NCBI GenBank assembly: GCA_964371005.1
Contig: CAYJNU010000001.1
Span: 27,104-80,715, forward strand
Direction: 5' to 3'
DNA: 53,612 bases
Source: an uncultured Verrucomicrobiota bacterium
GTDB lineage: Bacteria; Verrucomicrobiota; Verrucomicrobiia; Limisphaerales; MWDV01
Part shown: one piece after another, positions 1-53,612 of the stretch
Position numbering within the stretch: the first letter of the stretch is position 1
How the letters are laid out: the number at the start of each line of letters is the position of its first letter
Position numbers and translations under genes: made by a program
The notes under the pieces: generated by a model
Seen by the model: the letters and a program-made list of their open reading frames with translations, nothing else
Told to the model about the DNA's origin: nothing
Databases searched by the model: none

Positions 1-1
1 C

Positions 2-457
2 ACCACCTCCTCCAAGGACAACAAGACGGCCACCGCCAAGGAATCCGGGCTGGATGCCAGTCTGGCCACGTTTCTCTACAGCCCGGCGGCGAGCGGTTTG
101 CTGACCAAAGGCGGGCAAATGCCGGCGATGAAATTCAACTCGAAGAGTGATTTTACCGGCGGCGGCAGCATCAACAACAAAGACCAACTGAGCGCCCGCG
201 CCGCCGTCCAGGTCAAAGATGTGCTGCCGAACCGCAATCTCATCATCGAAGGCCGCCGTGAAACCTCCGTGGGCGGCGAGCAACAAACCATGGTCCTGCG
301 TGGCATCGTGCGGCCTGAAGACGTGCTGGCCAACAACACGGTTTACAGCTACAACGTCGCCGACGCCAGCATCCAAATCGTCTCCAAGGGCACTCTCACG
401 GACAGCCAACGAAAGGGCTGGTTCACGAAAATCTGGGACAAAGTCACACCTTTCTGA
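2..457 (+). CDS. flgH: Flagellar L-ring protein FlgH, C-terminal part (5' end lies outside the window)
   Basis: Frame 2 is open from nt 2 to TGA 455-457. The translation '...FNSKSDFTGGGSINNKDQLSARAAVQVKDVLPNRNLIIEGRRETSVGGEQQTMVLRGIVRPEDV...' matches the conserved FlgH core. It lies directly upstream of flgI. Confidence 0.8.
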   Translation, partial: TTSSKDNKTATAKESGLDASLATFLYSPAASGLLTKGGQMPAMKFNSKSDFTGGGSINNKDQLSARAAVQVKDVLPNRNLIIEGRRETSVGGEQQTMVLRGIVRPEDVLANNTVYSYNVADASIQIVSKGTLTDSQRKGWFTKIWDKVTPF

Positions 458-637
458 ACCATGCCACTCGTTCCGCGTAATTTGACTCCCGATTCCCGCC
501 ACGGCTGCGCCAGCCAGAAGCTGCCGACCGCCTCCGAGCGCCACCCCGCGTCCTGCTGGCCATTGTTCGCGCGCCTGACCCACGCGGGTTTCTTCACCCG
601 CAGCATCCGCCAACGACAGGAGGGCGTGGGAGCGTTT

Positions 638-1792
638 GTGAAGACGCTGTCGCCGGGGCGCAGTTACGGCTGTGGTTTCCCAACCGCTGCCACCGGTTCG
701 CTGGCGTTGTTCCTGTTTGTGCTGGCAGCGTGCGTTCCTTCTGCCATCGCCGGCGTGCGCGTGCGCGATCTGGTGATGGTTTCCGGCGCCCGCGATAACC
801 AACTCGTGGGCTACGGCCTCGTGGTCGGACTCGCGGGCGATGGCGACAAAGACCCCGTCTATACGAAGCAGACCGTGGCCAACCTGCTTCAGCGTTATGG
901 CATCAACGTGCCGGCGGCGACCCTCTCCTCCAAGAACATCGCGGTCGTCATGGTGACAGCCGACATTCCGGCCTTCATCAAGCCCGGGGCGCGGCTGGAC
1001 GTGAACATCGCCTCACTGGGCGATGCCAAGTCGTTGCAGGGCGGCGTGCTGATGCAGACACCGCTACTTGGGGCGGACAACAGAGTTTACGCGGTGGCGC
1101 AGGGGCCACTTTCCGTGGGTGGGTTCTCCGCCGGTCAGGGCGGGGGCGGGGGGGCCACGGTGACCAAGAATCATCCCACCGTGGGGCAGATCGTCGGCGG
1201 TGCGCTTGTCGAACGCGAAATCCCCACCGAGATCGTGCGCGACAACGCGATCGAACTGCTGCTGCGTGAGCCCAGCTTCACTTCGGCCGCCCGGCTGGCC
1301 GTGGCCATCAACATTCTCTTCACGAATGCCGCCCACGCGGTGGATTCGACGACCGTGCAGGTTCGCCTCCCGGAAGGAGCGGAAGCCTCCGCGGTGGATT
1401 TTATTGCGCGGCTCGAAAGCATCGAGGTCACGCCCGATACGCCTGCGCGCATCATCATCAATGAGCGCACCGGCACGATCGTGGCCACGTCGCGCATCCG
1501 GATTTCCAACTGCGCCGTCTCGCACGGCAACGTCACCATCAACGTGGCCTCGACCCTCGATGTCTCGCAGCCGCAACCCTTCAGTAACACGGGTGAAACC
1601 ACGGTGACCCCGCGCACCCAGACGGACGTGACCGAAAACAAGTCGCACCTCGTGGCCCTGCCTGAAATGCCGACGGTGGAGAAAGTGGCCTCGGCGCTGA
1701 ACACCCTCGGGGTGACGCCACGCGACATGATGGCCATCTTCCAGGCCCTGAAACAGGCCGGGGCGTTGCAGGCCGAACTCGTCATCCGCTGA
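638..1792 (+). CDS. flgI: Flagellar P-ring protein FlgI (precursor with signal peptide)
   Basis: 'VSGARDNQLVGYGLVVGLAGDGD', 'LQGGVLMQTPLLGAD' and 'LNTLGVTPRDMMAIFQALKQAGALQAELVI' are typical FlgI blocks. The ORF is open from 461. GTG 638, 14 nt after AGGAGG at 618-623, gives a plausible signal peptide '...LALFLFVLAACVPSAIA'. The start is uncertain. Confidence 0.85.
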   Translation: MKTLSPGRSYGCGFPTAATGSLALFLFVLAACVPSAIAGVRVRDLVMVSGARDNQLVGYGLVVGLAGDGDKDPVYTKQTVANLLQRYGINVPAATLSSKNIAVVMVTADIPAFIKPGARLDVNIASLGDAKSLQGGVLMQTPLLGADNRVYAVAQGPLSVGGFSAGQGGGGGATVTKNHPTVGQIVGGALVEREIPTEIVRDNAIELLLREPSFTSAARLAVAINILFTNAAHAVDSTTVQVRLPEGAEASAVDFIARLESIEVTPDTPARIIINERTGTIVATSRIRISNCAVSHGNVTINVASTLDVSQPQPFSNTGETTVTPRTQTDVTENKSHLVALPEMPTVEKVASALNTLGVTPRDMMAIFQALKQAGALQAELVIR

Positions 1793-1794
1793 CC

Positions 1795-2271
1795 ATGGAA
1801 ATTGCCGCGCTCCATTCCTCCCGTCCCGCCGCGGACATCGCGCCCGAGCAACTTGCCGGGGACGCGAACCTCACGCCGGCGCAGAAGATTGCCGAGGGCG
1901 CGCGTCTCTTCGAAGCTTTGCTCCTGCGACAGATTTTGCAGGAGTCGCAGAAAACCGTCATTCAATCCAAGTTTGCCGACAATTCCACCTCCGCGGGCAT
2001 CTACCGCGACATGATCACGAACCAGCTTGCGGAGAGCATTTCGAAGTCTGGCAGCCTGGGCCTGGCCAAGTCGCTCGAGCAACAGCTCGGCGGCCAGCTC
2101 GGCCCGACTTCCTCGGCCGGACAGAGCCCCACCCCGACGGCATCGCCCACCTTGCCCGTCGGTCCGGTGACTGCCCGGCCTTTCTCTTCCGACGCCCCGT
2201 TTGCCGCGTCGGCTTCGAAGTGCGTTCCGCGCGCCCGCGGAGTTGAAGTCGTTTCCGCCCATCGTCCATGA
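1795..2271 (+). CDS. Flagellar rod-binding protein (FlgJ N-terminal domain-like, no muramidase domain)
   Basis: 'AQKIAEGARLFEALLLRQILQESQK...GIYRDMITNQLAESISKSGSLGLAKSLEQQL' resembles the rod-binding domain. The ATG lies 2 nt after the flgI stop, and the position between flgI and flgK fits. Confidence 0.7.
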   Translation: MEIAALHSSRPAADIAPEQLAGDANLTPAQKIAEGARLFEALLLRQILQESQKTVIQSKFADNSTSAGIYRDMITNQLAESISKSGSLGLAKSLEQQLGGQLGPTSSAGQSPTPTASPTLPVGPVTARPFSSDAPFAASASKCVPRARGVEVVSAHRP

Positions 2272-2765
2272 ATCACCTCGTACAAAACCTTGTCGAAGCA
2301 CTGCGCGAAGAACTGAAGGAATACGGCGAAATGCTCGCCCTCCTGGATCAGCAACAGGACTTGGTCATGCGCCGCCAGGCCCAGGACCTTGTGGTCAGCA
2401 CGTCCGGCGTAAACGCGCAAGCCGAAGCCATTGCCGCGGCACGCAACGAGCGCGAGCAGCGTCAGCGCCAGGTCGCCCGCCAGCTCGGCCTTCCCGAAGA
2501 CGCACCGTTTGCCGTCGTGGTGCCGCAGTTGCCGCCGGATTATCGCCCGCTCGTCAACGCGCTGGTGCAGGAGAACAATGAGCTTCTGGCGCGCATCCAG
2601 CAGCGGGCCCGTCAGAATCATCTGCTGCTCAGCCGCGTCGTTGACTTGATGCAGCGGTTCATCACCTCACTTTTCCCTGGCACGCCCACGCCGACCTACT
2701 CCGACGCGGGCCGGGTGCTGGCCAGCGGAGTACCGCAGAGCGCGTTCTACAACGCCATCGGATAA
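2268..2765 (+). CDS. flgN: FlgN-like flagellar export chaperone
   Basis: ATGA overlap with the upstream gene. It is a 165-aa helical protein ('LVEALREELKEYGEMLALLDQQQDLV...ELLARIQQRARQNHLLL') immediately 5' of flgK-flgL, the usual FlgN position. The family call rests on context and composition. Confidence 0.55.
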   Translation: MNHLVQNLVEALREELKEYGEMLALLDQQQDLVMRRQAQDLVVSTSGVNAQAEAIAAARNEREQRQRQVARQLGLPEDAPFAVVVPQLPPDYRPLVNALVQENNELLARIQQRARQNHLLLSRVVDLMQRFITSLFPGTPTPTYSDAGRVLASGVPQSAFYNAIG

Positions 2766-2769
2766 GATC

Positions 2770-4188
2770 ATGCTTGGTTTGTTCGGCACATTGAACTTGG
2801 GCACACGCGCGCTGCAAGCGCAGCAGACGGCCATTGAAGTCGCAGGCCAGAACCTGGCCAACGTCAACAATTCGGCCTACGCCCGCCAGCGGGTCGAGCT
2901 GCAAACCAGCCTCACCCTCTCTTCCTCGGTCGGCCAGCAGGGCACGGGCGTGGAAGTGGCCGCCATCAAACAACTCCGCGACACGCTCCTGGACGGGCAG
3001 CTTTGTAGCGAACTCCGCGCCGGCGGTTTTTGGGAAGCCAAACAGAGCGCGTTGCAGACGGCGCAAACCAGCCTGGGCGAGGTGTTTGACGGTTCCGTGG
3101 ACAGCAGTTCCGCCACCACGGACGCCGCGGCGGTGACGGCTTTGGCTGACGATCTGACCGGCTTGTTCAATGCCTTTCAGAGTGTGGCCACGACGCCAAC
3201 CTCCATCTCCGAGCGCCAGGCACTCATCAGTCAGGCGCAATCGCTCGCGACGCGGTTGAATCAGTCTGCGGGACAGCTCGATGAACTGAACGCCTCGTTG
3301 AACACCGCCCTCGACGCGGACGTGACGGCGGCGAACATACTGCTCGCCGGTATCGCCGACCTTAACAAACAGATTGCAGGTGCGGAGTTCGGCGGCGGTG
3401 CGGCCAACGATTTGCGGGACACCCGCGAGCAAAAGCTCGAACAGTTGTCAAAGCTCGTGAACATCGAAACCGGCAGCGACGCCAACGGCTCGCTCAGTGT
3501 GAGCATCGGCGGGGTGGCCTTGGTTTCGGGGCGTGAGGTGCTCGACACGTTGCAGACCTATGACGCGGGCAATGGTCAGTGGCTCGTCCGCGCCGCCACG
3601 GTCGGCACGCCCCTCGACCTCGCGGGCGGCAGCATGCAAGGCCGCATTGACGCACGCGACGGTGCGTTGAGAAGCCTCCGCGACGATTTGGATACCCTGG
3701 CCTCCGCCCTCATCACGGAGGTCAACTCGGTTCACAGCGCCGGTTACAGCCTGACCGGCAGCACCGGGGCGAATTTCTTCACTGGCACGGACGCGGCGTC
3801 CATCAGCGTGAGCACGACGCTGAAGGACGAACCTTCGCTGATTCAGGCCGCCGGCATCCCCGGCGCCGTTGGCGATAACACGGTGGCACTGGCGCTAGCC
3901 CGCCTGGCCGAAGCACCCCAGGCGGCGCTCGGGAACCAGCCTTTCGGCAGTGCCTATGGACGGACGGTCGCCGACCTTGGCAACGGATTGGCCGATGCCA
4001 ACAGTCAGTTGGCGAATCACGAAGCGGTGAAGTCTCTTTATTTGAAACAACGCGACGCCGTGAGCGGGGTGTCGCTCGACGAGGAAATGACAAACCTGGT
4101 CCGTTTCCAGAAGGCCTATCAGGCCTCCGCCCGGATCGTGAGCGTGGTGGATCAAATGCTCGACATCGTGGTGAACCTGGGTCGCTGA
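2770..4188 (+). CDS. flgK: Flagellar hook-associated protein 1 FlgK
   Basis: The N-terminus 'MLGLFGTLNLGTRALQAQQTAIEVAGQNLANVNNSAYARQRV' and C-terminus 'VSGVSLDEEMTNLVRFQKAYQASARIVSVVDQMLDIVVNL' are canonical FlgK termini. Confidence 0.9.
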   Translation: MLGLFGTLNLGTRALQAQQTAIEVAGQNLANVNNSAYARQRVELQTSLTLSSSVGQQGTGVEVAAIKQLRDTLLDGQLCSELRAGGFWEAKQSALQTAQTSLGEVFDGSVDSSSATTDAAAVTALADDLTGLFNAFQSVATTPTSISERQALISQAQSLATRLNQSAGQLDELNASLNTALDADVTAANILLAGIADLNKQIAGAEFGGGAANDLRDTREQKLEQLSKLVNIETGSDANGSLSVSIGGVALVSGREVLDTLQTYDAGNGQWLVRAATVGTPLDLAGGSMQGRIDARDGALRSLRDDLDTLASALITEVNSVHSAGYSLTGSTGANFFTGTDAASISVSTTLKDEPSLIQAAGIPGAVGDNTVALALARLAEAPQAALGNQPFGSAYGRTVADLGNGLADANSQLANHEAVKSLYLKQRDAVSGVSLDEEMTNLVRFQKAYQASARIVSVVDQMLDIVVNLGR

Positions 4189-4199
4189 AGCCTAACCTT

Positions 4200-5135
4200 A
4201 TGCGTGTCACCGGCAGCAACTACACCGAGAGCCTGGTCCAGCAGTTGAACACCCTGACCGCGCGGCAGTATCGCCTCCAAAACCAGGCGGCCACGGGGCA
4301 GCGTGTTTATTTGCCGGAAGACGATCCCACCGCGATGCAGCGGGCGATGGAGTTGCGCGCTGAGAACCGCAGCACCGCCCAGTTTGGCAAGAACATCGCC
4401 AGTCTCCAGGAACGCGCCACGGCGGGTTACGATACATTGCGCGCCTTGCAGAAGATCTCGGATCGCGTGGGGGAACTGGCCACGATGGCTGGTGGCATGC
4501 GCACGGCGGAGGAATTGAAGGTCTATGCAGGCGAAGTCACCCAATTGACCCAGCAGGCAGCGGACTTGATGAACACCCAATACGGCGGGCAATATCTGTT
4601 TGCCGGCACGAATTCCAGCACGGCCCCGTTCACGGTCGCCAAGGATGCCGATGGCCACGTGACGGCGGTGACCTACAACGGCAATACCAGCGTGGCTGCG
4701 GCGGACATCGGCTCCGGCGTCGCGCTGGCGGTGGACGTGCCGGGCGAAAATGCCACCGGCACCGGTCCGCGCGGGTTGGTGGCGGACAGCCGGTCGGGCG
4801 CGGATTTCTTCAACCACCTGATCGCCTTCCAGAACCATCTGCTCGCCGGCGATACGGAGGCCATCGAGAGCACGGATCGCCCGGCCTTGTTGCGGGATGA
4901 GGATAATTTCATCTTCCACCTCGGAAGCAATGGGGCAATCCAGACCCGGCTCGAATCCGCGGCCAAGCTGGCGGATAACCGCTCCCTGGCTCTCGATCAA
5001 CGGATTTCCCGCGAGGTGGACGCGGATCTGGCCGAAACCATCGTGGAACTGAACCAGGCCCAGACGGCTTACAGCGCCGCGCTCCAAAGCGGTGCGGGCA
5101 TCATGAAGCTGTCTCTCATGGACTACCTGCGGTAA
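4200..5135 (+). CDS. flgL: Flagellar hook-associated protein 3 FlgL
   Basis: 'MRVTGSNYTESLVQQLNTLTARQYRLQNQAATGQR' and the C-terminal 'DADLAETIVELNQAQTAYSAALQSGAGIMKLSLMDYL' are flagellin-superfamily termini typical of FlgL. It follows flgK. Confidence 0.85.
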   Translation: MRVTGSNYTESLVQQLNTLTARQYRLQNQAATGQRVYLPEDDPTAMQRAMELRAENRSTAQFGKNIASLQERATAGYDTLRALQKISDRVGELATMAGGMRTAEELKVYAGEVTQLTQQAADLMNTQYGGQYLFAGTNSSTAPFTVAKDADGHVTAVTYNGNTSVAAADIGSGVALAVDVPGENATGTGPRGLVADSRSGADFFNHLIAFQNHLLAGDTEAIESTDRPALLRDEDNFIFHLGSNGAIQTRLESAAKLADNRSLALDQRISREVDADLAETIVELNQAQTAYSAALQSGAGIMKLSLMDYLR

Positions 5136-5508
5136 GCGGCCGCAGCCTGCTTGGCCAACCGGGGCGGGCCGATCAGATCGGGCTCGGTGTCTGCCATCAT
5201 CCTCCCGAATCACGGGCTTCGGTTAATCCCCCAACGTTTCCTTTTCGCTCAGCGAACGTCAGCTTCGCCCCCTGATACTTGCCGCGAGGTCGAGTTCCCC
5301 CGTGCCACCACCCGATCATCCGCGCCGGGCGGACCGGGCAATTTCCTCCCCAGCCCAGCCAAAATTGCCGAGACATGAAAGCCGCCGGCACTCCGAAAAC
5401 CGCATTGCCGCTGCCTCGTAACTGTTAGTGGATTGATTTGTCGGAGGTTAGGCAAACCCGGGCGGCCGTTCCAAGGGCTGGCATATCCACTGCTAAACGT
5501 CCCGCGGA

Positions 5509-5946
5509 ATGAAATGCGATAGCCCGACACTAACGGAAACAACTGAGAAGGCCACCAGCCGCGGACTGAAGCTTCCGATGGGGCTCCTGGGGTTTGAGCA
5601 GATAAAAGACTATGTGCTCATCACCAACCCCGGCGAAGAACCCTTTCGTTGGCTGGAGGTGCGCAACAATCCTGCCCTGGCCTTTGTCGTGGTGGACCCG
5701 TTTGTCGTCGTGCCGGATTATCGCCCGAACCTTCCGCAGCCGGACGTGGAGTTCCTGGGCATTCAATCGCCCGAGGACGTGCAGCTCCTGAATATCGTGA
5801 CCGTGCATGGTCCCAACCGGGCCACGGTCAACCTCAAGGGGCCAATCGTGATGAACCGCCACACCGCTACTGGGAAACAGGTGGTCATATCCAACGCCAG
5901 CGAGTACTCCGTGCAGCACCCGCTGCCTGTGGCCGCCGCCGAATAA
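5509..5946 (+). CDS. fliW: Flagellar assembly factor FliW
   Basis: 'LKLPMGLLGFEQIKDYVLI...EPFRWLEV...LAFVVVDPFVVVPDYRPNL...LNIVTVH...ATVNLKGPIVMN' fits the FliW pattern. It is adjacent to csrA and flagellin. Confidence 0.85.
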   Translation: MKCDSPTLTETTEKATSRGLKLPMGLLGFEQIKDYVLITNPGEEPFRWLEVRNNPALAFVVVDPFVVVPDYRPNLPQPDVEFLGIQSPEDVQLLNIVTVHGPNRATVNLKGPIVMNRHTATGKQVVISNASEYSVQHPLPVAAAE

Positions 5947-5963
5947 CCTCAACCACGCCTGCC

Positions 5964-6245
5964 ATGCTTATCCTCTCCCGCAAAACCGGCGAAAGCATCG
6001 TGATTGATGGACGCATCCACGTGAAGATCGTTCGCGTGGAAGGCGAGGTGGTGAAAGTGGGCATTGACGCGCCGGCCGATGTGCCCGTCCACCGTCGTGA
6101 GGTGTACGAGGAAATCCAACGCAGCAACCAGGCCGCGCTGACCCGTCCCCGTGCTCCGCTGCCCAAGGTGCCATTCCGCCTGGCCGTGCAACCGCAACCG
6201 AAGTCCCAACCGGCGCCAACCGCTCCGTCGTCCCCAGTCCAGTAA
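5964..6245 (+). CDS. csrA: Carbon storage regulator CsrA (flagellar type, with a Pro/Gln-rich C-terminal extension)
   Basis: 'MLILSRKTGESIVIDGRIHVKIVRVEGEVVKVGIDAPADVPVHRREVYEEIQ' is a near-canonical CsrA core. The internal ATG at 5964 of ORF 5649..6245 was chosen as the start. Confidence 0.9.
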   Translation: MLILSRKTGESIVIDGRIHVKIVRVEGEVVKVGIDAPADVPVHRREVYEEIQRSNQAALTRPRAPLPKVPFRLAVQPQPKSQPAPTAPSSPVQ

Positions 6246-6266
6246 AACCGTCAAACCGTCCGTCCT

Positions 6267-7070
6267 ATGATCATTAATACCAACATCACTGCTCAGGTTT
6301 CCTCACATAACCTGCAAACCAACCAGGCCCTGCTCAGCAAGTCGCTCTCACGCCTGAGCTCGGGCAGCAAGATCGTGAACCCAGCCGACGATGCCGCTGG
6401 CCTGGCCGTCGCTTCCCGGCTCGATGCGCAAATCCGCCGACTCGACGCCGCGCGCGACAACGTGGGTAACGCTATCTCCTACACCCAGACCCAGGATGGC
6501 TATCTCAAGAAGATCGCCAAGGCGCTCGATCGCATGAGCGAACTCTCCATCCTGGCGCAGGACGTCACCAAGTCCGACAACGACCGCGCCCTGTACCAAA
6601 CCGAGTTTTCGCAGTTGAGCGCCTACGTCACCAGTTCGTCCACCAAGGATTTCAACGGGGTCAGCCTCTTCTCCGGCGACACGCTCGACGTGACGATTGA
6701 CTCGGAGGGCGTCTCGTTTGCCATGCAGGGCGTCACGCTCGGCGACGCCATTTACGGCGACGCCATTAGCGCCTCCGTGGCCGATCGCACGTCCGCCCAG
6801 GACGCCTTGACCAAGGTGAAGGCCGCGATCACGAAGCTTTCGGAAGACCGCGCGACCATCGGTGCCTATCAGGCGCGGATGAACTCGACGGTCGAGCAGT
6901 TGATGGTGAGCAAAGAGAACCTCACCGCCGCCAGTTCCCGCATCCAGGACGTGGACGTGGCCGAGGAAAGCACGCAATTCGCGAAGCAAAACATCCTCGT
7001 CCAGTCCGGCACTGCGATGCTGGCCCAGGCCAACTCCATGCCACAGTCGGTCCTCCGCCTGTTGCAGTAA
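6267..7070 (+). CDS. fliC: Flagellin (short, 267 aa, no large variable domain)
   Basis: 'MIINTNITAQVSSHNLQTNQALLSKSLSRLSSGSKIVNPADDAAGLAVASRL' and the C-terminal 'FAKQNILVQSGTAMLAQANSMPQSVLRLLQ' are canonical flagellin N- and C-domains. Confidence 0.9.
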   Translation: MIINTNITAQVSSHNLQTNQALLSKSLSRLSSGSKIVNPADDAAGLAVASRLDAQIRRLDAARDNVGNAISYTQTQDGYLKKIAKALDRMSELSILAQDVTKSDNDRALYQTEFSQLSAYVTSSSTKDFNGVSLFSGDTLDVTIDSEGVSFAMQGVTLGDAIYGDAISASVADRTSAQDALTKVKAAITKLSEDRATIGAYQARMNSTVEQLMVSKENLTAASSRIQDVDVAEESTQFAKQNILVQSGTAMLAQANSMPQSVLRLLQ

Positions 7071-7128
7071 CACGCTGTCCAGCGACTTTCGTCGCCCACC
7101 AAACGCCGAGACCGCTGGCTCCTTCCAC

Positions 7129-7157
7129 GGGCGGGCCGACCCCACATCGGCCCGCCC
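7129..7157 (+). terminator. GC-rich hairpin downstream of flagellin (putative terminator)
   Basis: GGGCGGGCCGA (7129-7139) and TCGGCCCGCCC (7147-7157) are perfect reverse complements with a 7-nt loop, 59 nt after the flagellin stop. No clear U-tract follows. Confidence 0.4.
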
Positions 7158-7260
7158 AGTCATCGAAAACTGAATTTGCCACCGCTGCGTAACCGGGCAG
7201 TGGCTGCCGCGCCGAACAAAAACAGGCCCGCTGCCGGTTGAGCCGGGCAGACCAAACAAA

Positions 7261-7932
7261 ATGAAAACCATAATTCCTCCCTCCACTTCCAAGCACAACG
7301 GCTTCGCACTCGATTTCAACCCCGCTGCCACCCTCAACCCGAAGGCGAGCCGTGAGATTGCCAACATCCGCGACTGGTGTCTCCGGCGCGCGGACGAATG
7401 GTATCAGCGCGGCGAACTGGGCGCCGCCCGCGATTTCCTGAAACAGGCGGCGGAAGTGGATCCCCAGGACGCCCACGTTTGGGTCGCCCTCGGGAGTCTC
7501 CACTATCAACTCGGCGAATTTGAACGCGCCGGGATGGCCTTCGTGCATGCCGGGGAACTCGTGCCAGCGGACAGCGACGTCTTTCTGCACTTGGCGCTCA
7601 CGCACCAACAGCTCGGCCAAGACAAGGAATCGGAAGCCCTCTTCCAACACGCCCTGGCGCTAAACCCTGAGAATCCGTTTGGCTTCAGCCTTTACAGCGG
7701 TTTCCTCTTCGCCCGCGAGCGCTACGATGAAGCCCGCGAATACGTCGAGCGCGCGCTCGAAGAGCAGCCGGACAATCTCGACCTGCTGATGCGCCTCGGC
7801 GTTTGCTGCTTCAAGACGAACGACCGGCACGCCGCCCAGGCCTGCTTTGAGCGCGTGCTCAAGCTGGACCCGGCCAATGACACCGCCCGTGAGAACCTCA
7901 CGATCCTCCACCCCACAGCGGCTATGCAATAA
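7261..7932 (+). CDS. Tetratricopeptide repeat (TPR) protein
   Basis: Repeated 34-aa TPR-like units ('AHVWVALGSLHYQLGEFERAGMAFVHAGELVPADS', 'VFLHLALTHQQLGQDKESEALFQHALALNPENP', 'LMRLGVCCFKTNDRHAAQACFERVLKLDPAND'). Confidence 0.7.
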   Translation: MKTIIPPSTSKHNGFALDFNPAATLNPKASREIANIRDWCLRRADEWYQRGELGAARDFLKQAAEVDPQDAHVWVALGSLHYQLGEFERAGMAFVHAGELVPADSDVFLHLALTHQQLGQDKESEALFQHALALNPENPFGFSLYSGFLFARERYDEAREYVERALEEQPDNLDLLMRLGVCCFKTNDRHAAQACFERVLKLDPANDTARENLTILHPTAAMQ

Positions 7933-8006
7933 ACCCGCCTCGCCACGGCTCGGTTTCCACGCCCCTGACCTCCTCCGAGCCGGAGGCTTGGCACACCCAC
8001 CACGCC

Positions 8007-8693
8007 ATGGCAAACCGAGTCCTCAAGGCCCTGGTCGCTGTTCGCAGCGGCTCTGTCCGGGTTCAAAACAAAAACATCCGTCGCTTTTGCGGAAGCACGC
8101 TGCTTGAACTCCGAGTCAAACAGCTCCTCCAGATCGAGCAATTGGACGGCGTAGTCGTCAACTCAAACGACCCCGCCATGCTCGAAATGGCCGCCGACCT
8201 GGGTGCGGACACCGTCCAGCGCGACCCCCACTACGCGTCCAATACGGTTTCCATGAGCGACGTCTACGCCAACATGGCTGCCGCGATGGATTGCACCGAC
8301 ATTCTCTATGCCAATGTCACCAATCCACTGGTCAAGTCGGAATCGTACATGCGCGCTATCGAAGCTTACGACAATCTTGGAGCCGGCCATGACTCGTTGG
8401 CTTCAGTCTGTCCGGTTAAGGAATTTCTCTGGCTCGATGGCAAGCCGATCAACTACGACCCCGCCCGGCAACCCCGCTCGCAAGACCTTCCCGACATCTG
8501 CAAGCTGACCTTCGCCATCTCGATCATTCCCAGGAGTTTAATGATGTCTCGAAAGAACGTCATTGGTTTTCGCCCACAGTTGTTTGTGATGGAAGATGTG
8601 GAGTCACTGGACATTGACACGCCGTTGGACTTCGCCGTAGCCGAACACTTCTACCAGAAGCTGGTCTTGGAACAGGAGGCCGTGCTTGCATGA
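8007..8693 (+). CDS. Acylneuraminate/nonulosonate cytidylyltransferase family protein (CMP-sugar synthetase-like)
   Basis: 'ALVAVRSGSVRVQNKNIRRFCGSTLLELRVKQLLQIEQLDGVVVNSNDPAMLEMAADLGADTVQRDP' matches the N-terminal pattern of CMP-NeuAc/Pse/Leg synthetase-type cytidylyltransferases. Confidence 0.7.
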   Translation: MANRVLKALVAVRSGSVRVQNKNIRRFCGSTLLELRVKQLLQIEQLDGVVVNSNDPAMLEMAADLGADTVQRDPHYASNTVSMSDVYANMAAAMDCTDILYANVTNPLVKSESYMRAIEAYDNLGAGHDSLASVCPVKEFLWLDGKPINYDPARQPRSQDLPDICKLTFAISIIPRSLMMSRKNVIGFRPQLFVMEDVESLDIDTPLDFAVAEHFYQKLVLEQEAVLA

Positions 8694-10381
8694 CGACTGA
8701 GTTACCAGCGCGTCCCGTTTGCTTGGCGTCGTTCTTTCTGCAACTTGATGCTGCGAATTGCCACTGGTGGAAGCAGTTACAGGCTAAACTGGCCCGGCAC
8801 GGGATGGATTTGGTTCTGCTCGGGACCACTCCGCCGTCGGACCCGGAGCTTCGCGTTATCGTCGTCCCATTCTGGCTGCACGAATATGCAGACGCATATG
8901 TCACTCCGGCAGCGCCCGTGATTCTAGAAGAACAACTGACCAACGTATTGATCACGCGAGACAACGCATGGGCCCTGCCGGAGCGTCGCAACCCAATTAA
9001 GTCCACAGCCGGACTGGGTGTATGCCAGCAGATAATGCGAAAGGTGCTTGATGGATTGCAGCCTTCAGCGGTTTTGGTCTGGGGCAACAGTCTGCCGCAA
9101 AGTTTCGTCCTTCAACAATTGGCCGTGCAACAGGGGCGGCCTTGTTGGGTGATCGAACGCGGGTTGTTGCCTGGGACACTCATGATGGAGATGGCAGGTC
9201 AGGGTGGCCAGTCAGAGTTAAATCTGAGTTTCACTCTGAGCCGCGCGCTGCAAGCATCTTGCGACAGCGACCTGTTTTTGTCGGCGCAGTCGGATTACCG
9301 CAGCCGCCGCGAGAGCAAATACGCGCAGGCTGAATTCCTGGACGCGGAGGCCTTTCGGAAGCAACACAACCCATCAGGCCGCAAGCTGGTCGCCTTGTTG
9401 CTCCAGCATGACGTCTCCAGTTGCCTCGTTCCCTGTGAATACCGGGGCGCTCAACTTCATTCTCCTGTTTTCGCCTCGTCCGAGGAGGCAATGCTCCGCC
9501 TCGCCACCGTCGCGCGCGAATTGGATTGCACCGTGCTGGCCAAGCCGCATCCCGTGGATCAAACGGACTACGCACACTGCCAGAACGATTATCTACGGGT
9601 GGTCCGCGACGTAAATCTTATGAGCATGGTGGAGGCGGCGGACGTGGTCGCAGCCATGACGAGCACCGCACAATTTGAGGCGCTGCTGTCAGAAAAACCG
9701 CTCCTCCTCTTGGCTCACAGTCCGTTGGCGAACAAAGGTGTAGCGTACGAAGTCAAAGAACTGGCGAACTTGGCCCCCACGCTACGCGCCGCGCTTGACC
9801 GCGACAATTTCGAATTTCGGCTGGTTAGAGCACGTGAGGTCCTGACCTTTATCCTCAAATACTATTCAATCGCCCTAACGGACAAGTCGTCTGCCAAAGC
9901 GACGTTGGGAGATCTCGCCGGTTTCCTCGCGCAGAATGCGCTCCCGCCTGCGGGTGAATCGTCCACCGAAATGCGATGCAGCGTCGTCGAGCGTTGCCTC
10001 GCTCAATGGAAAAAGATCGCCAACCCCGCGAGCCAAACTCCTCCTTCACAGCGAGCCGCCCCACCAACTTCTGCGGCGCCGCCATGCGCGGACCATTCAG
10101 GAGAATCCACGGAATCTTTGCAGCAGCGCGCGGCACAATTATGCACCGCGTCAGACTGGAAAAGAGCCGCGGAACTCTATCAGTCGCTCGGCAACCGCCG
10201 GCCCAATGACGTCGCCATCTGGTGGGGCCGCATCGAATGTGCGCGTCAGCAGGGTTATTCTGTGATGGCCGATTTGCTCTTGGAAGAGGCGTTGGAGACG
10301 CACCCTGAATGGGCCGCGCAGCTTCGTCGCCGCACAAAGACCGCTACCGCCACACTCCTGTCGGCGGGGGTCGCAACGTAA
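8690..10381 (+). CDS. Capsule-synthesis (KpsS/KpsC-like) family protein with a helical-repeat C-terminus; candidate CMP-sugar-dependent glycosyltransferase
   Basis: ATGA overlap with the cytidylyltransferase gene. 'VLAKPHPVDQ' (HP motif) followed by 'VVAAMTSTAQFEALLSEKPLLLLAHSPLANKG' resembles the conserved KpsS/KpsC blocks. The C-terminal approx. 90 aa look TPR-like ('AAELYQSLGNRRPNDVAIWWGRIECARQQG'). Confidence 0.5.
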   Translation: MTTELPARPVCLASFFLQLDAANCHWWKQLQAKLARHGMDLVLLGTTPPSDPELRVIVVPFWLHEYADAYVTPAAPVILEEQLTNVLITRDNAWALPERRNPIKSTAGLGVCQQIMRKVLDGLQPSAVLVWGNSLPQSFVLQQLAVQQGRPCWVIERGLLPGTLMMEMAGQGGQSELNLSFTLSRALQASCDSDLFLSAQSDYRSRRESKYAQAEFLDAEAFRKQHNPSGRKLVALLLQHDVSSCLVPCEYRGAQLHSPVFASSEEAMLRLATVARELDCTVLAKPHPVDQTDYAHCQNDYLRVVRDVNLMSMVEAADVVAAMTSTAQFEALLSEKPLLLLAHSPLANKGVAYEVKELANLAPTLRAALDRDNFEFRLVRAREVLTFILKYYSIALTDKSSAKATLGDLAGFLAQNALPPAGESSTEMRCSVVERCLAQWKKIANPASQTPPSQRAAPPTSAAPPCADHSGESTESLQQRAAQLCTASDWKRAAELYQSLGNRRPNDVAIWWGRIECARQQGYSVMADLLLEEALETHPEWAAQLRRRTKTATATLLSAGVAT

Positions 10382-10412
10382 CCAGACGAGACGACGGCCA
10401 ACCCTTTGAGAC

Positions 10413-13400
10413 ATGGACACGCCTGACTATCAAGCGAGGCTGCAACAGCAAATCGAGCAGTATCGGCATGTGGAGAACATGCATGACTTGCCCGCCATTT
10501 ATCACTATTGGTCCAACAAGTATCTGCGCCCGAACATCAAGGAGGTATTGGAAGTTGATTCCATCACCGAGTTTTACGCGGAGCATCTCCGGCGGGCGGC
10601 TCAAAAGCACAAAGGGCCTTATCGCTTCGCCAGCCTGGGCGCGGGTGATTGCCTGGTGGAGATTGACGTTGCCAAGAGTCTGCGCGCCGGCGGTTTGGCG
10701 GATTTCATCTTTGAATGCTTCGAGCTTTCACCAGTGCTGTTGGCACGCGCGCAAGCCTCCGCCAAGGCCGAGGGCTTGGAGAAGTGCATCCGCCTGGTTC
10801 CGACTGATCTGAACAAGTGGACGCCACGCCCGCAATCTTACACCGGCGTCATTGCCAATCATTCCCTCCACCACTTCGTTGATCTGGAGACGATCTTCGA
10901 CAACACGCACACCGCATTGCGGACCGACGGTGTGTTTGTAACCAACGACATGATCGGCCGCAACGGCCACATGCGCTGGCCGGAAGTCCTGCGCATGGTC
11001 GAGCCAATCTGGGCCACCCTGCCGAATCGCCTGAAATTCAACCAACAGCTTAAGTCGCTCGATGAATCATTCGTCAATCGCGACTGTTCCCTGGAAGGCT
11101 TTGAAGGCATCCGCGCCCAGGACATTCTGCCTTTGTTGGTGACGCGTTTCGAATTCAGTCACTTTCTCGCGTTCGGCGGGTTGATTGACGTGTTCATTGA
11201 TCGCGGCTACGGCCACAACTTCGATCCGGCCGACGAAAAAGACTTGGCCTTGATTGATTCCATTGCACAGCAAAATGACGCGGCTCTGGCTCAAGGCACC
11301 CTCAAGCCCACCATGTTGCTTGCCGTGATGACTCCCGGTCAGGTCGCCCAGCCAAAGTGCCATCAGGGTCTCACCCCGGAGTTCTCCGTGCGACCGCCCT
11401 CAATCATTGAACTCAATGTGACGCCCATTCCCAAAGTCTCCATCGTCATCCCTGTCCTGAACAAGGTGGATTTCACTCGCAAATGCCTTGACGCACTGCG
11501 CCGGCACACGCCGGCAGGACAATACGAGGTGGTCGTATGGGACAATGGCTCCACGGACGGCACGAAGACTTTCCTCGAAAAGCAATGTGCGGTTGATCCG
11601 GTCGTACGTTACTTCCGCAGCGAGGAAAACCTCGGCTTCGTCGGCGGGAACAACGCGGCCGTGCAACACGCACGCGGCGAATTCCTCGTCTTCCTCAACA
11701 ACGACACCGAACCGCAACCGGGCTGGCTGGAAGCACTCCTGCAAACGGCGGAGTCTGATTCCTCCGTCGGCGCCGTCGGCGCCAAATTGATTTATCCGGA
11801 CGGCAAACTCCAGGAAGCCGGTGGCATCATCTTCCGCGACGCGTCGGGCTGGAACTATGGCCGCACGCAGGACCCACGTGACCCGCGGTTCAATTTCCCA
11901 CGCGAGGTGGATTACTGTTCCGCGGCTTGTCTGCTCGTGCGGACGGCACTCTTCCGGCAATTGGGCGGGTTCGACGTTCGTTACTCACCCGCTTACTACG
12001 AGGACACCGACCTCTGCTTTGCGCTGCGCCATAACGGCTATCGCGTCATTTATCAGCCGCGCTGCGAAATCATCCACCACGAGGGCGCGACAGCCGGCCA
12101 GGACTTGACCAAGGGCTTCAAGCAGTATCAGGTCGCCAACCGCCAGAAGTTCACGGAGAAGTGGAAAGAAGCGCTCGGCCGCCAGCACGTGCCCGATGCG
12201 AACCTGGTGCGTCGGGCCAGCCACCGCGCGCGGGGGCAGCGGATTCTCGTCATTGATCCGCTCTTGCCCATGTACGATCGCGCGTCCGGCTCGCGGCGGC
12301 TGTTCGAGATGCTGAAGATTCTCGCCGCTGGCGGCAACGCCGTGACGTTCATCGCGCGCAATGGTCAAGGGGGGGAACGTTACGCGACGGAACTTCAGGC
12401 GCTGGGTATCGAAGTATATGCGGGTGATGCGGAACGCATGAAGGAATGTGGCTTCGCGGTTAAATGCTGGCCGCTCGATTTGCCGAAGCTGCTGCGCGAA
12501 TCGCAATACGAAACGATCATCCTCAGCTTCTGGTACGTCGCGGAACAATATCTTTCCCGCCTCCGCGCCTGGTCGCCGAAATCACGCGTGGTGGTTGACA
12601 CGGTGGACGTACATTTCCTCCGCGAGCGTCGCCAAGCTGAGCTGTATCAAGACCACGAGCTCTTGCTCCGGGCGCTGGACACGTACCGGCGCGAGTTGAA
12701 CGTCTATCGTCAGGCTGACGCACTGATCACGGTCACCGAGGACGACCGGCAGGCTTTGCTGAAGGAAATCCCGCAGAGTTGCATCTTCGTGGTACCCAAT
12801 ATCCACGAAGTAGCTGCGGACATTCCGCCCGTGGACCATCGCAACGGCTTGCTCTTCGTCGGGGGCTTCGGCCATCCGCCGAACGAGGACGCTGTCCTCC
12901 ATTTCCACCGTGAAATCTGGCCGCGCATTCGACAGCGCGTGCCTGACGCCCGCTGGACGATCGTCGGCAACAAACCGCCCGCCGCGGTGCAAGCGCTGGC
13001 TGGGCCAGCCATTGAGGTCACCGGCTACGTCCCAAGCATGGAGCCTTATCTGCGTTCGCATTTGGTTTCCGTTGCGCCACTGCGGTACGGCGCAGGGATG
13101 AAGGGCAAGATTGGCGAGGCGCTCGCGAACGGCCTGCCGGTGGTGACCACCCGCATCGGCGCCGAGGGCATGGGCTTGGAAGACGGCAAGGGCGGCACGC
13201 TGGTTGGCGATGATCCCGAAGCCTTTGCCGATCACGTCGCGCGGCTTTACACCGATCGCGGTCTATGGACCCAGCTTTCCGCCCAAGGTCGCCAGCACAT
13301 TGAATCCCACTTCACCCCGCAGTGCATCGCGCGCCAACTGGAGACGCTGCTGGATTGGAGCAGTTCGTTCTGCTCCATCATCGTGCTCGCGCTGAATCAG

Positions 13401-16214
13401 TGGGAACACACCGAGAAGTGTCTCGCCAGCCTCGCCCGCCACACCCCCGAACCGCACGAAGTGATCCTCGTGGACAACGGCTCGACAGACAAAACGCCCG
13501 AAGCGTTGCGCGTGATGGCCGTCAAGAATCAGCGCGTCCGCGTAATCTTCAATCGCGAGAATCGCGGTTTTGCCGCCGGTAACAATCAGGCTCTCGCCAT
13601 CGCGCGCGGCGACGTCGTCGTGCTCCTTAACAACGATACGGTTGTCACTCCGGGTTGGCTCGGGCGCATGCTTGACGTGCTCAAGCGGCATCCGGACACG
13701 GGCGTCGTCGGTCCGATGTCCAACCACGTTTCCGGCCCGCAACGCGTCAGCGATGTCAGTTACACGGACTTGGCCGGCCTACCCGCGTTCACCGAAAGCT
13801 GGGCCGCTGCGCATGATGAACAAGCATTTGAAGTCGGACGCGCCGTGGGCTTCTGCCTGCTCGCGCGGCGCGAGGTCATCGAGCGCATCGGCGGGCTCGA
13901 CGAGCGCTTTGGCAGCGGCAATTTCGAGGATGACGACTTTTGCATCCGCGCGCGGCTTGCCGGTTGGCGCATCCGGATCGCGAAAGATTCCTTCGTTCAC
14001 CACACGGGTAGCCAGACGTTCAAGGGCGCGAAGATTGACTATCGCTCAGCGATGCTGCGCAACTGGGAGTTGTTTCGGACGAAGTGGCAGTTACCCGCCG
14101 ATGTGGTGTTGGAGCAGGGTTATCCACTTCCGCAACGCCTGCCCGCCGGTGTGCCCCTCAACGCTCCCCTCTCCGCGCTCGAACTGACTCACACGATTAC
14201 CAGCGACCGCATCTGGTCGCAGCGCTCGCCGGCTGCCGCGCGCACGTTATCGGAGGATGAACTCCCGCCTGCGGCAAAAGTCGGCCGACTGGATGATGCT
14301 CGCGATCTGTTTGGCCGCCGCAATTATGCTGACGCGTGGCGAGCGGCCGTGATTGCTCTGCAAGCGCGCCCGTTCCATCCCGAAGCCTGCCTCCTGCTCG
14401 CGGAAATCGCCCTGGCCGCCGGCGACGCCGCCACGGCGCGGCTTTGCGCTCAGCGCGCCACCGAGTTCGCCCCGCACTGGAAGGCCGGGCGACAGTTCTT
14501 GAAGCAGCCGCTCAGAGGCGATGCGAAGCCCGAATGGCTGGCGCTGCCCGAGCAAATCCGAAATCCGAAATCCGCGACCCGGCATCGGTTGACCGTAGGC
14601 GTGCTCACAAAGAATGAGGAACGCTTCATCGCCCAGTGTCTGAACTCGGTGAAGGGCGTCGCCGACCAGATCATTGTCCTCGACACGGGTTCATCCGATC
14701 GCACGATCGAGATTGCGAAATCGCTCGGTGCGGAGGTTCATTCCACGACTTGGAACGACGACTTCAGCGCGCCGCGCAATCTGATTCTGGAGCACGCCAC
14801 CGGGGATTGGATTCTAATGCTCGACGCCGACGAAGAACTGCCCGCCGACCAGCACGCAGCACTGCGCGCGGACTTGCGCAAGCCCGAGGCCATTGCCTGC
14901 CGCGTGCCGTTGGTGAACCGCGGCCAGGAAGCCGAGGGTCAGAGTTTCATTCCGCGCCTGTTTCGCAACGCGCCCGGCGCGCACTACTACGGTCGCATTC
15001 ACGAGCAGGTGTTTCCCAGCCTGCTGCCGCTGTGCAAGAAGTTCGGACTCGACACGGCGCTTGGCACGGCCCGTCTGCTGCATCACGGCTACACGAAGGA
15101 ACTGGTCCGGGATCGCAACAAGATCGAGCGCAACCTGAATCTGCTTCGTCTTGCGATCGCCGAGCGGCCCGACGAACCCAATCTGATGATGAACCTCGGC
15201 CTCGAACTCGTGCGCTCCGGCGATCTCGATGCCGGCATTGTGCATTACCGCGACGCGTTCCGCCTGATGTCCGCGCAAAAGCCCGCCGAAGTCGTGCCCG
15301 AGTTGCGTGAAGTATTGCTGACGCAGTTCACGTCCCATCTTTACAAGGTGCGGGCGCATGACACCGTGGTGCAGGTACTGACCTCGCCGCTCGCGAAAGT
15401 CGGCAGCGGGTTGACCGCCTCCATGCACTTTGCCCTGGGCCTGTCGAGTTTCGAGTTGAAGGATTACCGGCAGGCGGTCGACAACATGCGCCAGTGTCTG
15501 GCGAAATTGAAGCAACCGGCACTCTCGCCCATCAACACGGATATCCTGACGGCCGCGCCGCATCATTGCCTGGCGTTGGCGCTCGCGAAGCTCAACGATG
15601 TGGCAGGCGCGGAGAAGGCCTTTCAAGCCGGGCTCGCCATGACCTCGCGGACGGAGGACATGCAGGTGGATTACGCTCGTTTCCTGATGGCGCAACAGCG
15701 GCCCGTGGAAGCCCTGCAAAGCCTGAATGAAGTGGTCCAGCGCAACGCCACCCACTCCTCGGCGTGGCGGTTGGGCGGCGAGATTGGCCTGAGCCAGCCG
15801 GAGTATCTGGAATTCGCGCGTGATTGGACTGCCGAAGCAGTGCGACAATTACCGAACGACTTGGCGGTGGTGGCTCAACGCGCCGAGGCGTTGATGCTCA
15901 GTCGGGAGCCCCGCGAGGCGCGCCCGCTTTGGGAACGCGCCTGCAACGGGGCGCGTCCGCCGCGCGCCGTCGCGGCGGCCATCCTATGCGCAACCCTCGA
16001 GGCGCAGCCGGGGCTGTCCCCGCAAAACGCCGCCGAAGAGGTGAATGTGAGCCGCGCGTTTGTGGATTGGTATCGGCGGCTGGTCACCTTCCAGGCGCTG
16101 GAAACCGTGGTTCAACTGAACGGTCGCGTCGGCCTGCTGCGGGAAACGCTGCCGGGCGCCGCCCGCGTGATCGAAACCGTCGTCGCGGCGGCCGATGCCG
16201 CCCAGCCGGGCTGA
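10413..16214 (+). CDS. 1933-aa multidomain glycan-modifying enzyme: class I SAM methyltransferase, GT2, GT4 (GT-B), GT2, TPR, GT2, TPR
   Basis: MT: 'FASLGAGDCLVEID...VIANHSLHHF'. GT2-A: 'VSIVIPVLNKVDFTRKCL...VVVWDNGSTDGT...FLNNDT'. GT4: 'RILVIDPLLP...GAGMKGKIGEALANGLPVVTT'. GT2-B: 'IIVLALNQWEHTEKCL...ILVDNGSTDKT...LLNNDT...FEDDDFC'. GT2-C: 'LTVGVLTKNEERFIAQCL...VLDTGSSDRT...MLDADEEL'. There are TPR-like stretches between and after the domains. Confidence 0.85.
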   Translation: MDTPDYQARLQQQIEQYRHVENMHDLPAIYHYWSNKYLRPNIKEVLEVDSITEFYAEHLRRAAQKHKGPYRFASLGAGDCLVEIDVAKSLRAGGLADFIFECFELSPVLLARAQASAKAEGLEKCIRLVPTDLNKWTPRPQSYTGVIANHSLHHFVDLETIFDNTHTALRTDGVFVTNDMIGRNGHMRWPEVLRMVEPIWATLPNRLKFNQQLKSLDESFVNRDCSLEGFEGIRAQDILPLLVTRFEFSHFLAFGGLIDVFIDRGYGHNFDPADEKDLALIDSIAQQNDAALAQGTLKPTMLLAVMTPGQVAQPKCHQGLTPEFSVRPPSIIELNVTPIPKVSIVIPVLNKVDFTRKCLDALRRHTPAGQYEVVVWDNGSTDGTKTFLEKQCAVDPVVRYFRSEENLGFVGGNNAAVQHARGEFLVFLNNDTEPQPGWLEALLQTAESDSSVGAVGAKLIYPDGKLQEAGGIIFRDASGWNYGRTQDPRDPRFNFPREVDYCSAACLLVRTALFRQLGGFDVRYSPAYYEDTDLCFALRHNGYRVIYQPRCEIIHHEGATAGQDLTKGFKQYQVANRQKFTEKWKEALGRQHVPDANLVRRASHRARGQRILVIDPLLPMYDRASGSRRLFEMLKILAAGGNAVTFIARNGQGGERYATELQALGIEVYAGDAERMKECGFAVKCWPLDLPKLLRESQYETIILSFWYVAEQYLSRLRAWSPKSRVVVDTVDVHFLRERRQAELYQDHELLLRALDTYRRELNVYRQADALITVTEDDRQALLKEIPQSCIFVVPNIHEVAADIPPVDHRNGLLFVGGFGHPPNEDAVLHFHREIWPRIRQRVPDARWTIVGNKPPAAVQALAGPAIEVTGYVPSMEPYLRSHLVSVAPLRYGAGMKGKIGEALANGLPVVTTRIGAEGMGLEDGKGGTLVGDDPEAFADHVARLYTDRGLWTQLSAQGRQHIESHFTPQCIARQLETLLDWSSSFCSIIVLALNQWEHTEKCLASLARHTPEPHEVILVDNGSTDKTPEALRVMAVKNQRVRVIFNRENRGFAAGNNQALAIARGDVVVLLNNDTVVTPGWLGRMLDVLKRHPDTGVVGPMSNHVSGPQRVSDVSYTDLAGLPAFTESWAAAHDEQAFEVGRAVGFCLLARREVIERIGGLDERFGSGNFEDDDFCIRARLAGWRIRIAKDSFVHHTGSQTFKGAKIDYRSAMLRNWELFRTKWQLPADVVLEQGYPLPQRLPAGVPLNAPLSALELTHTITSDRIWSQRSPAAARTLSEDELPPAAKVGRLDDARDLFGRRNYADAWRAAVIALQARPFHPEACLLLAEIALAAGDAATARLCAQRATEFAPHWKAGRQFLKQPLRGDAKPEWLALPEQIRNPKSATRHRLTVGVLTKNEERFIAQCLNSVKGVADQIIVLDTGSSDRTIEIAKSLGAEVHSTTWNDDFSAPRNLILEHATGDWILMLDADEELPADQHAALRADLRKPEAIACRVPLVNRGQEAEGQSFIPRLFRNAPGAHYYGRIHEQVFPSLLPLCKKFGLDTALGTARLLHHGYTKELVRDRNKIERNLNLLRLAIAERPDEPNLMMNLGLELVRSGDLDAGIVHYRDAFRLMSAQKPAEVVPELREVLLTQFTSHLYKVRAHDTVVQVLTSPLAKVGSGLTASMHFALGLSSFELKDYRQAVDNMRQCLAKLKQPALSPINTDILTAAPHHCLALALAKLNDVAGAEKAFQAGLAMTSRTEDMQVDYARFLMAQQRPVEALQSLNEVVQRNATHSSAWRLGGEIGLSQPEYLEFARDWTAEAVRQLPNDLAVVAQRAEALMLSREPREARPLWERACNGARPPRAVAAAILCATLEAQPGLSPQNAAEEVNVSRAFVDWYRRLVTFQALETVVQLNGRVGLLRETLPGAARVIETVVAAADAAQPG

Positions 16215-16225
16215 GTCCCTGAACC

Positions 16226-16302
16226 GGAGTGCGCCCGTCCTCGGGCGCAGCAACCCGGCTCGCACCCCAGGACGTTGCTGCGCCCGAGGACAGGCGCACT
16301 CC
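16226..16302. repeat. 29-bp inverted repeat (1 mismatch, 19-nt spacer) between convergent genes; palindromic element or bidirectional terminator
   Basis: GGAGTGCGCCCGTCCTCGGGCGCAGCAAC (16226-16254) versus GTTGCTGCGCCCGAGGACAGGCGCACTCC (16274-16302). It starts 12 nt after the stop of the 1933-aa gene. Confidence 0.65.
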
Positions 16303-16494
16303 GGGAGCTTCATGGATGCGGCTACCGCCGCGAGGAATTCCTAGAGTTGACCATCAAGCGACTTTGTCTGCCCGAGCACGTGCTCCGGCTGGTGGATAGC
16401 CTCGACGAGGTTCGCCACGCCCGCGCCGACCAGGGACCGCGCCGACCGACCCTGGCCGCCCGGAGGAGGCAATCTGCCCGGAAGCAGAAACAAA

Positions 16495-17322
16495 TCAGAA
16501 GAAAGGATTGTGCGCCTGCTCCTCCGCCACCATCGTCAACGGACCGTGGCCGGGACACAGCAATGTGTCCGGCGGCAGCGTCAGGATTTGCTCGCGCACC
16601 TTCTGACAAGCCAGTTCCCACGACTGGTTGCCGCGCCCAATCGAGCCGGCGAAAAGCGCGTCGCCCACGATTGCGACATGCGGTGCGTCTGCCGGCCAGT
16701 TGTGAACGATGTAAGTCACGCCGTCCTCGGAGTGGCCCGGCGTCTCGCGATGCGTGATCCGCAGGCTGCCCAACTGCACGCATTCGCCGGGCTTGGTGCG
16801 CTGGTCCGTCGGCGCACTCCGCGCGTTCGTGTGTAGCCGCACTTTCGGAAATGCCGCCCGCACGTCGTCCACGGCCGCCACGTGATCGTGATGGCCGTGG
16901 GTGATAAACAGGTGACGGAGCAGGAGCTGGTTTGCCTCGATCTCGGCGAGCGCATCTCGGACGTTCCAACCGGTGTCGAACAGCGCCGCGTCCCGCGTCA
17001 CCTCATCCCAGAGCAAGTAACAGTTCACCGCCATGCCGCCATCGGCAGTCGTGAACACGCGCAGTTCCCGCCACGTGCTCAGGTCCTTTTCCGACGGCAA
17101 CCAGCCATCTGCGATGCCCTCCAGTTTGGCGGCGTGCAAACCGAGCAAGCCTGCCAATGCCGGTAGATTCGGGCGCTTCCCGATCACGCCGAAGGTTTCC
17201 AGGGCAGCCAGCTCCGGCTCGCTCAAACCGGCGGCCTTCGCGGCGTCGGCTGCCGAAACGCCAGTCATGGCGCGTGCCTTGCGGATGATGTCGCCCAGAT
17301 GGTCTTCGAGATTCATGTTCAA
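16495..17322 (-). CDS. MBL-fold metallo-hydrolase (glyoxalase II-like) with an N-terminal HTH-like domain
   Basis: 'FITHGHHDH' (HxHxDH) and the later 'TPGHS' and 'CPGHG' are metal-ligand blocks. The N-terminal 'LGDIIRKARAMTGVSAADAAKAAGLSEPELAALE' looks like an XRE-type HTH. Confidence 0.8.
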   Translation of the reverse strand: MNMNLEDHLGDIIRKARAMTGVSAADAAKAAGLSEPELAALETFGVIGKRPNLPALAGLLGLHAAKLEGIADGWLPSEKDLSTWRELRVFTTADGGMAVNCYLLWDEVTRDAALFDTGWNVRDALAEIEANQLLLRHLFITHGHHDHVAAVDDVRAAFPKVRLHTNARSAPTDQRTKPGECVQLGSLRITHRETPGHSEDGVTYIVHNWPADAPHVAIVGDALFAGSIGRGNQSWELACQKVREQILTLPPDTLLCPGHGPLTMVAEEQAHNPFF

Positions 17323-17417
17323 ACGGTAGTCAGACGGAGGCGGGGCGCAAGTTGCCGGTTGCAGGTTTCAGTCGCCAAGCCAGCACCTTTCACTGGCGCC
17401 GGCTCGAATTACATCGG

Positions 17418-18128
17418 TCAACAGATCGTGACTTCGCGCAAACCAAGCAAGGCGGTGGTGTCGGCGTCATGGTCCGTCCCGCGTGGATGGAAAACGAATT
17501 CGTGTCGTCCGGGCGGCAGGCTGGAAAGGGCGGCTTGGATTTCTTTCGCGTTCATGCGGTACAGACGGTCAAGTCCCCAGAGCGTATCCGATTTCGCGGA
17601 GCGGTTCCACCGGCTGAGCCAGCGGCAGGCAAAGGGGCGAAGCCATCGCTCAGGGCCAGATGGACCAAACCAGCGCACCTCGAAACCGCGCAGCCAACCG
17701 ACAAACGTCCCAGGCAGGACGGACTCCAAGACGCGAAGCACCTGGGGGTGGACATGCAGGTGGTGGTGAGCATTCAGGAAATCACAGCGCAAGCCGGTGG
17801 ATTCAAACAACCGCCATTGTTGGCGAATCTCCCGACGCATGAGCTGTCGAGATTGAGCATGGCAGCCGATGGCCAGGCCGGCCCGAAAGGCGGATCCGCC
17901 CCAGGGCCAGGCCGGGCAGGTCGTCGGCGAAGAGTCGCACAAGTGCAGATGCCAACCGAGCTTTAGCGATGGGCACTCGCGGGCCAACTGAACCGCATGT
18001 TCGGTACCCGCTTGGCCCACCATCAGGCTGGCTCCATGAAGGGCGCCCTCGCGGTGCGCACGGAGAACCGCCAGGTTGATTGTTTCGCTGATGCCAAAAT
18101 CATCGGCAATGAAGACGCCGCCTGTCAT
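17418..18128 (-). CDS. ChbG/YdjC/HpnK-family carbohydrate deacetylase
   Basis: 'GVFIADDFGISETINLAVLRAHREGALHGASLMV' carries the DDFG motif and N-terminal block of the YdjC/ChbG/HpnK family. Its size of 236 aa fits. Confidence 0.75.
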   Translation of the reverse strand: MTGGVFIADDFGISETINLAVLRAHREGALHGASLMVGQAGTEHAVQLARECPSLKLGWHLHLCDSSPTTCPAWPWGGSAFRAGLAIGCHAQSRQLMRREIRQQWRLFESTGLRCDFLNAHHHLHVHPQVLRVLESVLPGTFVGWLRGFEVRWFGPSGPERWLRPFACRWLSRWNRSAKSDTLWGLDRLYRMNAKEIQAALSSLPPGRHEFVFHPRGTDHDADTTALLGLREVTIC

Positions 18129-18325
18129 GTGGCGAGGGTTTTACAGGCTTTGCTTTCCCATGCAAGGCTGATATGAAGCTGTGCGGAAGAACATGAAGGA
18201 CCAAGTCAACACCGCTCAGAAGGGCGGCATGGGTTTCATCGGTCGCGGACTCGTGCGCACCTCGATCACGCAAGGGAAACGCCTGAGTCTCCCATGCTTG
18301 GCCCTCCTTGCGGTTTTGCCTCTCC

Positions 18326-19603
18326 ATGCCGGTCATTGAGTATGCCTTGCTGGCTTGGACCGGTGTCGCCTTGATTTGGTGGCTGATCGCCTACCGGCTC
18401 CTGGGCGAATCACCCGACCCGAGCCCGGCGCCGACCGCGGCGCCACTGCCGACGCTCACGATCTTCAAACCGCTGCCTCCGACCACTGCCGACGCGGATC
18501 GCCTTCTTTTGGCGGCTGCCATCGAATCCTTTATCGCGCAGCTGGACGCGAATTCACAGATGCTTGTCGGCGTTGAACAAACGGAGGCGGACGCCTGGGA
18601 GCCGGTTTTCCAGCGTTGGCGTCGCGGTCCGGCAGCCGCACGGATTCTAATAGTGACCCTGCCGCCGCCACTTCCGGAAGCGAACCCCAAAATAGCCAAG
18701 CTGGAAGCTCTCGCGCCGATGGCGCTGGGGCGATTCTGGCTTTGGTCAGACGCGGACATCATCGCGCCCCCAGGCTTGCTAAGGCAGCTTCAGCGGGAAC
18801 TGGCCGATTCCGGTGCCGGCGGGGTAACGAGTGCCTACGCGGTGAGGTCGCCCGCGCGGGCGGCAGGAATGCTGGACGCGCTTTTTGTGAACCTGGAGTT
18901 CCTTCCCGGCGTGCTGCTGCTCGGCCGGCGCGGTCGGCTGGATTTCGCCTTCGGCGCCGCGACCTTGTTTTGCGCGGCGGATTTCCACGCCCGTGTCTCG
19001 TGGAGCGAGCTGCGCCGGGCCCTAGCCGATGACCACGAGTTGGGGAAGCGTCTGGGCTCCGTACGCCTGAGTGGTAGCGTCGTGGAGACGTTGGCCTTGT
19101 CGGTTGGCTGGCGACAGGCGCTGAACCACTATTATCGCTGGCAGAAGACGATTCGGTGGTGTCGGCCGGGAGGCTACGCGGCGTTACTCGTCATTCTGCC
19201 GTTCCTGGGGTGGCTGGCGGTGGCGTTGGCCCGTCCCTCGGCAGGACTGTCTTGGGCGGGGCTCGGTGGCACGTGGCTGGCAGAATCGGTTTTCGCTGGC
19301 ATCGCGTTTCGCAGGTTGAATTGTGTGCTACCGCGGAAAGGGTGGCTCGCGTTCATCGCTTGGCCCCCTCTGCGGGCGCTGACCTGGCTGGCGGTGTGGA
19401 TGCCCTTGCCGATCCGCTGGGGCGAAGGCCATGCCCTTTGGCGACAGCCACGACGCGCTTTCGCCAAATCGCCATCGGCGGAGGCGTGCGCTCAGACCGT
19501 CAAGGCACCAGCGACTGGCGGCGCTGCCGCAGGCCGCGAAAGAACTCAAAGCCCTCCCGACAGCGACGGACGCACACCGTGCGATCCTCCAGCATGGTCT
19601 TGA
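18326..19603 (+). CDS. Membrane glycosyltransferase, ceramide-glucosyltransferase/HpnI-like (GT-A with an R/QxxRW motif)
   Basis: N-terminal TM helix, 'LTIFKPL', 'WSDADIIAPPG', 'DDHELGKRL' and 'YYRWQKTIRW' ((Q/R)xxRW), plus C-terminal TM helices. ATG 18326 is preferred over TTG 18308. The 3' end overlaps the convergent radical SAM gene by 104 nt. Confidence 0.7.
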   Translation: MPVIEYALLAWTGVALIWWLIAYRLLGESPDPSPAPTAAPLPTLTIFKPLPPTTADADRLLLAAAIESFIAQLDANSQMLVGVEQTEADAWEPVFQRWRRGPAAARILIVTLPPPLPEANPKIAKLEALAPMALGRFWLWSDADIIAPPGLLRQLQRELADSGAGGVTSAYAVRSPARAAGMLDALFVNLEFLPGVLLLGRRGRLDFAFGAATLFCAADFHARVSWSELRRALADDHELGKRLGSVRLSGSVVETLALSVGWRQALNHYYRWQKTIRWCRPGGYAALLVILPFLGWLAVALARPSAGLSWAGLGGTWLAESVFAGIAFRRLNCVLPRKGWLAFIAWPPLRALTWLAVWMPLPIRWGEGHALWRQPRRAFAKSPSAEACAQTVKAPATGGAAAGRERTQSPPDSDGRTPCDPPAWS

Positions 19604-20927
19604 GGATGCGTAGGATCGGTCCGGGGCGAAGGTAGTAACTGCGGTAAAAGCGTTCCACCGCTTCAAAGATTTCCGCCCCACTCAGTTCGGGATACTCCAA
19701 GGCGGATGCCTGGAAGCCGTCTTCGCGCACCGATCCGGTGGCCACCGATTTGGCGAACCAGCCGTTCCGACGCGCCTGCTCATAAAGCTCCGTGCCCGGA
19801 TACGGGGCCGCGAGGGCGACCTGGATGCTAAACAAGTCGAGGTCCTTGGCGAAGTGGATGGTTTCCTCAATGGAATGTCTCGTCTCACCCGGAAGGCCCA
19901 GAATGAAGGCCCCATGAACGCGCACGCCGGTTTGGTGACACGCGCGCGTGAACCGACGCATCGTTTCCAGTGAAACACCCTTCTTGATGTTCTCCAGAAT
20001 CTTCGCGTTGCCGCTCTCGTAGCCAACCAGGAACAGCCGCAGTCCATAATCCTTGAAGAAACGCACGGTGTCTTCGTCCAGATTCGCGCGGCTGTTGCAG
20101 CTCCAGGTCAGGCCCAGCGGCGCAATTCGACGGGCGATTTCCCGAGCGCGGGGCAGGTTGGCCGTGAACGTATCGTCATCGAAAAAAAACTCTTTGACTT
20201 GAGGAAAGAGACGTTTCATGTACGCCATTTCCTCCGCCACGTTCTGCGCTGACCTGACCCGGTAACGCTGCCCTCCGATCGTCTGGGGCCAGAGGCAGAA
20301 CGTACACTGTGCCGGACAGCCCCGCCCGGAGTAGAAACTGACGTACGGATGGAGCAGGTAGCCAATGACGTAATTCTCGATCCGCAGGTTGCGCCGGTAC
20401 ACGTCCGCCACCCACGGCAGCACATCCAAGTCAGTGAGCAATTCCCGTTCAGGATTGTGGTGGATTGCGCCGCGGGCATCGCGGTAGGACAATCCGGTGA
20501 TTTGCCCCCACGGGCGACCTTCGCCCACCTCCTTGCAGGTGAAATCGAATTCTCTCCTTCCCACCCAGTCAATCGCCGGCGACGCCAACAATGTCTGTTC
20601 AGGCAGCACCGCAGCTTGAGCGCCCACAAATCCAATCCTTGTTTCCGGTCGCGCTTGCTTGATTGCCTCTGCCACGCAGCAGTCATTGCGCAGCGAAGGG
20701 GTCGAAGTGTGGATGACCACGTGATCGTGGTGACGCGCCTCGGCTAAACATTCCGCCAAGCCGAAGCGATGCGGCGGGCAATCCATCAATCGAGCGTCCG
20801 GCACCAGCGCTGCCGCTTGCGCCAACCAGGTAGGATACCAGAAACTGGTAACCTCACGCCGGGCTTGGTAGCGCGCTCCGGCGCCCCCGTCAAAACCGTC
20901 GTAACTCGGTGGGCACAAAAACAACAC
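19500..20927 (-). CDS. B12-binding-domain radical SAM protein, HpnJ-like
   Basis: The N-terminus 'LFLCPPSYDGFDGGAGARYQARREVTSFWYPTWLAQAAAL' resembles, as far as I recall it, the HpnJ N-terminus. The radical SAM cluster motif 'GRGCPAQCTFC' (CX3CX2C) is present. GTG start. Confidence 0.8.
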   Translation of the reverse strand: MLFLCPPSYDGFDGGAGARYQARREVTSFWYPTWLAQAAALVPDARLMDCPPHRFGLAECLAEARHHDHVVIHTSTPSLRNDCCVAEAIKQARPETRIGFVGAQAAVLPEQTLLASPAIDWVGRREFDFTCKEVGEGRPWGQITGLSYRDARGAIHHNPERELLTDLDVLPWVADVYRRNLRIENYVIGYLLHPYVSFYSGRGCPAQCTFCLWPQTIGGQRYRVRSAQNVAEEMAYMKRLFPQVKEFFFDDDTFTANLPRAREIARRIAPLGLTWSCNSRANLDEDTVRFFKDYGLRLFLVGYESGNAKILENIKKGVSLETMRRFTRACHQTGVRVHGAFILGLPGETRHSIEETIHFAKDLDLFSIQVALAAPYPGTELYEQARRNGWFAKSVATGSVREDGFQASALEYPELSGAEIFEAVERFYRSYYLRPGPILRILKTMLEDRTVCVRRCREGFEFFRGLRQRRQSLVP

Positions 20928-21233
20928 GCTGCCAAGCTAGCAGAGGCCGATGCCAACGCCAGATTTTGCGATGGGGGAGGGGCGTGGCCTCGACTCCCTT
21001 TCTGTTTTCACTCTGTTTGGGGTGGCCGACATCACGGAGCGCCAATTCCGCGTGCTATCCTCGGAGGTGCAGGGAGGGAATACAGTCCGCGTGTAACCTT
21101 TATGCAGCGGCTACTAACACTTCGCCGCGCCGTCTCCACAGAAAAAAGACGACAATGAAGTTGATATTGCCTGTTCTGGCCTCCACACTTCGAGGCGCTC
21201 CATCCGTGATGCTGATTTGGATGGTTCGCAGTT

Positions 21234-21557
21234 ATGCCATCGGAAGACGGTCATTTCGCACCACTACAGCTTGAACAAGCCATCCGGCGCCGTGCGCAGG
21301 TGATCAATGCCTTCAAAGAGGAGTTGATCCGGCGGCTAAACCTCCCTTTTGTCCCGGAAGACCTCCACGAAGATGTGTCACTGCTCGGTTCGGGGCTGGG
21401 GCTCGACTCGCTCGATGCGCTTGAGATCGTGCTTTGCATCGAACACTGCTTCCGCATCAAGATTCCCGACGAAAACATCGCCGTGCTGCGTTCAATCAAC
21501 ACCGTGGTGGATTTCATCATCGCCCAACAGGATGCCCAGGGAGGGAAGCCGGCATGA
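21234..21557 (+). CDS. Acyl carrier protein (phosphopantetheine attachment site)
   Basis: 'LLGSGLGLDSLDALEIVLCIEHCF' contains the DSL serine motif. It is 107 aa. Confidence 0.85.
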   Translation: MPSEDGHFAPLQLEQAIRRRAQVINAFKEELIRRLNLPFVPEDLHEDVSLLGSGLGLDSLDALEIVLCIEHCFRIKIPDENIAVLRSINTVVDFIIAQQDAQGGKPA

Positions 21558-22663
21558 GGATCTCGTTGCTTAAAGAGAAGCTGGCCGCCGCCGGGGCGTC
21601 ATTCCGCGAACGAGCCGGAACGGAAGTCGTTTCGCACTTCGCCGAACCGCCCACCGAGTATCGCGCGGTGCGCGATGCCGTGGCCCTGACGGATTTCTCC
21701 TTCGTCCGGTCTTTCCGCCTGCCCGAAGACAAGGGGCTGGATTTCCTGGACGCCCTCCTGGCCGGCAACGTGCCCAAGATCCGCTTTGGCCGGGCGCTGC
21801 ACACGATGATGCTTAACAGTGAGGGGCTGCTGGCAGGCGATTGTCTCGTAGCCAATAACGACCAGGAATTCGTCTTTCTGTGTGAGAGCATCGTGCCTGA
21901 CGTCGAAATAGATGCGCTGATGCAAGCGGCGGGCGTCGCGGACGCGGGACACGAAGAACTCACATCCAGCCATGTTTTGCTCAGCTTGGACGGCTACAGG
22001 GCATGGGAAGTCGTGAAGCGGCAATTTGGGCCGGATGTGCTCGGGCTGCCGTATCTGTCCATCGAGAACTACACTTTCGATGGTTCGCCGGTGCGGCTGT
22101 TCCGCGCGGGCAAGACCTCCGAGTTCGGCTACCTGATCCTGGCGCCCCAGAGCGTGGCCGTCGCATTGTTCGACACACTCAAGACCGAGGTGGAGCAATG
22201 TGAAGGACGCTTGTGTGGCGTGGACATTCACGACGAGTTACGGTTGGAAGGGCGTTTTTTCAACATTCACCAAGAAGGCCTGCGCGTGCGCGATCCGCTG
22301 CCGCTCGGCCTTCAGTGGATGGTGGATTTGGAGAAGGACAATTTCACGGGTGTTGCAGCGCTGAAGCAACGCCGGGCGGCGGGTCTCAAACAGAAGATCG
22401 TCGGCGTCGCGGCGGAGACTGATTGCCAATCGCTCAAGGCCGGGGCCCAAGTTTTCCATGAGGGCAAACCGGTGGCGGAAGTAGTAGCACACTGCTTCTC
22501 ACATGTCCTCAACCGCCCGCTCGGACTGGCGCTGTTCCCGATCGAGTTGGCCTATTCTGGACTCTCATTTCAACTCGGTGCGGCCGGCGGGCCGGCGATC
22601 ACGACCATCTCGATGCCGCCGATCATGCCCAAGAGTTTGGGTGTCAAACTCGACGAGATGTAA
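21554..22663 (+). CDS. GcvT/aminomethyltransferase-family folate-binding protein
   Basis: ATGA overlap with the ACP stop. 'EYRAVRDAVALTDFSFVRSFRLPEDKGLDFLDALLAGNVPKIRFGRALHTMMLNSEGLLAGDCLV' follows the T-protein N-terminal pattern, and the size (369 aa) fits. The internal ATG of ORF 21434..22663 was chosen. Confidence 0.7.
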   Translation: MRISLLKEKLAAAGASFRERAGTEVVSHFAEPPTEYRAVRDAVALTDFSFVRSFRLPEDKGLDFLDALLAGNVPKIRFGRALHTMMLNSEGLLAGDCLVANNDQEFVFLCESIVPDVEIDALMQAAGVADAGHEELTSSHVLLSLDGYRAWEVVKRQFGPDVLGLPYLSIENYTFDGSPVRLFRAGKTSEFGYLILAPQSVAVALFDTLKTEVEQCEGRLCGVDIHDELRLEGRFFNIHQEGLRVRDPLPLGLQWMVDLEKDNFTGVAALKQRRAAGLKQKIVGVAAETDCQSLKAGAQVFHEGKPVAEVVAHCFSHVLNRPLGLALFPIELAYSGLSFQLGAAGGPAITTISMPPIMPKSLGVKLDEM

Positions 22664-22669
22664 GCTGCC

Positions 22670-23116
22670 GTGGTGACCGCCCGCCATGCCGCTCCAGGCC
22701 GGCTGATCAAACGCCGAATCCCGATCACGCCGGCGTTTCATGAGACCGACATGATGGGCGTGGTGCACAACTCGGTCTATTTCCTGTGGTTCGAACAAGG
22801 ACGGCTCCAAATCATGCTGGAGGTATTGCCAATTGAGGAAGCCCTTGCGCTCGGCGTCGCCATGCCGGTGGTTGAAAACGTCTGTCATTATCGCAAGCCG
22901 GTGAAGTTCGGTGCGCCGCTCCTCCTCTACACCACGCATCACATCCAGCCCGCCTACGAAGGTCGGCTCGTCTTCCACCACTACCTGATTCACGAGAAGC
23001 ACCGCACGGCGATGGCCTGGGGGCAAACCGCCACCACGCTGGTGGAGGCAAACACCAACCGTCTGGTGAAAGACTGGCCCACCGACCTCTGGCAGCGCTA
23101 TCAGGCGCTGGCTTGA
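22670..23116 (+). CDS. Hotdog-fold acyl-CoA/acyl-ACP thioesterase (YbgC/4HBT family)
   Basis: 'FHETDMMGVVHNSVYFLWFEQGRLQIM' is the catalytic Asp block of 4HBT-type thioesterases. GTG start. Confidence 0.8.
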   Translation: MVTARHAAPGRLIKRRIPITPAFHETDMMGVVHNSVYFLWFEQGRLQIMLEVLPIEEALALGVAMPVVENVCHYRKPVKFGAPLLLYTTHHIQPAYEGRLVFHHYLIHEKHRTAMAWGQTATTLVEANTNRLVKDWPTDLWQRYQALA

Positions 23117-23150
23117 TACCGCGGCCTGAAACCGGGACAATCCCGCATTC

Positions 23151-23894
23151 ATGGAACGCGAATTTGAGAATCAGGTCGTGCTCGTCACCGGCGGCTCGCG
23201 AGGCATAGGCCGGGCCGTCGTCGAGCGGTTTGCCGCCCGCGGCGCAAAAGTCTTCTTCACCTACCACCAACAGGAGGAGCAGGCTCGCGAGGTGGCGGCG
23301 GCTTGTGGCGCCGTGGCCATGCAGTGTTCGCAGACAGACCCCGCCGCCATCGAAGCCGCCGTGCGACGCGTATCGACCGAGGGCGGGAAGATTGACGTGC
23401 TCGTCAACAACGCCGGCGTCACGGCGGACATGTTCCTGATGCTCATGCCGGCAGACGATTGGAACAAGGTGCTGGACACGAACCTGAACGGAGCGTTCCG
23501 CTGGTGCAAGAACGTCATCCGCCCAATGCTCCTGGCGCGCAAAGGCTCGATCATCAACGTCGCCTCCATCTCCGGCCTCGTCGGCGTCATGGGCCAGACC
23601 AACTACGCCGCGTCCAAAGGCGCGTTGCTGGCTTTCTCCCGTTCGCTGGCTGCTGAGGTCGGCCCCAAGGGCATCCGCGTGAACGCCGTCGTGCCCGGTT
23701 TCATTGAGACCGACATGACCGCGCGCGTGCCCCGTCAGATCAAGCAGCGCAATCTGGAGCACATTCTTCTGAAACGCTTCGGACAACCCGCAGAGGTTGC
23801 GTCCGTCGTCACGTTTCTCGCCTCGGAAGCGGCCTCTTACATCATGGGGCAAATGATCGTGGTGGACGGTGGCTTGACCGCTACCGCCGCGTGA
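23151..23894 (+). CDS. fabG: 3-oxoacyl-ACP reductase (SDR)
   Basis: '[11 protein letters not shown]' (TGxxxGxG), 'NNAGV' and 'YAASKGA' (YxxxK). It is 247 aa. Confidence 0.9.
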
Positions 23895-23904
23895 CCGTGC
23901 TCCG

Positions 23905-24891
23905 ATGAATGTCTTTCTATTCCCGGGCCAGGGTTCGCAAGAAATCGGGATGGCCGCCGACTTGTTCAAAGCGGATCCCTGCTTCCGTGACCTCGTTGCC
24001 TTCGCCGCCGGGAAGTCGGGAGCCGATTTGGAACGCATTTGCCTGCGCGGCCCCGAGCGGGAATTGATCCGGACCCGGAATCTGCAACCCTTGCTGGTCT
24101 GCGTTTCGCTGGGCTACCTGCGCCACTTGACCGAACGCGGAGTCCGGTCGGATTGTGTCCTCGGCCATTCGCTGGGTGAAGTGACGGCGCTGGCGGCAGC
24201 GGGCGTCATTTCCGCGGAAGCCGCCGTTGCGCTGGCAGCGGAACGCGGTCGCTTGATGGACGGAGCAGCGGCCCAAGTAGCGGGGGGCATGGTCGCCGTG
24301 ACCACACCGAATCGGGAACGGCTGGTGCAGTGGCTCGCCACAATGCCGCCCGAGCGTCTGGTTCTGGCGAATGACAATGCACCCACGCAACTCGTGCTCT
24401 CCGGCACCGTGGCTGCCTTGGAAGAAGTGGGGCGGTTCGTGGCGGCGGAGCGATTGGGGGCCTGCCGCAAATTGCCCGTGGCGGGTCCGTGGCACAGCCC
24501 GTTGATGGCAGAGGCGCAGCGCGCGTTCACCGGATGGCTGCAAGCGATTCCCTTTCGCGCGCCCGCCACCCCCGTCGTGTTCAACATCACGGGCAACCAG
24601 GAAGACGACCCCGCACGCATCCGCTCGCTTGCCGCCCGCAATCTCGCCGAGCCCGTTCGCTGGCGGACCAGCATGGAAACCGTGCGAACGATGCGACCAA
24701 CCACCCTGTTTGAGATCGGACCCGGCCGTGTGCTCGCGGGGTTGGCGCGAGCCAATGGCTTCGACGATGCCACCCGGATCGTTCACGTCAACAACCTGCG
24801 CGGCGTCGAGTTGGCGGTGGCGGCGAAGAATCCAGTGGACGTTGGCGGTCCAAATCGTTCATCGTCTTCGTCGTCAACCCCACCGGTTTAG
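23905..24891 (+). CDS. fabD: Malonyl-CoA:ACP transacylase
   Basis: 'FLFPGQGSQ' and 'GHSLGEVTALAAAG' form the acyltransferase GHSxG motif. Confidence 0.9.
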   Translation: MNVFLFPGQGSQEIGMAADLFKADPCFRDLVAFAAGKSGADLERICLRGPERELIRTRNLQPLLVCVSLGYLRHLTERGVRSDCVLGHSLGEVTALAAAGVISAEAAVALAAERGRLMDGAAAQVAGGMVAVTTPNRERLVQWLATMPPERLVLANDNAPTQLVLSGTVAALEEVGRFVAAERLGACRKLPVAGPWHSPLMAEAQRAFTGWLQAIPFRAPATPVVFNITGNQEDDPARIRSLAARNLAEPVRWRTSMETVRTMRPTTLFEIGPGRVLAGLARANGFDDATRIVHVNNLRGVELAVAAKNPVDVGGPNRSSSSSSTPPV

Positions 24892-24898
24892 ACGGGCG

Positions 24899-26737
24899 AT
24901 GCGGGTTGCCATCACAAACGACACAACGACACAGATGGATTCAGCCGCCGTTTCGGAAGTCAACCGGGCCAACATCCCGCCAGCAGAACAACGCCTGAGC
25001 GCTCGCTCGTCGCCCGTCGCCATGCAATTGCCAGGACGCAACGGCCACCGGCTTACCGTCCGGCTGGCCACAGAGCGGGACCGCGAGACCATCTACCGGG
25101 TACGCCATGAGGTTTATGCCCGGGAGCTGGGCCAGCATCACCCCAACGACGCGGGCCGCCTGACGGATGCACTCGACACGTTCAACGCCTACATTGTGAT
25201 TTCCGAAGGGGATACGGTGGCGGGCTTCGTTTCCATCACGCCGCCGGGCAGCCCGAGTTTCTCCATCGACAAGTATCTCCGCCGCGATCAACTCCCGTTC
25301 CCGTTCGACGACCGCCTCTTCGAAGTACGCCTGCTCACCGTCCCGGAGACGAAGCGCCGCCGACTGCTCGCGCTGGCGCTGATGTATGCCTCGTTCCGCT
25401 GGGTCGAAGCCCACGGCGGCACCAGGATTGTGGCCATCGGCCGCCGCGAGGTTTTCAGCATGTACGAGCGCGTGGGGCTCAAGCCCATTGGCCTCACCGT
25501 GCAATCCGGTGCTGTCACCTACGACGTGATGCAAACCACGATGCCGGAGGTTCACGCCGCGTTGCCCGGCATTCGTGGCATGCTTGACCGCATCCAGGCC
25601 GAAATGGCTTGGGACATCGGCGTTGCTTACGACACCCCGGCAGCCTGTTATCACGGCGGCGCCTTCTTCGACGCCGTAGGCGACGAATTCGGCTCGCTGG
25701 AGAAACTCGACACCATCATCAACGCCGACGTGCTGGATGCCTGGTTTCCGCCGTCGCCACGTGCGGTAGCAGCGCTTCAGGAGAATCTCCCACAGCTCCT
25801 GCGCACCTCGCCCCCGACCGGATGCGAAGGGCTGGTGCGCGCCATCGCGCGCACGCGCGGGGTGACACCCGATTCTATCCTGCCGGGCGCGGGTTCGTCC
25901 GACCTCATCTTTCTCGCCTTGCGCTACTGGCTGACACCGCAATCCCGCGTGCTGATTCTGGACCCCACGTATGGCGAGTACGCGCACGTCCTGGAAAAGG
26001 TCATCCGCTGTCGTGTCGAACGTTTGCGACTGCACCGCAACGAACATTTTCGGCTGGATCCGCGCCGCTTGGAGGCCCAGTTCGCGCACGACTACGATCT
26101 GGTTGTGCTGGTAAACCCAAACAGCCCCGCCGGCCAGCACGTTCCGCGTGCCGACCTGGAGCGGGTGTTGCGCGCCGCCCCGTCCCACACGCGGGTCTGG
26201 GTGGACGAAACCTACGTGGACTACGCCGGGCCGGGTGAAACGTTGGAGGCATTCGCCGCGGCCTCGGAGAACGTGATCGTGTGCAAGTCCATGTCGAAAA
26301 CCTACGCGTTGAGCGGCGCGCGGGTGGCGTATTTGTGCGCGGGGCCGCACCAACTGGAATCCCTGCGCCCGCTGACGCCGCCATGGGCGGTCAGCCTGCC
26401 CGCGCAGGTGGCGGCGGTGAAGGCCCTGGAGGACGTGGACTACTACGCGGCGCGCCATGCCGAAACGCACGGGTTGCGTGAGGATCTCGCCAAAGGGTTA
26501 CAGGCGCTCGGCTGGGACGTGCTGCCCAGCATGGCCAATTATCTCCTCTGCCATTTGCCGGCGGAGGGGCCGGACGCGGCGACGGTTGTCGCGCGCGGTC
26601 GGGAACGCGGTTTGTTCCTGCGGGACGCGGCGACGATGGGCTCGCAACTGGGCGACCGCGCGATCCGCGTCGCCGTGAAAAATGCCGCGACGAACGAGCG
26701 GATGCTTCAAATTCTGGGCGGTGTCTTGCGCGCCTGA
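24899..26737 (+). CDS. Fusion protein: GNAT-like N-acyltransferase domain plus class I/II PLP aminotransferase (HisC/CobD-like) domain
   Basis: N-terminal half: 'RETIYRVRHEVYARELGQ...YIVISEGDTVAGFVSITPP...RRRLLALALMYASFRWVEAHGGTRIVAIGRREVFSMYERVGLKP' (acyl-amino-acid-synthase/GNAT-like). C-terminal half: 'ADVLDAWFPPSP...ILPGAGSSDLI...VNPNSPAG...CKSMSKTYALSGARVAYL' (PLP lysine block). The ATG at 24899 inside ORF 24629..26737 was chosen. Confidence 0.7.
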   Translation: MRVAITNDTTTQMDSAAVSEVNRANIPPAEQRLSARSSPVAMQLPGRNGHRLTVRLATERDRETIYRVRHEVYARELGQHHPNDAGRLTDALDTFNAYIVISEGDTVAGFVSITPPGSPSFSIDKYLRRDQLPFPFDDRLFEVRLLTVPETKRRRLLALALMYASFRWVEAHGGTRIVAIGRREVFSMYERVGLKPIGLTVQSGAVTYDVMQTTMPEVHAALPGIRGMLDRIQAEMAWDIGVAYDTPAACYHGGAFFDAVGDEFGSLEKLDTIINADVLDAWFPPSPRAVAALQENLPQLLRTSPPTGCEGLVRAIARTRGVTPDSILPGAGSSDLIFLALRYWLTPQSRVLILDPTYGEYAHVLEKVIRCRVERLRLHRNEHFRLDPRRLEAQFAHDYDLVVLVNPNSPAGQHVPRADLERVLRAAPSHTRVWVDETYVDYAGPGETLEAFAAASENVIVCKSMSKTYALSGARVAYLCAGPHQLESLRPLTPPWAVSLPAQVAAVKALEDVDYYAARHAETHGLREDLAKGLQALGWDVLPSMANYLLCHLPAEGPDAATVVARGRERGLFLRDAATMGSQLGDRAIRVAVKNAATNERMLQILGGVLRA

Positions 26738-26744
26738 ATGCACT

Positions 26745-27833
26745 TCAGGTGGCGGGCGGTGGAAAAAACCGTTCCAGTCGCGCAAACAAGGATCTGTCTC
26801 CCTCCAACTCAATCTGACGTTGGGTCAACGCCTGACGCGCATCGGTCTGCCGGGTGAAGAGGCCCGCCCACACCGCTGCGGTACAACGAACGCGCAGATC
26901 CGGGTCCGTTGCGGCCCCTTCCACCAACTCGCATCGTCCGCGGTCAATTCGGACCTGATACACGAGGTCCGGCTCGCGGAACTCGAACTGCAGGACCGCC
27001 CGCACCCGGGCCGCCGCCTTCGCGTCGAAAAAGCGCACCATCTCGCGCATGAGGATGCGCACGTCCGCGGAGACCTGCTTCTGCACTTCGGCAGGGTCCA
27101 AGCCCGTTTCGCGCAACGCCTCGGCGCGTCTCCAGTAGATGTTTGAGTAGGTGCGGAAATGCTCGGGTGACGCCGCCAGCGGCAGTGCCACCGCCTCGGT
27201 GGTTTCCGCCGTCAATCTCCCGGTCGTGCCGGCCTCGCGCCCCGCCTGAACAAACGCCGTCTCGATCCGCTTCAGCGTCTTCGGTTTCGAGAGCGGATAA
27301 TCCAGCAGATACGATTCCGGCCGTGTCAGTTGGCCGCCGAGTTCCAGATCCAAGCTGTCGGCAATGAGTTGGAAGGTGGCATTCAGTGGCTCGTACGGCT
27401 CCGGGCCGGGCAATGCGCCGGTTACGATGGTGATCAACTTCTTGTGGCGCCAGCGGCGCGGGAAACGCACGCTGTTGCGCGTCAGGCCGCGCGCGGAACG
27501 GACGACGCCGGGCGCAAACAACGGGAACGTGCGCTCAAACCAAGTCTTCAGCAACGCGCTCATCGAGTAGAAGTAGAGTGGCGTCACGCACACGATCACG
27601 TCGGCGTCGAGCACCTGTTCGAGCTGCGCGCCCATGTCATCGCCGTGGACGCATTGACCGGGCGTGACCAGCCAGCAGTGAAAACAACCGAGACAGGGCT
27701 GAACGGAAAGCGCCGAGAGGTCCGTGCCGGTCACCTTTGCCCCGACCTCGTGCAGGCCCTGGAGAAAGAGATCCGCGACGCGCTGCGTGTAGCCATGCTT
27801 GCGCGGATTGCCTCGCACCAGCAGCACCTTCAT
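26745..27833 (-). CDS. Fusion protein: iron-sulfur flavoprotein-like FMN reductase domain plus SCP2 sterol/lipid-carrier domain
   Basis: 'MKVLLVRGNPRKHGYT' is a flavodoxin-like NADPH-FMN-reductase start. The compact Cys motif 'CLGCFHCWLVTPGQC' (CX2CX2CX7C) is present. The C-terminus 'LQFEFREPDLVYQVRIDRGRCELVEGAATDPDLRVRCTAAVWAGLFTRQTDARQALTQRQIELEGDRSLFARL' is SCP2-like. Confidence 0.7.
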   Translation of the reverse strand: MKVLLVRGNPRKHGYTQRVADLFLQGLHEVGAKVTGTDLSALSVQPCLGCFHCWLVTPGQCVHGDDMGAQLEQVLDADVIVCVTPLYFYSMSALLKTWFERTFPLFAPGVVRSARGLTRNSVRFPRRWRHKKLITIVTGALPGPEPYEPLNATFQLIADSLDLELGGQLTRPESYLLDYPLSKPKTLKRIETAFVQAGREAGTTGRLTAETTEAVALPLAASPEHFRTYSNIYWRRAEALRETGLDPAEVQKQVSADVRILMREMVRFFDAKAAARVRAVLQFEFREPDLVYQVRIDRGRCELVEGAATDPDLRVRCTAAVWAGLFTRQTDARQALTQRQIELEGDRSLFARLERFFPPPAT

Positions 27834-28297
27834 GCGCCGCCCTCGATTTGTGCCAGCGTCAAGACGCCGCTGGCAATCACGTTCCGCCCCACCGTGGCCT
27901 CCACGTTGAACCGAAACAATCCGCCGAAGCTCTTGTCGCTCGCCGATCGCAGCACCAGCACGTCGCCAGGCCTGGCCGGGTGGGTGAACTTCACATTGGT
28001 CGTGGCCAGGAAGAACATCTTCGGCCGCTCTGGCGGCGTGGCAGCAGCCAGCTTGTCGCTCAACCCAAGCAGCAGCCCGCTGGTTTGGGCGAGTGCCTCC
28101 GCCACCAATACGCCCGGCATGATGGGGCGGCCGGGAAAGTGCCCGGCGAACTGCGGCTCGTCGGAACGCAGCTCGCGTTCGGCGACGATGGATTTGTAGG
28201 CCTCCAGCCTGACCACGCGATCTACGAACAGGAACGGCGCCCGGTGCGGGAGCAGCGACAGCAGCTCGTCTCGGTTGAAAAGCGGTTGCTCAGTCAT
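27830..28297 (-). CDS. fabZ: 3-hydroxyacyl-ACP dehydratase
   Basis: 'LLPHRAPFLFVDRV' and 'FAGHFPGRPIMPGVLVAEALAQ' are canonical FabZ motifs. ATGA overlap with the downstream gene. Confidence 0.85.
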   Translation of the reverse strand: MTEQPLFNRDELLSLLPHRAPFLFVDRVVRLEAYKSIVAERELRSDEPQFAGHFPGRPIMPGVLVAEALAQTSGLLLGLSDKLAAATPPERPKMFFLATTNVKFTHPARPGDVLVLRSASDKSFGGLFRFNVEATVGRNVIASGVLTLAQIEGGA

Positions 28298-29108
28298 GAT
28301 TCTCAGGGGTGCGGTTTTCCCAGCAGGTCCCGACGTCCAACGCGTTCAACGCGCGCGCCATCCGCCGATGCACCCGGTCGCACAATGTGTTCGCGTCATC
28401 GTCGGGAGCCGGCGGCTCGGGGTCAAGGAAGTGGATGCGATAATCATTGCGACCGCGGGGAAACACGCTCCCCGGCAACTTCGCCATGAACGGCTGTGTG
28501 GAGTGGACGATGACCGGCACGACCGGAACTCGGGCCGCCTGCGCCAGTTGAAAGGCCAACGCATTGAACCGCTGCAGGCGTCCGTTGCGCGCCCGCGTGC
28601 CTTCGGGAAACACGAGCAGGCTGCGGCCCTCGGCAAGCACGCGCCGGCACTTCTCCAGCGAAGCGCCGACGGAACGGAGCGAATGCCGGTCCAGGCTGAC
28701 GAGATCAAAATACTTCGCCAACAAGGCGTACATGGGCTGCCGTGTGTCCCGCGACTTGATCACCACGCCCAGATGCGGCACCAAGCCAAGCAACAAAATG
28801 GCGTCCATGAAGCCGCGATGATTGGCCACCACCACGGCCGGGCGCGCCGCCAGCACCCGATCCAGTCCGGCGATTCCCGCAACGCGATAGACGCCGATGA
28901 CCGGCAACCAGCCGCGGGTGAACAGAGCCAGATAACGGTGAATCAGCGCGTGGATCGTGCGATGACGCGCCCGCGGAAACGGCAATAACACCAGGAGCAC
29001 GGGCACCAGACACAGGACGAACACGCCTTTCGAGACGACGTAGCTCAGATAGCCCAGCGAGCAGCACAGCACCGTCAATGGCAAGCAGCGTTCGCCGGAC
29101 GACTTCAT
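28290..29108 (-). CDS. PlsC-type lysophospholipid/glycerol-phosphate acyltransferase
   Basis: 'VVANHRGFMD' (HX4D) and 'LLVFPEGTRARNG' (FPEGTR), with N-terminal TM helices. Confidence 0.8.
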   Translation of the reverse strand: MKSSGERCLPLTVLCCSLGYLSYVVSKGVFVLCLVPVLLVLLPFPRARHRTIHALIHRYLALFTRGWLPVIGVYRVAGIAGLDRVLAARPAVVVANHRGFMDAILLLGLVPHLGVVIKSRDTRQPMYALLAKYFDLVSLDRHSLRSVGASLEKCRRVLAEGRSLLVFPEGTRARNGRLQRFNALAFQLAQAARVPVVPVIVHSTQPFMAKLPGSVFPRGRNDYRIHFLDPEPPAPDDDANTLCDRVHRRMARALNALDVGTCWENRTPENHD

Positions 29109-30793
29109 GGGGCTTTCACCGGGGCCGCCGCAAGCTTGGCGGCCAGGGCTTCGATCTGCTTTCGTTCACCCGCCAGCGCGGGCTTGCCCGCGAGCGCTGC
29201 CTGACACGCGGTGGCCGCCGCCGAGAACTTGCCCTGCCGCGAGAGCGCTTCGGCAAGCAGCCAACTGTTGCGATAGAATCCCGGATTGTTCGTTTCCGCG
29301 GTGCGCGCCTGAGTCGCCGCAGACTCAATGTCGCCGCGTGCCAGGGCCTGTCGTCCTGCCTCCAGCGCCGCAGTGGCCACGCGGTACCGCTCGAACTCGC
29401 CGCTGGCGAGGATCGGATCTTCCGCCACCGCTTGTTCCGGCAGCACCGTACCCGGCGCGCTCAGGTCGAACGCCACGAAACGACCCAGTTGATGCGGCGG
29501 AAGCGACGCCCAGAATACCCCTGCCGTCAGGTCCATCACCACCGAGTGCGTCGCGATCAGCGGGTTCAAGGTACTGCGATGGCCGTTGCCGGGAAACGCG
29601 CCGCAGGGCAACCGACGGTCGCGGAGGAAAGCGGCGCACTGTGCAGCGTCAACCGGTCTGGACGTTCCTTCGATGAGTTCACGCAGCCGGTCGTAACGCG
29701 CAACCGAGGTGTCCACACGCTTGAATTCCTCGTTGAGCGGATCGTCTTTCAACGCGTCCGTCAGATAGTGATTCGCACAGACGATCCAAGGCTCGTCACC
29801 AGGCTCGCGCACCGCCATGGTGTCCGGCGTCTTCTCGATCACCACGAACCGCCCATCCTTGCGGCTGCCCACGAGAAAGAGCGCGGAGACAAACACCTGC
29901 CGCTTCTGAATGATCGCCTTCGCTTCCTCGATCGTGCGGGCGTGCTGCAACACCTCGCGCGCGACCAAGCACGTCGGCGTCGCGGCGTCGCCGGGCAGGT
30001 GCGAGGGCGCGCCGTTTACGGTCACGGACAAGCCCTCACGGTTCATCCCCGAAACACAACCCGCCATGCCCGCCCACGCCAAAGAAATGAAGGGAATGCC
30101 GTTCGCCGGTTCGCAGATGATCAGAATGCGGTCTTCGTCGAAGATGGGATCGGCTTCCCAATCGAAGTTACGCCCCGCCAGCAAGTGCCCATCGCGCGTG
30201 CGGTCACCCCACGCGCCGAAGGCCGTGCAGCCGCGGCGAATCAGCGGACTGTTCATCAGCATGTAGGAGATGTCCTGCGCCGCGTGGTAGTTCAGCAACC
30301 GGAAATAGAATGGGCCGACCTCCGGATGCGGGTCGCGACAGCCCAAGCTCAGGCCGAGGATTTCCAGTTGTTGATCCGCAGTGATGTGCTCCGGTAGATG
30401 GCGATTCTTATAGACGACGATGAACTTCAAAAGGAACTGCGTCCAGCGATAGGGCGCGACGCGGTGGAACAGGCCCAGCACGGTCTCCTCCTGACGCTCG
30501 ACGTATTTCTGTGTCAGCGCGCCGTTGGCGTAGCCCATCTCGAACGGCGTACCCTTGAGATAAAGCACCGGCAGGCCCTCGACTTTGCCAAACCAGCTCT
30601 GCCCCAGATACACCCGTCCGTCCCGCGACTCAGGCGTGAGCTCGGTGATCGCCGTGTTGACCGGCAGTGGCGGCGGTTTCGCCACCCAGAGGTGCATGAG
30701 CGCCACCATGCCAAGCCATGTGGCGAGCAGCAGTCCGACAAGGCTGCCTGTCACCCAAAGCAGCCGGCGACGCCACTTGTGTTGTCCTCTCAT
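29105..30793 (-). CDS. C45-family Ntn acyltransferase/hydrolase (acyl-CoA:6-APA acyltransferase-like) with an N-terminal TM helix and a C-terminal TPR-like region
   Basis: 'NSPLIRRGCTAFGAWGDRTRDGHLLAGRNFDWE' matches the Gly-Cys autoprocessing/nucleophile block (C189). The N-terminus is 'LLWVTGSLVGLLLATWLGMVALM'. The C-terminus 'ALEAGRQALARGDIESAATQARTAETNNPGFYRNSWLLAEALSRQGKFSAAATACQAAL' is TPR-like. Confidence 0.6.
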   Translation of the reverse strand: MRGQHKWRRRLLWVTGSLVGLLLATWLGMVALMHLWVAKPPPLPVNTAITELTPESRDGRVYLGQSWFGKVEGLPVLYLKGTPFEMGYANGALTQKYVERQEETVLGLFHRVAPYRWTQFLLKFIVVYKNRHLPEHITADQQLEILGLSLGCRDPHPEVGPFYFRLLNYHAAQDISYMLMNSPLIRRGCTAFGAWGDRTRDGHLLAGRNFDWEADPIFDEDRILIICEPANGIPFISLAWAGMAGCVSGMNREGLSVTVNGAPSHLPGDAATPTCLVAREVLQHARTIEEAKAIIQKRQVFVSALFLVGSRKDGRFVVIEKTPDTMAVREPGDEPWIVCANHYLTDALKDDPLNEEFKRVDTSVARYDRLRELIEGTSRPVDAAQCAAFLRDRRLPCGAFPGNGHRSTLNPLIATHSVVMDLTAGVFWASLPPHQLGRFVAFDLSAPGTVLPEQAVAEDPILASGEFERYRVATAALEAGRQALARGDIESAATQARTAETNNPGFYRNSWLLAEALSRQGKFSAAATACQAALAGKPALAGERKQIEALAAKLAAAPVKAP

Positions 30794-31515
30794 CGCCGGA
30801 CTCCTTCGGAGGTTGGAGCAGCCGTGGCAGAAACGGCCAAGTCAACGATGCGCAAGTCGAGCTGGTACGCCCCGGCTTGGACATGGAACTCTGCGGGCAT
30901 CCCAGCGGCCCCACCAAACGTGCGATACCGAGATATCTCAGCACGCCAGAAGGGGCGTTCCTGCTGCGCGAGTTCCACCATTTCCAGTTTGCACCCGGCG
31001 TTGTCGAGGACATAACGCGCGATCATTCTGTCCTCCGTCGGCTTGGTTTGCATCACCATTCGACCGTCCGGCATCATGCCGGCCGCAACCAGCTCCGGCG
31101 GCGGCACAAACAGCCAGCGCAGGTCACGCGCGACGAATTGCCGCGCCCAGTCTTCGCGGAACAAAGGTGTCACCTGGCGCACCTCGGTGTCTCCGTTGTG
31201 ACTCACGCGCACGGCGGTCACCACGCCGAGATTGCTGACCAACGCGAGATCATATCCGGCCGCGGCAACAGACAGAACGCCGTCGCAAGTAAACTGTTTG
31301 CTCCCGACCCGGATGATGGCCCGTTGCACGGCGCGATACTGTGGCGGGAAAAGTCTCGCCACGGTGCGTCTGGCTTGTTCAACCCTCGTCGTCTCCAACG
31401 GCACGGCCTCCGTCACTGCCAAAGGCAGGAGTTTGCGGCTCGTCACGCAACCACAGGCCACCAGAGCCAGCAGAAGGCTCGACAACAGTGTTGAAACAGT
31501 CTTCGCGCTGCTCAC
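30790..31515 (-). CDS. Lipoprotein of unknown function (possibly DUF3261-like, as found next to LolA-like genes in aryl-polyene-type clusters)
   Basis: Signal peptide with lipobox 'LLLALVACG'. GTGA overlap with the upstream LolA-like gene and ATGA overlap downstream. The family assignment is by context only. Confidence 0.5.
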   Translation of the reverse strand: MSSAKTVSTLLSSLLLALVACGCVTSRKLLPLAVTEAVPLETTRVEQARRTVARLFPPQYRAVQRAIIRVGSKQFTCDGVLSVAAAGYDLALVSNLGVVTAVRVSHNGDTEVRQVTPLFREDWARQFVARDLRWLFVPPPELVAAGMMPDGRMVMQTKPTEDRMIARYVLDNAGCKLEMVELAQQERPFWRAEISRYRTFGGAAGMPAEFHVQAGAYQLDLRIVDLAVSATAAPTSEGVRR

Positions 31516-32216
31516 GGCTGCTTGGTGTTCTGGGATGCGGCGGCTCGAATTTCCGTCATCCCGACGGGTGCGCTACGATCAAATGCCTTGGCCGGAAACG
31601 CCACGCCAATCGTTTGCTCACTGAATCGGATGTCCGTGAAATCGCCGCCCGTTTCTCGCAAGACCACTCGCCGCGTGGCCTTGAGGTCGGGCGCAAGATG
31701 CACCTCGATTGCTCGCATCACCTTCCGCATCTTTTCGTTGCGGGGAGTGAGCTGGACAACGACTCCGTCCGATGAATTGGTCAGCGCCACCGCGTAATCG
31801 CGGCTCTCGCTGGCGTAGCGGCCTTCCATGATCCCGGCGATCTGGGCGATGACATTTTGCATCGCGGCGGCCAATCCCATGTCGAGCTTCTTCCACTTCT
31901 CGTCTGTCCACTCGAACTGCGCCACGCCCGAGCCGTCGGAAATCAGAATGGATTGATACGGCTGCGTGACTTCCCAACGGATGCGTCCCGGTTTCTGAAA
32001 GCACAACCACCCTTCCGAGCGCAGAGGTTCGTTAAACAGCGACAGATGCCGCTCTTGGACGAAGCGGCTCAGGACGCAATCCGCCCGGCCCAGCGCCTGG
32101 CTGACCTCGGCCAGCGAAACAGCAGCCGCGTTCGTGGCTTGGGCCGCAGCCAACCGGGCGAACCCGAGCGCTACCAGCACCACCAGGACACCGAGTGTGT
32201 TCGAAAATCTATTCAT
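31512..32216 (-). CDS. LolA-like outer-membrane lipoprotein/lipid carrier protein
   Basis: Signal peptide 'MNRFSNTLGVLVVLVALGFARLAAAQA'. 'FVQERHLSLFNEPLRSEGWLCFQKPGRIRWEVTQPYQSILISDG' follows the LolA pattern. ATG 32216 was chosen (8-nt overlap with the upstream stop); the ORF is open to 32285. Confidence 0.7.
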   Translation of the reverse strand: MNRFSNTLGVLVVLVALGFARLAAAQATNAAAVSLAEVSQALGRADCVLSRFVQERHLSLFNEPLRSEGWLCFQKPGRIRWEVTQPYQSILISDGSGVAQFEWTDEKWKKLDMGLAAAMQNVIAQIAGIMEGRYASESRDYAVALTNSSDGVVVQLTPRNEKMRKVMRAIEVHLAPDLKATRRVVLRETGGDFTDIRFSEQTIGVAFPAKAFDRSAPVGMTEIRAAASQNTKQP

Positions 32217-32994
32217 TGGGTTCCTCGCACTCGACCAGTTCATCCAGCCGCAGGCATTCGTACCCGGCGGATTGGAGCCGGTCAATCAGCATTGAAACCG
32301 CGGCCAGCAACCGCTCCACCGGCCCCCCGCCATCGTGCAACAGCAAAACCGCGCCCGGGCGCAAACCCCGCAGCAGCCGGCTGACAATCTGTTCCGGCGT
32401 ATCAGCCAGCCGCGAATCCAAACCACGCGCCGTGTAGCCGGTCACGCGCAGGTTCAGCTCGCGTGCGACCCGGAATACGCGCTGGTTGCTCAATCCCATC
32501 GGCGGCCGAAAGAACCGGGGCGCCTGGCCAGTGGCCTGGCGGATGGCCTCCTGCGCCTCGGCAAGCTCCCCGCGCAGCCGCGCCACGCTAAACAGGTTCG
32601 TCCCGCGATGATGCCGGTGTGAGTGATTTTCGACCAGATGCCCCTCGGCGACCACGCGGCGGACGAGTTCGGGATGCTGCGCTACACGTTCGCCCACGCA
32701 GAAGAACGCCGCCTTCACCTGCCGTTTCGCCAGCAAGTCCAACAGCGCCGGCGTGGCGACCGGGTCTGGGCCGTCGTCGAACGTCAGGCCAACCACGCGC
32801 CGCGTGGTGCGGACGCGGCAAAGGCTCGGGCCGAACATTCGCCACTGAGGAAAGGAAACGCCCAGCCCGACGGTGAGCCCAGCGACACAGCAAAGCACGA
32901 TCAATAAACCCCATCGCTGCGGGCCGTGCGTTTGCCAGATGATCAGTGCGGCCAGAAGAACCGTGCCGACGACGAGACATTGGTAGCGGGTCAC
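32209..32994 (-). CDS. Polysaccharide deacetylase (NodB homology domain), membrane anchored
   Basis: 'VGLTFDDGPDP' and 'VENHSHRH' are NodB motifs 1 and 2, and two N-terminal TM helices are present. GTG 32994 forms a GTGA overlap with the KS-CLF stop; the ORF is open to 33159, so the start is uncertain. Confidence 0.8.
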   Translation of the reverse strand: MTRYQCLVVGTVLLAALIIWQTHGPQRWGLLIVLCCVAGLTVGLGVSFPQWRMFGPSLCRVRTTRRVVGLTFDDGPDPVATPALLDLLAKRQVKAAFFCVGERVAQHPELVRRVVAEGHLVENHSHRHHRGTNLFSVARLRGELAEAQEAIRQATGQAPRFFRPPMGLSNQRVFRVARELNLRVTGYTARGLDSRLADTPEQIVSRLLRGLRPGAVLLLHDGGGPVERLLAAVSMLIDRLQSAGYECLRLDELVECEEPNE

Positions 32995-35519
32995 GCGCAC
33001 ACGCAACAAACCGCTTTGCCGCCGCCCGGCGACAGGGTGTAGAGAACGATCTTCCGGCAACGCTGAACGGGCACACCTGGCAACACAAGTTCGCCGTGCA
33101 CCAGTCCCACCGCCACGTAGAAACCGAACGCGGAGGCGGAATGATGCTCGCCAGAACACTGTTTGTAGGCCGCCGCCGGCATCGCATGACCAGCCAGCTT
33201 GGAGAGCGCACCGGCCACCGTCTGATATGCCTCATCGCCCAAACGGGGGACCTGACCGCCGTAGAACCGACTTGGAGTCTGCCGTATCGCAGAATTGCAT
33301 TCTGCAGAAGGCCCGCGAGTGTCTGAAGCGCTGGAAGTCCCGAAGCCTTGCCGATTACAAATCGGCGATACGGCAGATTCAGAATCTGCGCTCCCTTTCT
33401 CGCCGTTGGCGCCCGTCAGCAACAGATCCACTTCTCCCAAGCGAACACCGGCAGCCGTCAGCGCTTCTGCAATCCAGCGCGCCTCAGCGGCGGCGTCAAA
33501 CGTTGGTTCAGTGAGCTGCCCCAACCGGATTGCGGAAACCCAGGCCAGCGGATGAGCAGCGTGTTCGGGACGCGCCAGCGCAAACATGGCGCAGCCTTCA
33601 CCCGGCAACGCCCGCTGGCGACCTTGCGGCGCGGAAGCAAAGGGTCGCACCGCAGGCGTTTGTTCGTTCCACCATCCCCACCGTCTTCCCGCGGCCAGAT
33701 GATGCGGATTCAACTCGTCCCCGGCTCCGACCAGCGCCGCGTCTGCCCGACCCGCGGCGATTTCGCGCGCGCCCTGCCAAAGTGCAGATTCAAAGCAGAT
33801 GCCACGCTGAACCGAAGTCGAATTCAATCCGCGCAGTTCCAGTTCAATGGCGATTTGCGAGGCGAGGCCGTTGTGAACCGAGTTCGTGAAGAAGAGGGGA
33901 CGCGGCGCACGCTCGTCCTTCGCAATCAGGTTCTCGACGAAGGCCGCCGTGTCGTTCAAAGAACCGAGTCCTGTTCCGACGGCCACGCAGATACGGTCAG
34001 GCGGCACGCCCGGCAGTGCGTCCGCAGGCAGGCACTGCTTGGCTGCCACAAGCGCCATTTGTTGAAGCCGGTTCAGCTTCCGCCGTTTCGCAGAATCGAG
34101 CGCCTGTTCGGCGCCAAAATCGCCGCAGGCATAAACGGGAATCGCGCCCCGTCCCGGGGCAAGCCAGGTTTCGGCGACCGACAACTTCGCACCGCCGCGT
34201 TCTACAGCCTCGCGTATTGCCGCGGTCGAGTTACCCGCCGCGCTTACCGCTGCGGCGCCGATGATCGCCAGGCGCGCAAGCGGCCCGGCGTTCTCCTCCA
34301 CCATGATGACGGCCGGCGCAGCATCGGCGCGGGAGAAAACGAGGGCGACGTTGTTCCCGCCGAAGCCGAAGGAGTTGCTCAAGATGTGGCGAACCGGAAG
34401 TCCTCCAAACTCGCGCACCGGCTCGAACCCGACTTTCGGATCGGATTGCTCGAACCCCAGGCTCGCGGGCACGGCCTGTTGCCGCAATGCCTCGACGCAG
34501 AGCACGGCCTTGATCGCTCCACTCGCCGCCAGGGTGTGGCCGAAGAAGCGCATCATCGAGCCGACCGGTGGCAGCGCGTCACCGAACAGTCGTCTCAAAG
34601 CACGCGCCTCTGTGGCGTCGTTGTCCGGCGTGCCGGTGCCGTGGGCACTGACGTAGCCGACGTCGCCCACCGTCCTTCCAGCGCTGTGCAGCGCGGCCTG
34701 CATGGCGGCGAGCGCGCCGCGGCCTTCCGGATGCGGCGCCGTGGCATGCCAAGCGTCGCAACTCGCGCCCCAGCCTTCAAGTCGCGCCAGGATTTGCGCG
34801 CCGCGCACGCGGGCGGATTCCTCGGATTCCAGCACCAGCATGCCGGCGCCTTCGCCGAGACTGATGCCGGTGCGCCGCGCGTCGAAGGGTCGGCAACCAT
34901 TCGGGTCGAGAAGTAGCAGTGAGCCGAAGCCGTTCAGCGTGAGGCGGCAAAGCGAGTCGCCGCCGCCAACCAACGCGAAGTCAGCTTCGCCACTTTCGAT
35001 CAGGTCCGCGCCCATGGCCAAAGCCATTGCCCCCGCAGCACAGGCGGCGGACACGGTGGTGCAGACCCCTTTGGCGCCAATCTGGCGAGCGCACAATTCA
35101 GCGGCGCCGGCGCACTCATGAAACCGCAGCGGGCCAAAGCGGGAGCGATGTTCTCGCAGCAGCGTGGAGAGGACCTGTTCAGTGCTTGGCATTCCGCCCA
35201 CGGTGCTGCCAATGACCACGGCCATGCGGTCTGGCGATAGCGGGTGGGGCACTTGGTTGAATCCAGCCGCGGTCAGTGCTTCCCGGGCGGCGATCCAGAC
35301 CAGTTTGTCCGATCGCGAGCCGCGGACGTTGCCGGCCAGCGCGTTCACATCTTCGCGAACCTCGCCGACGAGGTGTTGCCCAAACCGGGGCGAGGGAAAG
35401 CGGGTGAGCGAACCGAGGCCGGATCGGCCGGCACGGAGGGATTGCCAAACCTGCGGAACGCCACAGCCCGCCGCACAGATGACGCCCGTGCCAGTGATGA
35501 CTGGGCGCCGCCGGGTCAT
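32991..35519 (-). CDS. Fused beta-ketoacyl synthase plus chain-length-factor-like domain (KS-CLF, 842 aa)
   Basis: The N-terminal half has 'VSAACAAGAMAL' (active Cys), 'SAHGTGTPDNDATE' and 'GHTLAASG' (His/His). The C-terminal half is KS-like but has 'SVQRGICFESAL' where the Cys block should be, and lacks the His pair. Confidence 0.85.
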   Translation of the reverse strand: MTRRRPVITGTGVICAAGCGVPQVWQSLRAGRSGLGSLTRFPSPRFGQHLVGEVREDVNALAGNVRGSRSDKLVWIAAREALTAAGFNQVPHPLSPDRMAVVIGSTVGGMPSTEQVLSTLLREHRSRFGPLRFHECAGAAELCARQIGAKGVCTTVSAACAAGAMALAMGADLIESGEADFALVGGGDSLCRLTLNGFGSLLLLDPNGCRPFDARRTGISLGEGAGMLVLESEESARVRGAQILARLEGWGASCDAWHATAPHPEGRGALAAMQAALHSAGRTVGDVGYVSAHGTGTPDNDATEARALRRLFGDALPPVGSMMRFFGHTLAASGAIKAVLCVEALRQQAVPASLGFEQSDPKVGFEPVREFGGLPVRHILSNSFGFGGNNVALVFSRADAAPAVIMVEENAGPLARLAIIGAAAVSAAGNSTAAIREAVERGGAKLSVAETWLAPGRGAIPVYACGDFGAEQALDSAKRRKLNRLQQMALVAAKQCLPADALPGVPPDRICVAVGTGLGSLNDTAAFVENLIAKDERAPRPLFFTNSVHNGLASQIAIELELRGLNSTSVQRGICFESALWQGAREIAAGRADAALVGAGDELNPHHLAAGRRWGWWNEQTPAVRPFASAPQGRQRALPGEGCAMFALARPEHAAHPLAWVSAIRLGQLTEPTFDAAAEARWIAEALTAAGVRLGEVDLLLTGANGEKGSADSESAVSPICNRQGFGTSSASDTRGPSAECNSAIRQTPSRFYGGQVPRLGDEAYQTVAGALSKLAGHAMPAAAYKQCSGEHHSASAFGFYVAVGLVHGELVLPGVPVQRCRKIVLYTLSPGGGKAVCCVCA
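33279..33390. repeat. Composite palindromic element embedded in frame in the CLF-like domain
   Basis: A 13-bp inverted repeat TCTGCCGTATCGC (33279-33291) / GCGATACGGCAGA (33366-33378). There are also three perfect 7-bp/3-nt-loop hairpins at 33290-33306, 33351-33367 and 33374-33390. GC content is locally lower. Confidence 0.7.
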
Positions 35520-35773
35520 GACTTGCGGTTGGCGGCGACGAACTCCGCCAAGGCGGTGACCGACGCGAACGCCTTGTCGGCGACCTGCCGCTCCTGGATG
35601 ATGATGCCGTAGTCCTGATCCAGTAGCGCCACCAACTCCAGCGCGTCAATCGAGTCCAGCCCCAAGCCGGTACCGAACAGTGGTTCGTCGGCCTTGATGT
35701 CGGCGGGCTTCACGCTGTCGAGGTTCAACGCGGAGATGATCTTGGCTTTGAGTTCTTCAATCAGGCTTTCCAT
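35516..35773 (-). CDS. Acyl carrier protein
   Basis: 'LFGTGLGLDSIDALELVALLDQDYG' contains the DSI/DSL serine motif. It is 85 aa, with an ATGA overlap with the downstream KS-CLF. Confidence 0.9.
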   Translation of the reverse strand: MESLIEELKAKIISALNLDSVKPADIKADEPLFGTGLGLDSIDALELVALLDQDYGIIIQERQVADKAFASVTALAEFVAANRKS

Positions 35774-35800
35774 AAACGGCGCGGCAAGGGTAACGGTGGC

Positions 35801-37873
35801 TTAAGGGTAAGCAAGCGTGTTTCGCTCGCGACACAGTCTCAAGCTCTGCACAGCGACGGAAGCCGCAGTGAGCGCGTGCTCGCGCGGCTTGCCAGCACGC
35901 CGCCCCAGCAAAAGCGCCGCGCCATGCCAATCGCCGGGCGGCAGCATCTCAGGCGCAAATCCGGTGTCGGCAAGCTGGCGCGGGACGGCTTCACAACTGA
36001 GGCACACGACCAGATCGGCGGCGCCAGTTTGAAGCCAGTCCGTCGCTGTAGCAATCGCAGCGTGGTTGCCCGCCCGCGAGGTCAACAGACACAGCCCCGG
36101 CCCTTGAAGCCGATGCCGAATGCAAACCGCGCCGATCACCGTGCTCGGAAGCGTGTAGGTAAACAGGCTCGGACGCGGCGTTCGGAGGAATTGCACGTCG
36201 GTGGCGAGCGAACCGGCGCTCGTTTCGACGCAAATACTCACGCGCTCGCGTTCCCCCGCCTCGCGGGTTTCAAAACCGGCGTCCAGCAACTCCACGACGA
36301 TCAGCCCCAACCGACACATTAAATCCATGCGCCCGAACCGTGAGGCATCGCCGGTGAAGAGCAGCGACCAATGCACAGCGTCCAGCTCACCGCGCTGAAA
36401 CGGCCCGGCCACTTCCGGCGGCCACGGACGCACGCCGGCGAGATCGTTGCCGTGGCCTTCGGGACCGATGTAGCTGGCGGCGAGAATCGCGAACTCCGTG
36501 GGCAAGGCGCCAGCCTGGGTAACATGGTTCGCGGGAACCGTTCGTTGCGGTAGGCCCGCACAAGAATCTGATTGGAGCGCGGCCGTCTCAGCCGCGGCCG
36601 TTTCGCAGGCGGAGGGGACTGGATCGAGTTCGGAAGCGGCGGGCGTTTTGGAGTGGCTGCGGCTGGGACAGCCGCGTGCCGAGCAATGTTCCAACACAAC
36701 CGCCGCGTTTGTCCCGGCAAAACCGCAGTTGACCTTCAGGATGCGGTGCAAGCCTGCGACCGATTGTGGCTCGCGCAGCAGACTCGACGGGGCAACCGGA
36801 TCTGGCTCGCCGAGCCGCGGGGTGCCGGGCAGCGTTTGCTTTTCCACCGCGAGCAAACACAGGATCGTTTCCAGCAAACCCGCCGCGCCGAGCGTATGGC
36901 CCAACATGCCTTTGCTGGAGCTGAACGGCGGGACGGCGTCGCCGAACACCCGGACGAGAGCGAGCGCTTCCATGTTGTCGTTATAGGCCGTGCCGGTGCC
37001 GTGGGCGTTGACATAGCCAATGTCGGCGGGTCTCAAGCCAGCCTTGGCGAGTGTACGGGAGATGGCCAGGGCCAGCCCGGCGCCATCGCGTGACGGGCCC
37101 GTGAGGTGGTTCGCGTCGTTGCTGGAGCCCCAGCCAGTCAGGAAAGCCCTTGCAGTCGGAGCCAAATCCCGCCGCGCCAAGACGACGGTGGCTGCGCCCT
37201 CGCCCAGGCTTAGGCCCACACGCGCCTTGTCGAAGGGCCGGCAACCGTCCGGGTCGAGCGACTTGAGCGACGTGAAGCCAGCCAGCACGAAATGTGAGAT
37301 CACATCCACACCCGTGACAAACACAACATCTGCCTCACCGTTGCCGATGAACGCCGCGCCCTGCTGGAGCGCAAGCAGACCGGAGACACAGGCAGCGGAG
37401 ACGCACTGGACCGGGCCACGAATGTCGAGCGCTGTTGCCAAATCCGCTGCCAAGAGCGCCGGCTGCAAATGTCGCTTCGCCGCCTCGGAGCAAGGCTGCC
37501 CTCGAACCAGACGCTCCAAGGCCTCGATGTCGCCCTTGGTCGTGGAAAGCACGAGCGCCCGGCGTCCCGGCGGAATCCCCGGGGTCGCCGGGTCAAGGAG
37601 CGCTTGCCGCATAGCCGCCGTCGCGAACAGATACGCGCGAGCATCGGCCTGCGCCGGATTCGTCGCCTGCAATTGCCCGACGATCTCCTCCGGCACACAG
37701 CCACACACCATGGCCTGGTAACCCTTGCCTTCAAACCGGGCGCACAGCCGCAAGCCCGAGCCATTGGACTCGATGGCTTTGACCAGCGGGGCGAGCCCCA
37801 AACCGAGCGCGCTGATCGCGCCGCAGCCGGTTATCGCAACAGCGTGGTCGGGGATTTCCAAAGCGTTGCCCAT
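35801..37873 (-). CDS. Beta-ketoacyl synthase with a C-terminal partial KS/CLF-like extension (690 aa)
   Basis: 'VSAACVSGLLAL' (Cys), 'NAHGTGTAYNDNME' and 'GHTLGAAG' (His/His) are present. About 270 extra C-terminal residues resemble a thiolase-fold N-subdomain without catalytic residues. Confidence 0.85.
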   Translation of the reverse strand: MGNALEIPDHAVAITGCGAISALGLGLAPLVKAIESNGSGLRLCARFEGKGYQAMVCGCVPEEIVGQLQATNPAQADARAYLFATAAMRQALLDPATPGIPPGRRALVLSTTKGDIEALERLVRGQPCSEAAKRHLQPALLAADLATALDIRGPVQCVSAACVSGLLALQQGAAFIGNGEADVVFVTGVDVISHFVLAGFTSLKSLDPDGCRPFDKARVGLSLGEGAATVVLARRDLAPTARAFLTGWGSSNDANHLTGPSRDGAGLALAISRTLAKAGLRPADIGYVNAHGTGTAYNDNMEALALVRVFGDAVPPFSSSKGMLGHTLGAAGLLETILCLLAVEKQTLPGTPRLGEPDPVAPSSLLREPQSVAGLHRILKVNCGFAGTNAAVVLEHCSARGCPSRSHSKTPAASELDPVPSACETAAAETAALQSDSCAGLPQRTVPANHVTQAGALPTEFAILAASYIGPEGHGNDLAGVRPWPPEVAGPFQRGELDAVHWSLLFTGDASRFGRMDLMCRLGLIVVELLDAGFETREAGERERVSICVETSAGSLATDVQFLRTPRPSLFTYTLPSTVIGAVCIRHRLQGPGLCLLTSRAGNHAAIATATDWLQTGAADLVVCLSCEAVPRQLADTGFAPEMLPPGDWHGAALLLGRRAGKPREHALTAASVAVQSLRLCRERNTLAYP

Positions 37874-38337
37874 GCGTTAAGGCGTTCGATCATGAATGGC
37901 GGCCAGGTGAGTATCAATTCACCGTCCGGCTTGGTGAAGACTTGCACGGTTCTGCCGGTCGCCAGCAAGGTCGGCTCGCCTTCACGGTGAATCTCGTAGG
38001 TAAACTCCAACCGCGCCGCGTCGGATTGCCACAAACGTGCCGTCACCTCCAGCACGTCCGCCATGCGCGCCGGCACAAGGTAATCTACCTGAAGCTGCAC
38101 GACCGGCGCGGCGGTGTTGTTCTCGAAGAACACCGGGTAATCGAGTCCATACCGGCGGCCCCAAGCGCGGCGGGCTTCCTCGAAGAAGTTCGCGTAGTGC
38201 CCATGCCAGACGATGCGCAACGCATCCACCTCGTTGAAACGCACGCGGACGGTGGTCCGCTCTTCCAGATACGGACGCGCGGCATGGGACGGCTGGGCGA
38301 GCGTGGGACGGCGGCGTGGAGCGTCGGGCGGTTTCAT
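37831..38337 (-). CDS. Hotdog-fold thioesterase (4HBT family)
   Basis: 'VRVRFNEVDALRIVWHGHYANFFEEARRAWGRRYG' is the 4HBT catalytic Asp block. ATGA overlap with the upstream acyltransferase gene. Confidence 0.75.
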   Translation of the reverse strand: MKPPDAPRRRPTLAQPSHAARPYLEERTTVRVRFNEVDALRIVWHGHYANFFEEARRAWGRRYGLDYPVFFENNTAAPVVQLQVDYLVPARMADVLEVTARLWQSDAARLEFTYEIHREGEPTLLATGRTVQVFTKPDGELILTWPPFMIERLNAWATLWKSPTTLLR

Positions 38338-39371
38338 GTGGGTTCATCCCAGAAAGGATAGAGGTTGAGCCATTGAAAAGGATACTGCCGGGCAACGGTT
38401 TCGAGACGCTGCACGAACTGAGCGACGTACGGACGTAGCGCTTCCACCGGCTGCCGCAGGACTTCGCGGGCAATGAACTGCGGCGGAAACGAGAAGAACC
38501 GGTATTCGCCCACCCGCTCGCGCACCGCGAACACTTGGAACAATGGCGCGCCGCTGGCAGCGGCCAGCTTGTAGGCGCCGACTGGAAACCGCGCCGAATG
38601 GCCGAAAAACGGCACGGCCAAATCTTCACCGCCGAACGAGCGGTCACCGTGCAGGAGAATGATTTCGCCGCGTTTCAGTGCGGCAAGAATTGGGATGCTG
38701 CGGAGCGGATGATCGTCGGTGGTCAGCAACCGAAATTGTTTTGCCTGCAACGCGTGGTCGAACAACTGCCGAATCCGCGCCTCCTCCTTTTCCACGACGA
38801 CCATGTTCACCGGTTTCCCGTGCCGGCCCAGCAAATGGCCGCCCATTTCCCAACCGCCGAGATGCGCGCCGAGGAGGATGATGCCACGACCTTGATCGAG
38901 GAATTCCCGGAACATCGTCTCGCCTTCGTAGCGACAATCCATCCGCGTGCGGCCCATGATCAGCGCGAGCCGATCCAGCAGTGTCACACCATACGCGTAG
39001 AAGTGGCGATAGACGAGCCCGAGGCGTTTCCACAACGGCTGCGGTCCAAGGGCGCGGCTCAGGAACTGCACCGAACTGCGCCGGGCAAGCGGGCTGGCGA
39101 CGAGGAAGTAAGCCGCCACTGGCGTCAGCCACGCGTAGGCCGCGCGCAACCCGAACAGGCGAATCAACTGCACGAACCACCAGTTGCCGAAGTAGCCGCC
39201 CCGCGTGCGTCCGGACCAGCGAACGGACGGGAGCGCGGCTGTCCCGGCCGCAGCGAGTTGCCCGGGTTGGCAGGCGGGTGATGCCTCGGGCGTGGGTGTA
39301 CCCGCGGACGATGCTGCAGTTGGGACAGCCTCGCTCCGGCGGGTCGGGGCAGCTCGGCTCGCTTCCATCAC
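38334..39371 (-). CDS. LpxL/HtrB-type lysophospholipid (lipid A biosynthesis-like) acyltransferase
   Basis: 'ILLGAHLGGWEMGG' (HX4E block of LABLAT-type acyltransferases), with size and TM-containing N-terminus as in that family. ATGA overlap with the ammonia-lyase stop supports the 39371 start. Confidence 0.7.
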   Translation of the reverse strand: MMEASRAAPTRRSEAVPTAASSAGTPTPEASPACQPGQLAAAGTAALPSVRWSGRTRGGYFGNWWFVQLIRLFGLRAAYAWLTPVAAYFLVASPLARRSSVQFLSRALGPQPLWKRLGLVYRHFYAYGVTLLDRLALIMGRTRMDCRYEGETMFREFLDQGRGIILLGAHLGGWEMGGHLLGRHGKPVNMVVVEKEEARIRQLFDHALQAKQFRLLTTDDHPLRSIPILAALKRGEIILLHGDRSFGGEDLAVPFFGHSARFPVGAYKLAAASGAPLFQVFAVRERVGEYRFFSFPPQFIAREVLRQPVEALRPYVAQFVQRLETVARQYPFQWLNLYPFWDEPT

Positions 39372-40936
39372 GGCGCGGCGGGTCGGGACGGCAGCAGCGT
39401 GCGTTGCGCATCGTCCGTTTGCAGCAGGGCGGTCACGCGCGCGATGTCCTCAAACAGCGGTCGGTCGTTCCCAAGCTTCTCCGAAACGCTGCGCACCAGC
39501 CGATGCACCTCGCGAAAATGCTCACCCATCACATCGCCGCCGCGCAGATCAGCAGCCTGCACGAGCGCCAGGGCTTGAATGCCAAGTAGCTTCCAAACCT
39601 TGCCCACCAGGTCGCGCGTCAGCCGTGCCGATATTGTGCCCATGCTGACCACGTCCTGATTGTTGGCGTTGGTCGGAATGGTCTGTACCGACGCAGGCGC
39701 GCTGAGCATGCGGCATTCGGCGGCGAGCGACGTGGCCAGAAGCTGCACGCCCATGAAACCGGAGTTCAGCCCGGAATCGCCGCCCGAGAGCAACGGCGGC
39801 AGGCCCAAGCTGTAGCGCCAATTCACCAGCCGCTCCAGTTGGCGTTCCGCCAGCAACGCGGTTTTCGCCAGGCCAAGGCGGAGGTAATCGCAAACCATCG
39901 CGATTTGCTGGCCATAAAAATTCCCGCAATGAATCACCGATTCGGTGTCCGGGAAGACGAGCGGATTATCGGTGGAGGCGTTCAATTCTCGGGTGATGAC
40001 GGCCTCAATGTGCCAGAGCGCCTCCTGAATTGCGCCCAGCACCTGCGGCGCGCAACGCACGGAATACGGGTCTTGAATCTCGACTCCCGGCTCGACGGGC
40101 TTCGCGTACGAACCCCACTGATGTTCGTCGATCTCGCGGCAGAATTTGGGGTGCGTGCGCAGGTGTTGGGCGATGCGATCCGCAACCGCGGATTGACCGC
40201 GGAAACCGCGAGCCTTGTGGACCTGTTCGCACAGCACTTCCGGCGACGCCCAAAGCGCCTGAAACAGGCAAGCCGTGAGCAATTCCATCCAACTCAAGAC
40301 CGCGGCCGCCTCGTGCGCGGCCAGGGCGGCCAGGGCCGCCATCACGGATGTGCCATTGACGAGCGCGAGACCTTCCTTGCACTGGAGCACCACCGGCCTG
40401 AGGCCATGCTTCGCCAGCGCCTCGGTAGCAGGCAACCGCTCGTCACCGACGCGCGCGTGCCCCAAACCCACCAACAGGCGCGACATGTGCGCCAGCGGGG
40501 CAAGGTCGCCGCTCGCGCCGACCGAACCTTCGCAAGGAATCTCGGGCAGGATGTCACTGTTCAACGCTGCGATGAGCAAGTCCACAACCTCAGGACGAAT
40601 ACCGGAGAATCCTCGCGCCAGCGCGTTGGCCCGCGCGGCCATGATGGCGCGGGTCTCGACGGCAGAGAAGAGCGGGCCTTGTCCGACGGAAAGATGGTGC
40701 AGCAGATTAACCTGGTGTTGGGCCAGGTCCTGGGGCGAGACGCGCGTGCCGCTGAGGGGACCGAAACCGGTGTTGATGCCATAAACCGCGCGCGGCTGGG
40801 CAGCAATGCTCTCGACGAGCGCGCGGCTGCGCGCCATCAACTCGCGGGCGGGAGCGGTCAGCGTACAGGGGTCATTCCGGTGGGCAACCTGCCACAGACG
40901 CGGAATGTTCAATTGGTGTCCGTTCAGCTCGGTCAT
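39368..40936 (-). CDS. MIO-dependent aromatic amino acid ammonia-lyase (HAL/PAL/TAL family; His-Leu selectivity pair suggests tyrosine ammonia-lyase)
   Basis: 'GSVGASGDLAPLAH' holds the Ala-Ser-Gly MIO triad (A141-S142-G143). 'YGINTGFG' is present. In 'QVNLLHHLSVGQG', His81-Leu82 sit at the substrate-switch position. Confidence 0.9.
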   Translation of the reverse strand: MTELNGHQLNIPRLWQVAHRNDPCTLTAPARELMARSRALVESIAAQPRAVYGINTGFGPLSGTRVSPQDLAQHQVNLLHHLSVGQGPLFSAVETRAIMAARANALARGFSGIRPEVVDLLIAALNSDILPEIPCEGSVGASGDLAPLAHMSRLLVGLGHARVGDERLPATEALAKHGLRPVVLQCKEGLALVNGTSVMAALAALAAHEAAAVLSWMELLTACLFQALWASPEVLCEQVHKARGFRGQSAVADRIAQHLRTHPKFCREIDEHQWGSYAKPVEPGVEIQDPYSVRCAPQVLGAIQEALWHIEAVITRELNASTDNPLVFPDTESVIHCGNFYGQQIAMVCDYLRLGLAKTALLAERQLERLVNWRYSLGLPPLLSGGDSGLNSGFMGVQLLATSLAAECRMLSAPASVQTIPTNANNQDVVSMGTISARLTRDLVGKVWKLLGIQALALVQAADLRGGDVMGEHFREVHRLVRSVSEKLGNDRPLFEDIARVTALLQTDDAQRTLLPSRPAAP

Positions 40937-41077
40937 GATTTACTTCAAGCAACCCGGTGAGGTCTGAGCGCGTCGCGCTGCTACGCACTTGCCCAACGCT
41001 CGGTTCGTGAACGATGTGGAGGCTAGCCTTCGTGGTATGGGGTATGCAAACGAATGTTGTGCCTTCAGCCCACGATT

Positions 41078-42385
41078 TCAGGCTTTCAAACCGCTTCCAG
41101 CCGTCACAAACCACTGCCGCCATTCGGCACGGGAGATTTTACCACGCGCGTTGGTCGCCAGCTCCGGCACGAAGCGCCATTCGCGCGGCACGCACCACTC
41201 GGGCAGGCGTGCGAGCAGGAAGCTGCGCAACGTTTCCCGCCCGACTCCAGCCTCCGCCGCCAAGCACGCGACAATAACTTCTGCACGTGGCGCGTCAGGG
41301 CTGGGCACGCCAAAGACGACGCATTCCCGCACGCCGGGATGCGTGCGTAGCGCCTGCTCAATGGTTTCAGGCAGCACCTTGCGCCCGGCGACATTGATCT
41401 GGTCTCCTGCGCGCCCGCGGAGCAGAACCCGGCCCTCGCTCAGTTCGGCGAGGTCGCTCGTTTCAAACCGGCCGTTTCCCAACGCCGGGTCCGGCTCGGG
41501 CCAGTAGGTTTCACCCGCTGCCCCGCTCTGCACGGTGAGACAGCCGGTTTCATTGAGTGCAAGCCTTACGTTGCACATCGGCGCGCCAACAAAGGCATCA
41601 TCCTCGCGCGGATTGAAACTTGCGTCATAGGCGATGCCGCCGCACTCCGTTGCACCGTAGAAATTGTGAACCTTGAGTCCGCACGCGCGGAACAGTGTCT
41701 GTTCCAGCCCTGGGGACAGGGGGGCGCCGGCCGAAATGGCGAGGCGGACATTCGGCGGCACGGCAACAACCTCGTGCCACGCACGCCACAACGCCGGCAC
41801 GGCGGGCAGCGTAAGCGCCGGATGGCTGGCCGCGGCCTGCCGCATCGCTTCGGGCAGCGGTGAAGGCGCGAGGATCAGCGGAATGCCGTGAAGCAACAGC
41901 GGCAGAACAAGGTTGGAAAAGCCGTACGAATGCGCGAGCGAAATCACCCCGAGATTTGGCCAATCCGGTCGAAGGCCCATCGTGGCGACGATGTTGGTGG
42001 CATCGGCCGCGAGCTGTGAAGCGGTAAACGCCACCACCCGCGGCGTCCCGGTGCTGGCGGAGGTGGTCTTGAGATGAACACAAGGCGCGGGCGGCGTGGG
42101 CAGGGCGGGCGCCGTTTGACCAGGTTCAAGCGGCCACACCACGCGCCGGGTCCTCCAGCCGCGGAGCACTTCAAAGATGAATTCCGGGACGTGCCCTTGC
42201 GGATGCACGAATCGTTCGCCCGGCGATGGCAAACGCTCGGCTTCGCCGGCGAGTTCCCGGAATGACCATATTCGTCCGGAAGCCAGGTCGCTCAAGGCTC
42301 GGGCATCGGCATGGTCGCGAACGATTTGCTGCCAGCGTGCGTACAACATTGTTTGCGCTTGTGAAGTCGTTAGTATCCGCGCCAA
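41078..42385 (-). CDS. AMP-dependent synthetase/ligase (aryl/acyl-CoA or -ACP ligase, short form)
   Basis: 'LKTTSASTGTPRVV' (P-loop-like AMP-binding motif I), 'FYGATECGG' and 'FETSDLAEL...LLRGRAGDQINVAGRKV' (motifs of the adenylate-forming superfamily). Confidence 0.85.
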   Translation of the reverse strand: MARILTTSQAQTMLYARWQQIVRDHADARALSDLASGRIWSFRELAGEAERLPSPGERFVHPQGHVPEFIFEVLRGWRTRRVVWPLEPGQTAPALPTPPAPCVHLKTTSASTGTPRVVAFTASQLAADATNIVATMGLRPDWPNLGVISLAHSYGFSNLVLPLLLHGIPLILAPSPLPEAMRQAAASHPALTLPAVPALWRAWHEVVAVPPNVRLAISAGAPLSPGLEQTLFRACGLKVHNFYGATECGGIAYDASFNPREDDAFVGAPMCNVRLALNETGCLTVQSGAAGETYWPEPDPALGNGRFETSDLAELSEGRVLLRGRAGDQINVAGRKVLPETIEQALRTHPGVRECVVFGVPSPDAPRAEVIVACLAAEAGVGRETLRSFLLARLPEWCVPREWRFVPELATNARGKISRAEWRQWFVTAGSGLKA

Positions 42386-42386
42386 C

Positions 42387-43139
42387 GTGAGTTGGCAAGC
42401 AATTCAACCTCGCGCCCCCATTGCCGCGGCCCGCCGTTTCGTGTTTGAACGGGATACGTTCGCCTTTGCCAACGAGCTGATCTGGGAGTATCGCTTCGAC
42501 CCGATCACCGGCAAGGCCACGACGCTGTGGAACAAACCGCCGCCCAACTACGCTCATCGCTGCTTCGTGCTGACCCGCTCCGCCCGGCAATTCCTTTACC
42601 ACGCGCGTTTCGATGCCGCACTACCGGTGACGGATGGAGAAACCTATTGCCGGCTCATACGCACCGTGGTGTCGCGGGATCCCCGGCGTCCCGGCACGCC
42701 CGAGAACCGCGCGGTCGTTCCCGGCTACGAGGGATTGCGCGCGTTCAGCCTCGCGCACGAGCCGCTCCTGAAGACCCACTGTGGCGGCGCGTGGCAATCA
42801 TATTTCCTGCGCAGCCATTGGCGGATCGTGTTGCCCATGACGCGCGCGCACCAGGCAAAGATGGCGCAGCAGCTCGTGGATTCCTTTGCGCCGCGGCTCG
42901 CGCCCATCGCCCACCTCGTCCGCTTCCCACAACTCACCATCAACCACGGCATCGTGCTGACGGACCATGCGGAAACGCCGGCGGGCATTCGTTTCTCGGC
43001 GTACGATCCAAACGTCCCAGCCCAGCCAGCCGAGCTTTTCTTCGACCGCGAACAGCGCACGTTTCATTTTCCCCGGAACCATTACTGGCCGGGCGGACGC
43101 GTGGATGTGATCGAGGCGTATCGCGGCGGACTCTACTGA
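42387..43139 (+). CDS. Conserved-looking hypothetical protein (no family recognised)
   Basis: The ORF is open from 42177 but overlaps the divergent ligase gene there. In-frame GTGs at 42387 and 42441 are candidate starts. The composition is globular ('FVFERDTFAFANELIWEYRFDPITGKATTLWNKPPPNYAHRCFVLTRSARQFLYHARFD'). Confidence 0.45.
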   Translation: MSWQAIQPRAPIAAARRFVFERDTFAFANELIWEYRFDPITGKATTLWNKPPPNYAHRCFVLTRSARQFLYHARFDAALPVTDGETYCRLIRTVVSRDPRRPGTPENRAVVPGYEGLRAFSLAHEPLLKTHCGGAWQSYFLRSHWRIVLPMTRAHQAKMAQQLVDSFAPRLAPIAHLVRFPQLTINHGIVLTDHAETPAGIRFSAYDPNVPAQPAELFFDREQRTFHFPRNHYWPGGRVDVIEAYRGGLY

Positions 43140-43564
43140 ACTCGCGTTTTGTTGCGCCCCGCCGGCCGGAACGCCAGGCCGAAGAATACCAATCCACAAA
43201 CGTTGATACCCGCAATGTACCCCAGCTTGTAGGCGCGGCCCGAATTGGTCGGAGCATAGATCGGGACATCTTTTCCCATGAGGAGACTCGGCAGCGCCAC
43301 CGGCATCAACGCGCCATGAGTCGTGCCCAACCAGAATCCCGCCGTGTTCTCGGTGCGATACAGGCGCGGGGCTGCCCACGCGTAAACCCAGCCCAAGAGC
43401 AAGCCCACAACGACCAGAGTTGCCGCCTTCTGAAGCAGCCGCTGGACGCATCCACGTCGCCTGGCTTGGGCGGCGCCAGGCTCGGCGCCCGCGGCTTTGG
43501 GCGAACGTTCGCTTGCTGGTTGGTTCACGCGCCGAAGTCTAGCGAGCCACGGTTGCGATGCCAT
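43133..43564 (-). CDS. Small integral membrane protein (about 3 TM helices), unknown function
   Basis: The C-terminal 100 aa of ORF 43133..43891 contain hydrophobic spans 'ATLVVVGLLLGWVYAWAA', 'FWLGTTHGALMPVALPSLLM' and 'LGYIAGINVCGLVFFGLAF'. ATG 43564 was chosen; the start is uncertain. Confidence 0.4.
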   Translation of the reverse strand: MASQPWLARLRRVNQPASERSPKAAGAEPGAAQARRRGCVQRLLQKAATLVVVGLLLGWVYAWAAPRLYRTENTAGFWLGTTHGALMPVALPSLLMGKDVPIYAPTNSGRAYKLGYIAGINVCGLVFFGLAFRPAGRNKTRVQ

Positions 43565-43615
43565 TCCCGAATTGCGGTTGCTTGACGAGGTCGGCTTGGT
43601 AGGCTGTGGTTCAAC

Positions 43616-44644
43616 ATGCTTCACACGCCGACTGCGAGCGAACTTACCGCCCGGGACGGAGTCCAGGAGCGCCTCCACGAACGGGCGCGGGCCGCAGTCC
43701 ACTCCCGGTTTGGCCGGCAGGTGTTTGTCCGGGCCGTGGTCGAGGTTTCCAACTTCTGTCGGGAAAACTGCCATTACTGCGGCATGCGCCGCGACAACCG
43801 CGCCCTGCACCGGACACGCATCGCGAGGGATGAACTGTTGGAGCTGCTGGTGAATCATCGCCCTGCCGCCGTCACCGACATCATGCTTCAAGCCGGCGAA
43901 GACCCAGTGGCGGCGCGCGAAATCGTGCTTCCACTGGTGCAGGCCTTGCGCCGGGAAACGCCCTGCGGCATCAGCGCCTGCCTGGGCACGCTGGACAGGG
44001 CGTTGTGTTCAGATTTGAATGCCGCCGGGGCATCGGTTTGCGTGCTCAAGTTCGAAACCTCCGATCCCCGAATCTACGAACAATGCGAAGCCCCGGGCAC
44101 GCTGCACCAACGATTGGAGCATCTCCACTGGCTCGCGGCGAACGGTTGGTGGGTCAGTTCGGGATTCATCGTCGGGCTGCCCCGGCAAACGGTGGAATCG
44201 TGGCTCGCGGATTGTCAGCTCGCGTCGCGCCTGCCGGTGACGGGGTGCAGCGCCAGCCCGTTTGTGCCGGGCGAAGCCACTCCATTGGCGAATGCCCTGC
44301 CCGGGGACGTGGAGACCACCTTGAACTGCATGGCCGTGATGCGCCTGCTGCGGCCGGGCTGGATCATCCCTGCGGTCAGCGCGCTCAATATCGGCCAGCC
44401 GGGCAGCGGCTATCGACGCGGCCTGCGCGCGGGCGCGAACCTCGTCACCATCAACCTCACGCCGCGTGACCTGCAACGCGAATACCTCATCTACAAACGC
44501 GACCGCTTCATCATGAACGAGGAGCGCGTCATGACCGCGCTGGAGACCGAGGGATTGACACCGTCGCCCCAGAGCTTGACTGGCTTTTTCGGCAACCGCG
44601 CGGCGCAGGCCACCGGATCAACCATCGCGCAGGCGGCCACCTGA
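43616..44644 (+). CDS. Radical SAM protein, BioB/HydE/ThiH-like
   Basis: 'VEVSNFCRENCHYCGMRRDN' (CX3CX2C at C48/C52/C55). It is 342 aa with TIM-barrel-like periodicity as in BioB-type enzymes. Confidence 0.8.
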   Translation: MLHTPTASELTARDGVQERLHERARAAVHSRFGRQVFVRAVVEVSNFCRENCHYCGMRRDNRALHRTRIARDELLELLVNHRPAAVTDIMLQAGEDPVAAREIVLPLVQALRRETPCGISACLGTLDRALCSDLNAAGASVCVLKFETSDPRIYEQCEAPGTLHQRLEHLHWLAANGWWVSSGFIVGLPRQTVESWLADCQLASRLPVTGCSASPFVPGEATPLANALPGDVETTLNCMAVMRLLRPGWIIPAVSALNIGQPGSGYRRGLRAGANLVTINLTPRDLQREYLIYKRDRFIMNEERVMTALETEGLTPSPQSLTGFFGNRAAQATGSTIAQAAT

Positions 44645-44650
44645 GTTCAC

Positions 44651-46060
44651 ATGGCCAGCCGCGTCCTTCTCGTCAGCCCGAACCGATGTGTCACACCGGA
44701 CCCCGTGTTTCCGCTGGGGCTCGCCCATGTGAACGCGGCGTTGCGGACAGCGGGCCACGAAACGCGTTGGCTGGATGCGCTGGTCAACGGCGAGACGCTT
44801 GAAAGCGCATTGGCTGAATTCCAACCACACTTCGTCGGCGTATCGCTGCGCAACATTGACGACGTTTTGATCCTGAAAAAGGAGACGTATTTCGATGAAC
44901 TCGCGCGCATCACGGAAACGGTGCGGCGTGTGCGTCCCTGCCCGGTGATTCTCGGCGGGAGCGGTTTCTCGGTGATGCCGGAGCGGTTGCTGACTGCCAG
45001 CGGGGCCGACTTCGGAATTCATGGTGAAGGCGAATCTGGCTTGGTTGCGCTGCTGGCGGCGTTGGAACAAGGCACTGATCCGACGGGATTGAAGGGCCTG
45101 GTGTTTCGCCGTAATGGGAGCGTGATGGCGAACCCACCTCAGCCCGCGCCGGTCACGCAGCCGCTGGCGGAGGCGGATCGCCCCGCGGCGCTTGTCGAAC
45201 ATTACGTGCGTACCAGCGGCATGTTGAACCTCCAGACCCAGCGGGGTTGCGCCCACACCTGTTGCTATTGCACCTACCCGCTCATTGAGGGTCGCCGTCA
45301 CCGCCGTCGCCCGCCGGAGTTGATCGCTGAGGAAATGGTCCAACTCAAAGAGCGCGGGGTGAACTACGTGTTCATCGTGGATTCGATATTCAACTCGTCG
45401 CCGGCGCACGTTGCGGAAACATGCGATGCCCTCCTGCGACGGGGAGTGGCCATGCGCTGGGGATGCTTCCTGCGCCCCGCCGGCCTGACCGCCGAACTGA
45501 TGAAGCTCATGGCCCGTGCGGGGCTGGCGCATGCGGAGTTCGGCTCGGATAGTCTTTGCGATCCTGTGCTGGAAGCCTACGGGAAACGCTTCTGCTTCGA
45601 CGAGGTGGCCCAGAGTTCGGAATTCGCACGTGAAGCCGGGGTGGATGCGTGTCACTTCCTGATCTGCGGCGGACCGGGGGAAACCGAAGCGACGTTGGAG
45701 ACCTCGTTTCAGAATTCGCTGCGACTGCCGAACCCGATCATCATGGCGGTCGTCGGCATGCGGATTTATCCGGGCACCGAACTCCAAAAACGGGCGATGG
45801 CTGAAGAGGTCATCACGCCAGATACAGACCTGCTGCCACCCGTGTATTATCTCGCGCCGGGTTTGACGGAGGAAGGTGTATTCGCACGCCTGCGCGAGTT
45901 TGCCAAACGCAGCGCGGGCTGGATTCCCGGCGATCCCGGCCCGTCGTACGCGAGCCTGGTGCAGCGCCTCCGGCGCCGCGGCGTGGCCGGGCCGTTGTGG
46001 AGCTACTTCGCCATGCTGCAACGCATCATGCCACCGGCGCCGCAGTCCACCGCTGCATGA
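44651..46060 (+). CDS. B12-binding-domain radical SAM protein (class B), lipid-biosynthesis-associated type
   Basis: N-terminal Rossmann-like B12 domain 'RVLLVSPNRCVTPDPVFPLGLAHVNAALRTAGHE...FVGVSLRNIDD...ILGGSGFS'. Radical SAM motif 'QRGCAHTCCYC'. Confidence 0.85.
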   Translation: MASRVLLVSPNRCVTPDPVFPLGLAHVNAALRTAGHETRWLDALVNGETLESALAEFQPHFVGVSLRNIDDVLILKKETYFDELARITETVRRVRPCPVILGGSGFSVMPERLLTASGADFGIHGEGESGLVALLAALEQGTDPTGLKGLVFRRNGSVMANPPQPAPVTQPLAEADRPAALVEHYVRTSGMLNLQTQRGCAHTCCYCTYPLIEGRRHRRRPPELIAEEMVQLKERGVNYVFIVDSIFNSSPAHVAETCDALLRRGVAMRWGCFLRPAGLTAELMKLMARAGLAHAEFGSDSLCDPVLEAYGKRFCFDEVAQSSEFAREAGVDACHFLICGGPGETEATLETSFQNSLRLPNPIIMAVVGMRIYPGTELQKRAMAEEVITPDTDLLPPVYYLAPGLTEEGVFARLREFAKRSAGWIPGDPGPSYASLVQRLRRRGVAGPLWSYFAMLQRIMPPAPQSTAA

Positions 46061-47442
46061 AACGCCTCCTCCTTATCTCGCCCGTCGCGTCGCGCAGCCT
46101 CATGGGCGGGGACTTCTTCTTCCGCATGCCGTGTCTGGCGTTACTGAAAGTCGCCGCGCTCACACCGCCGGGTTGGGAGGTGCGGGTGGTGGATGAGAAG
46201 GTCGAAACGCTCGACCTCGAACAAAGCTCGGATGTGGTTGGCATCACGGCGGTGACTCCCACCGCGCCGCGTGCTTACGTCATCGCTGATCATTTCCGGA
46301 AGCGCGGCTGCCGTGTGGTTATGGGGGGCATGCATGCGTCGGTTTTGCCAGAGGAAGCGCTCAAGCACTGTGATGCAGTGGTCATTGGCGAGGCGGAACA
46401 TCTCTGGCCGCGCGCGCTCAAGGATTTCGAGCAAGGCACGTTGCAGCCAGTCTATCGCCACGAAGATGGGTTGCCTGCGCTGGATGGTTTGCCCCGACCC
46501 AACTGGGAGCTGTTTCGAGAAAAGCGTTACCTGCCCGTGCATTTCGTCGAAACCACGCGCGGCTGTCCGCTCGACTGCGAATTCTGTGCAGTGACCAGTT
46601 CCTTTGGTGGTCGCTATCGCAACCGCCCGCTCGACGAAGTGTTGGCCGAGTTGCACGGTCTCAAGCCGTTCGACGGCCTGCTGACACTGAAGAACTGCGT
46701 GTTCTTCGTGGACGACAACATTTTCAGCAACCGCGCCTACGCCCGGGAATTGTTCACGCGCATCGCCGACCTGAAGCTAATCTGGTTCGGTCAGGCCTCC
46801 GTGAACATTGCGAATGATGACGAAATCCTGCGACTCGCCCGGCGTAGCGGCTGCACCGGCCTGTTCATGGGGCTGGAGTCGCTTTCCGAGCAGACCCTCC
46901 GCGCCGCGGGCAAACGGGTGAACCATCCGGAACACTATCTCGACGTGATTCGCAAGTTGCACGACCATGGCATTGGCGTGGACGCCTCGTTCGTGTTTGG
47001 CTTCGACACGGACGATTTGGGCGTCTTTGACCGCACGCTGGAGTTTGCGATCCGGGCAAAGGTGGAGGTTGCCTACTTCTCGATCCTTACGCCGTATCCC
47101 GGCACGCGCGTCCACAATCGGCTGCGCGAGGAAGGCCGGCTGTTCAGCACCGACTGGTCGCTCTACGACAGCAGCCGCGTGGTTTATCGCCCCAAGACCA
47201 TGACGCCGGACCAATTGCTCGATGGCTATCATCGCACGCTGAAGAGCTTCTACTCGGTGTCCTCGGTCTGCCGGCGATTATGGGGAGCAAGCTCGCGGAA
47301 GAACTTCTTTTATCCGATGAACTTCGGTTTCCGCCAGAGTGTGAAGCGGCTTTCGCAGACCTACCACGCCGGCGGATTGCGCGTCGAACCGCAAGCGGAA
47401 CTCGTGAATCATGTTGTTCCCTCCACCGAAACCTCCTGCTGA
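46057..47442 (+). CDS. B12-binding-domain radical SAM protein (class B, with a DUF4070-like C-terminus)
   Basis: ATGA overlap with the upstream gene. 'LLLISPV...PCLALLKVAALTPPGWEVRVVDE...VVGITAVTPTAPRAY...VVMGGMHAS' is the B12 domain. 'TRGCPLDCEFC' is the radical SAM motif. Confidence 0.85.
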   Translation: MKRLLLISPVASRSLMGGDFFFRMPCLALLKVAALTPPGWEVRVVDEKVETLDLEQSSDVVGITAVTPTAPRAYVIADHFRKRGCRVVMGGMHASVLPEEALKHCDAVVIGEAEHLWPRALKDFEQGTLQPVYRHEDGLPALDGLPRPNWELFREKRYLPVHFVETTRGCPLDCEFCAVTSSFGGRYRNRPLDEVLAELHGLKPFDGLLTLKNCVFFVDDNIFSNRAYARELFTRIADLKLIWFGQASVNIANDDEILRLARRSGCTGLFMGLESLSEQTLRAAGKRVNHPEHYLDVIRKLHDHGIGVDASFVFGFDTDDLGVFDRTLEFAIRAKVEVAYFSILTPYPGTRVHNRLREEGRLFSTDWSLYDSSRVVYRPKTMTPDQLLDGYHRTLKSFYSVSSVCRRLWGASSRKNFFYPMNFGFRQSVKRLSQTYHAGGLRVEPQAELVNHVVPSTETSC

Positions 47443-48652
47443 ACCGCCGCGGGTCGTTGTCACCGGCGCGGGTATCGTCACCGCGCTCGGGATGGGCTGG
47501 CAGGTCAACGCGGAAGGCTTCCGCGTTGGGCGAACCGCCTTCCGCCCGGTCACGCTGTTCGACGTTTCGCGGCAACGCGTGAAACTGGCGGCGGAAGTGG
47601 ATCTACCCCAAACCCTGCCGGCGACGTTACTGCCTGAGAAGGAAACTCGCCGCCTCGACCGCGCCGGACGATTGCTGCTTCTAGCCGCTCGCGAGGCTTG
47701 GCAACAAGCGGGCTGGACACCGGACGAAACGCTGCCTGTGGTGATGGGGACCACCAGTGGCGGCATGAACTCAGGCGAGCAGTACTACCGCAAAGCAATT
47801 GCATCGACATCGGCGAAGCGTGGTCAGCCAACGCTTGCGTTGCATTATCAGGCACAAACCCAAGCCCGGTTGGTGGCTGAAGCCTTGGGCGCGGGCGGAC
47901 CGATTCAACTCGTGGCCAACGCCTGTGCTTCGGGCGCGAATGCCATCGGCTGCGCCTGGGAGTTACTCCGGCGCGGACGTGCAACGCGTGTGCTCACCGG
48001 CGGCTACGATGCACTGAGCTTGCTTACGTTCTCCGGCTTCGACGCGTTGCAGGCGCTCTCGACCACATCCTGCCGACCATTCGACGCAAAGCGAGACGGA
48101 CTGGCATTGGGCGAAGGAGCGGGTGTGCTCACATTGGAGACGCTGGACTCGGCTCGTCAGCGCAACGCGGTCATTCTGGGTGAAATCACCGGCTATGGCG
48201 CGGGCATTGACCTGCACCACCTCACCCAACCGCATCCCCAAGGCGACGCCGCGCTGGAAACCATGCGCCTCGCTTGCGCCAGCGCCGGGGTTTCTCCGGC
48301 CGAGGTGGATTACGTCAACGCGCACGGCACCGGGACGCCGTTGAACGACACCGCGGAAGCCATCGCCCTCGCACGCTGGGCCGGCGAATGCGCCTCCACG
48401 CTGCCGGTCAGCTCCACCAAGGCCAGCATCGGCCATCTCCTCGGGGCAGCGGGCGCGGTCGAAGCCGTCGTCAGCTTAATGGCGCTCCGCGGACAATGGC
48501 TGCCACCCGAGCGCGTGGTGGAAACCCCAGATCCAGCGTGCCGCTTCCCGCTAGTGCTCGAACCAATGGAACGGCGCGTGAACGTGGTGCTGTCGAACTC
48601 GTTTGGCTTTGGCGGGGCGAACGCCAGCCTGATTTTGCGGAGGTTCGCATGA
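47411..48652 (+). CDS. Beta-ketoacyl-ACP synthase (FabF/KS-alpha type)
   Basis: 'RVVVTGAGIVTALG', 'ANACASGANAIG' (active Cys), 'NAHGTGTPLNDTAE' and 'GHLLGAAG' (His/His), and 'SNSFGFGGANASL'. Confidence 0.9.
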   Translation: MLFPPPKPPAEPPRVVVTGAGIVTALGMGWQVNAEGFRVGRTAFRPVTLFDVSRQRVKLAAEVDLPQTLPATLLPEKETRRLDRAGRLLLLAAREAWQQAGWTPDETLPVVMGTTSGGMNSGEQYYRKAIASTSAKRGQPTLALHYQAQTQARLVAEALGAGGPIQLVANACASGANAIGCAWELLRRGRATRVLTGGYDALSLLTFSGFDALQALSTTSCRPFDAKRDGLALGEGAGVLTLETLDSARQRNAVILGEITGYGAGIDLHHLTQPHPQGDAALETMRLACASAGVSPAEVDYVNAHGTGTPLNDTAEAIALARWAGECASTLPVSSTKASIGHLLGAAGAVEAVVSLMALRGQWLPPERVVETPDPACRFPLVLEPMERRVNVVLSNSFGFGGANASLILRRFA

Positions 48653-49674
48653 CGCGCATCGGCCTCAGCGGCTGGGGCGCGGTTTCGCCGGCGGGCTGGG
48701 GCGTGCCCGCAATGCGCGCCGCGTTGGAGCACGGCGCGCCCATCCCCGCTCAGCCAATGACGCGCCCCGACGGTTCGGTCCTGTGGGTTCGGAACGTGCC
48801 ACCTCCGTCGCCAGCGCGCCCAGCTTTCCTCGCGCATCCTCGACTGCGGCGCACGAGCGTGATCACTCATGCCTGTGCGGCCGCAACGCTGGAGGCTTTG
48901 GAGCCAATCAGGGCAACGGGCGGCAACCGCGAGAACCGGCTGGGGTTGATCGTCTGTCTGCTGGCAGGTTGCACACAATACACCGAACGCTTCTACAAAG
49001 AAGTGCTGCAAGATCCGGCCACCGCCGGCCCACTCATCTTTCCGGAAACCGTGTTCAACGCTCCCGCCAGCCACCTTGCGGTGCTGTTGGGCGGCGTGAC
49101 CGCTTGTTACACGTTGCTGGGGGATCCGGCGTCGTTTCTCACCGGAGTGGCGCTCGCCGCAGATTGGCTGCTTGAAGGAAGGGTGGACTCCTGCGTCGTG
49201 CTCGGCGCCGAGGAGCCACACTGGTTGCTGGCCGACGCGTTGCGGCACTTCGATCCACAGGCTGTGCTCGGCGGTGGCGCCGGCGCGCTCTGCCTTACGC
49301 GGCAAGAGGAGGCGCAAGCTCCCGTCGAGTTGGATTTGATCACGGACGCTTTTCTCTACTCTCACACCCGAACCCGCTCCGCCGCTGCTGCACAGATGCG
49401 GTACGCCTTGCCGCCGGCTGCTCCCGGCGAGCTGCTTTGCGACGGTTTGCAGGGGGCACCGCATTCTGACCGGGCCGAGACTGCGGCTTGGCGTACCTGG
49501 CCCGGCTCGCGGATCAGCCCCAAGATGGTGCTCGGCGAAGGGCTGATGGCCGCCGCCGCCTGGCAGTGCGTTATTGCTTGCGACACTCTGGCCATGGGCC
49601 GCCACCCTGCAGGACAAGTCAGCCTGGTGGGCGTCAATCAGCAGGCGGTAGGTGCGCGATTTCAGGGCGCCTAA
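48649..49674 (+). CDS. KS-like chain length factor (no active-site Cys or His pair)
   Basis: ATGA overlap with the KS stop. It has KS-fold-like blocks ('RIGLSGWGAVSPAG', 'VVLGAEE'), but 'TLLGDPASFLTG' replaces the Cys block. The internal ATG 48649 of ORF 48274..49674 was chosen. Confidence 0.7.
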   Translation: MTRIGLSGWGAVSPAGWGVPAMRAALEHGAPIPAQPMTRPDGSVLWVRNVPPPSPARPAFLAHPRLRRTSVITHACAAATLEALEPIRATGGNRENRLGLIVCLLAGCTQYTERFYKEVLQDPATAGPLIFPETVFNAPASHLAVLLGGVTACYTLLGDPASFLTGVALAADWLLEGRVDSCVVLGAEEPHWLLADALRHFDPQAVLGGGAGALCLTRQEEAQAPVELDLITDAFLYSHTRTRSAAAAQMRYALPPAAPGELLCDGLQGAPHSDRAETAAWRTWPGSRISPKMVLGEGLMAAAAWQCVIACDTLAMGRHPAGQVSLVGVNQQAVGARFQGA

Positions 49675-49974
49675 CTCGCGGCTGTTTTCTCGTCCTCGCG
49701 GGCACTGCCACTCGATCCCCCCCGTCTCTGTCCCTCCTGTTTCCAGGTGTCTTTCCAGTTCTGAGCTTTGGTCTCGGGCTGTTTGCCCTCCCGCTCGGCC
49801 CCGCTTCTACCGAAGAACGCATTCCTCTCTGAGGGGGGCGTCGGGCAACTGACGTCCCTACTTCGACAGGCCGCCCTTGGCGTGGCATTGATCGGTGGCG
49901 GCCGGGGGCATCTTTCCACCGTGTCGGTTGCGAGGTCGCTTTACTCTCGGGCAATCCGGATCATGGTGGTTCGT

Positions 49975-50817
49975 TCAGAGCAGCGCGTGTAGTTGGAAGA
50001 ACTTCACGATGATAGCCGGGGCGGCCGGCGGGTATTGGTGTGTGCCAGGATGGATGAACGTCACCACGGGGGCAACGAGTTTCGACGGGTAGAGAGTGCA
50101 GCCAGCTTGGCTTTCCCAGGGGTGGCCTTCTCCGCACTGGTTGAGCCGGCGCAGGGCGGTGATCATCTGTTGTTGCCACGCGAATTTGACCAGTGCGTCA
50201 TTCTCGCCGGCCACGTGCAGCACAGGTTTTGGGATGTAGTCTCGATTCCGCACCCCGACCTTCTCAGTGTTCGAGGAGGAGGGAAGAACCAACGCGCGCC
50301 CCACAGCGGCAGAGGAGGCAAACGCGGCAAACCGGTCGCCCCGCTCTGCCCAGAGCAGGTAGGTGAACCCGCCGCCGTTGGAGTGGCCGGTGGCATAGAC
50401 GCGTTTGGCATCAACCCGGTAGTCCTGTTGGAGGCGGGCGAGCACGGTGTCGAAGAATTTCAGATCGCGGTCGCCATGGTCGCCGGCGGCGTGCTGCCAG
50501 CCGGGCCTCTTGCCTTCCGGGTCGGTGAGACGACCCGGCGTGTTGAGGCCCTGCATGTAAACCACGATCGCCTCCGGCCACCGGGTGTGAAAGCCAAACA
50601 TGCGGGCCGCGTTCTGCATCGAGCCGCCATGCCCGTGAAAAGCAAAGACAACGGGCGAGGGGTTGGTGTGGGCTTGCGACGGCGCATGCACAAGCGCCTC
50701 GCGGACACAACCATCTACCGTCCAATGCCGGTGTGCCAGTGAGTCAGCGGCATGGGTTGGGCTGACGGACAAGAGTGCGGCCAAACAAAGGATGAGGCAG
50801 CCGAGATGCGCCCTCAC
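49975..50817 (-). CDS. Secreted alpha/beta-hydrolase esterase (PHB depolymerase/LpqC/feruloyl-esterase-like family)
   Basis: 'VVFAFHGHGGS' and 'ATGHSNGGGFTYLL' (GxSxG nucleophile elbow). GTG 50817 gives the signal peptide 'RAHLGCLILCLAALLSVSPTHA'. The ORF is open to 50904. Confidence 0.75.
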   Translation of the reverse strand: MRAHLGCLILCLAALLSVSPTHAADSLAHRHWTVDGCVREALVHAPSQAHTNPSPVVFAFHGHGGSMQNAARMFGFHTRWPEAIVVYMQGLNTPGRLTDPEGKRPGWQHAAGDHGDRDLKFFDTVLARLQQDYRVDAKRVYATGHSNGGGFTYLLWAERGDRFAAFASSAAVGRALVLPSSSNTEKVGVRNRDYIPKPVLHVAGENDALVKFAWQQQMITALRRLNQCGEGHPWESQAGCTLYPSKLVAPVVTFIHPGTHQYPPAAPAIIVKFFQLHALL

Positions 50818-51440
50818 GTGCGTGGCGGGGTCGGCGGCGGCCCGAAGCCGTTGTTCCAGCTTGTCAGTAGCGACGCTGTTTTCGGATGGGGCGATCCAGA
50901 TCATGGCAATTCAGCAAGGGCGGCTGGGGGTATGGCCAGGGCCGGGCGACCGACGGTTGCCGCGCTCGTCGTAAAGGCTGGTTGCTCTGATCTTTCCCAG
51001 GCCATGTGAACCTCGCTCCAGAAGGTATTTCAAACGATTGCAGAGGCAACGGGAAAGGAGGGCCGGTTTCTTCCCGTCAGGAAATGGTGGAGGCAGCGGA
51101 GAGTTGAAATGGGACGACGTCACGCGGGCATTCTCGTATTTCATCGAACCGTTCGTTCGGGGTTGGTTTGCGAAGCGTATTTGCGTGGTTGGGGAGGAAT
51201 CCCCGGGTGGGTTTTCAAGGAGGGCTGGCTCAAAAGGCCTCAGGCGGGGCGCGGCTGGTTTCGCGAGTTCCGTAAGAGCAGCCTCGTGCATTTTGTGCCG
51301 GAGCGGTACCGCAAGCAGGACGTTCAGAAGCTCGCCCCACCCTTGGACGAACGGGTGCGAGAACCTTCAGCGCCGGCGCCGGACACCGTCAAATTCAGCA
51401 TTGCATTTGCGCGGTACGCCCTCCATCTTCTGGCCCGGTT

Positions 51441-51518
51441 CGGGGCGTAGCGTAGCCCGGCTAGCGCGCTTGTTTCGGGTACAAGAGGTCGTGAGTTCAA
51501 ATCTCACCGCCCCGACCA
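51441..51518 (+). tRNA. tRNA-Pro (anticodon CGG), CCA encoded
   Basis: Hand-folded cloverleaf: acceptor CGGGGCG/CGCCCCG, D stem GCGT/GCGC, anticodon stem CTTGT/ACAAG with loop TTCGGGT (CGG), T stem GTGAG/CTCAC with loop TTCAAAT, discriminator A, CCA. C1-G72 and A73 are typical of bacterial tRNA-Pro. Confidence 0.9.
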
Positions 51519-51546
51519 TTTTTTCTTCGTGTTTTGAGGAAAAGGC

Positions 51547-51575
51547 TGGATATCCTAACGTAATCCTAATATAAT
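51547..51575 (+). promoter_or_regulatory. Putative sigma70-type promoter of the integrase gene (TGGATA-N17-TATAAT); would give a leaderless or near-leaderless mRNA
   Basis: TGGATA at 51547-51552, a 17-nt spacer, TATAAT at 51570-51575, then ATG at 51583 only 7 nt downstream. It sits in an AT-rich patch within an otherwise GC-rich sequence. Confidence 0.35.
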
Positions 51576-51582
51576 AGACTCC

Positions 51583-53166
51583 ATGAAGAAGAAACGATGC
51601 ACGTTTCCCGTGGAGGTTTCCGAGGGGTCGGTTACCGTCAAAGTCTACCGCGTTCGGAACAAGGTTTATCGCTTCACCACCCAACGCGGGAAGGTCTCCC
51701 TCAAGCCCCGGTTCAGTTTCATGGTCAATTACGTGGCCGGGGAACAGCGCCACCAAAAGATGTTCGCTGACTACGAGGAGGCCTACCGGCACGCGGAGTC
51801 CAAAGCCCGAGCGCTAAGCCGTGGGGAGCACGATGCGCTTGAACTGCGGGCCGTGGATGCCCGCGCCTACGTCAATGCCGTGGACTTGGTCAAGCCGACC
51901 GGGATGCCGTTGGAGGTCATTGCCAAGGATTACATGGAGGCCTGGAAGGCGCTCGCCGGCCGGGCCACCGTCCCGGAGGCGGCCCGGGAATATGCCCGGC
52001 GGCATCAGCACAACATGCCGCGGAAGACGGTCCCGGAAGCAGTGGAGGAAATGATCAAGGTCCGGGAGAAGGATGGCACAAGCGACGCCTACCTGAAGGT
52101 GCTGCGGGTTTACCTGGGCCAGTTCAAGCAGCGGATTCAAACGCAACTGACGCTGGTCACCACGGGGATGCTCACAGAGTATTTCCGGAGTCTGGAGGTG
52201 TCGCCGCGCAGCAAGAACAACGCGCGGGCCACGGTGGGGGCGTTTTTCAAGTTCTGCAAGGAGAACGGCTGGCTGCCGCGGGATCATGAGGGGGTGTCGC
52301 AAGTGGCGAAGTTCAAGGAGCGCGCGCCGGAGACGATCGAGATTTACACGCCGCCGGAATTGGTCGAATTGCTGCGGGTCGCGAAGCCGGAGCTGGTGCC
52401 GTTCCTGACCATCGGGGCGTTTGCCGGGCTGCGAACGGCGGAGATCGAGCGGCTGGATTGGGCGGAAGTTCGACTGAAGGAGCGCTTGATCGAGATCAAG
52501 GCGGCCAAGGCGAAGACGGCGAGCCGGCGGCTGGTGCCGATCAGCGAGAATCTGGCGGCGTGGCTCAAGGGGTATGCGCAGGACAGCGGCCCGGTGTTTC
52601 CGTATGTGAACACGGCGAAACGGATCGGCTGGCTGGTGGAGGATGTGACGGAGGCGCGGGCGCTGGCGGCCATCCACAAAGCGGTGGAGCGGAACGGCCG
52701 CGAGGATTCGACACCTCACCGGGACACCTCATCCGGCCTGCGGCCACCTTCTCCCCAAGGCGGAGAAGGGAATCTCCCCGGCCGAGGCGGAGAGGGTGTG
52801 AGGCAGTGGAAGGGCTGGAAGCAGGATGAACTGGTGGCGGCGCATCGGGCTCGGGCCAAGGTGGAACGGGTGGCGTTTTCGGAGCGGAAGGCCAAGGCGC
52901 TGGCGGAGGGACACAAGGCTCCGGCCGAACCGATGGAGCTGACGACGGCGTTGCCGGACGGGACGGAGGTGAAGTATCGGCGGGCGAAGTGGAAAAAGAA
53001 CGCGCTGCGGCATTCGTTCATCAGTTACCGGGTTGCGGAGAGCCAGGACGTGGCCAAGGTGGCGCTGGAGGCGGGGAATTCACCGCAGATCATTTTCGAG
53101 CATTACCGGGAGCTGGTGCGGCCAGCAGCGGCGAAGGAGTGGTTTTCCATTGTTCCGAATAGCTGA
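51583..53166 (+). CDS. Tyrosine-type site-specific integrase (527 aa, with a large insertion in the catalytic domain)
   Basis: 'FLTIGAFAGLRTAEIERLDWAEV' (catalytic Arg I), 'RRLVPISENLAAWL', 'NALRHSFISY' (xxxRH box) and 'GNSPQIIFEHY' (nucleophile Tyr). It lies directly 3' of a tRNA gene. Confidence 0.85.
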   Translation: MKKKRCTFPVEVSEGSVTVKVYRVRNKVYRFTTQRGKVSLKPRFSFMVNYVAGEQRHQKMFADYEEAYRHAESKARALSRGEHDALELRAVDARAYVNAVDLVKPTGMPLEVIAKDYMEAWKALAGRATVPEAAREYARRHQHNMPRKTVPEAVEEMIKVREKDGTSDAYLKVLRVYLGQFKQRIQTQLTLVTTGMLTEYFRSLEVSPRSKNNARATVGAFFKFCKENGWLPRDHEGVSQVAKFKERAPETIEIYTPPELVELLRVAKPELVPFLTIGAFAGLRTAEIERLDWAEVRLKERLIEIKAAKAKTASRRLVPISENLAAWLKGYAQDSGPVFPYVNTAKRIGWLVEDVTEARALAAIHKAVERNGREDSTPHRDTSSGLRPPSPQGGEGNLPGRGGEGVRQWKGWKQDELVAAHRARAKVERVAFSERKAKALAEGHKAPAEPMELTTALPDGTEVKYRRAKWKKNALRHSFISYRVAESQDVAKVALEAGNSPQIIFEHYRELVRPAAAKEWFSIVPNS

Positions 53167-53472
53167 AGGCGGACGGGAGCAGGGGCAGCGACCTTCCACA
53201 GTGTCCGGGTGACGTGGGTCACGCTGGCGCTGACGGCCGGGGTACCGCTGGAGCTGGTGCAAAAGGTGACGGGGCACAAGACGACGGACATCGTGCTCAA
53301 GCATTACTTCCAGCCAGGGCGCGAGGATTTTCGCCAGACGTTGCAGTCGGCGATGCCCAAGCTGCTGACCAACGGGCACAAGACGCCGAAGGAGGAAATG
53401 CGCGAGCTGATCGCGGCGGTGAGGCCGGTGGCGCTGCGGGAGCGACTGCTTGAGGTGTGGGGGAAGTGGTGA
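53167..53472 (+). pseudogene. Remnant of a second tyrosine integrase (C-terminal catalytic segment only)
   Basis: The frame is open immediately after the integrase TGA (53164-53166), in the same frame. '...TFHSVRVTWVTLALTAGVPLELVQKVTGHKTTDIVLKHY' carries the HxxR, His and Tyr boxes, but no N-terminal or core-binding part is present. Confidence 0.6.
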
Positions 53473-53612
53473 AGCCGCCAAGCCAGGGTGACGATTGCGT
53501 GATGCAACTGCCGTTTCGCGGGGAAGTGGCTTCACCGATTGGGCCCGCGCTTGGTGGCAAGGTCTTTCGTTTTGAGTTCATGCGCGGGCGAGGAGGGCCA
53601 GACCGCGGCCCG

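Follow-up and report, generated by a model that had tools for sequence, protein, structure and literature searches.

Decoration of flagellin with sugars is a well-known bacterial function. In Pseudomonas aeruginosa and Pseudomonas syringae (FgtA, Fgt1/2) and in Clostridioides difficile, strain-variable islands next to flagellin genes decorate flagellin with oligosaccharides that are in some cases methylated, and their allelic cassettes vary between close strains; we know of no KpsC-like transferase or CMP-sugar step in these islands. Other cytoplasmic, flagellin-adjacent systems use CMP-sugar-acid transferases that put nonulosonic acids on flagellin, namely FlmG of Caulobacter and Maf of Campylobacter, Helicobacter, Aeromonas, Shewanella and Clostridium, and FlmG and Maf-1 bind flagellin through their TPR domains (PMC7591256; bioRxiv 10.1101/2023.12.03.569772); given CMP-Kdo, Maf can transfer Kdo to flagellin (PMC11339370). 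TPRs are likewise the flagellin-binding device of Listeria monocytogenes GmaR, a flagellin beta-O-GlcNAc transferase that adds single GlcNAc residues (PMC9638930). A QXXXD nucleophile motif defines retaining beta-Kdo transferases (PMC10148158), and WbbB places one Kdo as a terminal cap (PMC9587256); in Tannerella forsythia, BFO_1060/Tanf_01245 is a terminal Pse/Leg transferase of a general protein O-glycan (PMC5420450).

Here we describe a block of genes in a window of 53,612 nucleotides, the whole stretch of DNA analyzed, from an uncultured, flagellated Verrucomicrobium (MAG G000; 91.7% complete, 6.6% contamination, 597 contigs). Transcribed behind fliW-csrA-flagellin, the block is probably a cytoplasmic flagellin O-glycosylation island working by the stepwise mechanism proposed below, and its four soluble enzyme genes most likely decorate the filament protein with a complex, methylated and acid-capped sugar chain. 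What is unusual is not this function but the mix of enzymes and the fact that no gene for the synthesis of a sialic-acid-like sugar was found in the MAG.

Organization of the island

The five genes reported in the initial annotation were confirmed, with their coordinates and domains, by ORF and Pfam analysis; all lie on the plus strand (Table 1) and make up the 3' end of a late flagellar gene run, flgI-flgJ-flgN-flgK-flgL-fliW-csrA-flagellin. FliW is a flagellin-binding partner of CsrA, and the fliW-csrA pair is the regulatory module in which the island sits.

Table 1. Features of the island and its borders (window coordinates)
Feature	Position	Strand	Evidence
fliW, left anchor of the island, kept across loci	5509..5946	+	PF02623 FliW, E 4e-36
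csrA	5964..6245	+	PF02599 CsrA, E 7e-22
Short flagellin, 267 aa, D0/D1 only, presumed acceptor	6267..7070	+	Flagellin_N + Flagellin_C
GC-rich hairpin, 11-bp stem, 7-nt loop, 59 nt past flagellin stop	7129..7157	+	Read in sequence
Stand-alone TPR protein, 223 aa, cytoplasmic	7261..7932	+	Many TPR Pfam hits
NeuA-like cytidylyltransferase ("type B"), 228 aa	8007..8693	+	PF02348 CTP_transf_3, E 6.6e-17
KpsC/WbbB-like HP-motif GT-B transferase, 563 aa	8690..10381	+	PF05159 Capsule_synth, 29.7 bits vs cut-off 20
Giant protein 1-330: SAM-dependent methyltransferase	10413..11402	+	PF08241, PF13649, PF08242 at residues 76-180
Giant protein 331-600: GT2 module a, glycan-extending type	11403..12212	+	PF00535
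Giant protein 601-985: GT4 (GT-B) module	12213..13367	+	PF13692, PF13439, PF00534
Giant protein 986-1380: GT2 module b, glycan-extending type, short TPR-like linker	13368..14552	+	PF00535
Giant protein 1381-1650: GmaR/SunS-type GT2 module (GT2c)	14553..15362	+	PDB + NCBIfam matches
Giant protein 1651-1933: C-terminal TPR domain, stop codon	15363..16214	+	TPR Pfam hits at 1669-1806
29-bp inverted repeat, 12 nt past the operon's last stop	16226..16302	.	Read in sequence

Because Flagellin_N spans residues 3-137 and Flagellin_C residues 181-266, the flagellin carries no D2/D3 insert, in agreement with its earlier description as short and without a variable outer domain. Its Ser/Thr content is 20% overall and 26% over residues 101-190, a TSSST patch included. 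The genome encodes five flagellins, four of them elsewhere, and the four paralogues on contig C62 were aligned with the island copy. The acceptor might instead be another flagellar or a non-flagellar protein.

TPRs occur in three island proteins. The stand-alone TPR protein is a candidate flagellin-recognition adaptor; within the order, at least 12 genomes have homologues of it adjoining flagellin genes, either standing alone or repeated within giant ORFs. No island protein has a TM segment or a signal peptide, and the genes next to the island included no flippase, polymerase, ABC exporter or lipid-carrier priming enzyme. Maf (PF01973) was not found in the MAG, in line with the initial annotation, which had proposed an island without Maf-type genes.

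The giant protein and its conserved module

The 1933-aa protein (10413-16214) consists of a methyltransferase followed by GT2, GT4, GT2, GT2 and TPR modules, and its methyltransferase domain supports the suggestion of a methylated glycan. GT2 module a finds its best PDB matches in chondroitin synthase and GalT1 rather than in GmaR or SunS, and module b in chondroitin synthase and similar enzymes. GT2c, by contrast, matches GmaR (E 1.8e-21) as well as SunS (2.6e-21) and a ThuS-like enzyme (4.5e-17), SunS and ThuS being related peptide glycosyltransferases. It scores 101.9 bits against the NCBIfam SunS family and is, from these matches, presumed to start the glycan as an O-glycosyltransferase acting on protein (flagellin). 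The TPR domain behind it, with matches to PilF/OGT TPRs, is presumed to bind the acceptor. GT2c is the best-conserved element of the island (54-85% identity across loci) and the TPR domain is conserved along with it, the two forming the island's core. The proposal of a different transferase set thus stands in part: this end of the protein belongs to a known class of flagellin/protein O-glycosyltransferases.

Like GmaR, the module is cytoplasmic, flagellin-linked and built in the order GT2, then TPR (PMC9638930). Unlike GmaR, it forms the C-terminal fifth of a larger protein with three further GT modules and a methyltransferase, comes with neither a detectable GmaR antirepressor domain nor a MogR context, and is expected to give rise to an oligosaccharide rather than a single GlcNAc.

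A KpsC/WbbB-like transferase and its partner

The start of the 563-aa ORF overlaps the cytidylyltransferase stop in an ATGA (8690-8693), so that the overlap noted initially is real and the two genes are predicted to be translationally coupled. A GT-B region (residues 1 to ~450) is followed by a two-repeat TPR tail (~470-550); profile searches returned the tail and a weak KpsC hit. The AF2 model (pLDDT 82.6) has a confident GT-B fold, with KpsC and WbbB among the top Foldseek hits in the PDB and highest in identity, although generic GT-B enzymes score equally. Invariant in the family are K-P-H-P, E156-R-G and T326-x-Q-F-E; methyltransferase domains occur in 18 of 40 representatives, and TPRs in about nine.

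The protein resembles the retaining beta-Kdo transferases KpsC/KpsS (GT107) and WbbB (GT99), taken together with the capsule-specific CMP-Kdo synthetase KpsU, in its PF05159 match above cut-off, its GT-B model, its HP motif and the cytidylyltransferase gene of its own that lies next to it. It differs from KpsC and WbbB in having no membrane anchor, in that QXXXD is not kept in the family but replaced after the equivalent strand by Q-H-D (or H-N-D, G-Y-E) (PMC10148158), and in its proposed acceptor, flagellin or a glycan bound to protein instead of a lipid-linked polymer. FlmG and Maf resemble the island in combining a CMP-sugar-acid transferase with a TPR flagellin-binding module, but those systems depend on NeuB-made Pse or Leg; in FlmG, moreover, an N-terminal TPR precedes a C-terminal GT-B domain, whereas here the GT-B domain comes first and belongs to the KpsC/KpsS Pfam family. 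Tannerella BFO_1060 is also an HP-motif GT-B enzyme, adding a terminal CMP-activated acid to a protein-bound oligosaccharide (PMC5420450); its HP-region match is weak (E 0.009, 15 bits vs a family cut-off of 200), and its system is periplasmic, based on a lipid carrier and supplied with NeuB-derived sugars.

The cytidylyltransferase, proposed to make a CMP-activated acidic sugar donor, is NeuA-like and not KdsB/KpsU-like. Among solved structures it comes closest to NeuA CMP-sialate synthetases (E 2e-13), and it lies below the curated cut-offs for both PseF (59 vs 205.7) and KdsB (25 vs 193). The tree groups it (support 88/86) in one sub-clade with homologues lying directly beside NeuB, which is followed there by a GT29 sialyltransferase-family gene, and not with the GT99-linked ones; the sister clade sits beside Wzt and GT99, with homologues directly adjoining Wzt and GT99 (WbbB-family) genes in NeuB-less loci. 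This grouping, together with scores far below the KdsB models, speaks against Kdo as the acid.

As initially reported for the window, no NeuB was found there, nor did a search of the complete MAG sequence set find one. The MAG does encode bona fide KdsA (404 bits) as well as KdsB (268 bits); the Kdo pathway was the only such acid-sugar pathway found.

Distribution and cassette variability

In all 13 related loci, drawn from at least nine genera, the KpsC-like gene lies behind fliW-csrA(-flagellin)(-TPR), with fliW upstream and csrA adjoining it, and a GmaR-like GT2+TPR module closes the island. Since the same order recurs in these loci, the arrangement is not due to chance. In some relatives (L009, L010) the island follows csrA with no flagellin gene between. 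Among 151 genomes of the order, 80 with and 71 without flagellin, the KpsC-like protein has matches in 11 (10 over the catalytic core), all flagellin-bearing, and in none of the 71 that lack flagellin. Together with the soluble enzymes and lack of export genes, this upholds the proposed flagellin-linked glycosylation island; as only about one in eight flagellated genomes of the order has it, the island is dispensable for flagella.

Gene fusions link island parts to one another, a single 2482-aa ORF in one relative comprising the KpsC-like domain, methyltransferase, GTs and TPR. The central part of the island is an exchangeable cassette, for which the same-genus genome G104 has a different version; its right breakpoint is the start of GT2 module b, DNA collinearity with G104 resuming at 13378. 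Such allelic differences recall the Pseudomonas and C. difficile islands, which differ in their enzyme set; here a single giant polypeptide unites the GT activities.

Proposed pathway and alternatives

We infer the acceptor, the order of the steps and the identity of every sugar as follows. Before export, while flagellin is still unfolded, GT2c and the C-terminal TPR would attach an initial hexose or HexNAc to its Ser/Thr residues, the free TPR protein aiding recognition. On the same giant protein, GT2 modules a and b, both chondroitin-synthase-like, and the GT4 module would extend the chain, which the N-terminal methyltransferase would methylate. The NeuA-like enzyme would produce a CMP-activated 3-deoxy-ulosonic acid, probably Kdo or a derivative rather than a nonulosonic acid, for transfer by the coupled KpsC/WbbB-like enzyme with its own TPR tail, likely to the glycan end as a terminal cap, much as WbbB caps O-antigen with Kdo and Tannerella BFO_1060 enzymes cap a protein-bound glycan. 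Alternatively, the KpsC-like enzyme may transfer the acid straight onto flagellin.

It is unlikely that the island performs classical nonulosonic-acid glycosylation of flagellin, with CMP-Pse, -Leg, -Neu or -Kdn as donor, the KpsC-like enzyme in place of Maf or FlmG and the synthase in an unassembled part of the ~92% complete MAG. The NeuA-like affinity of the cytidylyltransferase and its NeuB- and GT29-associated sub-clade argue for such a donor, as do the nonulosonic-acid transferases among HP-motif GT-B enzymes, including the weakly matching BFO_1060, and the NeuB genes that adjoin flagellins in other genomes of the order. However, NeuB was not found in G000, in the same-genus G104 and G024, in four related island MAGs (G151-G154) or in eight of ten sampled island genomes, most of them at least 90% complete, nor within 8 kb in 35-37 of 41 loci of the cytidylyltransferase clade. 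Failure to find NeuB in an incomplete MAG is not proof of absence, though five independent MAGs agree; loss through incompleteness in all of these genomes is improbable, and the CMP-nonulosonic acid implied in the initial annotation is an unlikely donor. A different target, such as the FliD cap, hook-associated proteins or a wider protein set, or a second, regulatory role of the TPR-rich tail, has little probability. GmaR is bifunctional (PMC9638930), the island lies within the fliW-csrA module, some relatives have it without an intervening flagellin gene, and four of the five flagellins are encoded elsewhere; against this, the GmaR antirepressor domain is not matched, the PDB hit covering GT residues 12-196 only. 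To our knowledge, flagellin is the only acceptor of flagellum-linked cytoplasmic GT+TPR systems. Very improbable is a role in building an envelope glycan, whether a capsule, an LPS O-antigen cap or an exopolysaccharide, with chance adjacency to flagellin, even though PF05159 is a family of capsule synthesis, polysaccharide loci typically carry GT2 and GT4 modules, and KpsC/WbbB and the GT99-linked cytidylyltransferase homologues act on lipid-linked polysaccharides (PMC10148158; PMC9587256). The conserved core is of the protein-glycosylating GmaR/SunS type, neither Wzt/Wzm nor KpsMT lies in or beside the island, KpsC-like matches in the 151-genome sample are confined to flagellated genomes, and the neighborhoods of related loci are flagellar in 13 of 13 cases and capsular in none.

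Both elements read in the intergenic DNA lack a T-run and were for this reason not called by a consensus terminator scan. The hairpin, placed between flagellin and the glycosylation genes, may act as an attenuator, and the inverted repeat is likely the transcript end or a stabilizer.

A probable glycosylation island of soluble proteins next to flagellin

The study genome, a 7.77-Mb metagenome-assembled genome (MAG; 597 contigs, 91.7% complete, 6.6% contaminated), has nearest public relatives that carry the label Verrucomicrobiota. The window covers 27104-80715 of its contig C1. Upstream of the island, its + strand encodes flgI, a flgJ-like rod-binding gene, flgN, flgK, flgL, fliW and csrA; the five genes that follow have the coordinates and domain content proposed in the initial annotation, which open reading frames (ORFs) and domain matches bore out in full, ATGA overlap included (see table). 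On the 3' side lie convergent or unrelated genes (MBL hydrolase, YdjC, GT21, B12 radical SAM enzyme and lipid-type genes), and the stretch from the YdjC-type deacetylase to the lipid-type operon is without relation to the island.

Features of the island and of its 3' surroundings in the window
Feature	Position	Strand	Size	Content
Flagellin	6267-7070	+	267 aa	N- and C-terminal helical regions only
Hairpin	7129-7157		11 bp	GC-rich, 59 nt 3' of the flagellin stop, without T-run
TPR223	7261-7932	+	223 aa	TPR protein
Cytidylyltransferase	8007-8693	+	228 aa	CTP_transf_3; best solved relatives are NeuA CMP-sialate synthetases
KpsC-like protein	8690-10381	+	563 aa	PF05159 (Capsule_synth) above cut-off; ATG overlaps the cytidylyltransferase stop as ATGA
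Giant protein	10413-16214	+	1933 aa	Methyltransferase, GT2a, GT4, GT2b, GT2c, TPRs
G7 run	12369-12375			Inside the giant gene
AAATCCG repeat	14554-14574			Three tandem units inside the giant gene
Inverted repeat	16226-16302		29 bp	Directly 3' of the operon's last stop, without T-run
3' gene group	17418-29108			YdjC-type deacetylase, GT21 membrane glycosyltransferase, B12 radical SAM gene, then lipid-type operon (GcvT-like, SDR, acyltransferase, FeeM::aminotransferase, FMN reductase::SCP2 and acyltransferase genes)

No transmembrane segment or signal peptide was found in 4/4 island proteins, and annotation of the neighbouring genes revealed no flippase, polymerase, ABC exporter or lipid-carrier priming enzyme adjoining the island. 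This combination of soluble proteins with no adjoining export or lipid-carrier genes is the signature of cytoplasmic protein glycosylation.

Conservation at flagellar loci

The island is a real feature. When window proteins were mapped to 13 related loci, which span at least nine genera, the KpsC-like gene lay downstream of fliW-csrA in every case, usually with a flagellin gene and often with a TPR223 homologue in between; a GT2+TPR module like that of the window giant protein closes the island wherever the contig is long enough (54-85% identity). The neighbourhoods of the relatives do not speak against the flagellin reading initially proposed: the island clearly sits at flagellar loci (13/13) rather than beside capsule or LPS genes.

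Homologues of the 563-aa protein are rare: 20 came up when 5.8 billion proteins were screened by a word-indexed search, and 185,579 species genomes yielded six loci, most labelled Verrucomicrobiota. Of 1.84 billion representatives searched exhaustively, 66 matched at E ≤ 1e-30 and 1088 with the limit set to E ≤ 1e-3. Among 151 genomes spread evenly over the order (80 with flagellin, 71 without), the protein was matched in 11, all in the flagellin group (0/71 in the other), a co-occurrence that serves as description and not as a test because the genomes are related and hence non-independent. One of the 11 matches, in genome G046, is confined to the TPR tail; this genome was not counted as transferase-bearing, its giant ORF having a kinase-like domain in place of the KpsC-like core.

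At least 12 genomes of the order have TPR223 homologues that adjoin flagellin genes, either alone or repeated within giant ORFs, and by analogy with the TPRs of FlmG and Maf-1, which act in flagellin recognition (PMC7591256; bioRxiv 10.1101/2023.12.03.569772), TPR223 fits the part of a flagellin-recognition protein. Sites of such homologues by flagellin genes (genome:contig) are G070:C123, G006:C70, G001:C17, G061:C227, G008:C49, G064:C16, G037:C1 and G081:C5, and in some genomes of the order the repeated TPR223-like units sit in ORFs of up to 4432 aa.

The study MAG has a second flagellin locus (contig C62, 12491-18851) with four tandem flagellin paralogues followed by fliD, near which a search for sugar genes found none. 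Together with the window flagellin these make five short flagellins, all of which could be acceptors.

A GmaR/SunS-like module closes the giant protein

Comparison with solved structures identified GmaR and the peptide glycosyltransferases SunS and ThuS as the best relatives of GT2c (residues ~1385-1600; GmaR, E = 1.8e-21; SunS, 2.6e-21; 7msk, 4.5e-17), which scores 101.9 bits against the NCBIfam SunS family, under the equivalog cut-off of 350. GT2a and GT2b gave no GmaR or SunS match among solved structures and instead matched chondroitin synthase, GalT1 and similar chain-extending enzymes, so that the protein-directed signal is specific to GT2c. Directly C-terminal to this module are TPRs (Pfam matches at 1669-1806, in addition to OGT and PilF TPR matches), and the GT2c-TPR unit is the part kept in all islands compared.

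GmaR, the flagellin O-GlcNAc transferase of Listeria, has the same order of GT2 followed by TPR and carries a C-terminal antirepressor domain that binds MogR (PMC9638930). The giant protein is unlike GmaR in the strict sense in that this MogR-binding domain is not matched: the GmaR PDB match spans GmaR GT residues 12-196 only, and structures of GmaR 141-637 drew no match from the giant protein in the PDB sequence comparison. Enzymes of the GmaR/SunS type act on Ser/Thr (or Cys) of a protein, which for GmaR is flagellin. By analogy, and supported by its conserved position beside flagellin, GT2c-TPR is presumed to transfer a sugar to Ser/Thr of flagellin.

A KpsC/WbbB-like 563-aa protein

PF05159 matches the 563-aa protein at 29.7 bits (cut-off 20) over residues 254-354 only, and is also matched by 16/40 family representatives. 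Its nucleotide-binding half carries an HP motif, K285-P-H287-P288, which is invariant in alignments of both 18 and 40 sequences. Such a motif is common to β-Kdo transferases and bacterial sialyltransferases, and retaining β-Kdo transferases also have an invariant QXXXD motif with an Asp nucleophile (PMC10148158). The latter is not kept in the 563-aa family, where the segment past what appears to be the equivalent β-strand reads LLLQHD, FFGHND or GGGYE; an acidic residue seems to be retained at Q+2 instead of Q+4.

The confident AF2 model (pLDDT 82.6) has a GT-B fold for which Foldseek ranks KpsC (8fux, 6mgc, 6mgd) and WbbB (8csb, 5fa1) at 2-4 with the highest identity (15-18%), and ordinary GT-B enzymes, CalG1 and PimA among them, reach the same scores (E ~1e-9, TM 0.3-0.5). 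The last ~90 residues are two TPRs by profile search, and the family profile matches KpsC weakly among PDB sequences (E 0.04-0.6), most matches being to TPR. Because the HP motif is kept and QXXXD is not, the modelled protein is best named a KpsC/WbbB-like HP-motif GT-B enzyme rather than a proven member of GT107 or GT99.

Fusions among the 40 representatives involve SAM methyltransferase (18), TPR (~9), GT2 (6) and B12 radical SAM (4) domains. In one relative, a single 2482-aa ORF joins the KpsC-like domain, a methyltransferase, all GT modules and TPR, which argues, as a Rosetta stone, that the window KpsC-like and giant genes act together.

FlmG is a single ~600-aa protein with an N-terminal flagellin-binding TPR and a C-terminal GT-B domain, and it needs pseudaminic acid (PMC7591256). 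The 563-aa protein is set apart by its reverse order of GT-B and then TPR, and the study MAG, unlike genomes with FlmG systems, yielded no NeuB/PseI. The Maf/MptE-like domain (PF01973) likewise found no match in the whole MAG. In one relative (locus L045), the cytidylyltransferase is preceded by a weak MptE-like gene.

Kdo or a nonulosonic acid as possible donor

The cytidylyltransferase matches PF02348 at 62.5 bits and falls below the cut-offs of both the PseF model (59 versus 205.7) and the best KdsB model (25.4 versus 193). It thus lacks the equivalog score that, with NeuB in the genome, marks a CMP-nonulosonate synthetase. Initially no nonulosonic acid synthase was noted in the window, and a search of the whole MAG likewise found neither NeuB (PF03102) nor PseI; bona fide KdsA and KdsB are present (KdsB on contig C26, 268 bits). 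Searches for NeuB were also negative in two genomes of the same genus, in four further island-bearing MAGs and in 8/10 island genomes of the order sample; a strong NeuB is present in about a third of the order. A DAHP_synth_1 search for sugar-acid synthases turned up the housekeeping KdsA, an AroG-type enzyme and nothing else. With KdsA and KdsB present, Kdo is the sole 3-deoxy-ulosonic acid that this genome can visibly make.

The clade of the enzyme is large (1552 matches) and its gene contexts are mixed. A few loci have NeuB together with a GT29 gene; at least six that lack NeuB combine Wzt, including its carbohydrate-binding domain, with a GT99 gene of the WbbB family; and others have genes like MptE or TagB. 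A maximum-likelihood tree puts the window enzyme in the sub-clade that contains the NeuB-adjacent homologues (support 88/86) and the GT99-linked ones in the sister clade, a placement that leans towards a nonulosonic acid. Genome content and the KpsC-like partner lean towards Kdo, and on balance Kdo or a derivative is somewhat more likely to be the donor.

In locus L081 (6678-10360), as in L060, L076, L105, L108 and L109, all from gut or other metagenomes, a cytidylyltransferase homologue of 54-58% identity has the ABC-transporter ATPase Wzt (with Wzt_C) on one side, GT99 on the other and no NeuB. By analogy with the terminal Kdo-cap arrangement of Wzt and GT99 WbbB (PMC9587256), these look like O-polysaccharide capping systems with their own CMP-sugar synthetase.

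Elsewhere in the order, divergent NeuB genes (113-146 bits; ORFs of 366-775 aa) lie a few kb from flagellin genes (G124:C60, G066:C163, G095:C9 and G064:C16), so that islands of nonulosonic-acid type also occur at flagellin loci.

Cassette exchange between close relatives

The island of the same-genus genome G104 (locus L031, contig C3) is collinear with the window DNA over 5477-7900 (fliW to the TPR gene, 82%) and 13378-16215 (GT2b to the end, 76%). The intervening 5.5 kb (7900-13378), which encodes the cytidylyltransferase, the KpsC-like protein and MT-GT2a-GT4, gave no DNA alignment to G104, and its right breakpoint is the GT4/GT2b domain junction within the giant gene. GC content is 0.57-0.59 in the variable part versus 0.62-0.65 in the flanks. 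The G104 cassette instead contains another cytidylyltransferase (27% identity), which carries an RraA-like class II pyruvate aldolase domain as a fusion, along with a KpsC-like gene with 34% identity and a ~900-aa HAD-domain protein.

The same fusion and ~900-aa protein, with its HAD domain N-terminal, define a set of sister islands (type A; L009 8436-15153 and L030-L034); tblastn found no counterpart of either the RraA-like aldolase or the HAD protein in the study MAG. These genes may provide a way to make a CMP-activated ulosonic acid by an aldolase, independently of NeuB. Variation extends further: L013, the closest relative, carries a pair of KpsC-like paralogues, and in L039 (824-3820; G046:C41) the giant ORF opens with a protein-kinase/APH-like domain, a methyltransferase and TPR where the KpsC-like core is expected, followed by a GT2a-GT4-GT2b-GT2c array 56-79% identical to the window. 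Such swapping is typical of flagellin glycosylation islands that vary between strains, and it indicates that the flagellar surface of soil and freshwater bacteria is under strong diversifying selection.

A candidate pathway and its significance

From the observed parts list, relationships and genomic linkage we infer an acceptor, an order of steps and a set of sugars. The GmaR-like GT2+TPR module would prime Ser/Thr of flagellin, residues 101-190 of which are 26% Ser/Thr; GT2a, GT4 and GT2b would then lengthen the chain, and the methyltransferase would modify it. The cytidylyltransferase, acting with the KpsC-like enzyme to which it is translationally coupled, would attach an acidic ulosonic acid, probably in terminal position, with TPR223 and the two TPR tails recognizing the acceptor.

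Flagellin glycosylation governs filament assembly and motility, as well as recognition by phages and predators and detection by immune systems. To our knowledge, acid-sugar flagellin systems use two transferase types, Maf and FlmG, and sugars made by NeuB. A tentative reading, less likely than not, is that a KpsC/WbbB-like GT-B enzyme bearing a TPR tail caps flagellin, or the O-glycan on it, with Kdo or with some other ulosonic acid whose synthesis needs no NeuB. The enzyme would then constitute a third class of flagellin acid-sugar transferase, and in sister cassettes the donor would come from the cytidylyltransferase::RraA-like aldolase fusion. If this were true, a Kdo cap would be the first natural Kdo-type protein modification that we know of, and the RraA-like fusion a new aldolase route to CMP-activated ulosonic acid.

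Islands for flagellin glycosylation, enzymes of the GmaR type and flagellin transferases guided by TPRs are already known. The literature searched contained no report of Verrucomicrobia that glycosylate flagellin or of KpsC-like enzymes that do so, and three features appear undescribed there: a KpsC/WbbB-like transferase in a flagellin glycosylation island, a NeuA-like cytidylyltransferase without NeuB, and a polypeptide in which five catalytic modules are fused. The island suggests that environmental Verrucomicrobiota use a GmaR-like enzyme for priming, together with a transferase of the capsule type (KpsC/WbbB-like) and a CMP-sugar that does not depend on NeuB. Moreover, because the enzymes are all soluble and several are fused, they form a compact kit whose reconstitution in E. 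coli could probe the acceptor and donor rules of protein O-glycosylation.

Repeats and candidate switches

Consensus scans for promoters and terminators yielded nothing exceeding shuffled expectation. Within the giant gene, the G7 run and the AAATCCG repeats are of a kind that could allow on/off switching by slipped-strand mispairing.

Follow-up and report, generated by a model that had tools for sequence, protein, structure and literature searches.

A genuine HpnJ beside a GT21/YdjC gene pair in a Verrucomicrobial genome: a candidate unit for an amino-sugar-derived lipid head group

The primary work on the genetics of the hopanoid HpnI/HpnK/HpnJ system is reportedly that of Schmerk et al. 2015, and in Burkholderia it is normal for the triad to lie apart from shc. 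We found the same separation to be normal in the loci examined from Proteobacteria, Cyanobacteria and Elusimicrobia. The genetics of the system are summarised in PMC13459092. A second point of comparison is aryl polyene lipid (APEL) biosynthesis in Xenorhabdus doucetiae and E. coli CFT073, where the clusters (apeA-R) encode the glycosyltransferase ApeJ and the head group is GalNAc-phosphate-glycerol; in the known aryl-polyene (APE) lipids the amino sugar is put on by a cluster-encoded glycosyltransferase and is esterified with the polyene (10.1101/2020.12.19.423268).

The locus considered here lies in a 53,612-nucleotide stretch of DNA (the window) from a fragmented Limisphaerales-type MAG (597 contigs, 91.7% completeness, 6.6% contamination). 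Three adjacent genes had been proposed in the initial annotation, and all were recovered as open reading frames: a YdjC-family deacetylase (17418..18128, minus strand, 236 aa), a membrane GT21-family glycosyltransferase (18308..19603, plus strand, 431 aa) and the B12-binding radical SAM protein HpnJ (19500..20927, minus strand, 475 aa). The GT21 gene is divergent from the YdjC gene across a gap of 179 nt (18129..18307) and converges on hpnJ with a 3'-end overlap of 104 nt (19500..19603), so the three are not co-directional and, with the GT21 gene on the opposite strand, do not form one operon. The region between YdjC and GT21 presumably carries the promoters of both; a promoter scan of it gave no signal over background. 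This divergent layout recurs in L111, L114, L115, L117, L118, L119 and L138-L140. On its other side hpnJ is divergent from the first ACP gene (start 21234) of an aryl-polyene/flexirubin-like and 'ladderane-type' radical-SAM lipid cluster (21234..48652); the separation of about 300 nt noted earlier is exactly 306 nt (20928..21233). This region matched no Rfam family, and the layout is retained in the near-identical assembly L117. Directly 3' of YdjC, on the same strand, is a metallo-beta-lactamase-fold hydrolase (16495..17322, minus strand; GloB-like match of 64 bits, under cut-off). It is probably co-transcribed with YdjC, but its membership of the unit is doubtful since it is conserved in this position only in the near-identical assembly, a DUF8321/8322 protein taking its place in other loci.

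The radical SAM protein proved to be a genuine HpnJ, an ordinary ortholog. The resemblance first suggested from its N-terminus was borne out by an end-to-end match to TIGR03471 at 711 bits (cut-off 577.6), by Pfam Radical_SAM and B12-binding domains, and by a CX3CX2C motif at residues 204-211 (CPAQCTFC). Its identity to HpnJ is 71-77% within the Verrucomicrobiota and 55-60% for the proteins of Nostoc, Acidisoma and Microvirga, and it nests inside the Verrucomicrobial HpnJ clade. The nearest solved relative of its core is AprD4, a radical SAM diol-dehydratase from the apramycin pathway (PDB 6fd2, E 9e-22), which also acts on an amino-sugar ring, as in the reaction proposed for HpnJ, but represents a separate family (NF033070 87 bits against a cut-off of 500) with a separate reaction. 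Of 41 related Verrucomicrobiota loci, 38 have hpnJ immediately after hpnH and no polyene-type genes in the vicinity. Across 15,541 species, every genome with an HpnJ domain was SHC- and HpnH-positive (10.1101/2025.07.29.667474), and cross-reading of two genome searches showed all 83 other HpnJ genomes of our order sample to be SHC-positive.

The two partner proteins are a different matter. HpnI and HpnK are indeed their best NCBIfam matches, as the initial annotation implied, but both score far under the family cut-offs, and neither can be called by those names: the YdjC protein reaches 129.4 bits against 232.6 for TIGR03473 and falls outside the HpnK clade, while the glycosyltransferase reaches 116.4 bits against 310 for TIGR03472 and falls outside the HpnI clade. 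Pfam assigns them to YdjC (134.5 bits) and Glyco_transf_21 (83.1 bits). In the trees each groups in a sister clade and not with the true HpnK or HpnI of its own order; the clade of the YdjC protein has 9 rows, is supported at 100% SH-aLRT and excludes the 32 HpnK-clade rows. Judged on sequence, the two belong to what appears to be an undescribed sister family to HpnI/HpnK, the window GT21 falling in its clade B. The motifs quoted earlier hold up, with DDFG at residues 9-12 of the deacetylase and RWQKTIRW at 277-284 of the glycosyltransferase. The remaining catalytic motifs of YdjC are also intact (HLH, 60-62; HHHLHVH, 121-127), and GT21 has DAD (148-150) and DD (241-242). Its C-terminal ~45 aa show no conservation; its 338 relatives are mostly ~375-390 aa long. 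The nearest solved structure to the YdjC protein is the chitooligosaccharide deacetylase ChbG/YdjC (PDB 7vi8), a distant match (E 8.5e-11, N-terminal half only) that belongs to the same fold family and likewise has DDFG and the His clusters as metal and acid-base motifs. The chemistry of ChbG, de-N-acetylation of a GlcNAc residue, is proposed here also, although the context is lipid-linked and that of ChbG is chitobiose catabolism. Many GT21 relatives carry the JGI name of the ceramide glucosyltransferase family, which likewise has Glyco_transf_21, D, D, D and RW-type motifs and comprises membrane enzymes glycosylating a lipid hydroxyl; ceramide as acceptor and glucose as donor have no support for the window GT21, and the paired deacetylase favours an N-acetylhexosamine donor.

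Set against the hopanoid triad, the window brings the same enzyme types together (GT2/GT21 glycosyltransferase, YdjC deacetylase, B12 radical SAM), and its radical SAM protein is an HpnJ ortholog belonging to the family proper. The differences are that the other two belong to sister clades, with scores between roughly a third and a half of the HpnI/HpnK cut-offs, that the deacetylase falls some 45 aa short of the length of HpnK, and that gene order and strands differ, with the unit adjoining a polyene-type lipid cluster. That cluster encodes ACP, GcvT-like, 4HBT, FabG, FabD, aminotransferase and ApeI/ApeP-like dehydratase proteins; PlsC, a C45 acyltransferase, LolA, a CE4 deacetylase, KS-CLF and an LpxL-type acyltransferase; an aromatic amino-acid ammonia-lyase, an AMP-ligase and a HydE-like radical SAM protein; and a TIGR04072 B12-radical SAM protein, a second such protein and FabF. 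It resembles apeA-R in its type II FAS/PKS-like make-up for a polyene lipid, its LpxL-type acyltransferase and its LolA-like and MMPL export genes, and in Verrucomicrobial clusters the window-type GT21/YdjC takes an accessory position equivalent to that of the amino-sugar glycosyltransferase of apeA-R. Unlike apeA-R, the window cluster adds 'ladderane-type' radical SAM/KS genes, and the description of apeA-R includes no enzyme that remodels the sugar, whether deacetylase, epimerase or radical SAM. The earlier remark that the cluster has no glycosyltransferase of its own holds among its genes with Pfam or NCBIfam matches; three ORFs have no match at all.

A paired YdjC was present in 46 of 48 metagenome loci of the window-type family (each at least 6 kb), and aryl-polyene-type lipid genes in 42 of the 48, three or more of them in 36. 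The pair also lies within or beside such genes in L115, L118, L119, L138, L139 and L140, standing mid-cluster in L139. An HpnA-like epimerase is the usual companion of the pair, and clade A members have, immediately after GT21, a HydE-like radical SAM gene of the type at 43616-44644 of the window. One sub-clade, including the window, is repeatedly tail-to-tail with hpnJ, as also in L114, L117, L118 and L140 and in L142, L146, L148, L152 and L153. With divergent YdjC this layout occurs in nine loci or more, among GT21 proteins that are just 42-51% identical, and L117, though near-identical, is an independent assembly; the linkage is conserved and chance is excluded. In L142, L146, L148, L152 and L153 the triad occurs by itself, with flanks of up to 10 kb free of polyene genes, and the HpnJ-linked (n=5) and polyene-linked (n=42) metagenome loci do not overlap. 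Four HpnJ-linked lineages (window/L117, L114, L118, L140) do adjoin polyene-type genes, which is too frequent for chance. Polyene-type KS-CLF was found in 10 of the 121 order genomes, and in six of the other nine GT21, YdjC and HpnJ are all absent, so a polyene cluster needs no such pair in this order.

No shc, hpnH, hpnG or hpnO is present in these 53 kb, as first observed, but the genome as a whole does carry hopanoid genes on other contigs: two copies of hpnH, HpnD (297 bits, cut-off 279), HpnA (431 bits, cut-off 368), an HpnN-like gene (584 bits) and the 5' end of shc, cut at the terminus of a contig and 60% identical to the SHC of a congener. Such dispersal is usual; shc occurs in 110 of the 121 genomes sampled from the order, throughout which hopanoid genes are dispersed and hpnI, hpnJ and hpnK usually scattered. 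Our search of the whole assembly found no HpnI-like or HpnK-like gene besides the window pair, leaving these two as the only candidate partners of HpnJ, although canonical hpnI/hpnK could be unassembled as the MAG is just 92% complete. Thus the two findings named in advance as telling against the initial annotation, a hopanoid locus elsewhere and sub-cut-off HMM scores, have each turned up by half. SHC is present in all the genomes in which the family was found (a fragment in the source genome; G084, G159, G417, G519). Because SHC and HpnH are close to universal in such lineages (SHC in 23 of 24 genomes of the order of G519), phylogenetic profiles had no power to separate the readings, and this co-occurrence weighs little. 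L215 offers a direct hopanoid setting, with window-type GT21 and YdjC next to SHC and FPP synthase. A congener (G024) has an operon of window-type YdjC, HpnJ and a canonical-clade HpnI (263 bits) with no lipid cluster beside it, implying that there the window-type deacetylase works alongside canonical HpnI.

The best explanation is that the three genes are one functional unit that equips a lipid hydroxyl with a head group derived from an amino sugar. GT21 would transfer an N-acetylhexosamine, most likely GlcNAc from UDP-GlcNAc, the YdjC enzyme would take off the acetyl group, and HpnJ radical chemistry would contract the glucosamine ring to a cyclitol ether; the acceptor would most likely be the C35 hopanoid bacteriohopanetetrol (BHT) of the organism. 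We infer the sugar, the step order and the acceptor. That the product is specifically a hopanoid glucosamine/cyclitol-ether head group, made with non-orthologous partners, we hold to be about an even call. Favouring it are an orthologous HpnJ that passes its cut-off and is tied to hpnH/SHC genomes, the hopanoid genes in a genome where the window pair are its sole partner candidates, triads without polyene genes and polyene clusters without the pair, the contexts in L215 and G024, and the intact catalytic motifs. It is weakened by the sub-cut-off scores and the placement of GT21 and YdjC outside the hopanoid-linked clades of their own order, by the embedding of the family in aryl-polyene-type clusters together with the four lineages beside them, and by the known APE lipids, whose amino sugar comes from a cluster-encoded glycosyltransferase of which the window cluster has no other.

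These last points are also what makes possible, though rather unlikely, the alternative that the lipid of the adjoining cluster receives its amino-sugar or cyclitol head group from the pair, with or without a recruited HpnJ. The non-hopanoid acceptor of the initial annotation has in its favour the polyene genes at 42 of 48 loci and the six further loci, but is not the best-supported choice here. The HydE-like neighbour of clade A GT21, the GalNAc that ApeJ adds in Xenorhabdus and the epimerase, which could provide a 4-epimer sugar, fit it well. It would leave a well-conserved HpnJ without a hopanoid substrate in its genome, against the confinement of HpnJ to SHC-/HpnH-positive genomes and its ancestral pairing with hpnH in the phylum, and the lack of overlap between the two sets of loci, the six KS-CLF genomes with neither GT21 nor YdjC, and G024 all speak against it. 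Both pathways might instead meet in one molecule, a hopanoid-linked glucosamine (cyclitol with HpnJ) acylated with a polyene-type chain, by the cluster's LpxL- or PlsC-type acyltransferase, at the amine freed by YdjC or at a sugar hydroxyl, giving a hopanoid-anchored polyene glycolipid exported via the MMPL/LolA genes. Deacetylation followed by acylation would parallel lipid A, the polyene is esterified to an amino sugar in known APE lipids, and such a product would account for the HpnJ linkage as well as the polyene embedding; SHC in all family-bearing genomes, L215 and the best NCBIfam matches of five module proteins (HpnI, HpnK, HpnA, HpnN, HpnJ) agree with it. We nevertheless regard it as improbable: no such glycolipid is reported in the literature searched, SHC is too widespread to weigh much, and polyene-type clusters without the pair and HpnJ triads without polyene genes both exist. 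Less probable still, and in our view very unlikely, is that there is no joint function, with YdjC/GT21 serving the lipid cluster or an unrelated glycoconjugate and HpnJ a stranded hopanoid gene whose canonical partners were lost or are missing from the bin. The fragmentation of the MAG, the different strands and the usual scatter of these genes would allow this, but the same tail-to-tail layout with divergent YdjC at such low GT21 identity, repeated in an independent assembly, would not be expected.

Returning to the hopanoid head group, the best explanation for the origin of the window's arrangement is that the sister-family GT21 and YdjC displaced the canonical HpnI/HpnK pair in this lineage. 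If BHT is the acceptor, the products would be BHT-glucosamine and BHT cyclitol ether, made by members of a family that elsewhere is a standard part of aryl-polyene-type lipid clusters.

The window combines a bona fide HpnJ with partners from a large family that is sister to HpnI and HpnK and is missed by the curated models, an arrangement that appears to be new; no paper describing this sister family was found in the literature searched. The ORF listing agrees with the initial annotation, which had placed three neighbouring genes at 17418-20927: a YdjC deacetylase (17418-18128, minus strand, 236 aa; Pfam YdjC, 134.5 bits), a GT21 glycosyltransferase (18308-19603, plus strand, 431 aa; Pfam Glyco_transf_21, 83.1 bits) and a radical SAM protein, HpnJ (19500-20927, minus strand, 475 aa; Pfam Radical_SAM, 77.5 bits), in which the B12-binding domain is weak and under its own Pfam gathering score (23.6 bits). 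The DDFG and RWQKTIRW motifs pointed out at that stage were recovered along with further catalytic signatures. YdjC carries its catalytic Asp and His motifs as DDFG (residues 9-12), HLH (60-62) and HHHLHVH (121-127), the glycosyltransferase has the GT2/GT21 motifs DAD (148-150), DD (241-242) and RWQKTIRW (277-284), and the CX3CX2C motif of the radical SAM protein reads CPAQCTFC (204-211). The three genes do not constitute an operon; the glycosyltransferase gene points away from ydjC, with 179 nt between the two, and is convergent with hpnJ, and hpnJ in turn starts 306 nt from the start of the divergent first ACP gene of the neighbouring lipid cluster (21234), close to the 300 nt or so originally estimated. 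The 3' ends of the convergent pair share 104 nt (19500-19603), where the last 45 aa or so of the glycosyltransferase, an extension that is not conserved, overlap the conserved end of hpnJ. Within the triad spacers no Rfam family of RNA or riboswitch was matched, and promoter and terminator scans stayed at background level.

Judged by its sequence, the radical SAM protein is an ordinary HpnJ. The resemblance suspected from its N-terminus was borne out by the NCBIfam model TIGR03471, which it matches end to end (residues 2-471 on model positions 4-472) at 711 bits against a cut-off of 577.6, and a six-frame search of the genome returned the same result. Its nearest relatives, HpnJ genes in MAGs of Verrucomicrobiota subdivision 3 / Limisphaerales, are 71-77% identical, and the window protein is nested within the Verrucomicrobial HpnJ clade (99% SH-aLRT). 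Among the 41 closest Verrucomicrobial loci, hpnH lies directly upstream of hpnJ in 38 and polyene-type genes are found in none. Identity, tree position and this gene context mark the window protein as an ortholog of HpnJ from hopanoid surroundings. The HpnJ proteins of Proteobacteria, Cyanobacteria and Elusimicrobia are 55-60% identical, with YdjC and GT genes and sometimes shc (the squalene-hopene cyclase, SHC, gene) beside them. At one Chthoniobacteraceae MAG locus (L077, ~9934) a DUF8321/8322 homolog stands directly upstream of HpnJ; the usual place of this protein is after the window-type YdjC in polyene-type clusters. Across the window's order, sampled at 121 genomes, HpnJ exceeds the cut-off in 78 and survives as large fragments in 6 more. 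Read against the SHC results for this sample, all 83 other HpnJ carriers have SHC, and a full HpnJ is found in none of the six SHC-negative genomes. A survey of 15,541 species recorded HpnJ domains solely in SHC- and HpnH-bearing genomes (10.1101/2025.07.29.667474). The reaction proposed for HpnJ is ring contraction of bacteriohopanetetrol (BHT)-glucosamine to the cyclitol ether, on the basis of a deletion in B. cenocepacia; its activity is known from gene deletion only, the mechanism being unexplored and the reaction not reconstituted (PMC13459092).

The other two members of what had been described as an HpnK/HpnI/HpnJ-like triad are a different matter, both falling under the family cut-offs. 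HpnI (TIGR03472) is the sole NCBIfam match of the glycosyltransferase, at 116.4 bits for a cut-off of 310, and HpnK (TIGR03473) is the best match of YdjC, at 129.4 bits for a cut-off of 232.6, the best stretch on this model of about 283 residues being residues 5-134, mainly in the N-terminal half. Proteins typical of the order score 270.9 bits on the HpnK model, over the cut-off, and 221 and 263 bits on the HpnI model. Homologs of GT21 occur in 85 and of YdjC in 86 of the 121 genomes, and both track HpnJ. These order-typical proteins are 28-36% (GT21) and 33-51% (YdjC) identical to those of the window, the higher YdjC values being partial N-terminal alignments, and in at least 14 genomes the order's HpnK-clade gene, unlike the window gene, is some 2 kb away from shc.

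Maximum-likelihood trees set the window proteins apart. The window glycosyltransferase clade separates at 100% SH-aLRT from 12 order-typical sequences together with 21 HpnJ-adjacent glycosyltransferases of other phyla, a split recovered again in a 96-row tree, and nine window-type YdjC rows (100% SH-aLRT) stand against 32 HpnK-clade rows. Given such clean splits, the two proteins are paralogs or xenologs and not fast-evolving orthologs. We considered whether they might simply be fast-evolving Verrucomicrobial forms of HpnI and HpnK, and rejected this: the HpnI and HpnK typical of the order, a congener's HpnI among them, cluster with their counterparts from other phyla and apart from the window proteins. 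The assembly yielded neither an HpnI-clade nor an HpnK-clade gene. The window glycosyltransferase adjoins both of its partners, HpnJ and the deacetylase, and in the congener G024 an operon holds a window-type YdjC (54% identical), HpnJ and an HpnI-clade glycosyltransferase. A second, distant YdjC-family region of the genome (contig C3, 44333-45127) matches the HpnK model over its full length at 59.5 bits; it lies in a 509-aa frame and may belong to a fusion protein.

The initial annotation had also seen no hopanoid core genes, and this does not extend to the rest of the genome. The MAG, in which the window lies on contig C1, comprises 7.77 Mb in 597 contigs (91.7% completeness, 6.6% contamination). 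Other contigs carry HpnD (297 bits, cut-off 279), HpnA (431 bits, cut-off 368), an HpnN-like transporter (584 bits) and two copies of HpnH over cut-off (C115, 11555-12958; C395, 3-1103). The HpnH copies are only 74% identical in DNA: they are paralogs, or else the bin includes sequence from a second organism. The C395 copy meets the contig start, and an hpnJ could conceivably lie behind it, as it does in relatives. A full SHC is absent from the assembly. Contig C25 nevertheless starts within a reading frame of which the 74 N-terminal residues match the N-terminus of a congener's SHC at 60% identity, and SHC exceeds its cut-off in 110 of the 121 genomes of the order, both congeners among them, which argues that the missing gene reflects an assembly gap. 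With this 5' fragment of shc, the four further hopanoid genes and the prevalence of SHC across the order, the idea of a non-hopanoid organism was rejected, and from its gene content the bacterium is a putative hopanoid producer with dispersed genes. A divergent 611-aa ORF resembling squalene cyclases on contig C274 was rejected as the missing SHC (120 bits for a cut-off of 323 on TIGR01787); its low score and the polyprenyl synthase alongside point to a different terpene cyclase. It lies at 832-9279 (L022) together with a 635-aa polyprenyl-synthase fusion, a SPASM-type radical SAM protein, a ferredoxin-like protein and dxs, and the region possibly represents a terpene cyclase locus not yet characterised.

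The neighbouring cluster (21234-48652) is aryl-polyene/flexirubin-like, joined to a "ladderane-type" radical SAM operon. It encodes an ACP, a GcvT-like protein, a thioesterase, FabG, FabD, an aminotransferase fusion, an ApeI/ApeP-like dehydratase, PlsC-type and C45 acyltransferases, LolA, a CE4 deacetylase, a KS-CLF fusion, an LpxL-type acyltransferase, an aromatic amino-acid ammonia-lyase and an AMP-ligase, together with a HydE-like radical SAM protein, a TIGR04072 "lipid biosynthesis" B12 radical SAM protein (403 bits vs 360), a second B12 radical SAM protein and FabF. As had been remarked from the sequence, it has no glycosyltransferase, at least among its genes with a family match. Aryl-polyene lipids known from Xenorhabdus bear a GalNAc-phosphate-glycerol unit that the cluster's own glycosyltransferase attaches (10.1101/2020.12.19.423268). 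The divergent YdjC/GT21 pair stands 1.6 kb from the first gene of the cluster, with HpnJ in between.

Relatives of the window glycosyltransferase number 338 at E ≤1e-10; most are about 375-390 aa long, many have been named "ceramide glucosyltransferase" by JGI, and several are from Verrucomicrobiales MAGs. One locus (L117, 96% identical) repeats the window layout. Two others (L118 and L140) show YdjC divergent from GT21 and GT21 tail-to-tail with HpnJ, directly beside genes for an MMPL-LpxL fusion, LolA, an ApeI-like dehydratase, DUF8321/8322 and ACP, and in L114 the triad is a few genes away from an MMPL-LpxL fusion. At L115, L119, L138 and L139, YdjC is divergent from an HpnA-like epimerase-GT21 pair within KS/CLF/ACP/AMP-ligase/halogenase clusters, and a HydE-like or ThiH-like radical SAM gene takes the place of HpnJ. 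In the window there is no such epimerase between YdjC and GT21, the gap being only 179 nt, and no DUF8321/8322 after YdjC, where an MBL-fold gene is found. A metagenome scan with the family alignment gave 80 loci, and gene context was counted in the 48 of at least 6 kb. YdjC is present in 46 of these, the HpnA-like epimerase and DUF8321/8322 in 38 each, and at least one polyene-type lipid gene in 42 (at least three in 36). The GT21/YdjC family turns up regularly as a component of aryl-polyene-type clusters. HpnJ occurs in five of the 48, whose flanks, as far as retrieved, are free of polyene-type genes, and SHC in one.

When rooted on the HpnI clade, the 96-row GT21 tree divides the family into two clades. 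Clade A (65 rows) consists of polyene-embedded loci, none with HpnJ, while clade B (23 rows, 97% SH-aLRT) includes the window together with each of the nine HpnJ-linked loci in the tree, with polyene-embedded ones interleaved. L140, outside the tree, is a tenth HpnJ-linked locus, its radical SAM protein 74% identical to the window HpnJ. A HydE-like radical SAM gene directly follows GT21 in clade A loci (32 of the 48 metagenome loci) and may be the counterpart of HpnJ there; the HydE-like gene in the rSAM/KS operon of the window (43616-44644) is of this type too, as is that at L115 (9268-10272). The single SHC-bearing metagenome locus, L215, is the only one found with the sister family physically linked to shc, and reads, at 1186-11599, window-type GT21, MMPL transporter (best match HpnN, 137 bits), LolA, window-type YdjC, two unknown ORFs, SHC (681 bits) and FPP synthase. 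In a further genome of the order (G096, contig C80, L221, 6787-10487) an HpnK-clade YdjC that shares 44% identity with an HpnK typical of the order sits directly upstream of a thioesterase and a polyene-type KS-CLF, a second and independent adjacency of a hopanoid-type deacetylase and polyene-lipid genes.

On which lipid, then, would the triad act? The chances that its acceptor is a hopanoid we put at about even. Several points are in favour: HpnJ is strictly associated with shc and hpnH and is ancestrally paired with hpnH in the phylum, the genome has no further HpnI- or HpnK-like gene, the congener has its mixed operon, five HpnJ triads stand free, and L215 puts a window-type GT21, MMPL, LolA and YdjC beside SHC and FPP synthase. 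Polyene-type KS-CLF is also rare in the order (10 of 121 genomes), and six of the other nine genomes have no GT21, YdjC or HpnJ. It is conceivable, if doubtful, that the neighbouring polyene-type lipid receives the head group: the sister family is overwhelmingly embedded in polyene-type clusters, four HpnJ-linked lineages abut them, APE lipids offer an amino-sugar precedent and the cluster has no other glycosyltransferase. Phylogenetic profiles of the triad versus shc, proposed in the initial annotation, were run and did not separate the acceptors, SHC and HpnH being near-universal. Sister-family members were almost absent from 401 genomes sampled across the phylum; in the order of genome G519, the only one rich in them, SHC and HpnH each occur in 45 of 47 genomes, which hence yields no separation, and SHC is present in every other checked carrier.

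Both pathways may also be involved at once. It is unlikely, though worth setting out, that the GT21/YdjC module, with HpnJ in the window sub-clade, joins the hopanoid to the polyene-lipid pathway and so yields a hopanoid-anchored polyene glycolipid. YdjC would free the amine of a hopanoid-linked glucosamine or cyclitol, an aryl-polyene-type chain would acylate the hopanoid-linked sugar, and the MMPL/LolA genes would serve in export; a weaker form would be a polyene lipid that bears a cyclitol but lacks any hopanoid moiety. As the rival to a purely hopanoid or purely polyene acceptor, a conjugate of the two pathways strikes us as quite improbable. That the adjacency is functionally unrelated is very improbable, and the recurrence of the tail-to-tail linkage speaks against it. 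In the literature searched we found no paper linking hopanoid tailoring genes to aryl-polyene clusters, and none linking cyclitol ethers to Verrucomicrobia chemistry.

BHT cyclitol ether and other composite bacteriohopanepolyols, used as environmental and geological biomarkers, are predicted from annotations of HpnI, HpnK and HpnJ. The sister family, with its HpnI-like and HpnK-like members, is large, unnamed and outside the curated models, and it mostly travels with aryl-polyene-type clusters. If it acts on hopanoids, genome surveys undercount cyclitol-ether capacity in Verrucomicrobiota. If it acts on polyene lipids, it would be the missing head-group machinery of a widespread and chemically unsolved cluster type, and HpnJ would not be strictly a hopanoid enzyme. 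Were the two pathways to be joined, the resulting hopanoid-anchored polyene glycolipid would represent a lipid class not yet described.

Follow-up and report, generated by a model that had tools for sequence, protein, structure and literature searches.

In the characterised aryl polyene (APE) lipid, an aryl polyene is accompanied by a second conjugated fatty acid built on a second acyl carrier protein (ACP), the anchor is a GalNAc-phosphoglycerol, and LolA-like and LolB-like proteins carry out the transfer (Grammbitter 2020). APE lipids also need an MMPL exporter and a glycosyltransferase. A second point of comparison is the 'ladderane-type' family TIGR04072, a term that we use as a genome-mining label for a radical-SAM/ketosynthase module: the family was described in 2009 in anammox bacteria, Desulfotalea and Geobacter, a prior report found such clusters enriched in Verrucomicrobia, where they were uncharacterised, and they are already known as common in Verrucomicrobiota. 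Below, we discuss a cluster of ~28 kb (positions 21234-49674) from an uncultured peat-type Verrucomicrobiota bacterium, contained in a stretch of 53,612 nucleotides (the window), which we are slightly inclined to regard as a modular lipid biosynthetic gene cluster, with two type-II-FAS/PKS-like modules drawing on one common set of reductive enzymes. The radical SAM, ketosynthase (KS) and chain length factor (CLF) genes, originally taken for a non-canonical addition, instead belong to the 'ladderane-type' family and have precedent in Verrucomicrobia.

Layout of the region

Three operons had been proposed, and their genes stand with the same domains and coordinates: unit 1 (21234-26737, plus strand) encodes an ACP, a GcvT-like protein, a 4HBT thioesterase, FabG, FabD and a GNAT(FeeM-like)::class I/II aminotransferase-fold protein; unit 2 (42385-26745, minus strand) extends from an FMN_red/flavodoxin::SCP2 fusion through an MIO-dependent ammonia-lyase and an AMP-ligase; and unit 3 (43616-49674, plus strand) encodes a HydE-like radical SAM enzyme, two B12-dependent ones, a KS and a CLF. 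The original prediction spoke of 26 genes, its list in fact counting 25, all of which are real, every domain call being reproduced in place by Pfam and NCBIfam scans. It overlooked two conserved genes within the 1.2 kb between 42386 and 43615, taken as intergenic, and the region therefore holds 27 genes in five transcription units; with these two added, a layout of just three operons oversimplifies it.

The first of these (42387..43139, plus strand) encodes a DUF8321/DUF8322 protein with 81% identity to its homologue in locus L083, and its start is fixed by a 100%-identical 250-aa database protein. Residues Cys59, His187 and Asp207 are invariant, and the AlphaFold2 model (pLDDT 81) has as its sole, weak fold matches papain-like peptidases and phytochelatin synthase, so that the protein is probably a papain-fold Cys-His enzyme. 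The second (43133..43528, minus strand, with a start at 43528, GTG, or 43564, ATG) encodes a small membrane protein of ~131 aa with three hydrophobic helices, which shares 58-75% identity with same-position homologues in L083-L085 and is found in 20 of 23 informative loci.

On recomputation, the predicted 4- or 8-nt overlaps are present at 10 of the 12 minus-strand junctions between 39371 and 27830, the exceptions being a 27-nt gap between the second ACP and the 690-aa KS and a 43-nt overlap between that KS and the second thioesterase. Overlaps of 4 nt also join the first ACP to the GcvT-like gene, the second radical SAM gene to the third, and the KS to the CLF of unit 3, and the stop codon of the SCP2 fusion lies 7 nt from the convergent stop of unit 1. 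The clustering is not due to chance: dozens of genomes and contigs, independent of one another, have the same sets of genes.

Gene content of the three units

The aryl starter is approached from the end of unit 2, whose genes all lie on the minus strand. The MIO-dependent aromatic amino acid ammonia-lyase (39368..40936; Lyase_aromatic 531.7 bits) carries the Ala-Ser-Gly triad at 141-143, and its His81-Leu82 aligns with the His89-Leu90 selectivity switch of the Rhodobacter sphaeroides tyrosine ammonia-lyase (RsTAL); as HutH it scores below the cut-off. From the triad and the tyrosine-type switch, the p-coumaroyl-type starter of the original prediction appears plausible. The neighbouring short AMP-forming ligase (41078..42349; AMP-binding, AMP-binding_C), which starts at 42349 (ATG) or 42385 (TTG), has the core motifs TSASTGTPR, FYGATE and GKISR.

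Two KS/CLF pairs had been implied and three were found, each comprising a KS with an intact Cys-His-His triad and a partner without it. The 690-aa KS (35801..37873) has a truncated CLF-like C-terminal tail, weakly matching AmcG (33 bits), and its counterpart in relatives is a separate KS gene followed by a gene of 175-231 aa. The 842-aa KS-CLF fusion (32991..35519), with the triad in its N-terminal KS and none in its C-terminal KS-like half, has 9s5h_B as its top PDB match (236.6 bits), about equal to FabF. In unit 3, the FabF-like KS3 (47411..48652, plus strand) is followed by CLF3 (48649..49674, plus strand), a degenerate partner lacking the Cys and both His, whose sole solved relative, 9s5h_C (E 1.4e-5), is probably the anammox mutated-FabF subunit. 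Between the two fused KS genes lies ACP2 (35516..35773; 85 aa; NF006617 77.5 bits, cut-off 70; DSI motif). Against these three KS systems stand only one ketoreductase, one dehydratase and one malonyl transferase, spread over units 1 and 2, so that the units must be interdependent or reliant on housekeeping fatty acid synthesis.

The remaining unit 2 genes concern chain processing, acyl transfer and transport. The Isf-type (iron-sulfur flavoprotein)::SCP2 lipid-binding fusion (26745..27833; FMN_red, Flavodoxin_2, SCP2) has Cys47/50/53/61 invariant across 29 homologues. The region's only dehydratase is of the FabZ type (27830..28297; NF000582 FabZ 123.7 bits, cut-off 113), matching ApeI-like proteins at only 16.7 bits and resembling ordinary FabZ structures (104 bits) and 7qv0/8ayc (93-94 bits), which we take to be anammox amxFabZ, equally. 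It is accompanied by a PlsC/OlsA-like acyltransferase (28290..29108; Acyltransferase 79 bits) with N-terminal membrane segments and the HX4D motif NHRGFMD, and by a C45 (Ntn, isopenicillin-N acyltransferase-like) autoproteolytic acyltransferase/hydrolase (29105..30793; AAT, TPR_16; NF040521 191.6 bits, cut-off 85) with an N-terminal membrane helix, a C-terminal TPR and a Gly-Cys processing site in RRGCTAF. A lipoprotein of unassigned family follows (30790..31515), its lipobox LVACGC having Gly22-Cys23 invariant across nine homologues; it is possibly ApeN/LolB-like, with a weak DUF3261 match (E about 0.02) in two of nine members. Next come a LolA-like periplasmic lipid/lipoprotein carrier (31512..32216; LolA 66 bits), a membrane-anchored NodB-type (CE4) de-N-acetylase (32209..32994; Polysacc_deac_1 123 bits) with the metal motifs TFDDGP and HSHRH and a pair of hydrophobic segments near its N-terminus, the second 4HBT thioesterase, TE2, in an ApeK-like position (37831..38337; 4HBT_2 60.9 bits), and an LpxL/lysophospholipid acyltransferase-family protein (38334..39371; Lip_A_acyltrans 77 bits) with the HX4E motif HLGGWE, a domain fused to MMPL in relatives.

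Unit 1, on the plus strand, opens with the 107-aa ACP1 (21234..21557; PP-binding E 1.3e-7), whose DSL phosphopantetheine site lies in LGLDSLD. The GcvT-like folate-binding aminomethyltransferase-family gene (21554..22663; GCV_T 119.9 bits, GCV_T_C) always follows ACP1 in relatives; its product scores below all GcvT equivalog cut-offs, has the Thermotoga T-protein as its best solved relative (84 bits) and retains the Asp matching Asp96 of that protein. There follow TE1, a 4HBT/YbgC-type hotdog thioesterase (22670..23116; 4HBT_2 E 2.5e-11), the only ketoreductase, of the FabG type (23151..23894; adh_short_C2 234 bits; NF009466 FabG 248 bits, cut-off 222), and the FabD-type malonyl-CoA:ACP transacylase, also the only one of its type (23905..24891; Acyl_transf_1 135.7 bits; TIGR00128 218 bits, below the cut-off of 261). 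The last gene (24899..26737; Aminotran_1_2 131 bits) joins a GNAT domain resembling FeeM/OlsB N-acyl amino acid synthases (FeeM 25.9 bits, slightly below the Pfam cut-off of 27) to a HisC/CobD-like PLP enzyme with a SMSK Schiff-base lysine motif; it is optional, being found in L003, L006, L012 and L026 and not in L001, L005 or L020-L024.

The radical SAM enzymes of unit 3 are likewise on the plus strand. rSAM1 (43616..44644; Radical_SAM) is of the HydE/PylB type (HydE model 187 bits, below the cut-off of 254.6; in the PDB, HydE 145 bits and PylB 83 bits) and is found in 14 of 23 informative relatives. rSAM2 (44651..46060), a B12-binding enzyme, passes the equivalog TIGR04072 (402.9 bits, cut-off 360), the family of the anammox "ladderane" cluster, and its public homologues bear the same name, 'lipid biosynthesis B12-binding/radical SAM protein'. 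rSAM3 (46057..47442; DUF4070) is a second B12-binding enzyme.

Proposed pathway and co-conservation

Which genes, catalytic motifs and protein families are present, and which of them are conserved together, is observed directly; from this we infer the substrates, the sequence of steps, the product, and what chemistry the radical SAM and GcvT-like enzymes carry out. With a little better than an even chance, in our estimate, the cluster encodes a hybrid pathway in which a tyrosine-derived aryl polyene and a second, radical SAM-tailored acyl chain are joined on a membrane lipid anchor. In the aryl-polyene-like module A, p-coumarate from the tyrosine-type lyase would be activated by the short AMP-ligase, loaded onto ACP2 and extended with malonyl units by both fused KS/CLF proteins; since processing would involve only FabG and FabZ and no canonical enoyl reductase, a conjugated aryl polyene would result. 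In the 'ladderane-type' module B, a second chain would be built on ACP1 by KS3/CLF3, the two B12-dependent enzymes and the HydE-like one tailoring the enzyme-bound chain by C-methylation or C-C bond formation, Isf::SCP2 may supply electrons or act as a stand-in ene-reductase, and the GcvT-like protein coupled to ACP1 may catalyse a one-carbon reaction that depends on folate. Assembly of both chains would then take place on a lipid or sugar anchor (a glycerolipid, an aminosugar or an aminolipid), on which NodB would expose an amine; it would involve both hotdog thioesterases together with four acyltransferases, namely the LpxL-like, the PlsC-like, the C45 and, where present, the GNAT::PLP enzyme. 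Transport of the product to the outer membrane would fall to the LolA-like carrier and the lipoprotein.

The hybrid pathway is supported by the membership of rSAM2 in TIGR04072, by the nearest solved structure to the Isf domain, a flavone ene-reductase (7d38, E 6e-7), and by a single 1251-aa B12-rSAM::KS::CLF protein in L167, where KS-CLF is joined to a domain resembling rSAM3 (34% identity). The domain architecture, the tyrosine-type signature of the lyase, the three KS with their triad-less partners, and the single ketoreductase, dehydratase and malonyl transferase also speak for it. Further support comes from the PlsC-FabZ-Isf::SCP2 trio, which is conserved at the upstream side of Isf in 17 of the 26 genome loci that were informative, and from Victivallales (L028), where genes for a radical SAM enzyme, KS, CLF, ACP1, GcvT, TE, FabG, PlsC, FabZ and Isf::SCP2 follow one another in the same direction. 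Relatives often have unit 1 next to unit 2, and unit 2 next to unit 3. The order AMP-ligase, DUF8321, small membrane protein, rSAM1 to KS3-CLF3 recurs in peat and bog contigs: of 48 metagenome loci, 40 have the AMP-ligase beside DUF8321, and KS3 is present in 16 of 23 informative loci. Genes of unit 1 were detected together with Isf::SCP2 in 13 of 27 species-level loci, which we count in favour, and in only 13 of the 19 informative ones, which we count against.

Also against the hybrid pathway, none of 48 metagenome loci has the lyase next to the AMP-ligase, an arrangement confined to the window and its closest relative, rSAM2 and rSAM3 are absent from many relatives that retain rSAM1-KS3-CLF3, and neither the TIGR04072 enzymes nor a GcvT-like protein acting in lipid synthesis have a known mechanism. 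As to co-conservation, the extra genes do travel with the core and are not accidental neighbours. The units are modular: one relative has its unit-2-like locus some 400 kb away from its unit-3-like locus, which likewise speaks against the hybrid pathway.

Comparison with flexirubin and APE systems

The 'flexirubin/APE-type core' of the original prediction holds as regards the parts list, which fits the APE scheme, but at sequence level it appears as a resemblance rather than a demonstrated membership, because the cluster fails all flexirubin equivalog models and the KS domains resemble ordinary FabF (235 bits) at least as closely as they do ApeO (6qsp, 183.9 bits). The lyase scores 382 bits as FlxA (cut-off 700), the ketoreductase 236 bits as FlxB (cut-off 340), and LolA2_flexi, although the best NCBIfam model for the carrier, reaches 91.6 bits (cut-off 125). 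Both points count against the hybrid pathway, as does the absence of an MMPL exporter and a glycosyltransferase from the window; the predicted lack of the exporter was borne out by tblastn with the MMPL::LpxL fusion of a relative, only the LpxL part of which matches. The region contains no enoyl reductase of known type, which is consistent with a polyene product. The locus nevertheless maps onto the APE scheme (Grammbitter 2020) in its adenylating enzyme, two ACPs, KS/CLF, ketoreductase, dehydratase and thioesterase, as well as in its lysophospholipid-type acyltransferases, LolA-like carrier and lipoprotein, and the use of two chains and two ACPs together with several acyltransferases has its precedent in the characterised APE lipid.

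Layout of the cluster and its surroundings

When the open reading frames of the window were called anew and each candidate protein was scanned against Pfam and NCBIfam, all of the domain assignments of the original prediction were reproduced at their coordinates, while its total of 26 genes has to be corrected to the 25 that its own list contains. Unit 1 (21234-26737, forward strand) encodes ACP1, a GcvT-like protein, a 4HBT thioesterase, FabG, FabD, and a GNAT::PLP fusion of 612 aa, in which a weak FeeM/OlsB-like GNAT domain is joined to a HisC/CobD-like PLP enzyme; the true start of the GcvT-like gene lies at 21554, giving a 4-nt overlap with the stop of ACP1. Unit 2, read on the reverse strand from 42349/42385 down to 26745, starts with an AMP-ligase, an MIO lyase, an LpxL-like acyltransferase, and a 4HBT thioesterase, continues with a 690-aa ketosynthase (KS690, 35801-37873), ACP2, an 842-aa KS-CLF fusion (KS842, 32991-35519), a membrane-anchored NodB deacetylase, a LolA-like protein, and a lipoprotein, and ends with a C45/Ntn acyltransferase with TPR, a PlsC-type acyltransferase, FabZ, and a flavodoxin-fold::SCP2 fusion (Isf::SCP2, 26745-27833). 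Unit 3 (43616-49674, forward strand) comprises a HydE/PylB-like radical SAM enzyme (rSAM1, 43616-44644), two B12-binding radical SAM enzymes (rSAM2, 44651-46060, and rSAM3, 46057-47442), a ketosynthase (KS3), and a degenerate KS-like CLF (CLF3).

The start/stop overlaps of 4 or 8 nt claimed for most junctions of unit 2 are present in 10 of the 12 junctions between 39371 and 27830, and the three proposed operons stand, although they are not the whole of the arrangement: relatives' gene calls, together with tblastn to the window, identify the 1.2 kb between units 2 and 3 as coding, with two conserved genes that bring the number of transcription units to five. One encodes a DUF8321/DUF8322 protein (42387-43139, forward strand), whose start is fixed by a 100%-identical database protein of 250 aa, and the other a small three-helix membrane protein (43133 to about 43528, reverse strand) that is conserved between units 2 and 3. 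Below, module A denotes the aryl-polyene-like part of the cluster (MIO lyase, AMP-ligase, ACP2, KS690, and KS842) and module B the "ladderane-type" part (the radical SAM enzymes, KS3, CLF3, and ACP1). Both ACPs bear DS(L/I) motifs and thus form two dedicated carriers, while one KR (a single FabG-type SDR at 23151-23894, ApeQ-like in kind), one DH, and one malonyl transferase are common to the whole cluster, module A being without a set of its own. At 26737-26745, the convergent stops of units 1 and 2 are just 7 nt apart, which leaves no space for terminators, and in the related locus L001 Isf::SCP2 and FabD, likewise convergent, share 25 nt; units 1 and 2 probably give transcripts that overlap each other in antisense.

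Directly upstream of unit 1 lie hopanoid side-chain genes (17418-20927), namely a YdjC/HpnK-like gene (17418-18128, reverse strand), a GT21 HpnI-like glycosyltransferase (18308-19603, forward strand) that at 116 bits is below its cut-off of 310, and HpnJ (19500-20927, reverse strand), which passes with 711 bits against 577.6. In one verrucomicrobial relative (L017), an HpnJ homologue of 73% identity is the sole other window gene detected in the Isf::SCP2 locus, so that unit 1 may have been inserted between HpnJ and Isf::SCP2, or the hopanoid and cluster lipid systems may be linked. At 461-16214, flagellar genes (FlgI, FlgK, FlgL-like, and flagellin) precede genes for a cytidylyltransferase, a capsule-synthesis-like protein, and a giant protein (1933 aa) that combines a methyltransferase domain, GT4, GT1, and several GT2 domains with TPR repeats; this stretch is probably an island for the glycosylation of flagellin or the cell surface. 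On the other side, directly after CLF3 and on the opposite strand, stands an alpha/beta hydrolase of the PHB-depolymerase/esterase family (49975-50904), which as a tblastn query found no homologue beside the cluster in any fetched locus and is therefore left out of the cluster. Beyond it, a tRNA-Pro(CGG) (51441-51518) and a tyrosine recombinase/integrase (51583-53166) look like the left edge of an integrated element that begins just to the right of the cluster and does not include it.

The G+C content is even over the window, and an Rfam scan of its whole length for cobalamin, SAM, and THF riboswitches found none, the one tRNA being the sole match. All of the closest public homologues come from Verrucomicrobiota MAGs and from peat, bog, or wetland metagenomes; among species-level genomes, Isf::SCP2 finds at best a match of 65% identity, and contigs of 85-100% identity occur in raw assemblies only.

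Recurrence of the units among relatives

Conservation was followed from two anchor genes. The first, Isf::SCP2, gave 27 loci at an identity of at least 44%, with one genome per species, from Verrucomicrobiota, Victivallales, Kiritimatiellia, and Chitinivibrionales; homologues of at most 33% identity, from Desulfobacterota, Chloroflexota, and archaea, lie outside such clusters and were excluded from the statistics. PlsC, FabZ, and Isf::SCP2 stand together in 17 of the 26 informative loci, and the unit-1 genes (ACP1-GcvT-TE-FabG-FabD) accompany Isf::SCP2 in 13 of the 27, being convergent onto it, as in the window, in nine of these and upstream on the same strand in L012, L028, and L061. The order KS-ACP-KS/CLF-NodB-LolA-lipoprotein-C45-PlsC-FabZ-Isf is found in six Verrucomicrobiota loci (L001, L004, L006, L009, L026, and L166), and L003 and L005 show the unit-2 order beginning at KS-CLF, while in L028, from Victivallales, a single co-directional run contains an rSAM3-like gene, KS, CLF, KS-CLF, ACP1, GcvT, TE, FabG, PlsC, FabZ, and Isf::SCP2.

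The second anchor was the DUF8321 gene in metagenomes, where 40 of the 48 informative loci have the AMP-ligase beside it. In the 23 loci that extend 6 kb or more downstream, the genes found on that side are the small membrane gene (20 loci), rSAM1 (14), rSAM2 (13), rSAM3 (9), KS3 (16), and CLF3 (15). From the counts at both anchors it follows that the units are real, recurrent modules, which are not always together: on one contig of 899.5 kb, about 400 kb separates a unit-2-like operon from a unit-3-like cluster, and Isf has no unit 1 next to it. The MIO lyase adjoins the AMP-ligase in the window and its 89-90% relative L083 only, and in L013 and L019 it is at the head of a unit-2-like operon. 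The GNAT::PLP fusion is absent from many relatives.

Many of the DUF8321-anchored relatives also possess an MMPL::LpxL fusion, LolA, an ApeI-like DH, a glycosyltransferase, a KR, and an ACP. The fusion, in which an MMPL exporter is joined to an LpxL-type acyltransferase, measures about 1100-1160 aa, and one relative has an MMPL::SAM methyltransferase fusion (loci of the two kinds: L084:430-3912, L085:16625-19945, L167:5935-9282, and L167:19735-20735). The clade of the window has lost or relocated these MMPL fusion genes.

Component enzymes and a proposed pathway

The MIO enzyme carries the Ala-Ser-Gly triad at residues 141-143, and in an alignment its His81-Leu82 falls on the selectivity switch His89-Leu90 of the Rhodobacter sphaeroides TAL (2o6y), a position occupied by Phe-Leu in phenylalanine lyases and by Ser-His in histidine lyases. 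Among solved structures, tyrosine aminomutases and RsTAL come closest to it (about 310 bits), followed by histidine lyase (about 283 bits), and it stays under both the HutH and the FlxA equivalog cut-offs. Taken together, the tyrosine-type switch, the ranking of PDB relatives, and the scores below the HutH and FlxA cut-offs make the conversion of tyrosine to p-coumarate the best-supported reading, with the predicted activity being that of a lyase or an aminomutase.

An alignment of all KS-like domains places the Cys-His-His triad in KS3 and in the N-terminal halves of KS690 and KS842, so that each of the three active ketosynthases is paired with a partner lacking the triad. In KS690 this partner is a truncated CLF-like tail, which relatives encode separately, as a KS gene and a gene of 175-231 aa; the AmcF and AmcG models match KS690 and its tail below their equivalog cut-offs. 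KS842 scores 213 bits with Iga11 (6kxd), 184 bits with ApeO (6qsp), and 235-237 bits with FabF and 9s5h_B.

In unit 3, rSAM2 reaches 402.9 bits, above the curated cut-off of 360, on TIGR04072, the NCBIfam model rSAM_ladder_B12 ("lipid biosynthesis B12-binding/radical SAM protein"), and its public homologues bear the same name. KS3 is intact, and CLF3 has a single solved relative, chain C of 9s5h, which the two 412/413-aa FabF-like chains in two 2026 entries suggest to be the anammox FabF heterodimer; FabZ is about equally similar to ordinary FabZ and to PDB 7qv0 and 8ayc, which we take to be anammox FabZ. The genes for rSAM3, KS3, and CLF3 are translationally coupled by overlaps of 32 and 4 nt, and in a relative (L167:1489-5244, reverse strand; ENA ERZ21831265 ctg82046l) a single ORF of 1251 aa joins B12-binding, Radical_SAM, KS, and second KS-like domains, with CxxxCxxC at residue 183, its rSAM part being 34% identical to rSAM3 and its KS part 33% identical to KS3. 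This fusion, together with the coupling in the window, argues that the B12-binding radical SAM enzyme would be physically associated with the KS/CLF pair and act on a chain still bound to enzyme or ACP. The HydE-type rSAM1 scores 187 bits against a HydE cut-off of 254.6 and 145 bits to HydE in the PDB, and neither HydF nor HydG is among the window ORFs scanned.

Several further proteins accompany these enzymes. Isf::SCP2 matches FMN_red and Flavodoxin_2 and contains a motif, C47-x2-C50-x2-C53-x7-C61, that is invariant in 29 sequences and that we presume, after the Isf of Methanosarcina, to be a 4Fe-4S site; with the flavone ene-reductase FLR as its closest solved relative (7d38, E 6e-7), it could be a reductant for the rSAM/cobalamin centers or a substitute enoyl reductase. 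It was also considered as the missing DarA and rejected, its NCBIfam matches being only to generic NAD(P)H oxidoreductase and KefF/KefG. The GcvT-like protein fails the T-protein equivalogs (126.8 bits against 300 and 99 bits against 236) and keeps the T-protein fold, an Asp aligned with Asp96 of the Thermotoga T-protein, and the RxGxTxExG and D..RLE motifs, with its gene always following ACP1 and being coupled to this ACP instead of an H-protein. The DUF8321/8322 protein, in which Cys59, His187, and Asp207 are invariant, gave a confident model (pLDDT 81) with weak PDB fold matches (best E 4e-3, TM 0.28) led by papain-like peptidases and phytochelatin synthase, which makes it a probable Cys-His (thiol) enzyme with a suggested papain-like fold. 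The C45 protein is above its NCBIfam cut-off and has the Gly-Cys processing site, the LolA-like protein scores 66 bits for LolA, and the lipoprotein matches DUF3261 (ApeN) weakly (E 0.024), two of nine homologues matching at all (E about 0.02).

From the gene content, motifs, family memberships, and co-conservation we infer substrates, an order of steps, and a product. Our best estimate, held with slightly better than even confidence, is a hybrid pathway that would place the chains of modules A and B on one anchor. The MIO lyase would convert tyrosine to p-coumarate, which the AMP-ligase would activate and load onto ACP2, and the fused KS/CLF proteins would elongate it with the single FabD, FabG, and FabZ, in the absence of a canonical enoyl reductase, to an aryl polyene. 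A second chain would be made on ACP1 by KS3/CLF3 and tailored by the B12-binding radical SAM enzymes and the HydE-like one, with Isf::SCP2 as a putative redox partner and the GcvT-like protein performing a one-carbon step. The thioesterases and the LpxL-, PlsC-, C45-, and GNAT-type acyltransferases would then put both chains on the anchor, where NodB would expose an amine, and LolA and the lipoprotein would carry the product to the outer membrane.

As the main alternative, modules A and B could be two or three separate lipid pathways that lie side by side in this lineage and make their own products, with unit 2 forming an APE-like pigment and units 1 and 3 with PlsC-FabZ-Isf::SCP2 an rSAM-modified fatty acid or membrane lipid. 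The 400-kb separation on the 899.5-kb contig speaks for such independence, as do the module B runs of Victivallales and Chitinivibrionales that have no visible MIO, NodB, LolA, or C45 gene within 10 kb, the relatives' unit-3-like clusters that look self-sufficient with their own KR, ACP, DH, LolA, and MMPL::LpxL, and the shuffling of gene order between lineages. However, module A in the window lacks its own KR, DH, and malonyl transferase, and FabZ, PlsC, and Isf::SCP2, which in other phyla belong to module B, are translationally coupled, through overlaps of 4 and 8 nt, to module A genes of the same operon; moreover, split loci in one genome are compatible with a shared pathway, and APE lipids also combine two polyketide-like chains. 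We consider separate pathways possible but rather doubtful.

Comparison with known lipid pathways

One of the closest known counterparts of the cluster is the aryl polyene (APE) system. The APE lipid carries an aryl polyene, a conjugated C26:5 fatty acid, and a saturated acyl chain on GalNAc-phosphoglycerol; its pathway uses two ACPs, with ApeD and ApeJ attaching the chains, ApeM exporting, and ApeL (LolA-like) and ApeN (DUF3261) effecting transfer, and the ape core consists of the KS genes apeO/R, the ACP genes apeE/F, the CLF gene apeC, the DH genes apeI/P, the KR gene apeQ, and the transporter gene apeM (Grammbitter 2020, bioRxiv 10.1101/2020.12.19.423268). In common with the ape clusters of Xenorhabdus doucetiae and E. 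coli CFT073, the window has an aryl-acid adenylating enzyme, two ACPs, a KS with an inactive CLF and a further KS (three triad-bearing KS and three partners where ape has at least two KS and a CLF), a KR, a FabZ-fold DH, a hotdog thioesterase, lysophospholipid-type acyltransferases, a LolA-like carrier, and a lipoprotein, an enoyl reductase being absent from both systems; ape makes two chains, the aryl polyene and the conjugated fatty acid, on two ACPs and joins them on one anchor. The differences begin with the starter, which ape draws from 4-hydroxybenzoate whereas the window has an in-cluster tyrosine-type lyase. The KS/CLF pairs are fused, the window KS, with PDB scores as a proxy for its grouping, matches FabF (235 bits) better than ApeO (184 bits), and a single FabZ-type DH (NF000582, 123.7 bits against 113) replaces the ApeI/ApeP pair, the ApeI-like score being 16.7 against 28.5 and no ApeP-like match being found. 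The MMPL exporter, the glycosyl/acyltransferase ApeJ, and the SAM methyltransferase ApeB of ape are missing, while the rSAM, GcvT-like, Isf::SCP2, C45, NodB, GNAT::PLP, and DUF8321 genes are additional.

The flexirubin pathways of Bacteroidota share with the window the starter supply of tyrosine ammonia-lyase type, the ligase, type-II KS machinery, an SDR reductase, and a LolA-like protein, and differ in their dialkylresorcinol genes and their phylum. FlxA, FlxB, and LolA2_flexi are among the better NCBIfam matches, yet all three fall far below their equivalog cut-offs (382.5 against 700, 236.5 against 340, and 91.6 against 125 bits). The absences named in the original prediction were borne out for DarA/DarB, with no Dar-type or KS-III-type match for any cluster protein in Pfam and NCBIfam, and for MMPL, with no such domain in the annotated ORFs and a tblastn search with a relative's MMPL::LpxL matching the LpxL part only. 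Its flexirubin/APE-type core therefore survives in the logic of its APE-like parts and not in the ApeI/ApeP pair, the MMPL exporter, the proxy for KS similarity, or the flexirubin equivalogs. That the locus is an ordinary flexirubin or APE cluster whose extra genes are unrelated neighbors would suit the set of lyase, ligase, KS/CLF, ACP, KR/DH, LolA, and acyltransferase, which resembles both families; with the low flexirubin scores, the lack of Dar-type matches, the missing ApeI/ApeP pair and MMPL, and the co-conservation of the "extra" genes with the core across phyla, this is unlikely. As judged from its genes, module A would work like an APE or flexirubin pathway, and we assign the cluster to neither family.

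Narrower likenesses concern single components. The highly reducing type II PKS of ishigamide (Iga11/Iga12) and cispentacin (AmcF/AmcG) also combine a FabF-like KS with a degenerate partner, with scores here below the equivalog cut-offs and with unrelated tailoring genes and products. The ornithine-lipid and N-acyl amino acid synthases (OlsB/OlsA and FeeM) are suggested by FeeM and Acetyltransf_5 matches for the GNAT domain and an OlsA match for PlsC, all weak and below threshold, but in the window the GNAT is fused to the HisC/CobD-like PLP enzyme; GNAT and PlsC would fit N-acylation followed by O-acylation of an amine-bearing head group.

In the maturation of the [FeFe]-hydrogenase H-cluster, HydE, T-protein, and ammonia-lyases cooperate in synthesizing the dithiomethylamine ligand from aminomethyl-lipoyl-H-protein (PMC11736057). 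By analogy, the HydE-like rSAM1, the GcvT-like enzyme, and the ammonia-lyase might carry out aminomethyl or thio chemistry on the phosphopantetheine arm of ACP1, yielding an S/N-containing lipid head or starter, since a HydE-like enzyme, a T-protein-like enzyme with the catalytic Asp, and an ammonia-lyase occur within 23 kb and the gene for the GcvT-like enzyme is coupled in translation to that of a carrier protein. However, HydF, HydG, an H-protein, and a hydrogenase are all missing from the window, rSAM1 falls short of the HydE cut-off (187 against 254.6), the lyase is an MIO aromatic enzyme with a tyrosine-type switch and not an aspartate or serine lyase, and ACP1-GcvT is seen in many loci without rSAM1 or MIO. 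We hold this reading to be very unlikely, and the co-occurrence (43616-44644, 21554-22663, and 39368-40936) to be probably a coincidence.

For module B, the nearest systems are the "ladderane-type" clusters. Loci with a radical SAM gene and several FabF paralogues were described from Kuenenia, Desulfotalea, Geobacter, and Pelobacter, and the larger Kuenenia locus (kuste3335-3352) also has genes for acyl-CoA-ligase-like, polysaccharide-deacetylase-like, lipoprotein, and lipid-transport membrane proteins (Rattray 2009, PMC2649909). Anammox cluster I (KustE3603-3608) contains a dedicated ACP, FabZ, an active FabF, a phytoene-dehydrogenase-like enzyme, and a B12-rSAM, with the active and a catalytically dead FabF forming a KS/CLF-like heterodimer, amxFabF2/amxFabFmut (Dietl 2023, PMC10139942; Granatino 2026, bioRxiv). 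The window likewise sets a TIGR04072 B12-rSAM beside active and dead FabF homologues with a dedicated ACP and FabZ; unlike these clusters, it has no SAM methyltransferase and no phytoene-dehydrogenase-like gene (Pfam and NCBIfam find no phytoene-desaturase/amine-oxidase domain in any cluster protein), its host is not an anammox bacterium, and it adds the MIO lyase, GcvT-like, Isf::SCP2, C45, and HydE-like genes, the reference clusters being themselves functionally unproven. A true ladderane pathway to concatenated cyclobutanes outside anammox bacteria is the least probable reading of all, despite the TIGR04072 membership of rSAM2, the mirroring of amxFabF2/amxFabFmut by KS3/CLF3, and the shared PVC superphylum, since these lipids are recorded only from anammox Planctomycetota, Desulfotalea has a similar cluster but no ladderanes, and the window lacks the phytoene-dehydrogenase-like gene of the anammox cluster, whose role is itself unproven.

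Literature searches (aryl polyene with radical SAM, ammonia-lyase, and LolA; aminomethyltransferase with KS/CLF; TIGR04072) returned no characterized cluster with the same gene set; a Pelobacter genome paper was rejected as describing one, its mentions of ammonia-lyase being unrelated. Surveys find "ladderane" calls enriched in Verrucomicrobia, and present, expressed, and uncharacterized in Verrucomicrobiota and Fibrobacterota, and a 2026 review states that the chemistry of TIGR04072-type enzymes is not known. Module B in a wider sense, with a B12-rSAM, the HydE-like rSAM, a KS/CLF pair, ACP1, the GcvT-like protein, PlsC, FabZ, and Isf::SCP2, is conserved in Verrucomicrobiota, Lentisphaerota, Kiritimatiellia, and Fibrobacterota, with rSAM, KS, and CLF fused in one relative. 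We suggest tentatively, and with a confidence well short of even, that module B is a non-anammox sister of the "ladderane" machinery, in which radical C-C bonding or methylation and a folate one-carbon step would act on a growing chain bound to ACP or KS, and whose product would in this lineage be joined to a tyrosine-derived aryl polyene in a new class of outer-membrane lipid.

If so, these bacteria would allow the chemistry of the anammox rSAM/KS-CLF enzymes to be approached by comparison, and perhaps more readily. In Verrucomicrobia of soil and peat, few BGC calls are commoner than "ladderane" and "arylpolyene", whose products are uncharacterized, and in the window the two kinds are tightly coupled at one locus, with one KR, DH, and malonyl transferase between them. 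This coupled locus and the rSAM::KS::CLF fusion argue that the cobalamin radical SAM enzymes would act during chain elongation, which is also the central issue with the ladderane cluster of anammox bacteria, for which genetics is not available. The carrier-coupled GcvT-like enzyme, the Isf::SCP2 fusion, and the probable thiol enzyme of DUF8321/8322 are newly flagged as conserved partners. The practical value rests on obtaining the lipid, whose structure is predicted throughout. The cluster is a new version of a widely detected, uncharacterized kind, and its main value is as a comparative handle on ladderane-type rSAM/KS-CLF chemistry.

Follow-up and report, generated by a model that had tools for sequence, protein, structure and literature searches.

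What does a protein with the fold of the glycine cleavage T-protein do as the direct partner of an acyl carrier protein (ACP)? The question is raised by a 53,612-nt stretch of contig CAYJNU010000001.1 from an uncultured Verrucomicrobiota bacterium (hereafter, the window), in which the genes of the two proteins overlap. Pipelines annotate the branch to which the second protein belongs as 'glycine cleavage system aminomethyltransferase T', a label that is almost certainly wrong. The initial annotation of the window had proposed that this protein (hereafter, the T-like protein) works with the carrier protein and uses tetrahydrofolate (THF) as one-carbon acceptor. We found the first half of this reading to be right; the second half is not supported by the residues, the profile matches or the genomic contexts described below.

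The ACP/T-like gene pair

The ACP gene (ACP2; 21234..21557, + strand; 107 aa as called) ends in a TGA stop at 21555-21557, and the 369-aa ORF of the T-like protein runs from an ATG at 21554 to 22663 (+). ACP stop and T-like start share the ATGA at 21554-21557, as initially annotated. A Shine-Dalgarno-like GGAGGG box (21540-21545) is separated by an 8-nt spacer from the T-like ATG, and the whole coupling junction covers 21540..21557 (+; local sequence ...GGAGGGAAGCCGGCATGAGG...). The dedicated ACP2 matches PF00550 (E 1.3e-7), carries its phosphopantetheine-attachment serine, Ser59, in the motif GLDSLD, and scores below every NCBIfam AcpP cut-off.

The T-like protein belongs to the T-protein superfamily. 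Both Pfam domains are above their gathering scores (PF01571 GCV_T, residues 7-256, E 1.1e-34, 120.3 bits versus a cut-off of 25.6; PF08669 GCV_T_C, E 4.3e-7, 30.2 bits versus 25.9), which bears out the GcvT-family assignment made earlier, and the AF2 model (pLDDT 95.6, pTM 0.92) has the three-domain cloverleaf fold. This fold is common to GcvT/AMT (EC 2.1.2.10; 1WOO/1WOS, 1VLO, 3A8I, 1WSV; TM 0.81-0.88). In Foldseek comparisons, the model aligned to the T. maritima T-protein (1wos/1woo) with TM 0.87 over 358-362 columns, to DMGDH and the P. horikoshii T-protein with TM 0.85-0.88 and to human AMT with TM 0.86, but to YgfZ and Iba57 with TM of only 0.62 and 0.57, respectively. By fold, the protein sits closer to genuine folate enzymes, with the folate-independent YgfZ/Iba57 group more distant. 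The THF-dependent demethylases (DmdA 3TFH; LigM 5TL4/5X1I; DMGDH/DMGO; sarcosine oxidase alpha) fall in the same superfamily (Foldseek E 1e-19 to 1e-33); however, these are folate enzymes acting on free small molecules, and none of them is coupled to an ACP as the T-like protein is.

The ACP/T-like pairing is not due to chance. Forty related loci, from at least eight phyla, offer 6 kb or more of flanking sequence on each side, and in every one of them the T-like gene directly follows an ACP gene. The 4-nt NTGA overlap is retained in 54 of 71 related ACP/T-like junctions, and seven relatives, spread over at least five subclades of the tree, are natural ACP::GCV_T::GCV_T_C fusions. The pairing with an ACP is obligatory across these loci, where the orthologous upstream ACPs are 94-98 aa long. 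The initial annotation had named a lack of conservation of the adjacency in related genomes as an outcome that would count against its reading; the conservation across phyla and the existence of fusions show the opposite. The AF2 model of one natural fusion reached only pTM 0.78, with moderate confidence in the ACP part (pLDDT 55-86) and a disordered linker, and lends no support to a docked ACP. We found no literature report pairing a GcvT-like protein with an ACP in aryl-polyene, ketosynthase or radical SAM contexts, in agreement with the initial annotation, which knew of no characterised fatty acid or polyketide pathway that combines the two.

The canonical folate contacts

The invariant THF contacts of human GcvT are Met56, Asp101, Tyr197 and Glu204, with Arg233 being GcvT-specific (PMC9551070). 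We aligned these positions using the canonical GcvT of the same genome and E. coli GcvT as controls (both M-D-Y-E-R). The T-like protein, 20-23% identical to GcvT, has Val51, Asp96, Lys187, Leu194 and His226 there, and so keeps the Asp alone of the five; the folate-binding residues that the initial annotation had proposed to check by alignment are largely gone. Lys187 takes the position of the pterin-stacking Tyr197 and does not vary among 39 close family members; Leu194, at the position of the pterin-anchoring Glu204, stands in a column that is not among the conserved ones. Both residues are part of the signature RAGKTSEFGYL, which follows the family motif RAGKTxEFGY. Many polar residues of the family are invariant (E35, R40, D47, S49, R77, E111, R184, K187, E190, Y193, N237, E241, Q254, D258, R274). 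Cys is absent from the invariant and near-invariant columns of the alignment.

We built a tree from 130 representatives, in which a 100* branch puts the canonical M-D-Y-E-R rows together on one side. The clade that contains the T-like protein (99*) comprises 90 rows, and 83 of these carry K/R in place of the Tyr. We define the ACP-coupled Lys clade by K/R at the Tyr197 position (R-x-G-K-[TH]-[GS]-E-[FY]-x-Y), a place in the non-canonical clade and an ACP upstream or fused; the T-like protein has RAGKTSEFGY, a place in the 99* clade and an upstream ACP with the ATGA overlap. The ACP-to-T-like order and the Lys signature are both present in three sister-clade loci (L091-L093) as well. Judged by its residues and tree position, the T-like protein falls in a large and so far uncharacterised branch of the T-protein superfamily in which the canonical folate residues are lost.

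The genome also holds a separate canonical GcvT (contig C427; 295 bits versus PF01571, compared with ~121 bits for the T-like protein) and an H-protein (GCV_H, contig C111), and a housekeeping GcvT is ruled out for this reason. No gcvH or gcvP is linked to the T-like gene, the neighbours of which encode the ACP, a thioesterase, FabG and FabD. The NCBIfam GcvT models remain under their cut-offs on the T-like protein (NF001567, 127 bits versus 300; TIGR00528, 99.8 versus 235.85; NF010093, 80.9 versus 459), as do the demethylase models (DmdA, 38.7 bits versus 410; TMAO demethylase, 72.7 versus 1100; SoxA, 70.4 versus 1164); no NCBIfam folate-enzyme model comes near its cut-off.

These results bear directly on the best-surviving alternative, which retains the one-carbon chemistry: the protein would be a THF-dependent C1 transferase with a non-canonical folate site, acting on an ACP-tethered intermediate or on a head group. 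It may, for example, transfer a methylene group to a beta-ketoacyl-ACP carbanion or demethylate an aryl methyl ether as LigM does. The full three-domain fold with genuine folate enzymes as its nearest neighbours is consistent with such a role, and the B12-radical-SAM genes in 29 of 40 loci give the pair a neighbourhood rich in methyl chemistry. The catalytic Asp is kept as D/E in nearly all Lys-clade members and the Met56 position stays hydrophobic in the T-like protein, but the Asp is absent even in some ACP-fused relatives (P0224, P0246), the stacking Tyr is an invariant Lys, and the family has Leu, Gln, Trp, Lys or Met at the Glu204 position and His or variable residues at the Arg233 position. 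In part of the sister clade an acid, often Asp and sometimes Glu, occupies the Glu204 position (KD 23, KE 5), so a modified folate or pterin site is possible. With the folate-enzyme models far below cut-off and no folate-interconversion gene (folD, metF or purU-type) across eight annotated locus contexts, we consider this alternative, and with it the THF use proposed in the initial annotation, unlikely.

The surrounding cluster and its relatives

The pair is followed on the same strand by genes for a hotdog (4HBT/YbgC-type) thioesterase (22670..23116; PF13279 E 2.5e-11; after the T-like gene in 30/40 loci), a FabG-type 3-oxoacyl-ACP reductase (23151..23894; in 38/40 loci), a FabD-type malonyl-CoA:ACP transacylase (23905..24891; TIGR00128, 218 bits; in 33/40 loci) and a 612-aa FeeM-like GNAT fused to a HisC/CobD-like PLP enzyme of the class I/II aminotransferases (24899..26737; PF21926, PF00155). 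From ACP2 onward the successive spacings are -4, 6, 34, 10 and 7 nt. The FabG-type protein exceeds the cut-off of the FabG subfamily model NF009466 (248.4 bits versus 222) and is under that of the TIGR01830 equivalog (285 bits versus 297.75). For the GNAT::aminotransferase, which is below cut-off on TIGR01140 and TIGR01141, the true start is the ATG at 24899, the TTG at 24629 being over-long; the gene occurs in only 14/40 loci, a verrucomicrobial subgroup. Pfam and NCBIfam matches together with the close spacing uphold the operon content as it was first read. In this genome the pair does head its operon, with a divergent hopanoid gene of the hpnJ type next upstream, but in 29/40 relatives a fused B12-radical-SAM::KS::CLF gene precedes the pair on the same strand. 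The upstream B12-radical-SAM gene (19500-20927) was dropped as a cluster member: it is HpnJ by NCBIfam and therefore part of the hopanoid hpnI/J/K group. A promoter and terminator scan of 20600-27000 gave counts at or below shuffle expectation.

Three minus-strand genes (26745..29108) are convergent, tail to tail, with this operon. They encode an FMN-reductase/flavodoxin-like::SCP2 fusion (26745-27833; Pfam; in 20/40 loci), a FabZ/ApeI-P-like dehydratase (27830-28297; NCBIfam FabZ, 123.7 bits versus a cut-off of 113; in 23/40 loci) and a lysophospholipid-type acyltransferase (28290-29108; Pfam; in 21/40 loci). Next on the minus strand, at 29105..33159, are Pfam-assigned genes for an AAT-family acyltransferase with TPR, an unknown 241-aa protein, a LolA-like protein and a polysaccharide-deacetylase-like protein, a block that adjoins the ACP/T-like operon in L003, L012, L014, L016 and L086 too. 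Two KS::CLF-type didomain ketosynthases (32991-35519 and 35801-37873, -; Pfam; NCBIfam FabF- and AmcF-like) flank a second ACP (ACP1; 35525-35773, -; NF006617, 76 bits versus a cut-off of 70), which is 77% identical to the L003 ACP. No recognisable enoyl reductase was found in the cluster.

An aromatic amino-acid ammonia-lyase of the HAL/TAL family (39368-40936, -; PF00221 E 2e-159) and an AMP-forming ligase (41078-42385, -; PF00501) are possible starter-unit genes, and we place them in the cluster conditionally. The lyase is under both the HAL and the TAL cut-offs (NCBIfam HAL, 497 bits versus 524; FlxA TAL, 382 bits). Lyase and ligase are found within 8 kb in 0/40 and 1/40 relatives, respectively, and the conserved core occurs in other phyla without them. 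Further along on the plus strand are a radical SAM gene (43616-44644), two genes for B12-binding radical SAM enzymes (44651-46060 and 45997-47442; for all three, Pfam and NCBIfam class-B radical SAM families) and a stand-alone KS (47411-48652; Pfam). The genes at 43616..48652 are ~33% identical to parts of the fused B12-radical-SAM::KS::CLF of relatives (tblastn versus L001). We also considered a frameshifted tri-domain copy at 45997-49674 (B12-radical-SAM, KS and the next ORF) and dropped it, given the ~33% identity to the L001 fusion and a third ORF that has no CLF match. On this sequence basis the three ORFs are treated as separate genes, and no pseudogene is claimed.

In its gene content, the cluster in part resembles aryl-polyene/flexirubin-type type II PKS systems and further highly reducing systems of type II PKS-like character (ishigamide, cispentacin Amc), with which it has in common a KS with a CLF-like partner, dedicated ACPs, a KR and an ApeI/ApeP-like dehydratase; dehydratase orthologues in related loci match the ApeI/ApeP-like families PF22817 and PF22818. 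A hotdog thioesterase, an LPLAT-type acyltransferase, a LolA-like protein, an ammonia-lyase and an AMP-ligase are further genes that the window has in common with aryl-polyene-type clusters; most gene kinds of this type are present, with the lyase below the HAL/TAL cut-offs. The window departs from aryl-polyene clusters in that KS and CLF are fused and in that it contains B12-radical-SAM enzymes, its own FabD and the FMN-reductase::SCP2 fusion. To our knowledge, no T-protein-like gene has been described in the E. coli, Vibrio or Xenorhabdus ape clusters. The anammox ladderane 'Cluster I' was rejected as a setting for the T-like gene: neither a T-protein gene nor a folate gene is mentioned in a 2026 preprint on that cluster.

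A further counterpart is found in E. coli O157:H7. An island locus of the OI-47 type (NZ_CP124742.1, 147.5-172.6 kb) has the ACP-to-T-like order beside KS::CLF, KR, DH and MAT, in the arrangement TPS pair-acpS-SDR-FabZ-ACP-'aminomethyltransferase family protein'-KS-KS-...-LolA-like-...-FabD. Its T-like protein carries the Lys signature L-D-K-M-Q and is 28% identical to that of the window (E 1e-31). The ACP and T-like genes of O157 are separated by a 35-nt gap, in contrast to the overlap in the window, and the O157 locus is linked to a two-partner secretion pair and an ABC exporter. The T-like gene of this locus is likewise uncharacterised, and a paper that names OI-47 gives no function for it.

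Possible role of the T-like protein

GcvT and the T-like protein have in common the GCV_T and GCV_T_C matches, the catalytic Asp and a place beside a small carrier protein with a thiol-ended swinging arm. They differ in that Tyr197, Glu204 and Arg233 of GcvT are lost and Met56 is a Val in the T-like protein, and in the partner, which is the lipoyl H-protein for GcvT and an ACP, within a KS/KR/DH/MAT cluster, for the T-like protein. Since the branch has lost the usual folate residues and is always paired with a carrier protein in lipid or polyketide clusters, the T-like protein is probably an unrecognised synthase part and not a one-carbon enzyme. Overall, we somewhat favor a role as a T-protein-fold subunit that is dedicated to its ACP within a type II KS/CLF synthase and accepts the phosphopantetheine arm in the position in which GcvT accepts the lipoyl arm.

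Such a subunit would have arisen by partner exchange, with the lipoyl-lysine arm of the H-protein giving way to the phosphopantetheine arm of a dedicated ACP to which the T-like protein is translationally coupled and, in some lineages, fused. The synthase would be dissociated (type II) and fatty-acid/polyketide-like, with KS::CLF, ACP, T-like protein, KR, MAT and a FabZ/ApeI-like DH as its core, and often also with a B12-radical-SAM domain, a thioesterase, the FMN-reductase::SCP2 protein and a lysophospholipid-type acyltransferase. The ACP would dock at the H-protein docking place, and its thiol-bound intermediate would enter the T-protein tunnel and reach the former folate cavity. This cavity appears rebuilt, with the pterin-stacking Tyr replaced by the invariant Lys, the pterin-anchoring Glu lost and the Asp kept. 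The carrier-bound chain might be held or chemically processed there, with Asp96 and Lys187 as the candidate catalytic pair, and the T-like protein would transfer no one-carbon unit to THF.

We propose more tentatively that ACP-coupled T-fold proteins form a new class of carrier-protein-dependent enzymes. These might reuse the tunnel with its two entrances (the carrier arm on one side, the former folate cavity on the other) for a step absent from known FAS/PKS components, and would be an essential core subunit of widespread KS::CLF synthases, often fused to radical SAM, that make a lipid in Verrucomicrobiota, Fibrobacterota, Omnitrophota, Myxococcota and E. coli O157:H7. Asp and Lys might, for example, catalyse a rearrangement, or a group might pass from the thiol to an acceptor lying in what was once the folate pocket.

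Alternatively, the T-fold could serve as a non-catalytic ACP chaperone or chain-length gauge, protecting a reactive chain (polyene or poly-beta-keto) on the ACP or measuring it. The 1:1 coupling to the ACP and the fusions fit this role, and a T-protein naturally draws the protected arm from its carrier protein (PMC7733448). Reactive unsaturated intermediates are plausible because the cluster has no recognisable enoyl reductase. However, the many invariant polar residues suggest an active site rather than a passive cavity, and we regard a purely passive role as improbable.

YgfZ/Iba57 (COG0354, Fe-S protein maturation) have the T-protein-derived fold in common with the T-like protein and set a precedent for the loss of folate use, having kept the Asp and lost the other folate contacts; their function depends on a conserved Cys (PMC9551070). 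A folate-independent helper of this kind for the Fe-S clusters of the cluster's radical SAM enzymes, as YgfZ is for MiaB, is very improbable, even with a radical SAM gene beside the T-like gene in 29/40 loci and several in the window: the T-like protein has no conserved Cys, a full-length C-terminal barrel and a weaker fold match to YgfZ/Iba57 than to GcvT (TM 0.62/0.57 versus 0.87), it is paired or fused with an ACP instead of ISC partners or radical SAM domains, and the pair is kept in the annotated stretches of L091-L093 and in the 25-kb O157 stretch with no radical SAM gene.

If the subunit reading is true, a known one-carbon enzyme fold has been recruited as the partner of an acyl carrier protein, type II fatty-acid/polyketide synthases have a new kind of subunit, and there is a handle on a widespread gene cassette with a relative in a genomic island of E. 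coli O157:H7. The question is open to direct tests through the natural ACP fusions and through L090, a compact Omnitrophota version of the cluster with seven genes (B12-radical-SAM::KS::CLF, ACP, T-like, TE, KR, MAT and DH). The motif was found in 204 of ~185,600 species representatives. The cassette is rare in any single phylum (3/401 genomes sampled), yet it is spread across many phyla, with members in abundant uncultured Verrucomicrobiota of soil and peat. In a tblastn search of plasmids, the matches were mostly canonical or oxidase-fused T-domains, with the ACP-coupled type confined to the E. coli O157 and Rahnella matches.

The ACP/T-like gene pair and its conservation

The initial annotation had placed a folate protein gene, coupled to an ACP gene, at the head of a FAS-like operon. 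ORF limits and Pfam matches bear out the overlap and the operon content. The ACP ORF (21234–21557, 107 aa; PP-binding match, E 1.3e-7) has its attachment serine, Ser59, within GLDSLD and a TGA stop at 21555–21557. The 369-aa T-like ORF (21554–22663, +; GCV_T, E 1.1e-34, 120 bits; GCV_T_C, E 4.3e-7, 30 bits) starts with the ATG at 21554, with a GGAGGG box 8 nt 5' of it; the + strand at the junction reads GGAGGGAAGCCGGCATGAGG. Four genes follow, at intergenic spacings of 6, 34, 10 and 7 nt in turn: a hotdog thioesterase, FabG, FabD and a FeeM-like GNAT fused to a HisC/CobD-like PLP enzyme (real start 24899). The pair does head the operon: because the upstream neighbours are hopanoid-type and lie outside the cluster, the ACP gene is the first of its own operon in the window genome.

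Close homologues of the T-like protein (63–90% identity) are abundant in metagenomes, belong to Verrucomicrobiota wherever named, and carry the database label 'glycine cleavage system aminomethyltransferase T'. A motif-seeded scan with one genome per species found relatives in 204 species. The 80 loci kept all come from uncultured organisms (MAGs and one single-cell genome) of Verrucomicrobiota, Fibrobacterota/Chitinivibrionales, Omnitrophota, Kiritimatiellia, Victivallales/Lentisphaerae, Planctomycetales, Rokubacteria and Myxococcota. The rarity of the gene within the window's own phylum (3 of 401 Verrucomicrobiota genomes sampled), despite this wide spread of hosts, agrees with an accessory cluster that probably moves horizontally.

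We labelled the ORFs of all loci using the window's own proteins as probes and counted gene types wherever both flanks reached 6 kb or more (40 loci). An ACP gene lies directly upstream of the T-like gene at all 40; the other types are FabG (38), FabD (33), KS (32), thioesterase (30), B12-radical SAM (29), dehydratase (23), LPLAT (21), FMN-reductase::SCP2 (20) and GNAT::aminotransferase (14). Annotated contexts of relatives agree with this probe-based gene order. ACP stop and T-like start share a 4-nt NTGA overlap at 54 of 71 junctions, the remainder lying within a few nt. A representative search also returned seven longer relatives that are ACP::GCV_T::GCV_T_C fusions, so the adjacency noted in the initial annotation recurs both as neighbouring genes and as single proteins; the pairing is conserved and not due to chance. 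In a FastTree phylogeny of 130 representatives, a biased sample of best hits to the query, these fusions are scattered over five or more separate subclades. Since fusion arose repeatedly and independently, this is strong evidence that the ACP and the T-like protein work together physically. The AF2 model of one natural fusion (pTM 0.78) has an ACP part at pLDDT 55–86 and a disordered linker.

At almost all of the 29 B12-radical SAM loci, a B12-rSAM::KS::CLF protein of ~1250 aa, with the radical SAM domain N-terminal, is encoded immediately 5' of the ACP (for example at related loci L001, 3508–7263; L089, 3619–7383; and L090, 5845–9609). In the window, by contrast, the counterparts are separate genes 25 kb away (45997–48652) and only ~33% identical. 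A compact Omnitrophota version comprises flavodoxin, rSAM::KS::CLF, ACP, T-like protein, thioesterase, KR, MAT and dehydratase. The myxobacterial-type locus L088 (7014–11535) encodes a MiaB-like radical SAM protein, an unknown 410-aa protein, ACP, T-like protein and thioesterase; no KS was found there within 10 kb, and the last three may therefore be the minimal unit.

Predicted fold and the rebuilt folate site

The AF2 model of the T-like protein (39-sequence alignment; pLDDT 95.6, pTM 0.92) predicts a complete T-protein fold. The top Foldseek match is the T. maritima T-protein (TM 0.87), followed by B. subtilis GcvT, DMGDH and the P. horikoshii and human T-proteins (TM 0.84–0.88); LigM (~0.68), YgfZ (0.62) and Iba57 (0.57) score lower. 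In shape the protein thus resembles real folate enzymes more than it does YgfZ and Iba57, the members known not to depend on folate. This keeps alive the reading of a non-canonical folate enzyme; weighed with the residues below, we consider that reading rather unlikely.

Human GcvT contacts THF through Met56, Asp101, Tyr197, Glu204 and Arg233, the last contact being GcvT-specific (PMC9551070). In an alignment to E. coli GcvT and the window genome's own canonical GcvT, both of which read M-D-Y-E-R at these positions, the window protein has Val51, Asp96, Lys187, Leu194 and His226. Lys187 is invariant across 39 close family members (motif R-A-G-K-T-S/G-E-F-G-Y), and position 194 varies (L, Q, W, K or M). 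The protein scores far under every cut-off of the NCBIfam models for folate enzymes of the superfamily (GcvT, 127 bits versus 300; DmdA, 39 versus 410). A canonical GcvT (295 bits versus PF01571) and an H-protein are encoded on other contigs of the same genome, and eight annotated contexts of related loci contained no folate-interconversion gene. Judged by sequence, the T-like protein is not a canonical folate enzyme. The folate-protein assignment of the initial annotation thus holds for the GCV_T/GCV_T_C family and the T-protein fold but not for the canonical THF contacts, of which Asp alone is kept.

In the same tree, the canonical M-D-Y-E-R rows fall to one side of a branch whose local support is 100%. 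The window protein belongs to a 90-row clade (99% support), in which 83 rows have Lys or Arg where canonical rows have Tyr. A sister group reads V-D-K-D-L. All three of its long contigs encode an unknown (Tat-signal-like) protein, KS::CLF, ACP, T-like protein and a FabA/ApeI-like dehydratase, with overlapping ACP and T-like genes; two of the three add KR and MAT, and none has a radical SAM gene. The protein preceding KS::CLF there (370–390 aa; L091, 995–2110; L092, 5435–6616; L093, 5284–6435) has a twin-arginine-like N-terminus and no Pfam match, is absent from the window, and its three copies are weakly homologous to one another.

E. coli O157:H7 carries a T-like protein with the signature L-D-K-M-Q, sharing Lys at the Tyr position with the window protein. 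The genes of the record run acpS-SDR-FabZ-ACP-'aminomethyltransferase family protein'-KS-KS ... LolA-like ... FabD, and a two-partner secretion pair heads the operon. This island locus (L094, 4359–24688 of NZ_CP124742.1, strain EDL933; ACP 11612–11893, T-like 11929–13089) also encodes an ABC exporter; the record is labelled a plasmid, yet has chromosomal-island-type genes. A paper that names the island gives no function for the T-like gene.

A possible role beside the ACP

[quoted passage not shown] If the ACP is handled analogously, its phosphopantetheine arm would enter the same tunnel, and the carrier-bound chain would be held or processed within the old folate cavity; on balance we favour this reading, with some reserve. 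Candidate reactions are thiol-to-acceptor group transfer, an Asp/Lys-catalysed step on a beta-keto or enoyl intermediate, and chain gating. What the analysis shows is a protein of T-protein fold whose rebuilt folate site sets an invariant Lys beside the kept Asp, and which has an obligatory, sometimes fused, ACP partner within a KS::CLF/KR/DH/MAT synthase. A role as passive ACP chaperone seems improbable. A YgfZ-like Fe-S helper, with YgfZ among the poorer structural matches, is very improbable. We found no description in the literature of a T-protein-like partner of an ACP, in agreement with the initial annotation, which knew of no characterised pathway with this pairing. The fold and the carrier-arm logic are known; the partner is new and the chemistry probably new.

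The surrounding cluster

The window contains a large type II fatty-acid/polyketide-like cluster. Downstream of the operon, on the − strand, are an FMN-reductase/flavodoxin-like protein fused to the lipid-binding domain SCP2 (26745–27833), a FabZ/ApeI-P-like dehydratase, an LPLAT-type acyltransferase, an AAT-family acyltransferase with TPR repeats, an unknown protein, LolA-like and polysaccharide-deacetylase-like proteins, two KS::CLF didomain proteins, a HAL/TAL-family ammonia-lyase and an AMP-ligase. Between the KS::CLF genes lies a second ACP (35525–35773, −, 83 aa; NF006617, 76 bits versus a cut-off of 70), 77% identical to the ACP in the same place at related locus L003. A radical SAM enzyme, two B12-binding radical SAM enzymes and a stand-alone KS follow further along on the + strand. 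The FMN-reductase::SCP2 fusion is kept beside the dehydratase and LPLAT genes at 20 of the 40 related loci; it could supply electrons to the radical SAM enzymes, or else act as an unusual enoyl reductase.

Directly 5' of the ACP operon and divergent from it is a hopanoid side-chain gene group: a YdjC/HpnK-like gene (17418–18128, −), a GT21/HpnI-like gene (18308–19603, +) and an HpnJ radical SAM gene (19500–20927, −; TIGR03471, 711 bits versus a cut-off of 577.6). The genes at 17418–20927 were accordingly ruled out as cluster members. Elsewhere in the window, a CMP-sugar cytidylyltransferase (8007–8693) and then a capsule-synthesis-like protein (8690–10381) precede a 1933-aa multi-domain protein (10413–16214) in which a methyltransferase is joined to one GT4 and three GT2 domains as well as TPR repeats.
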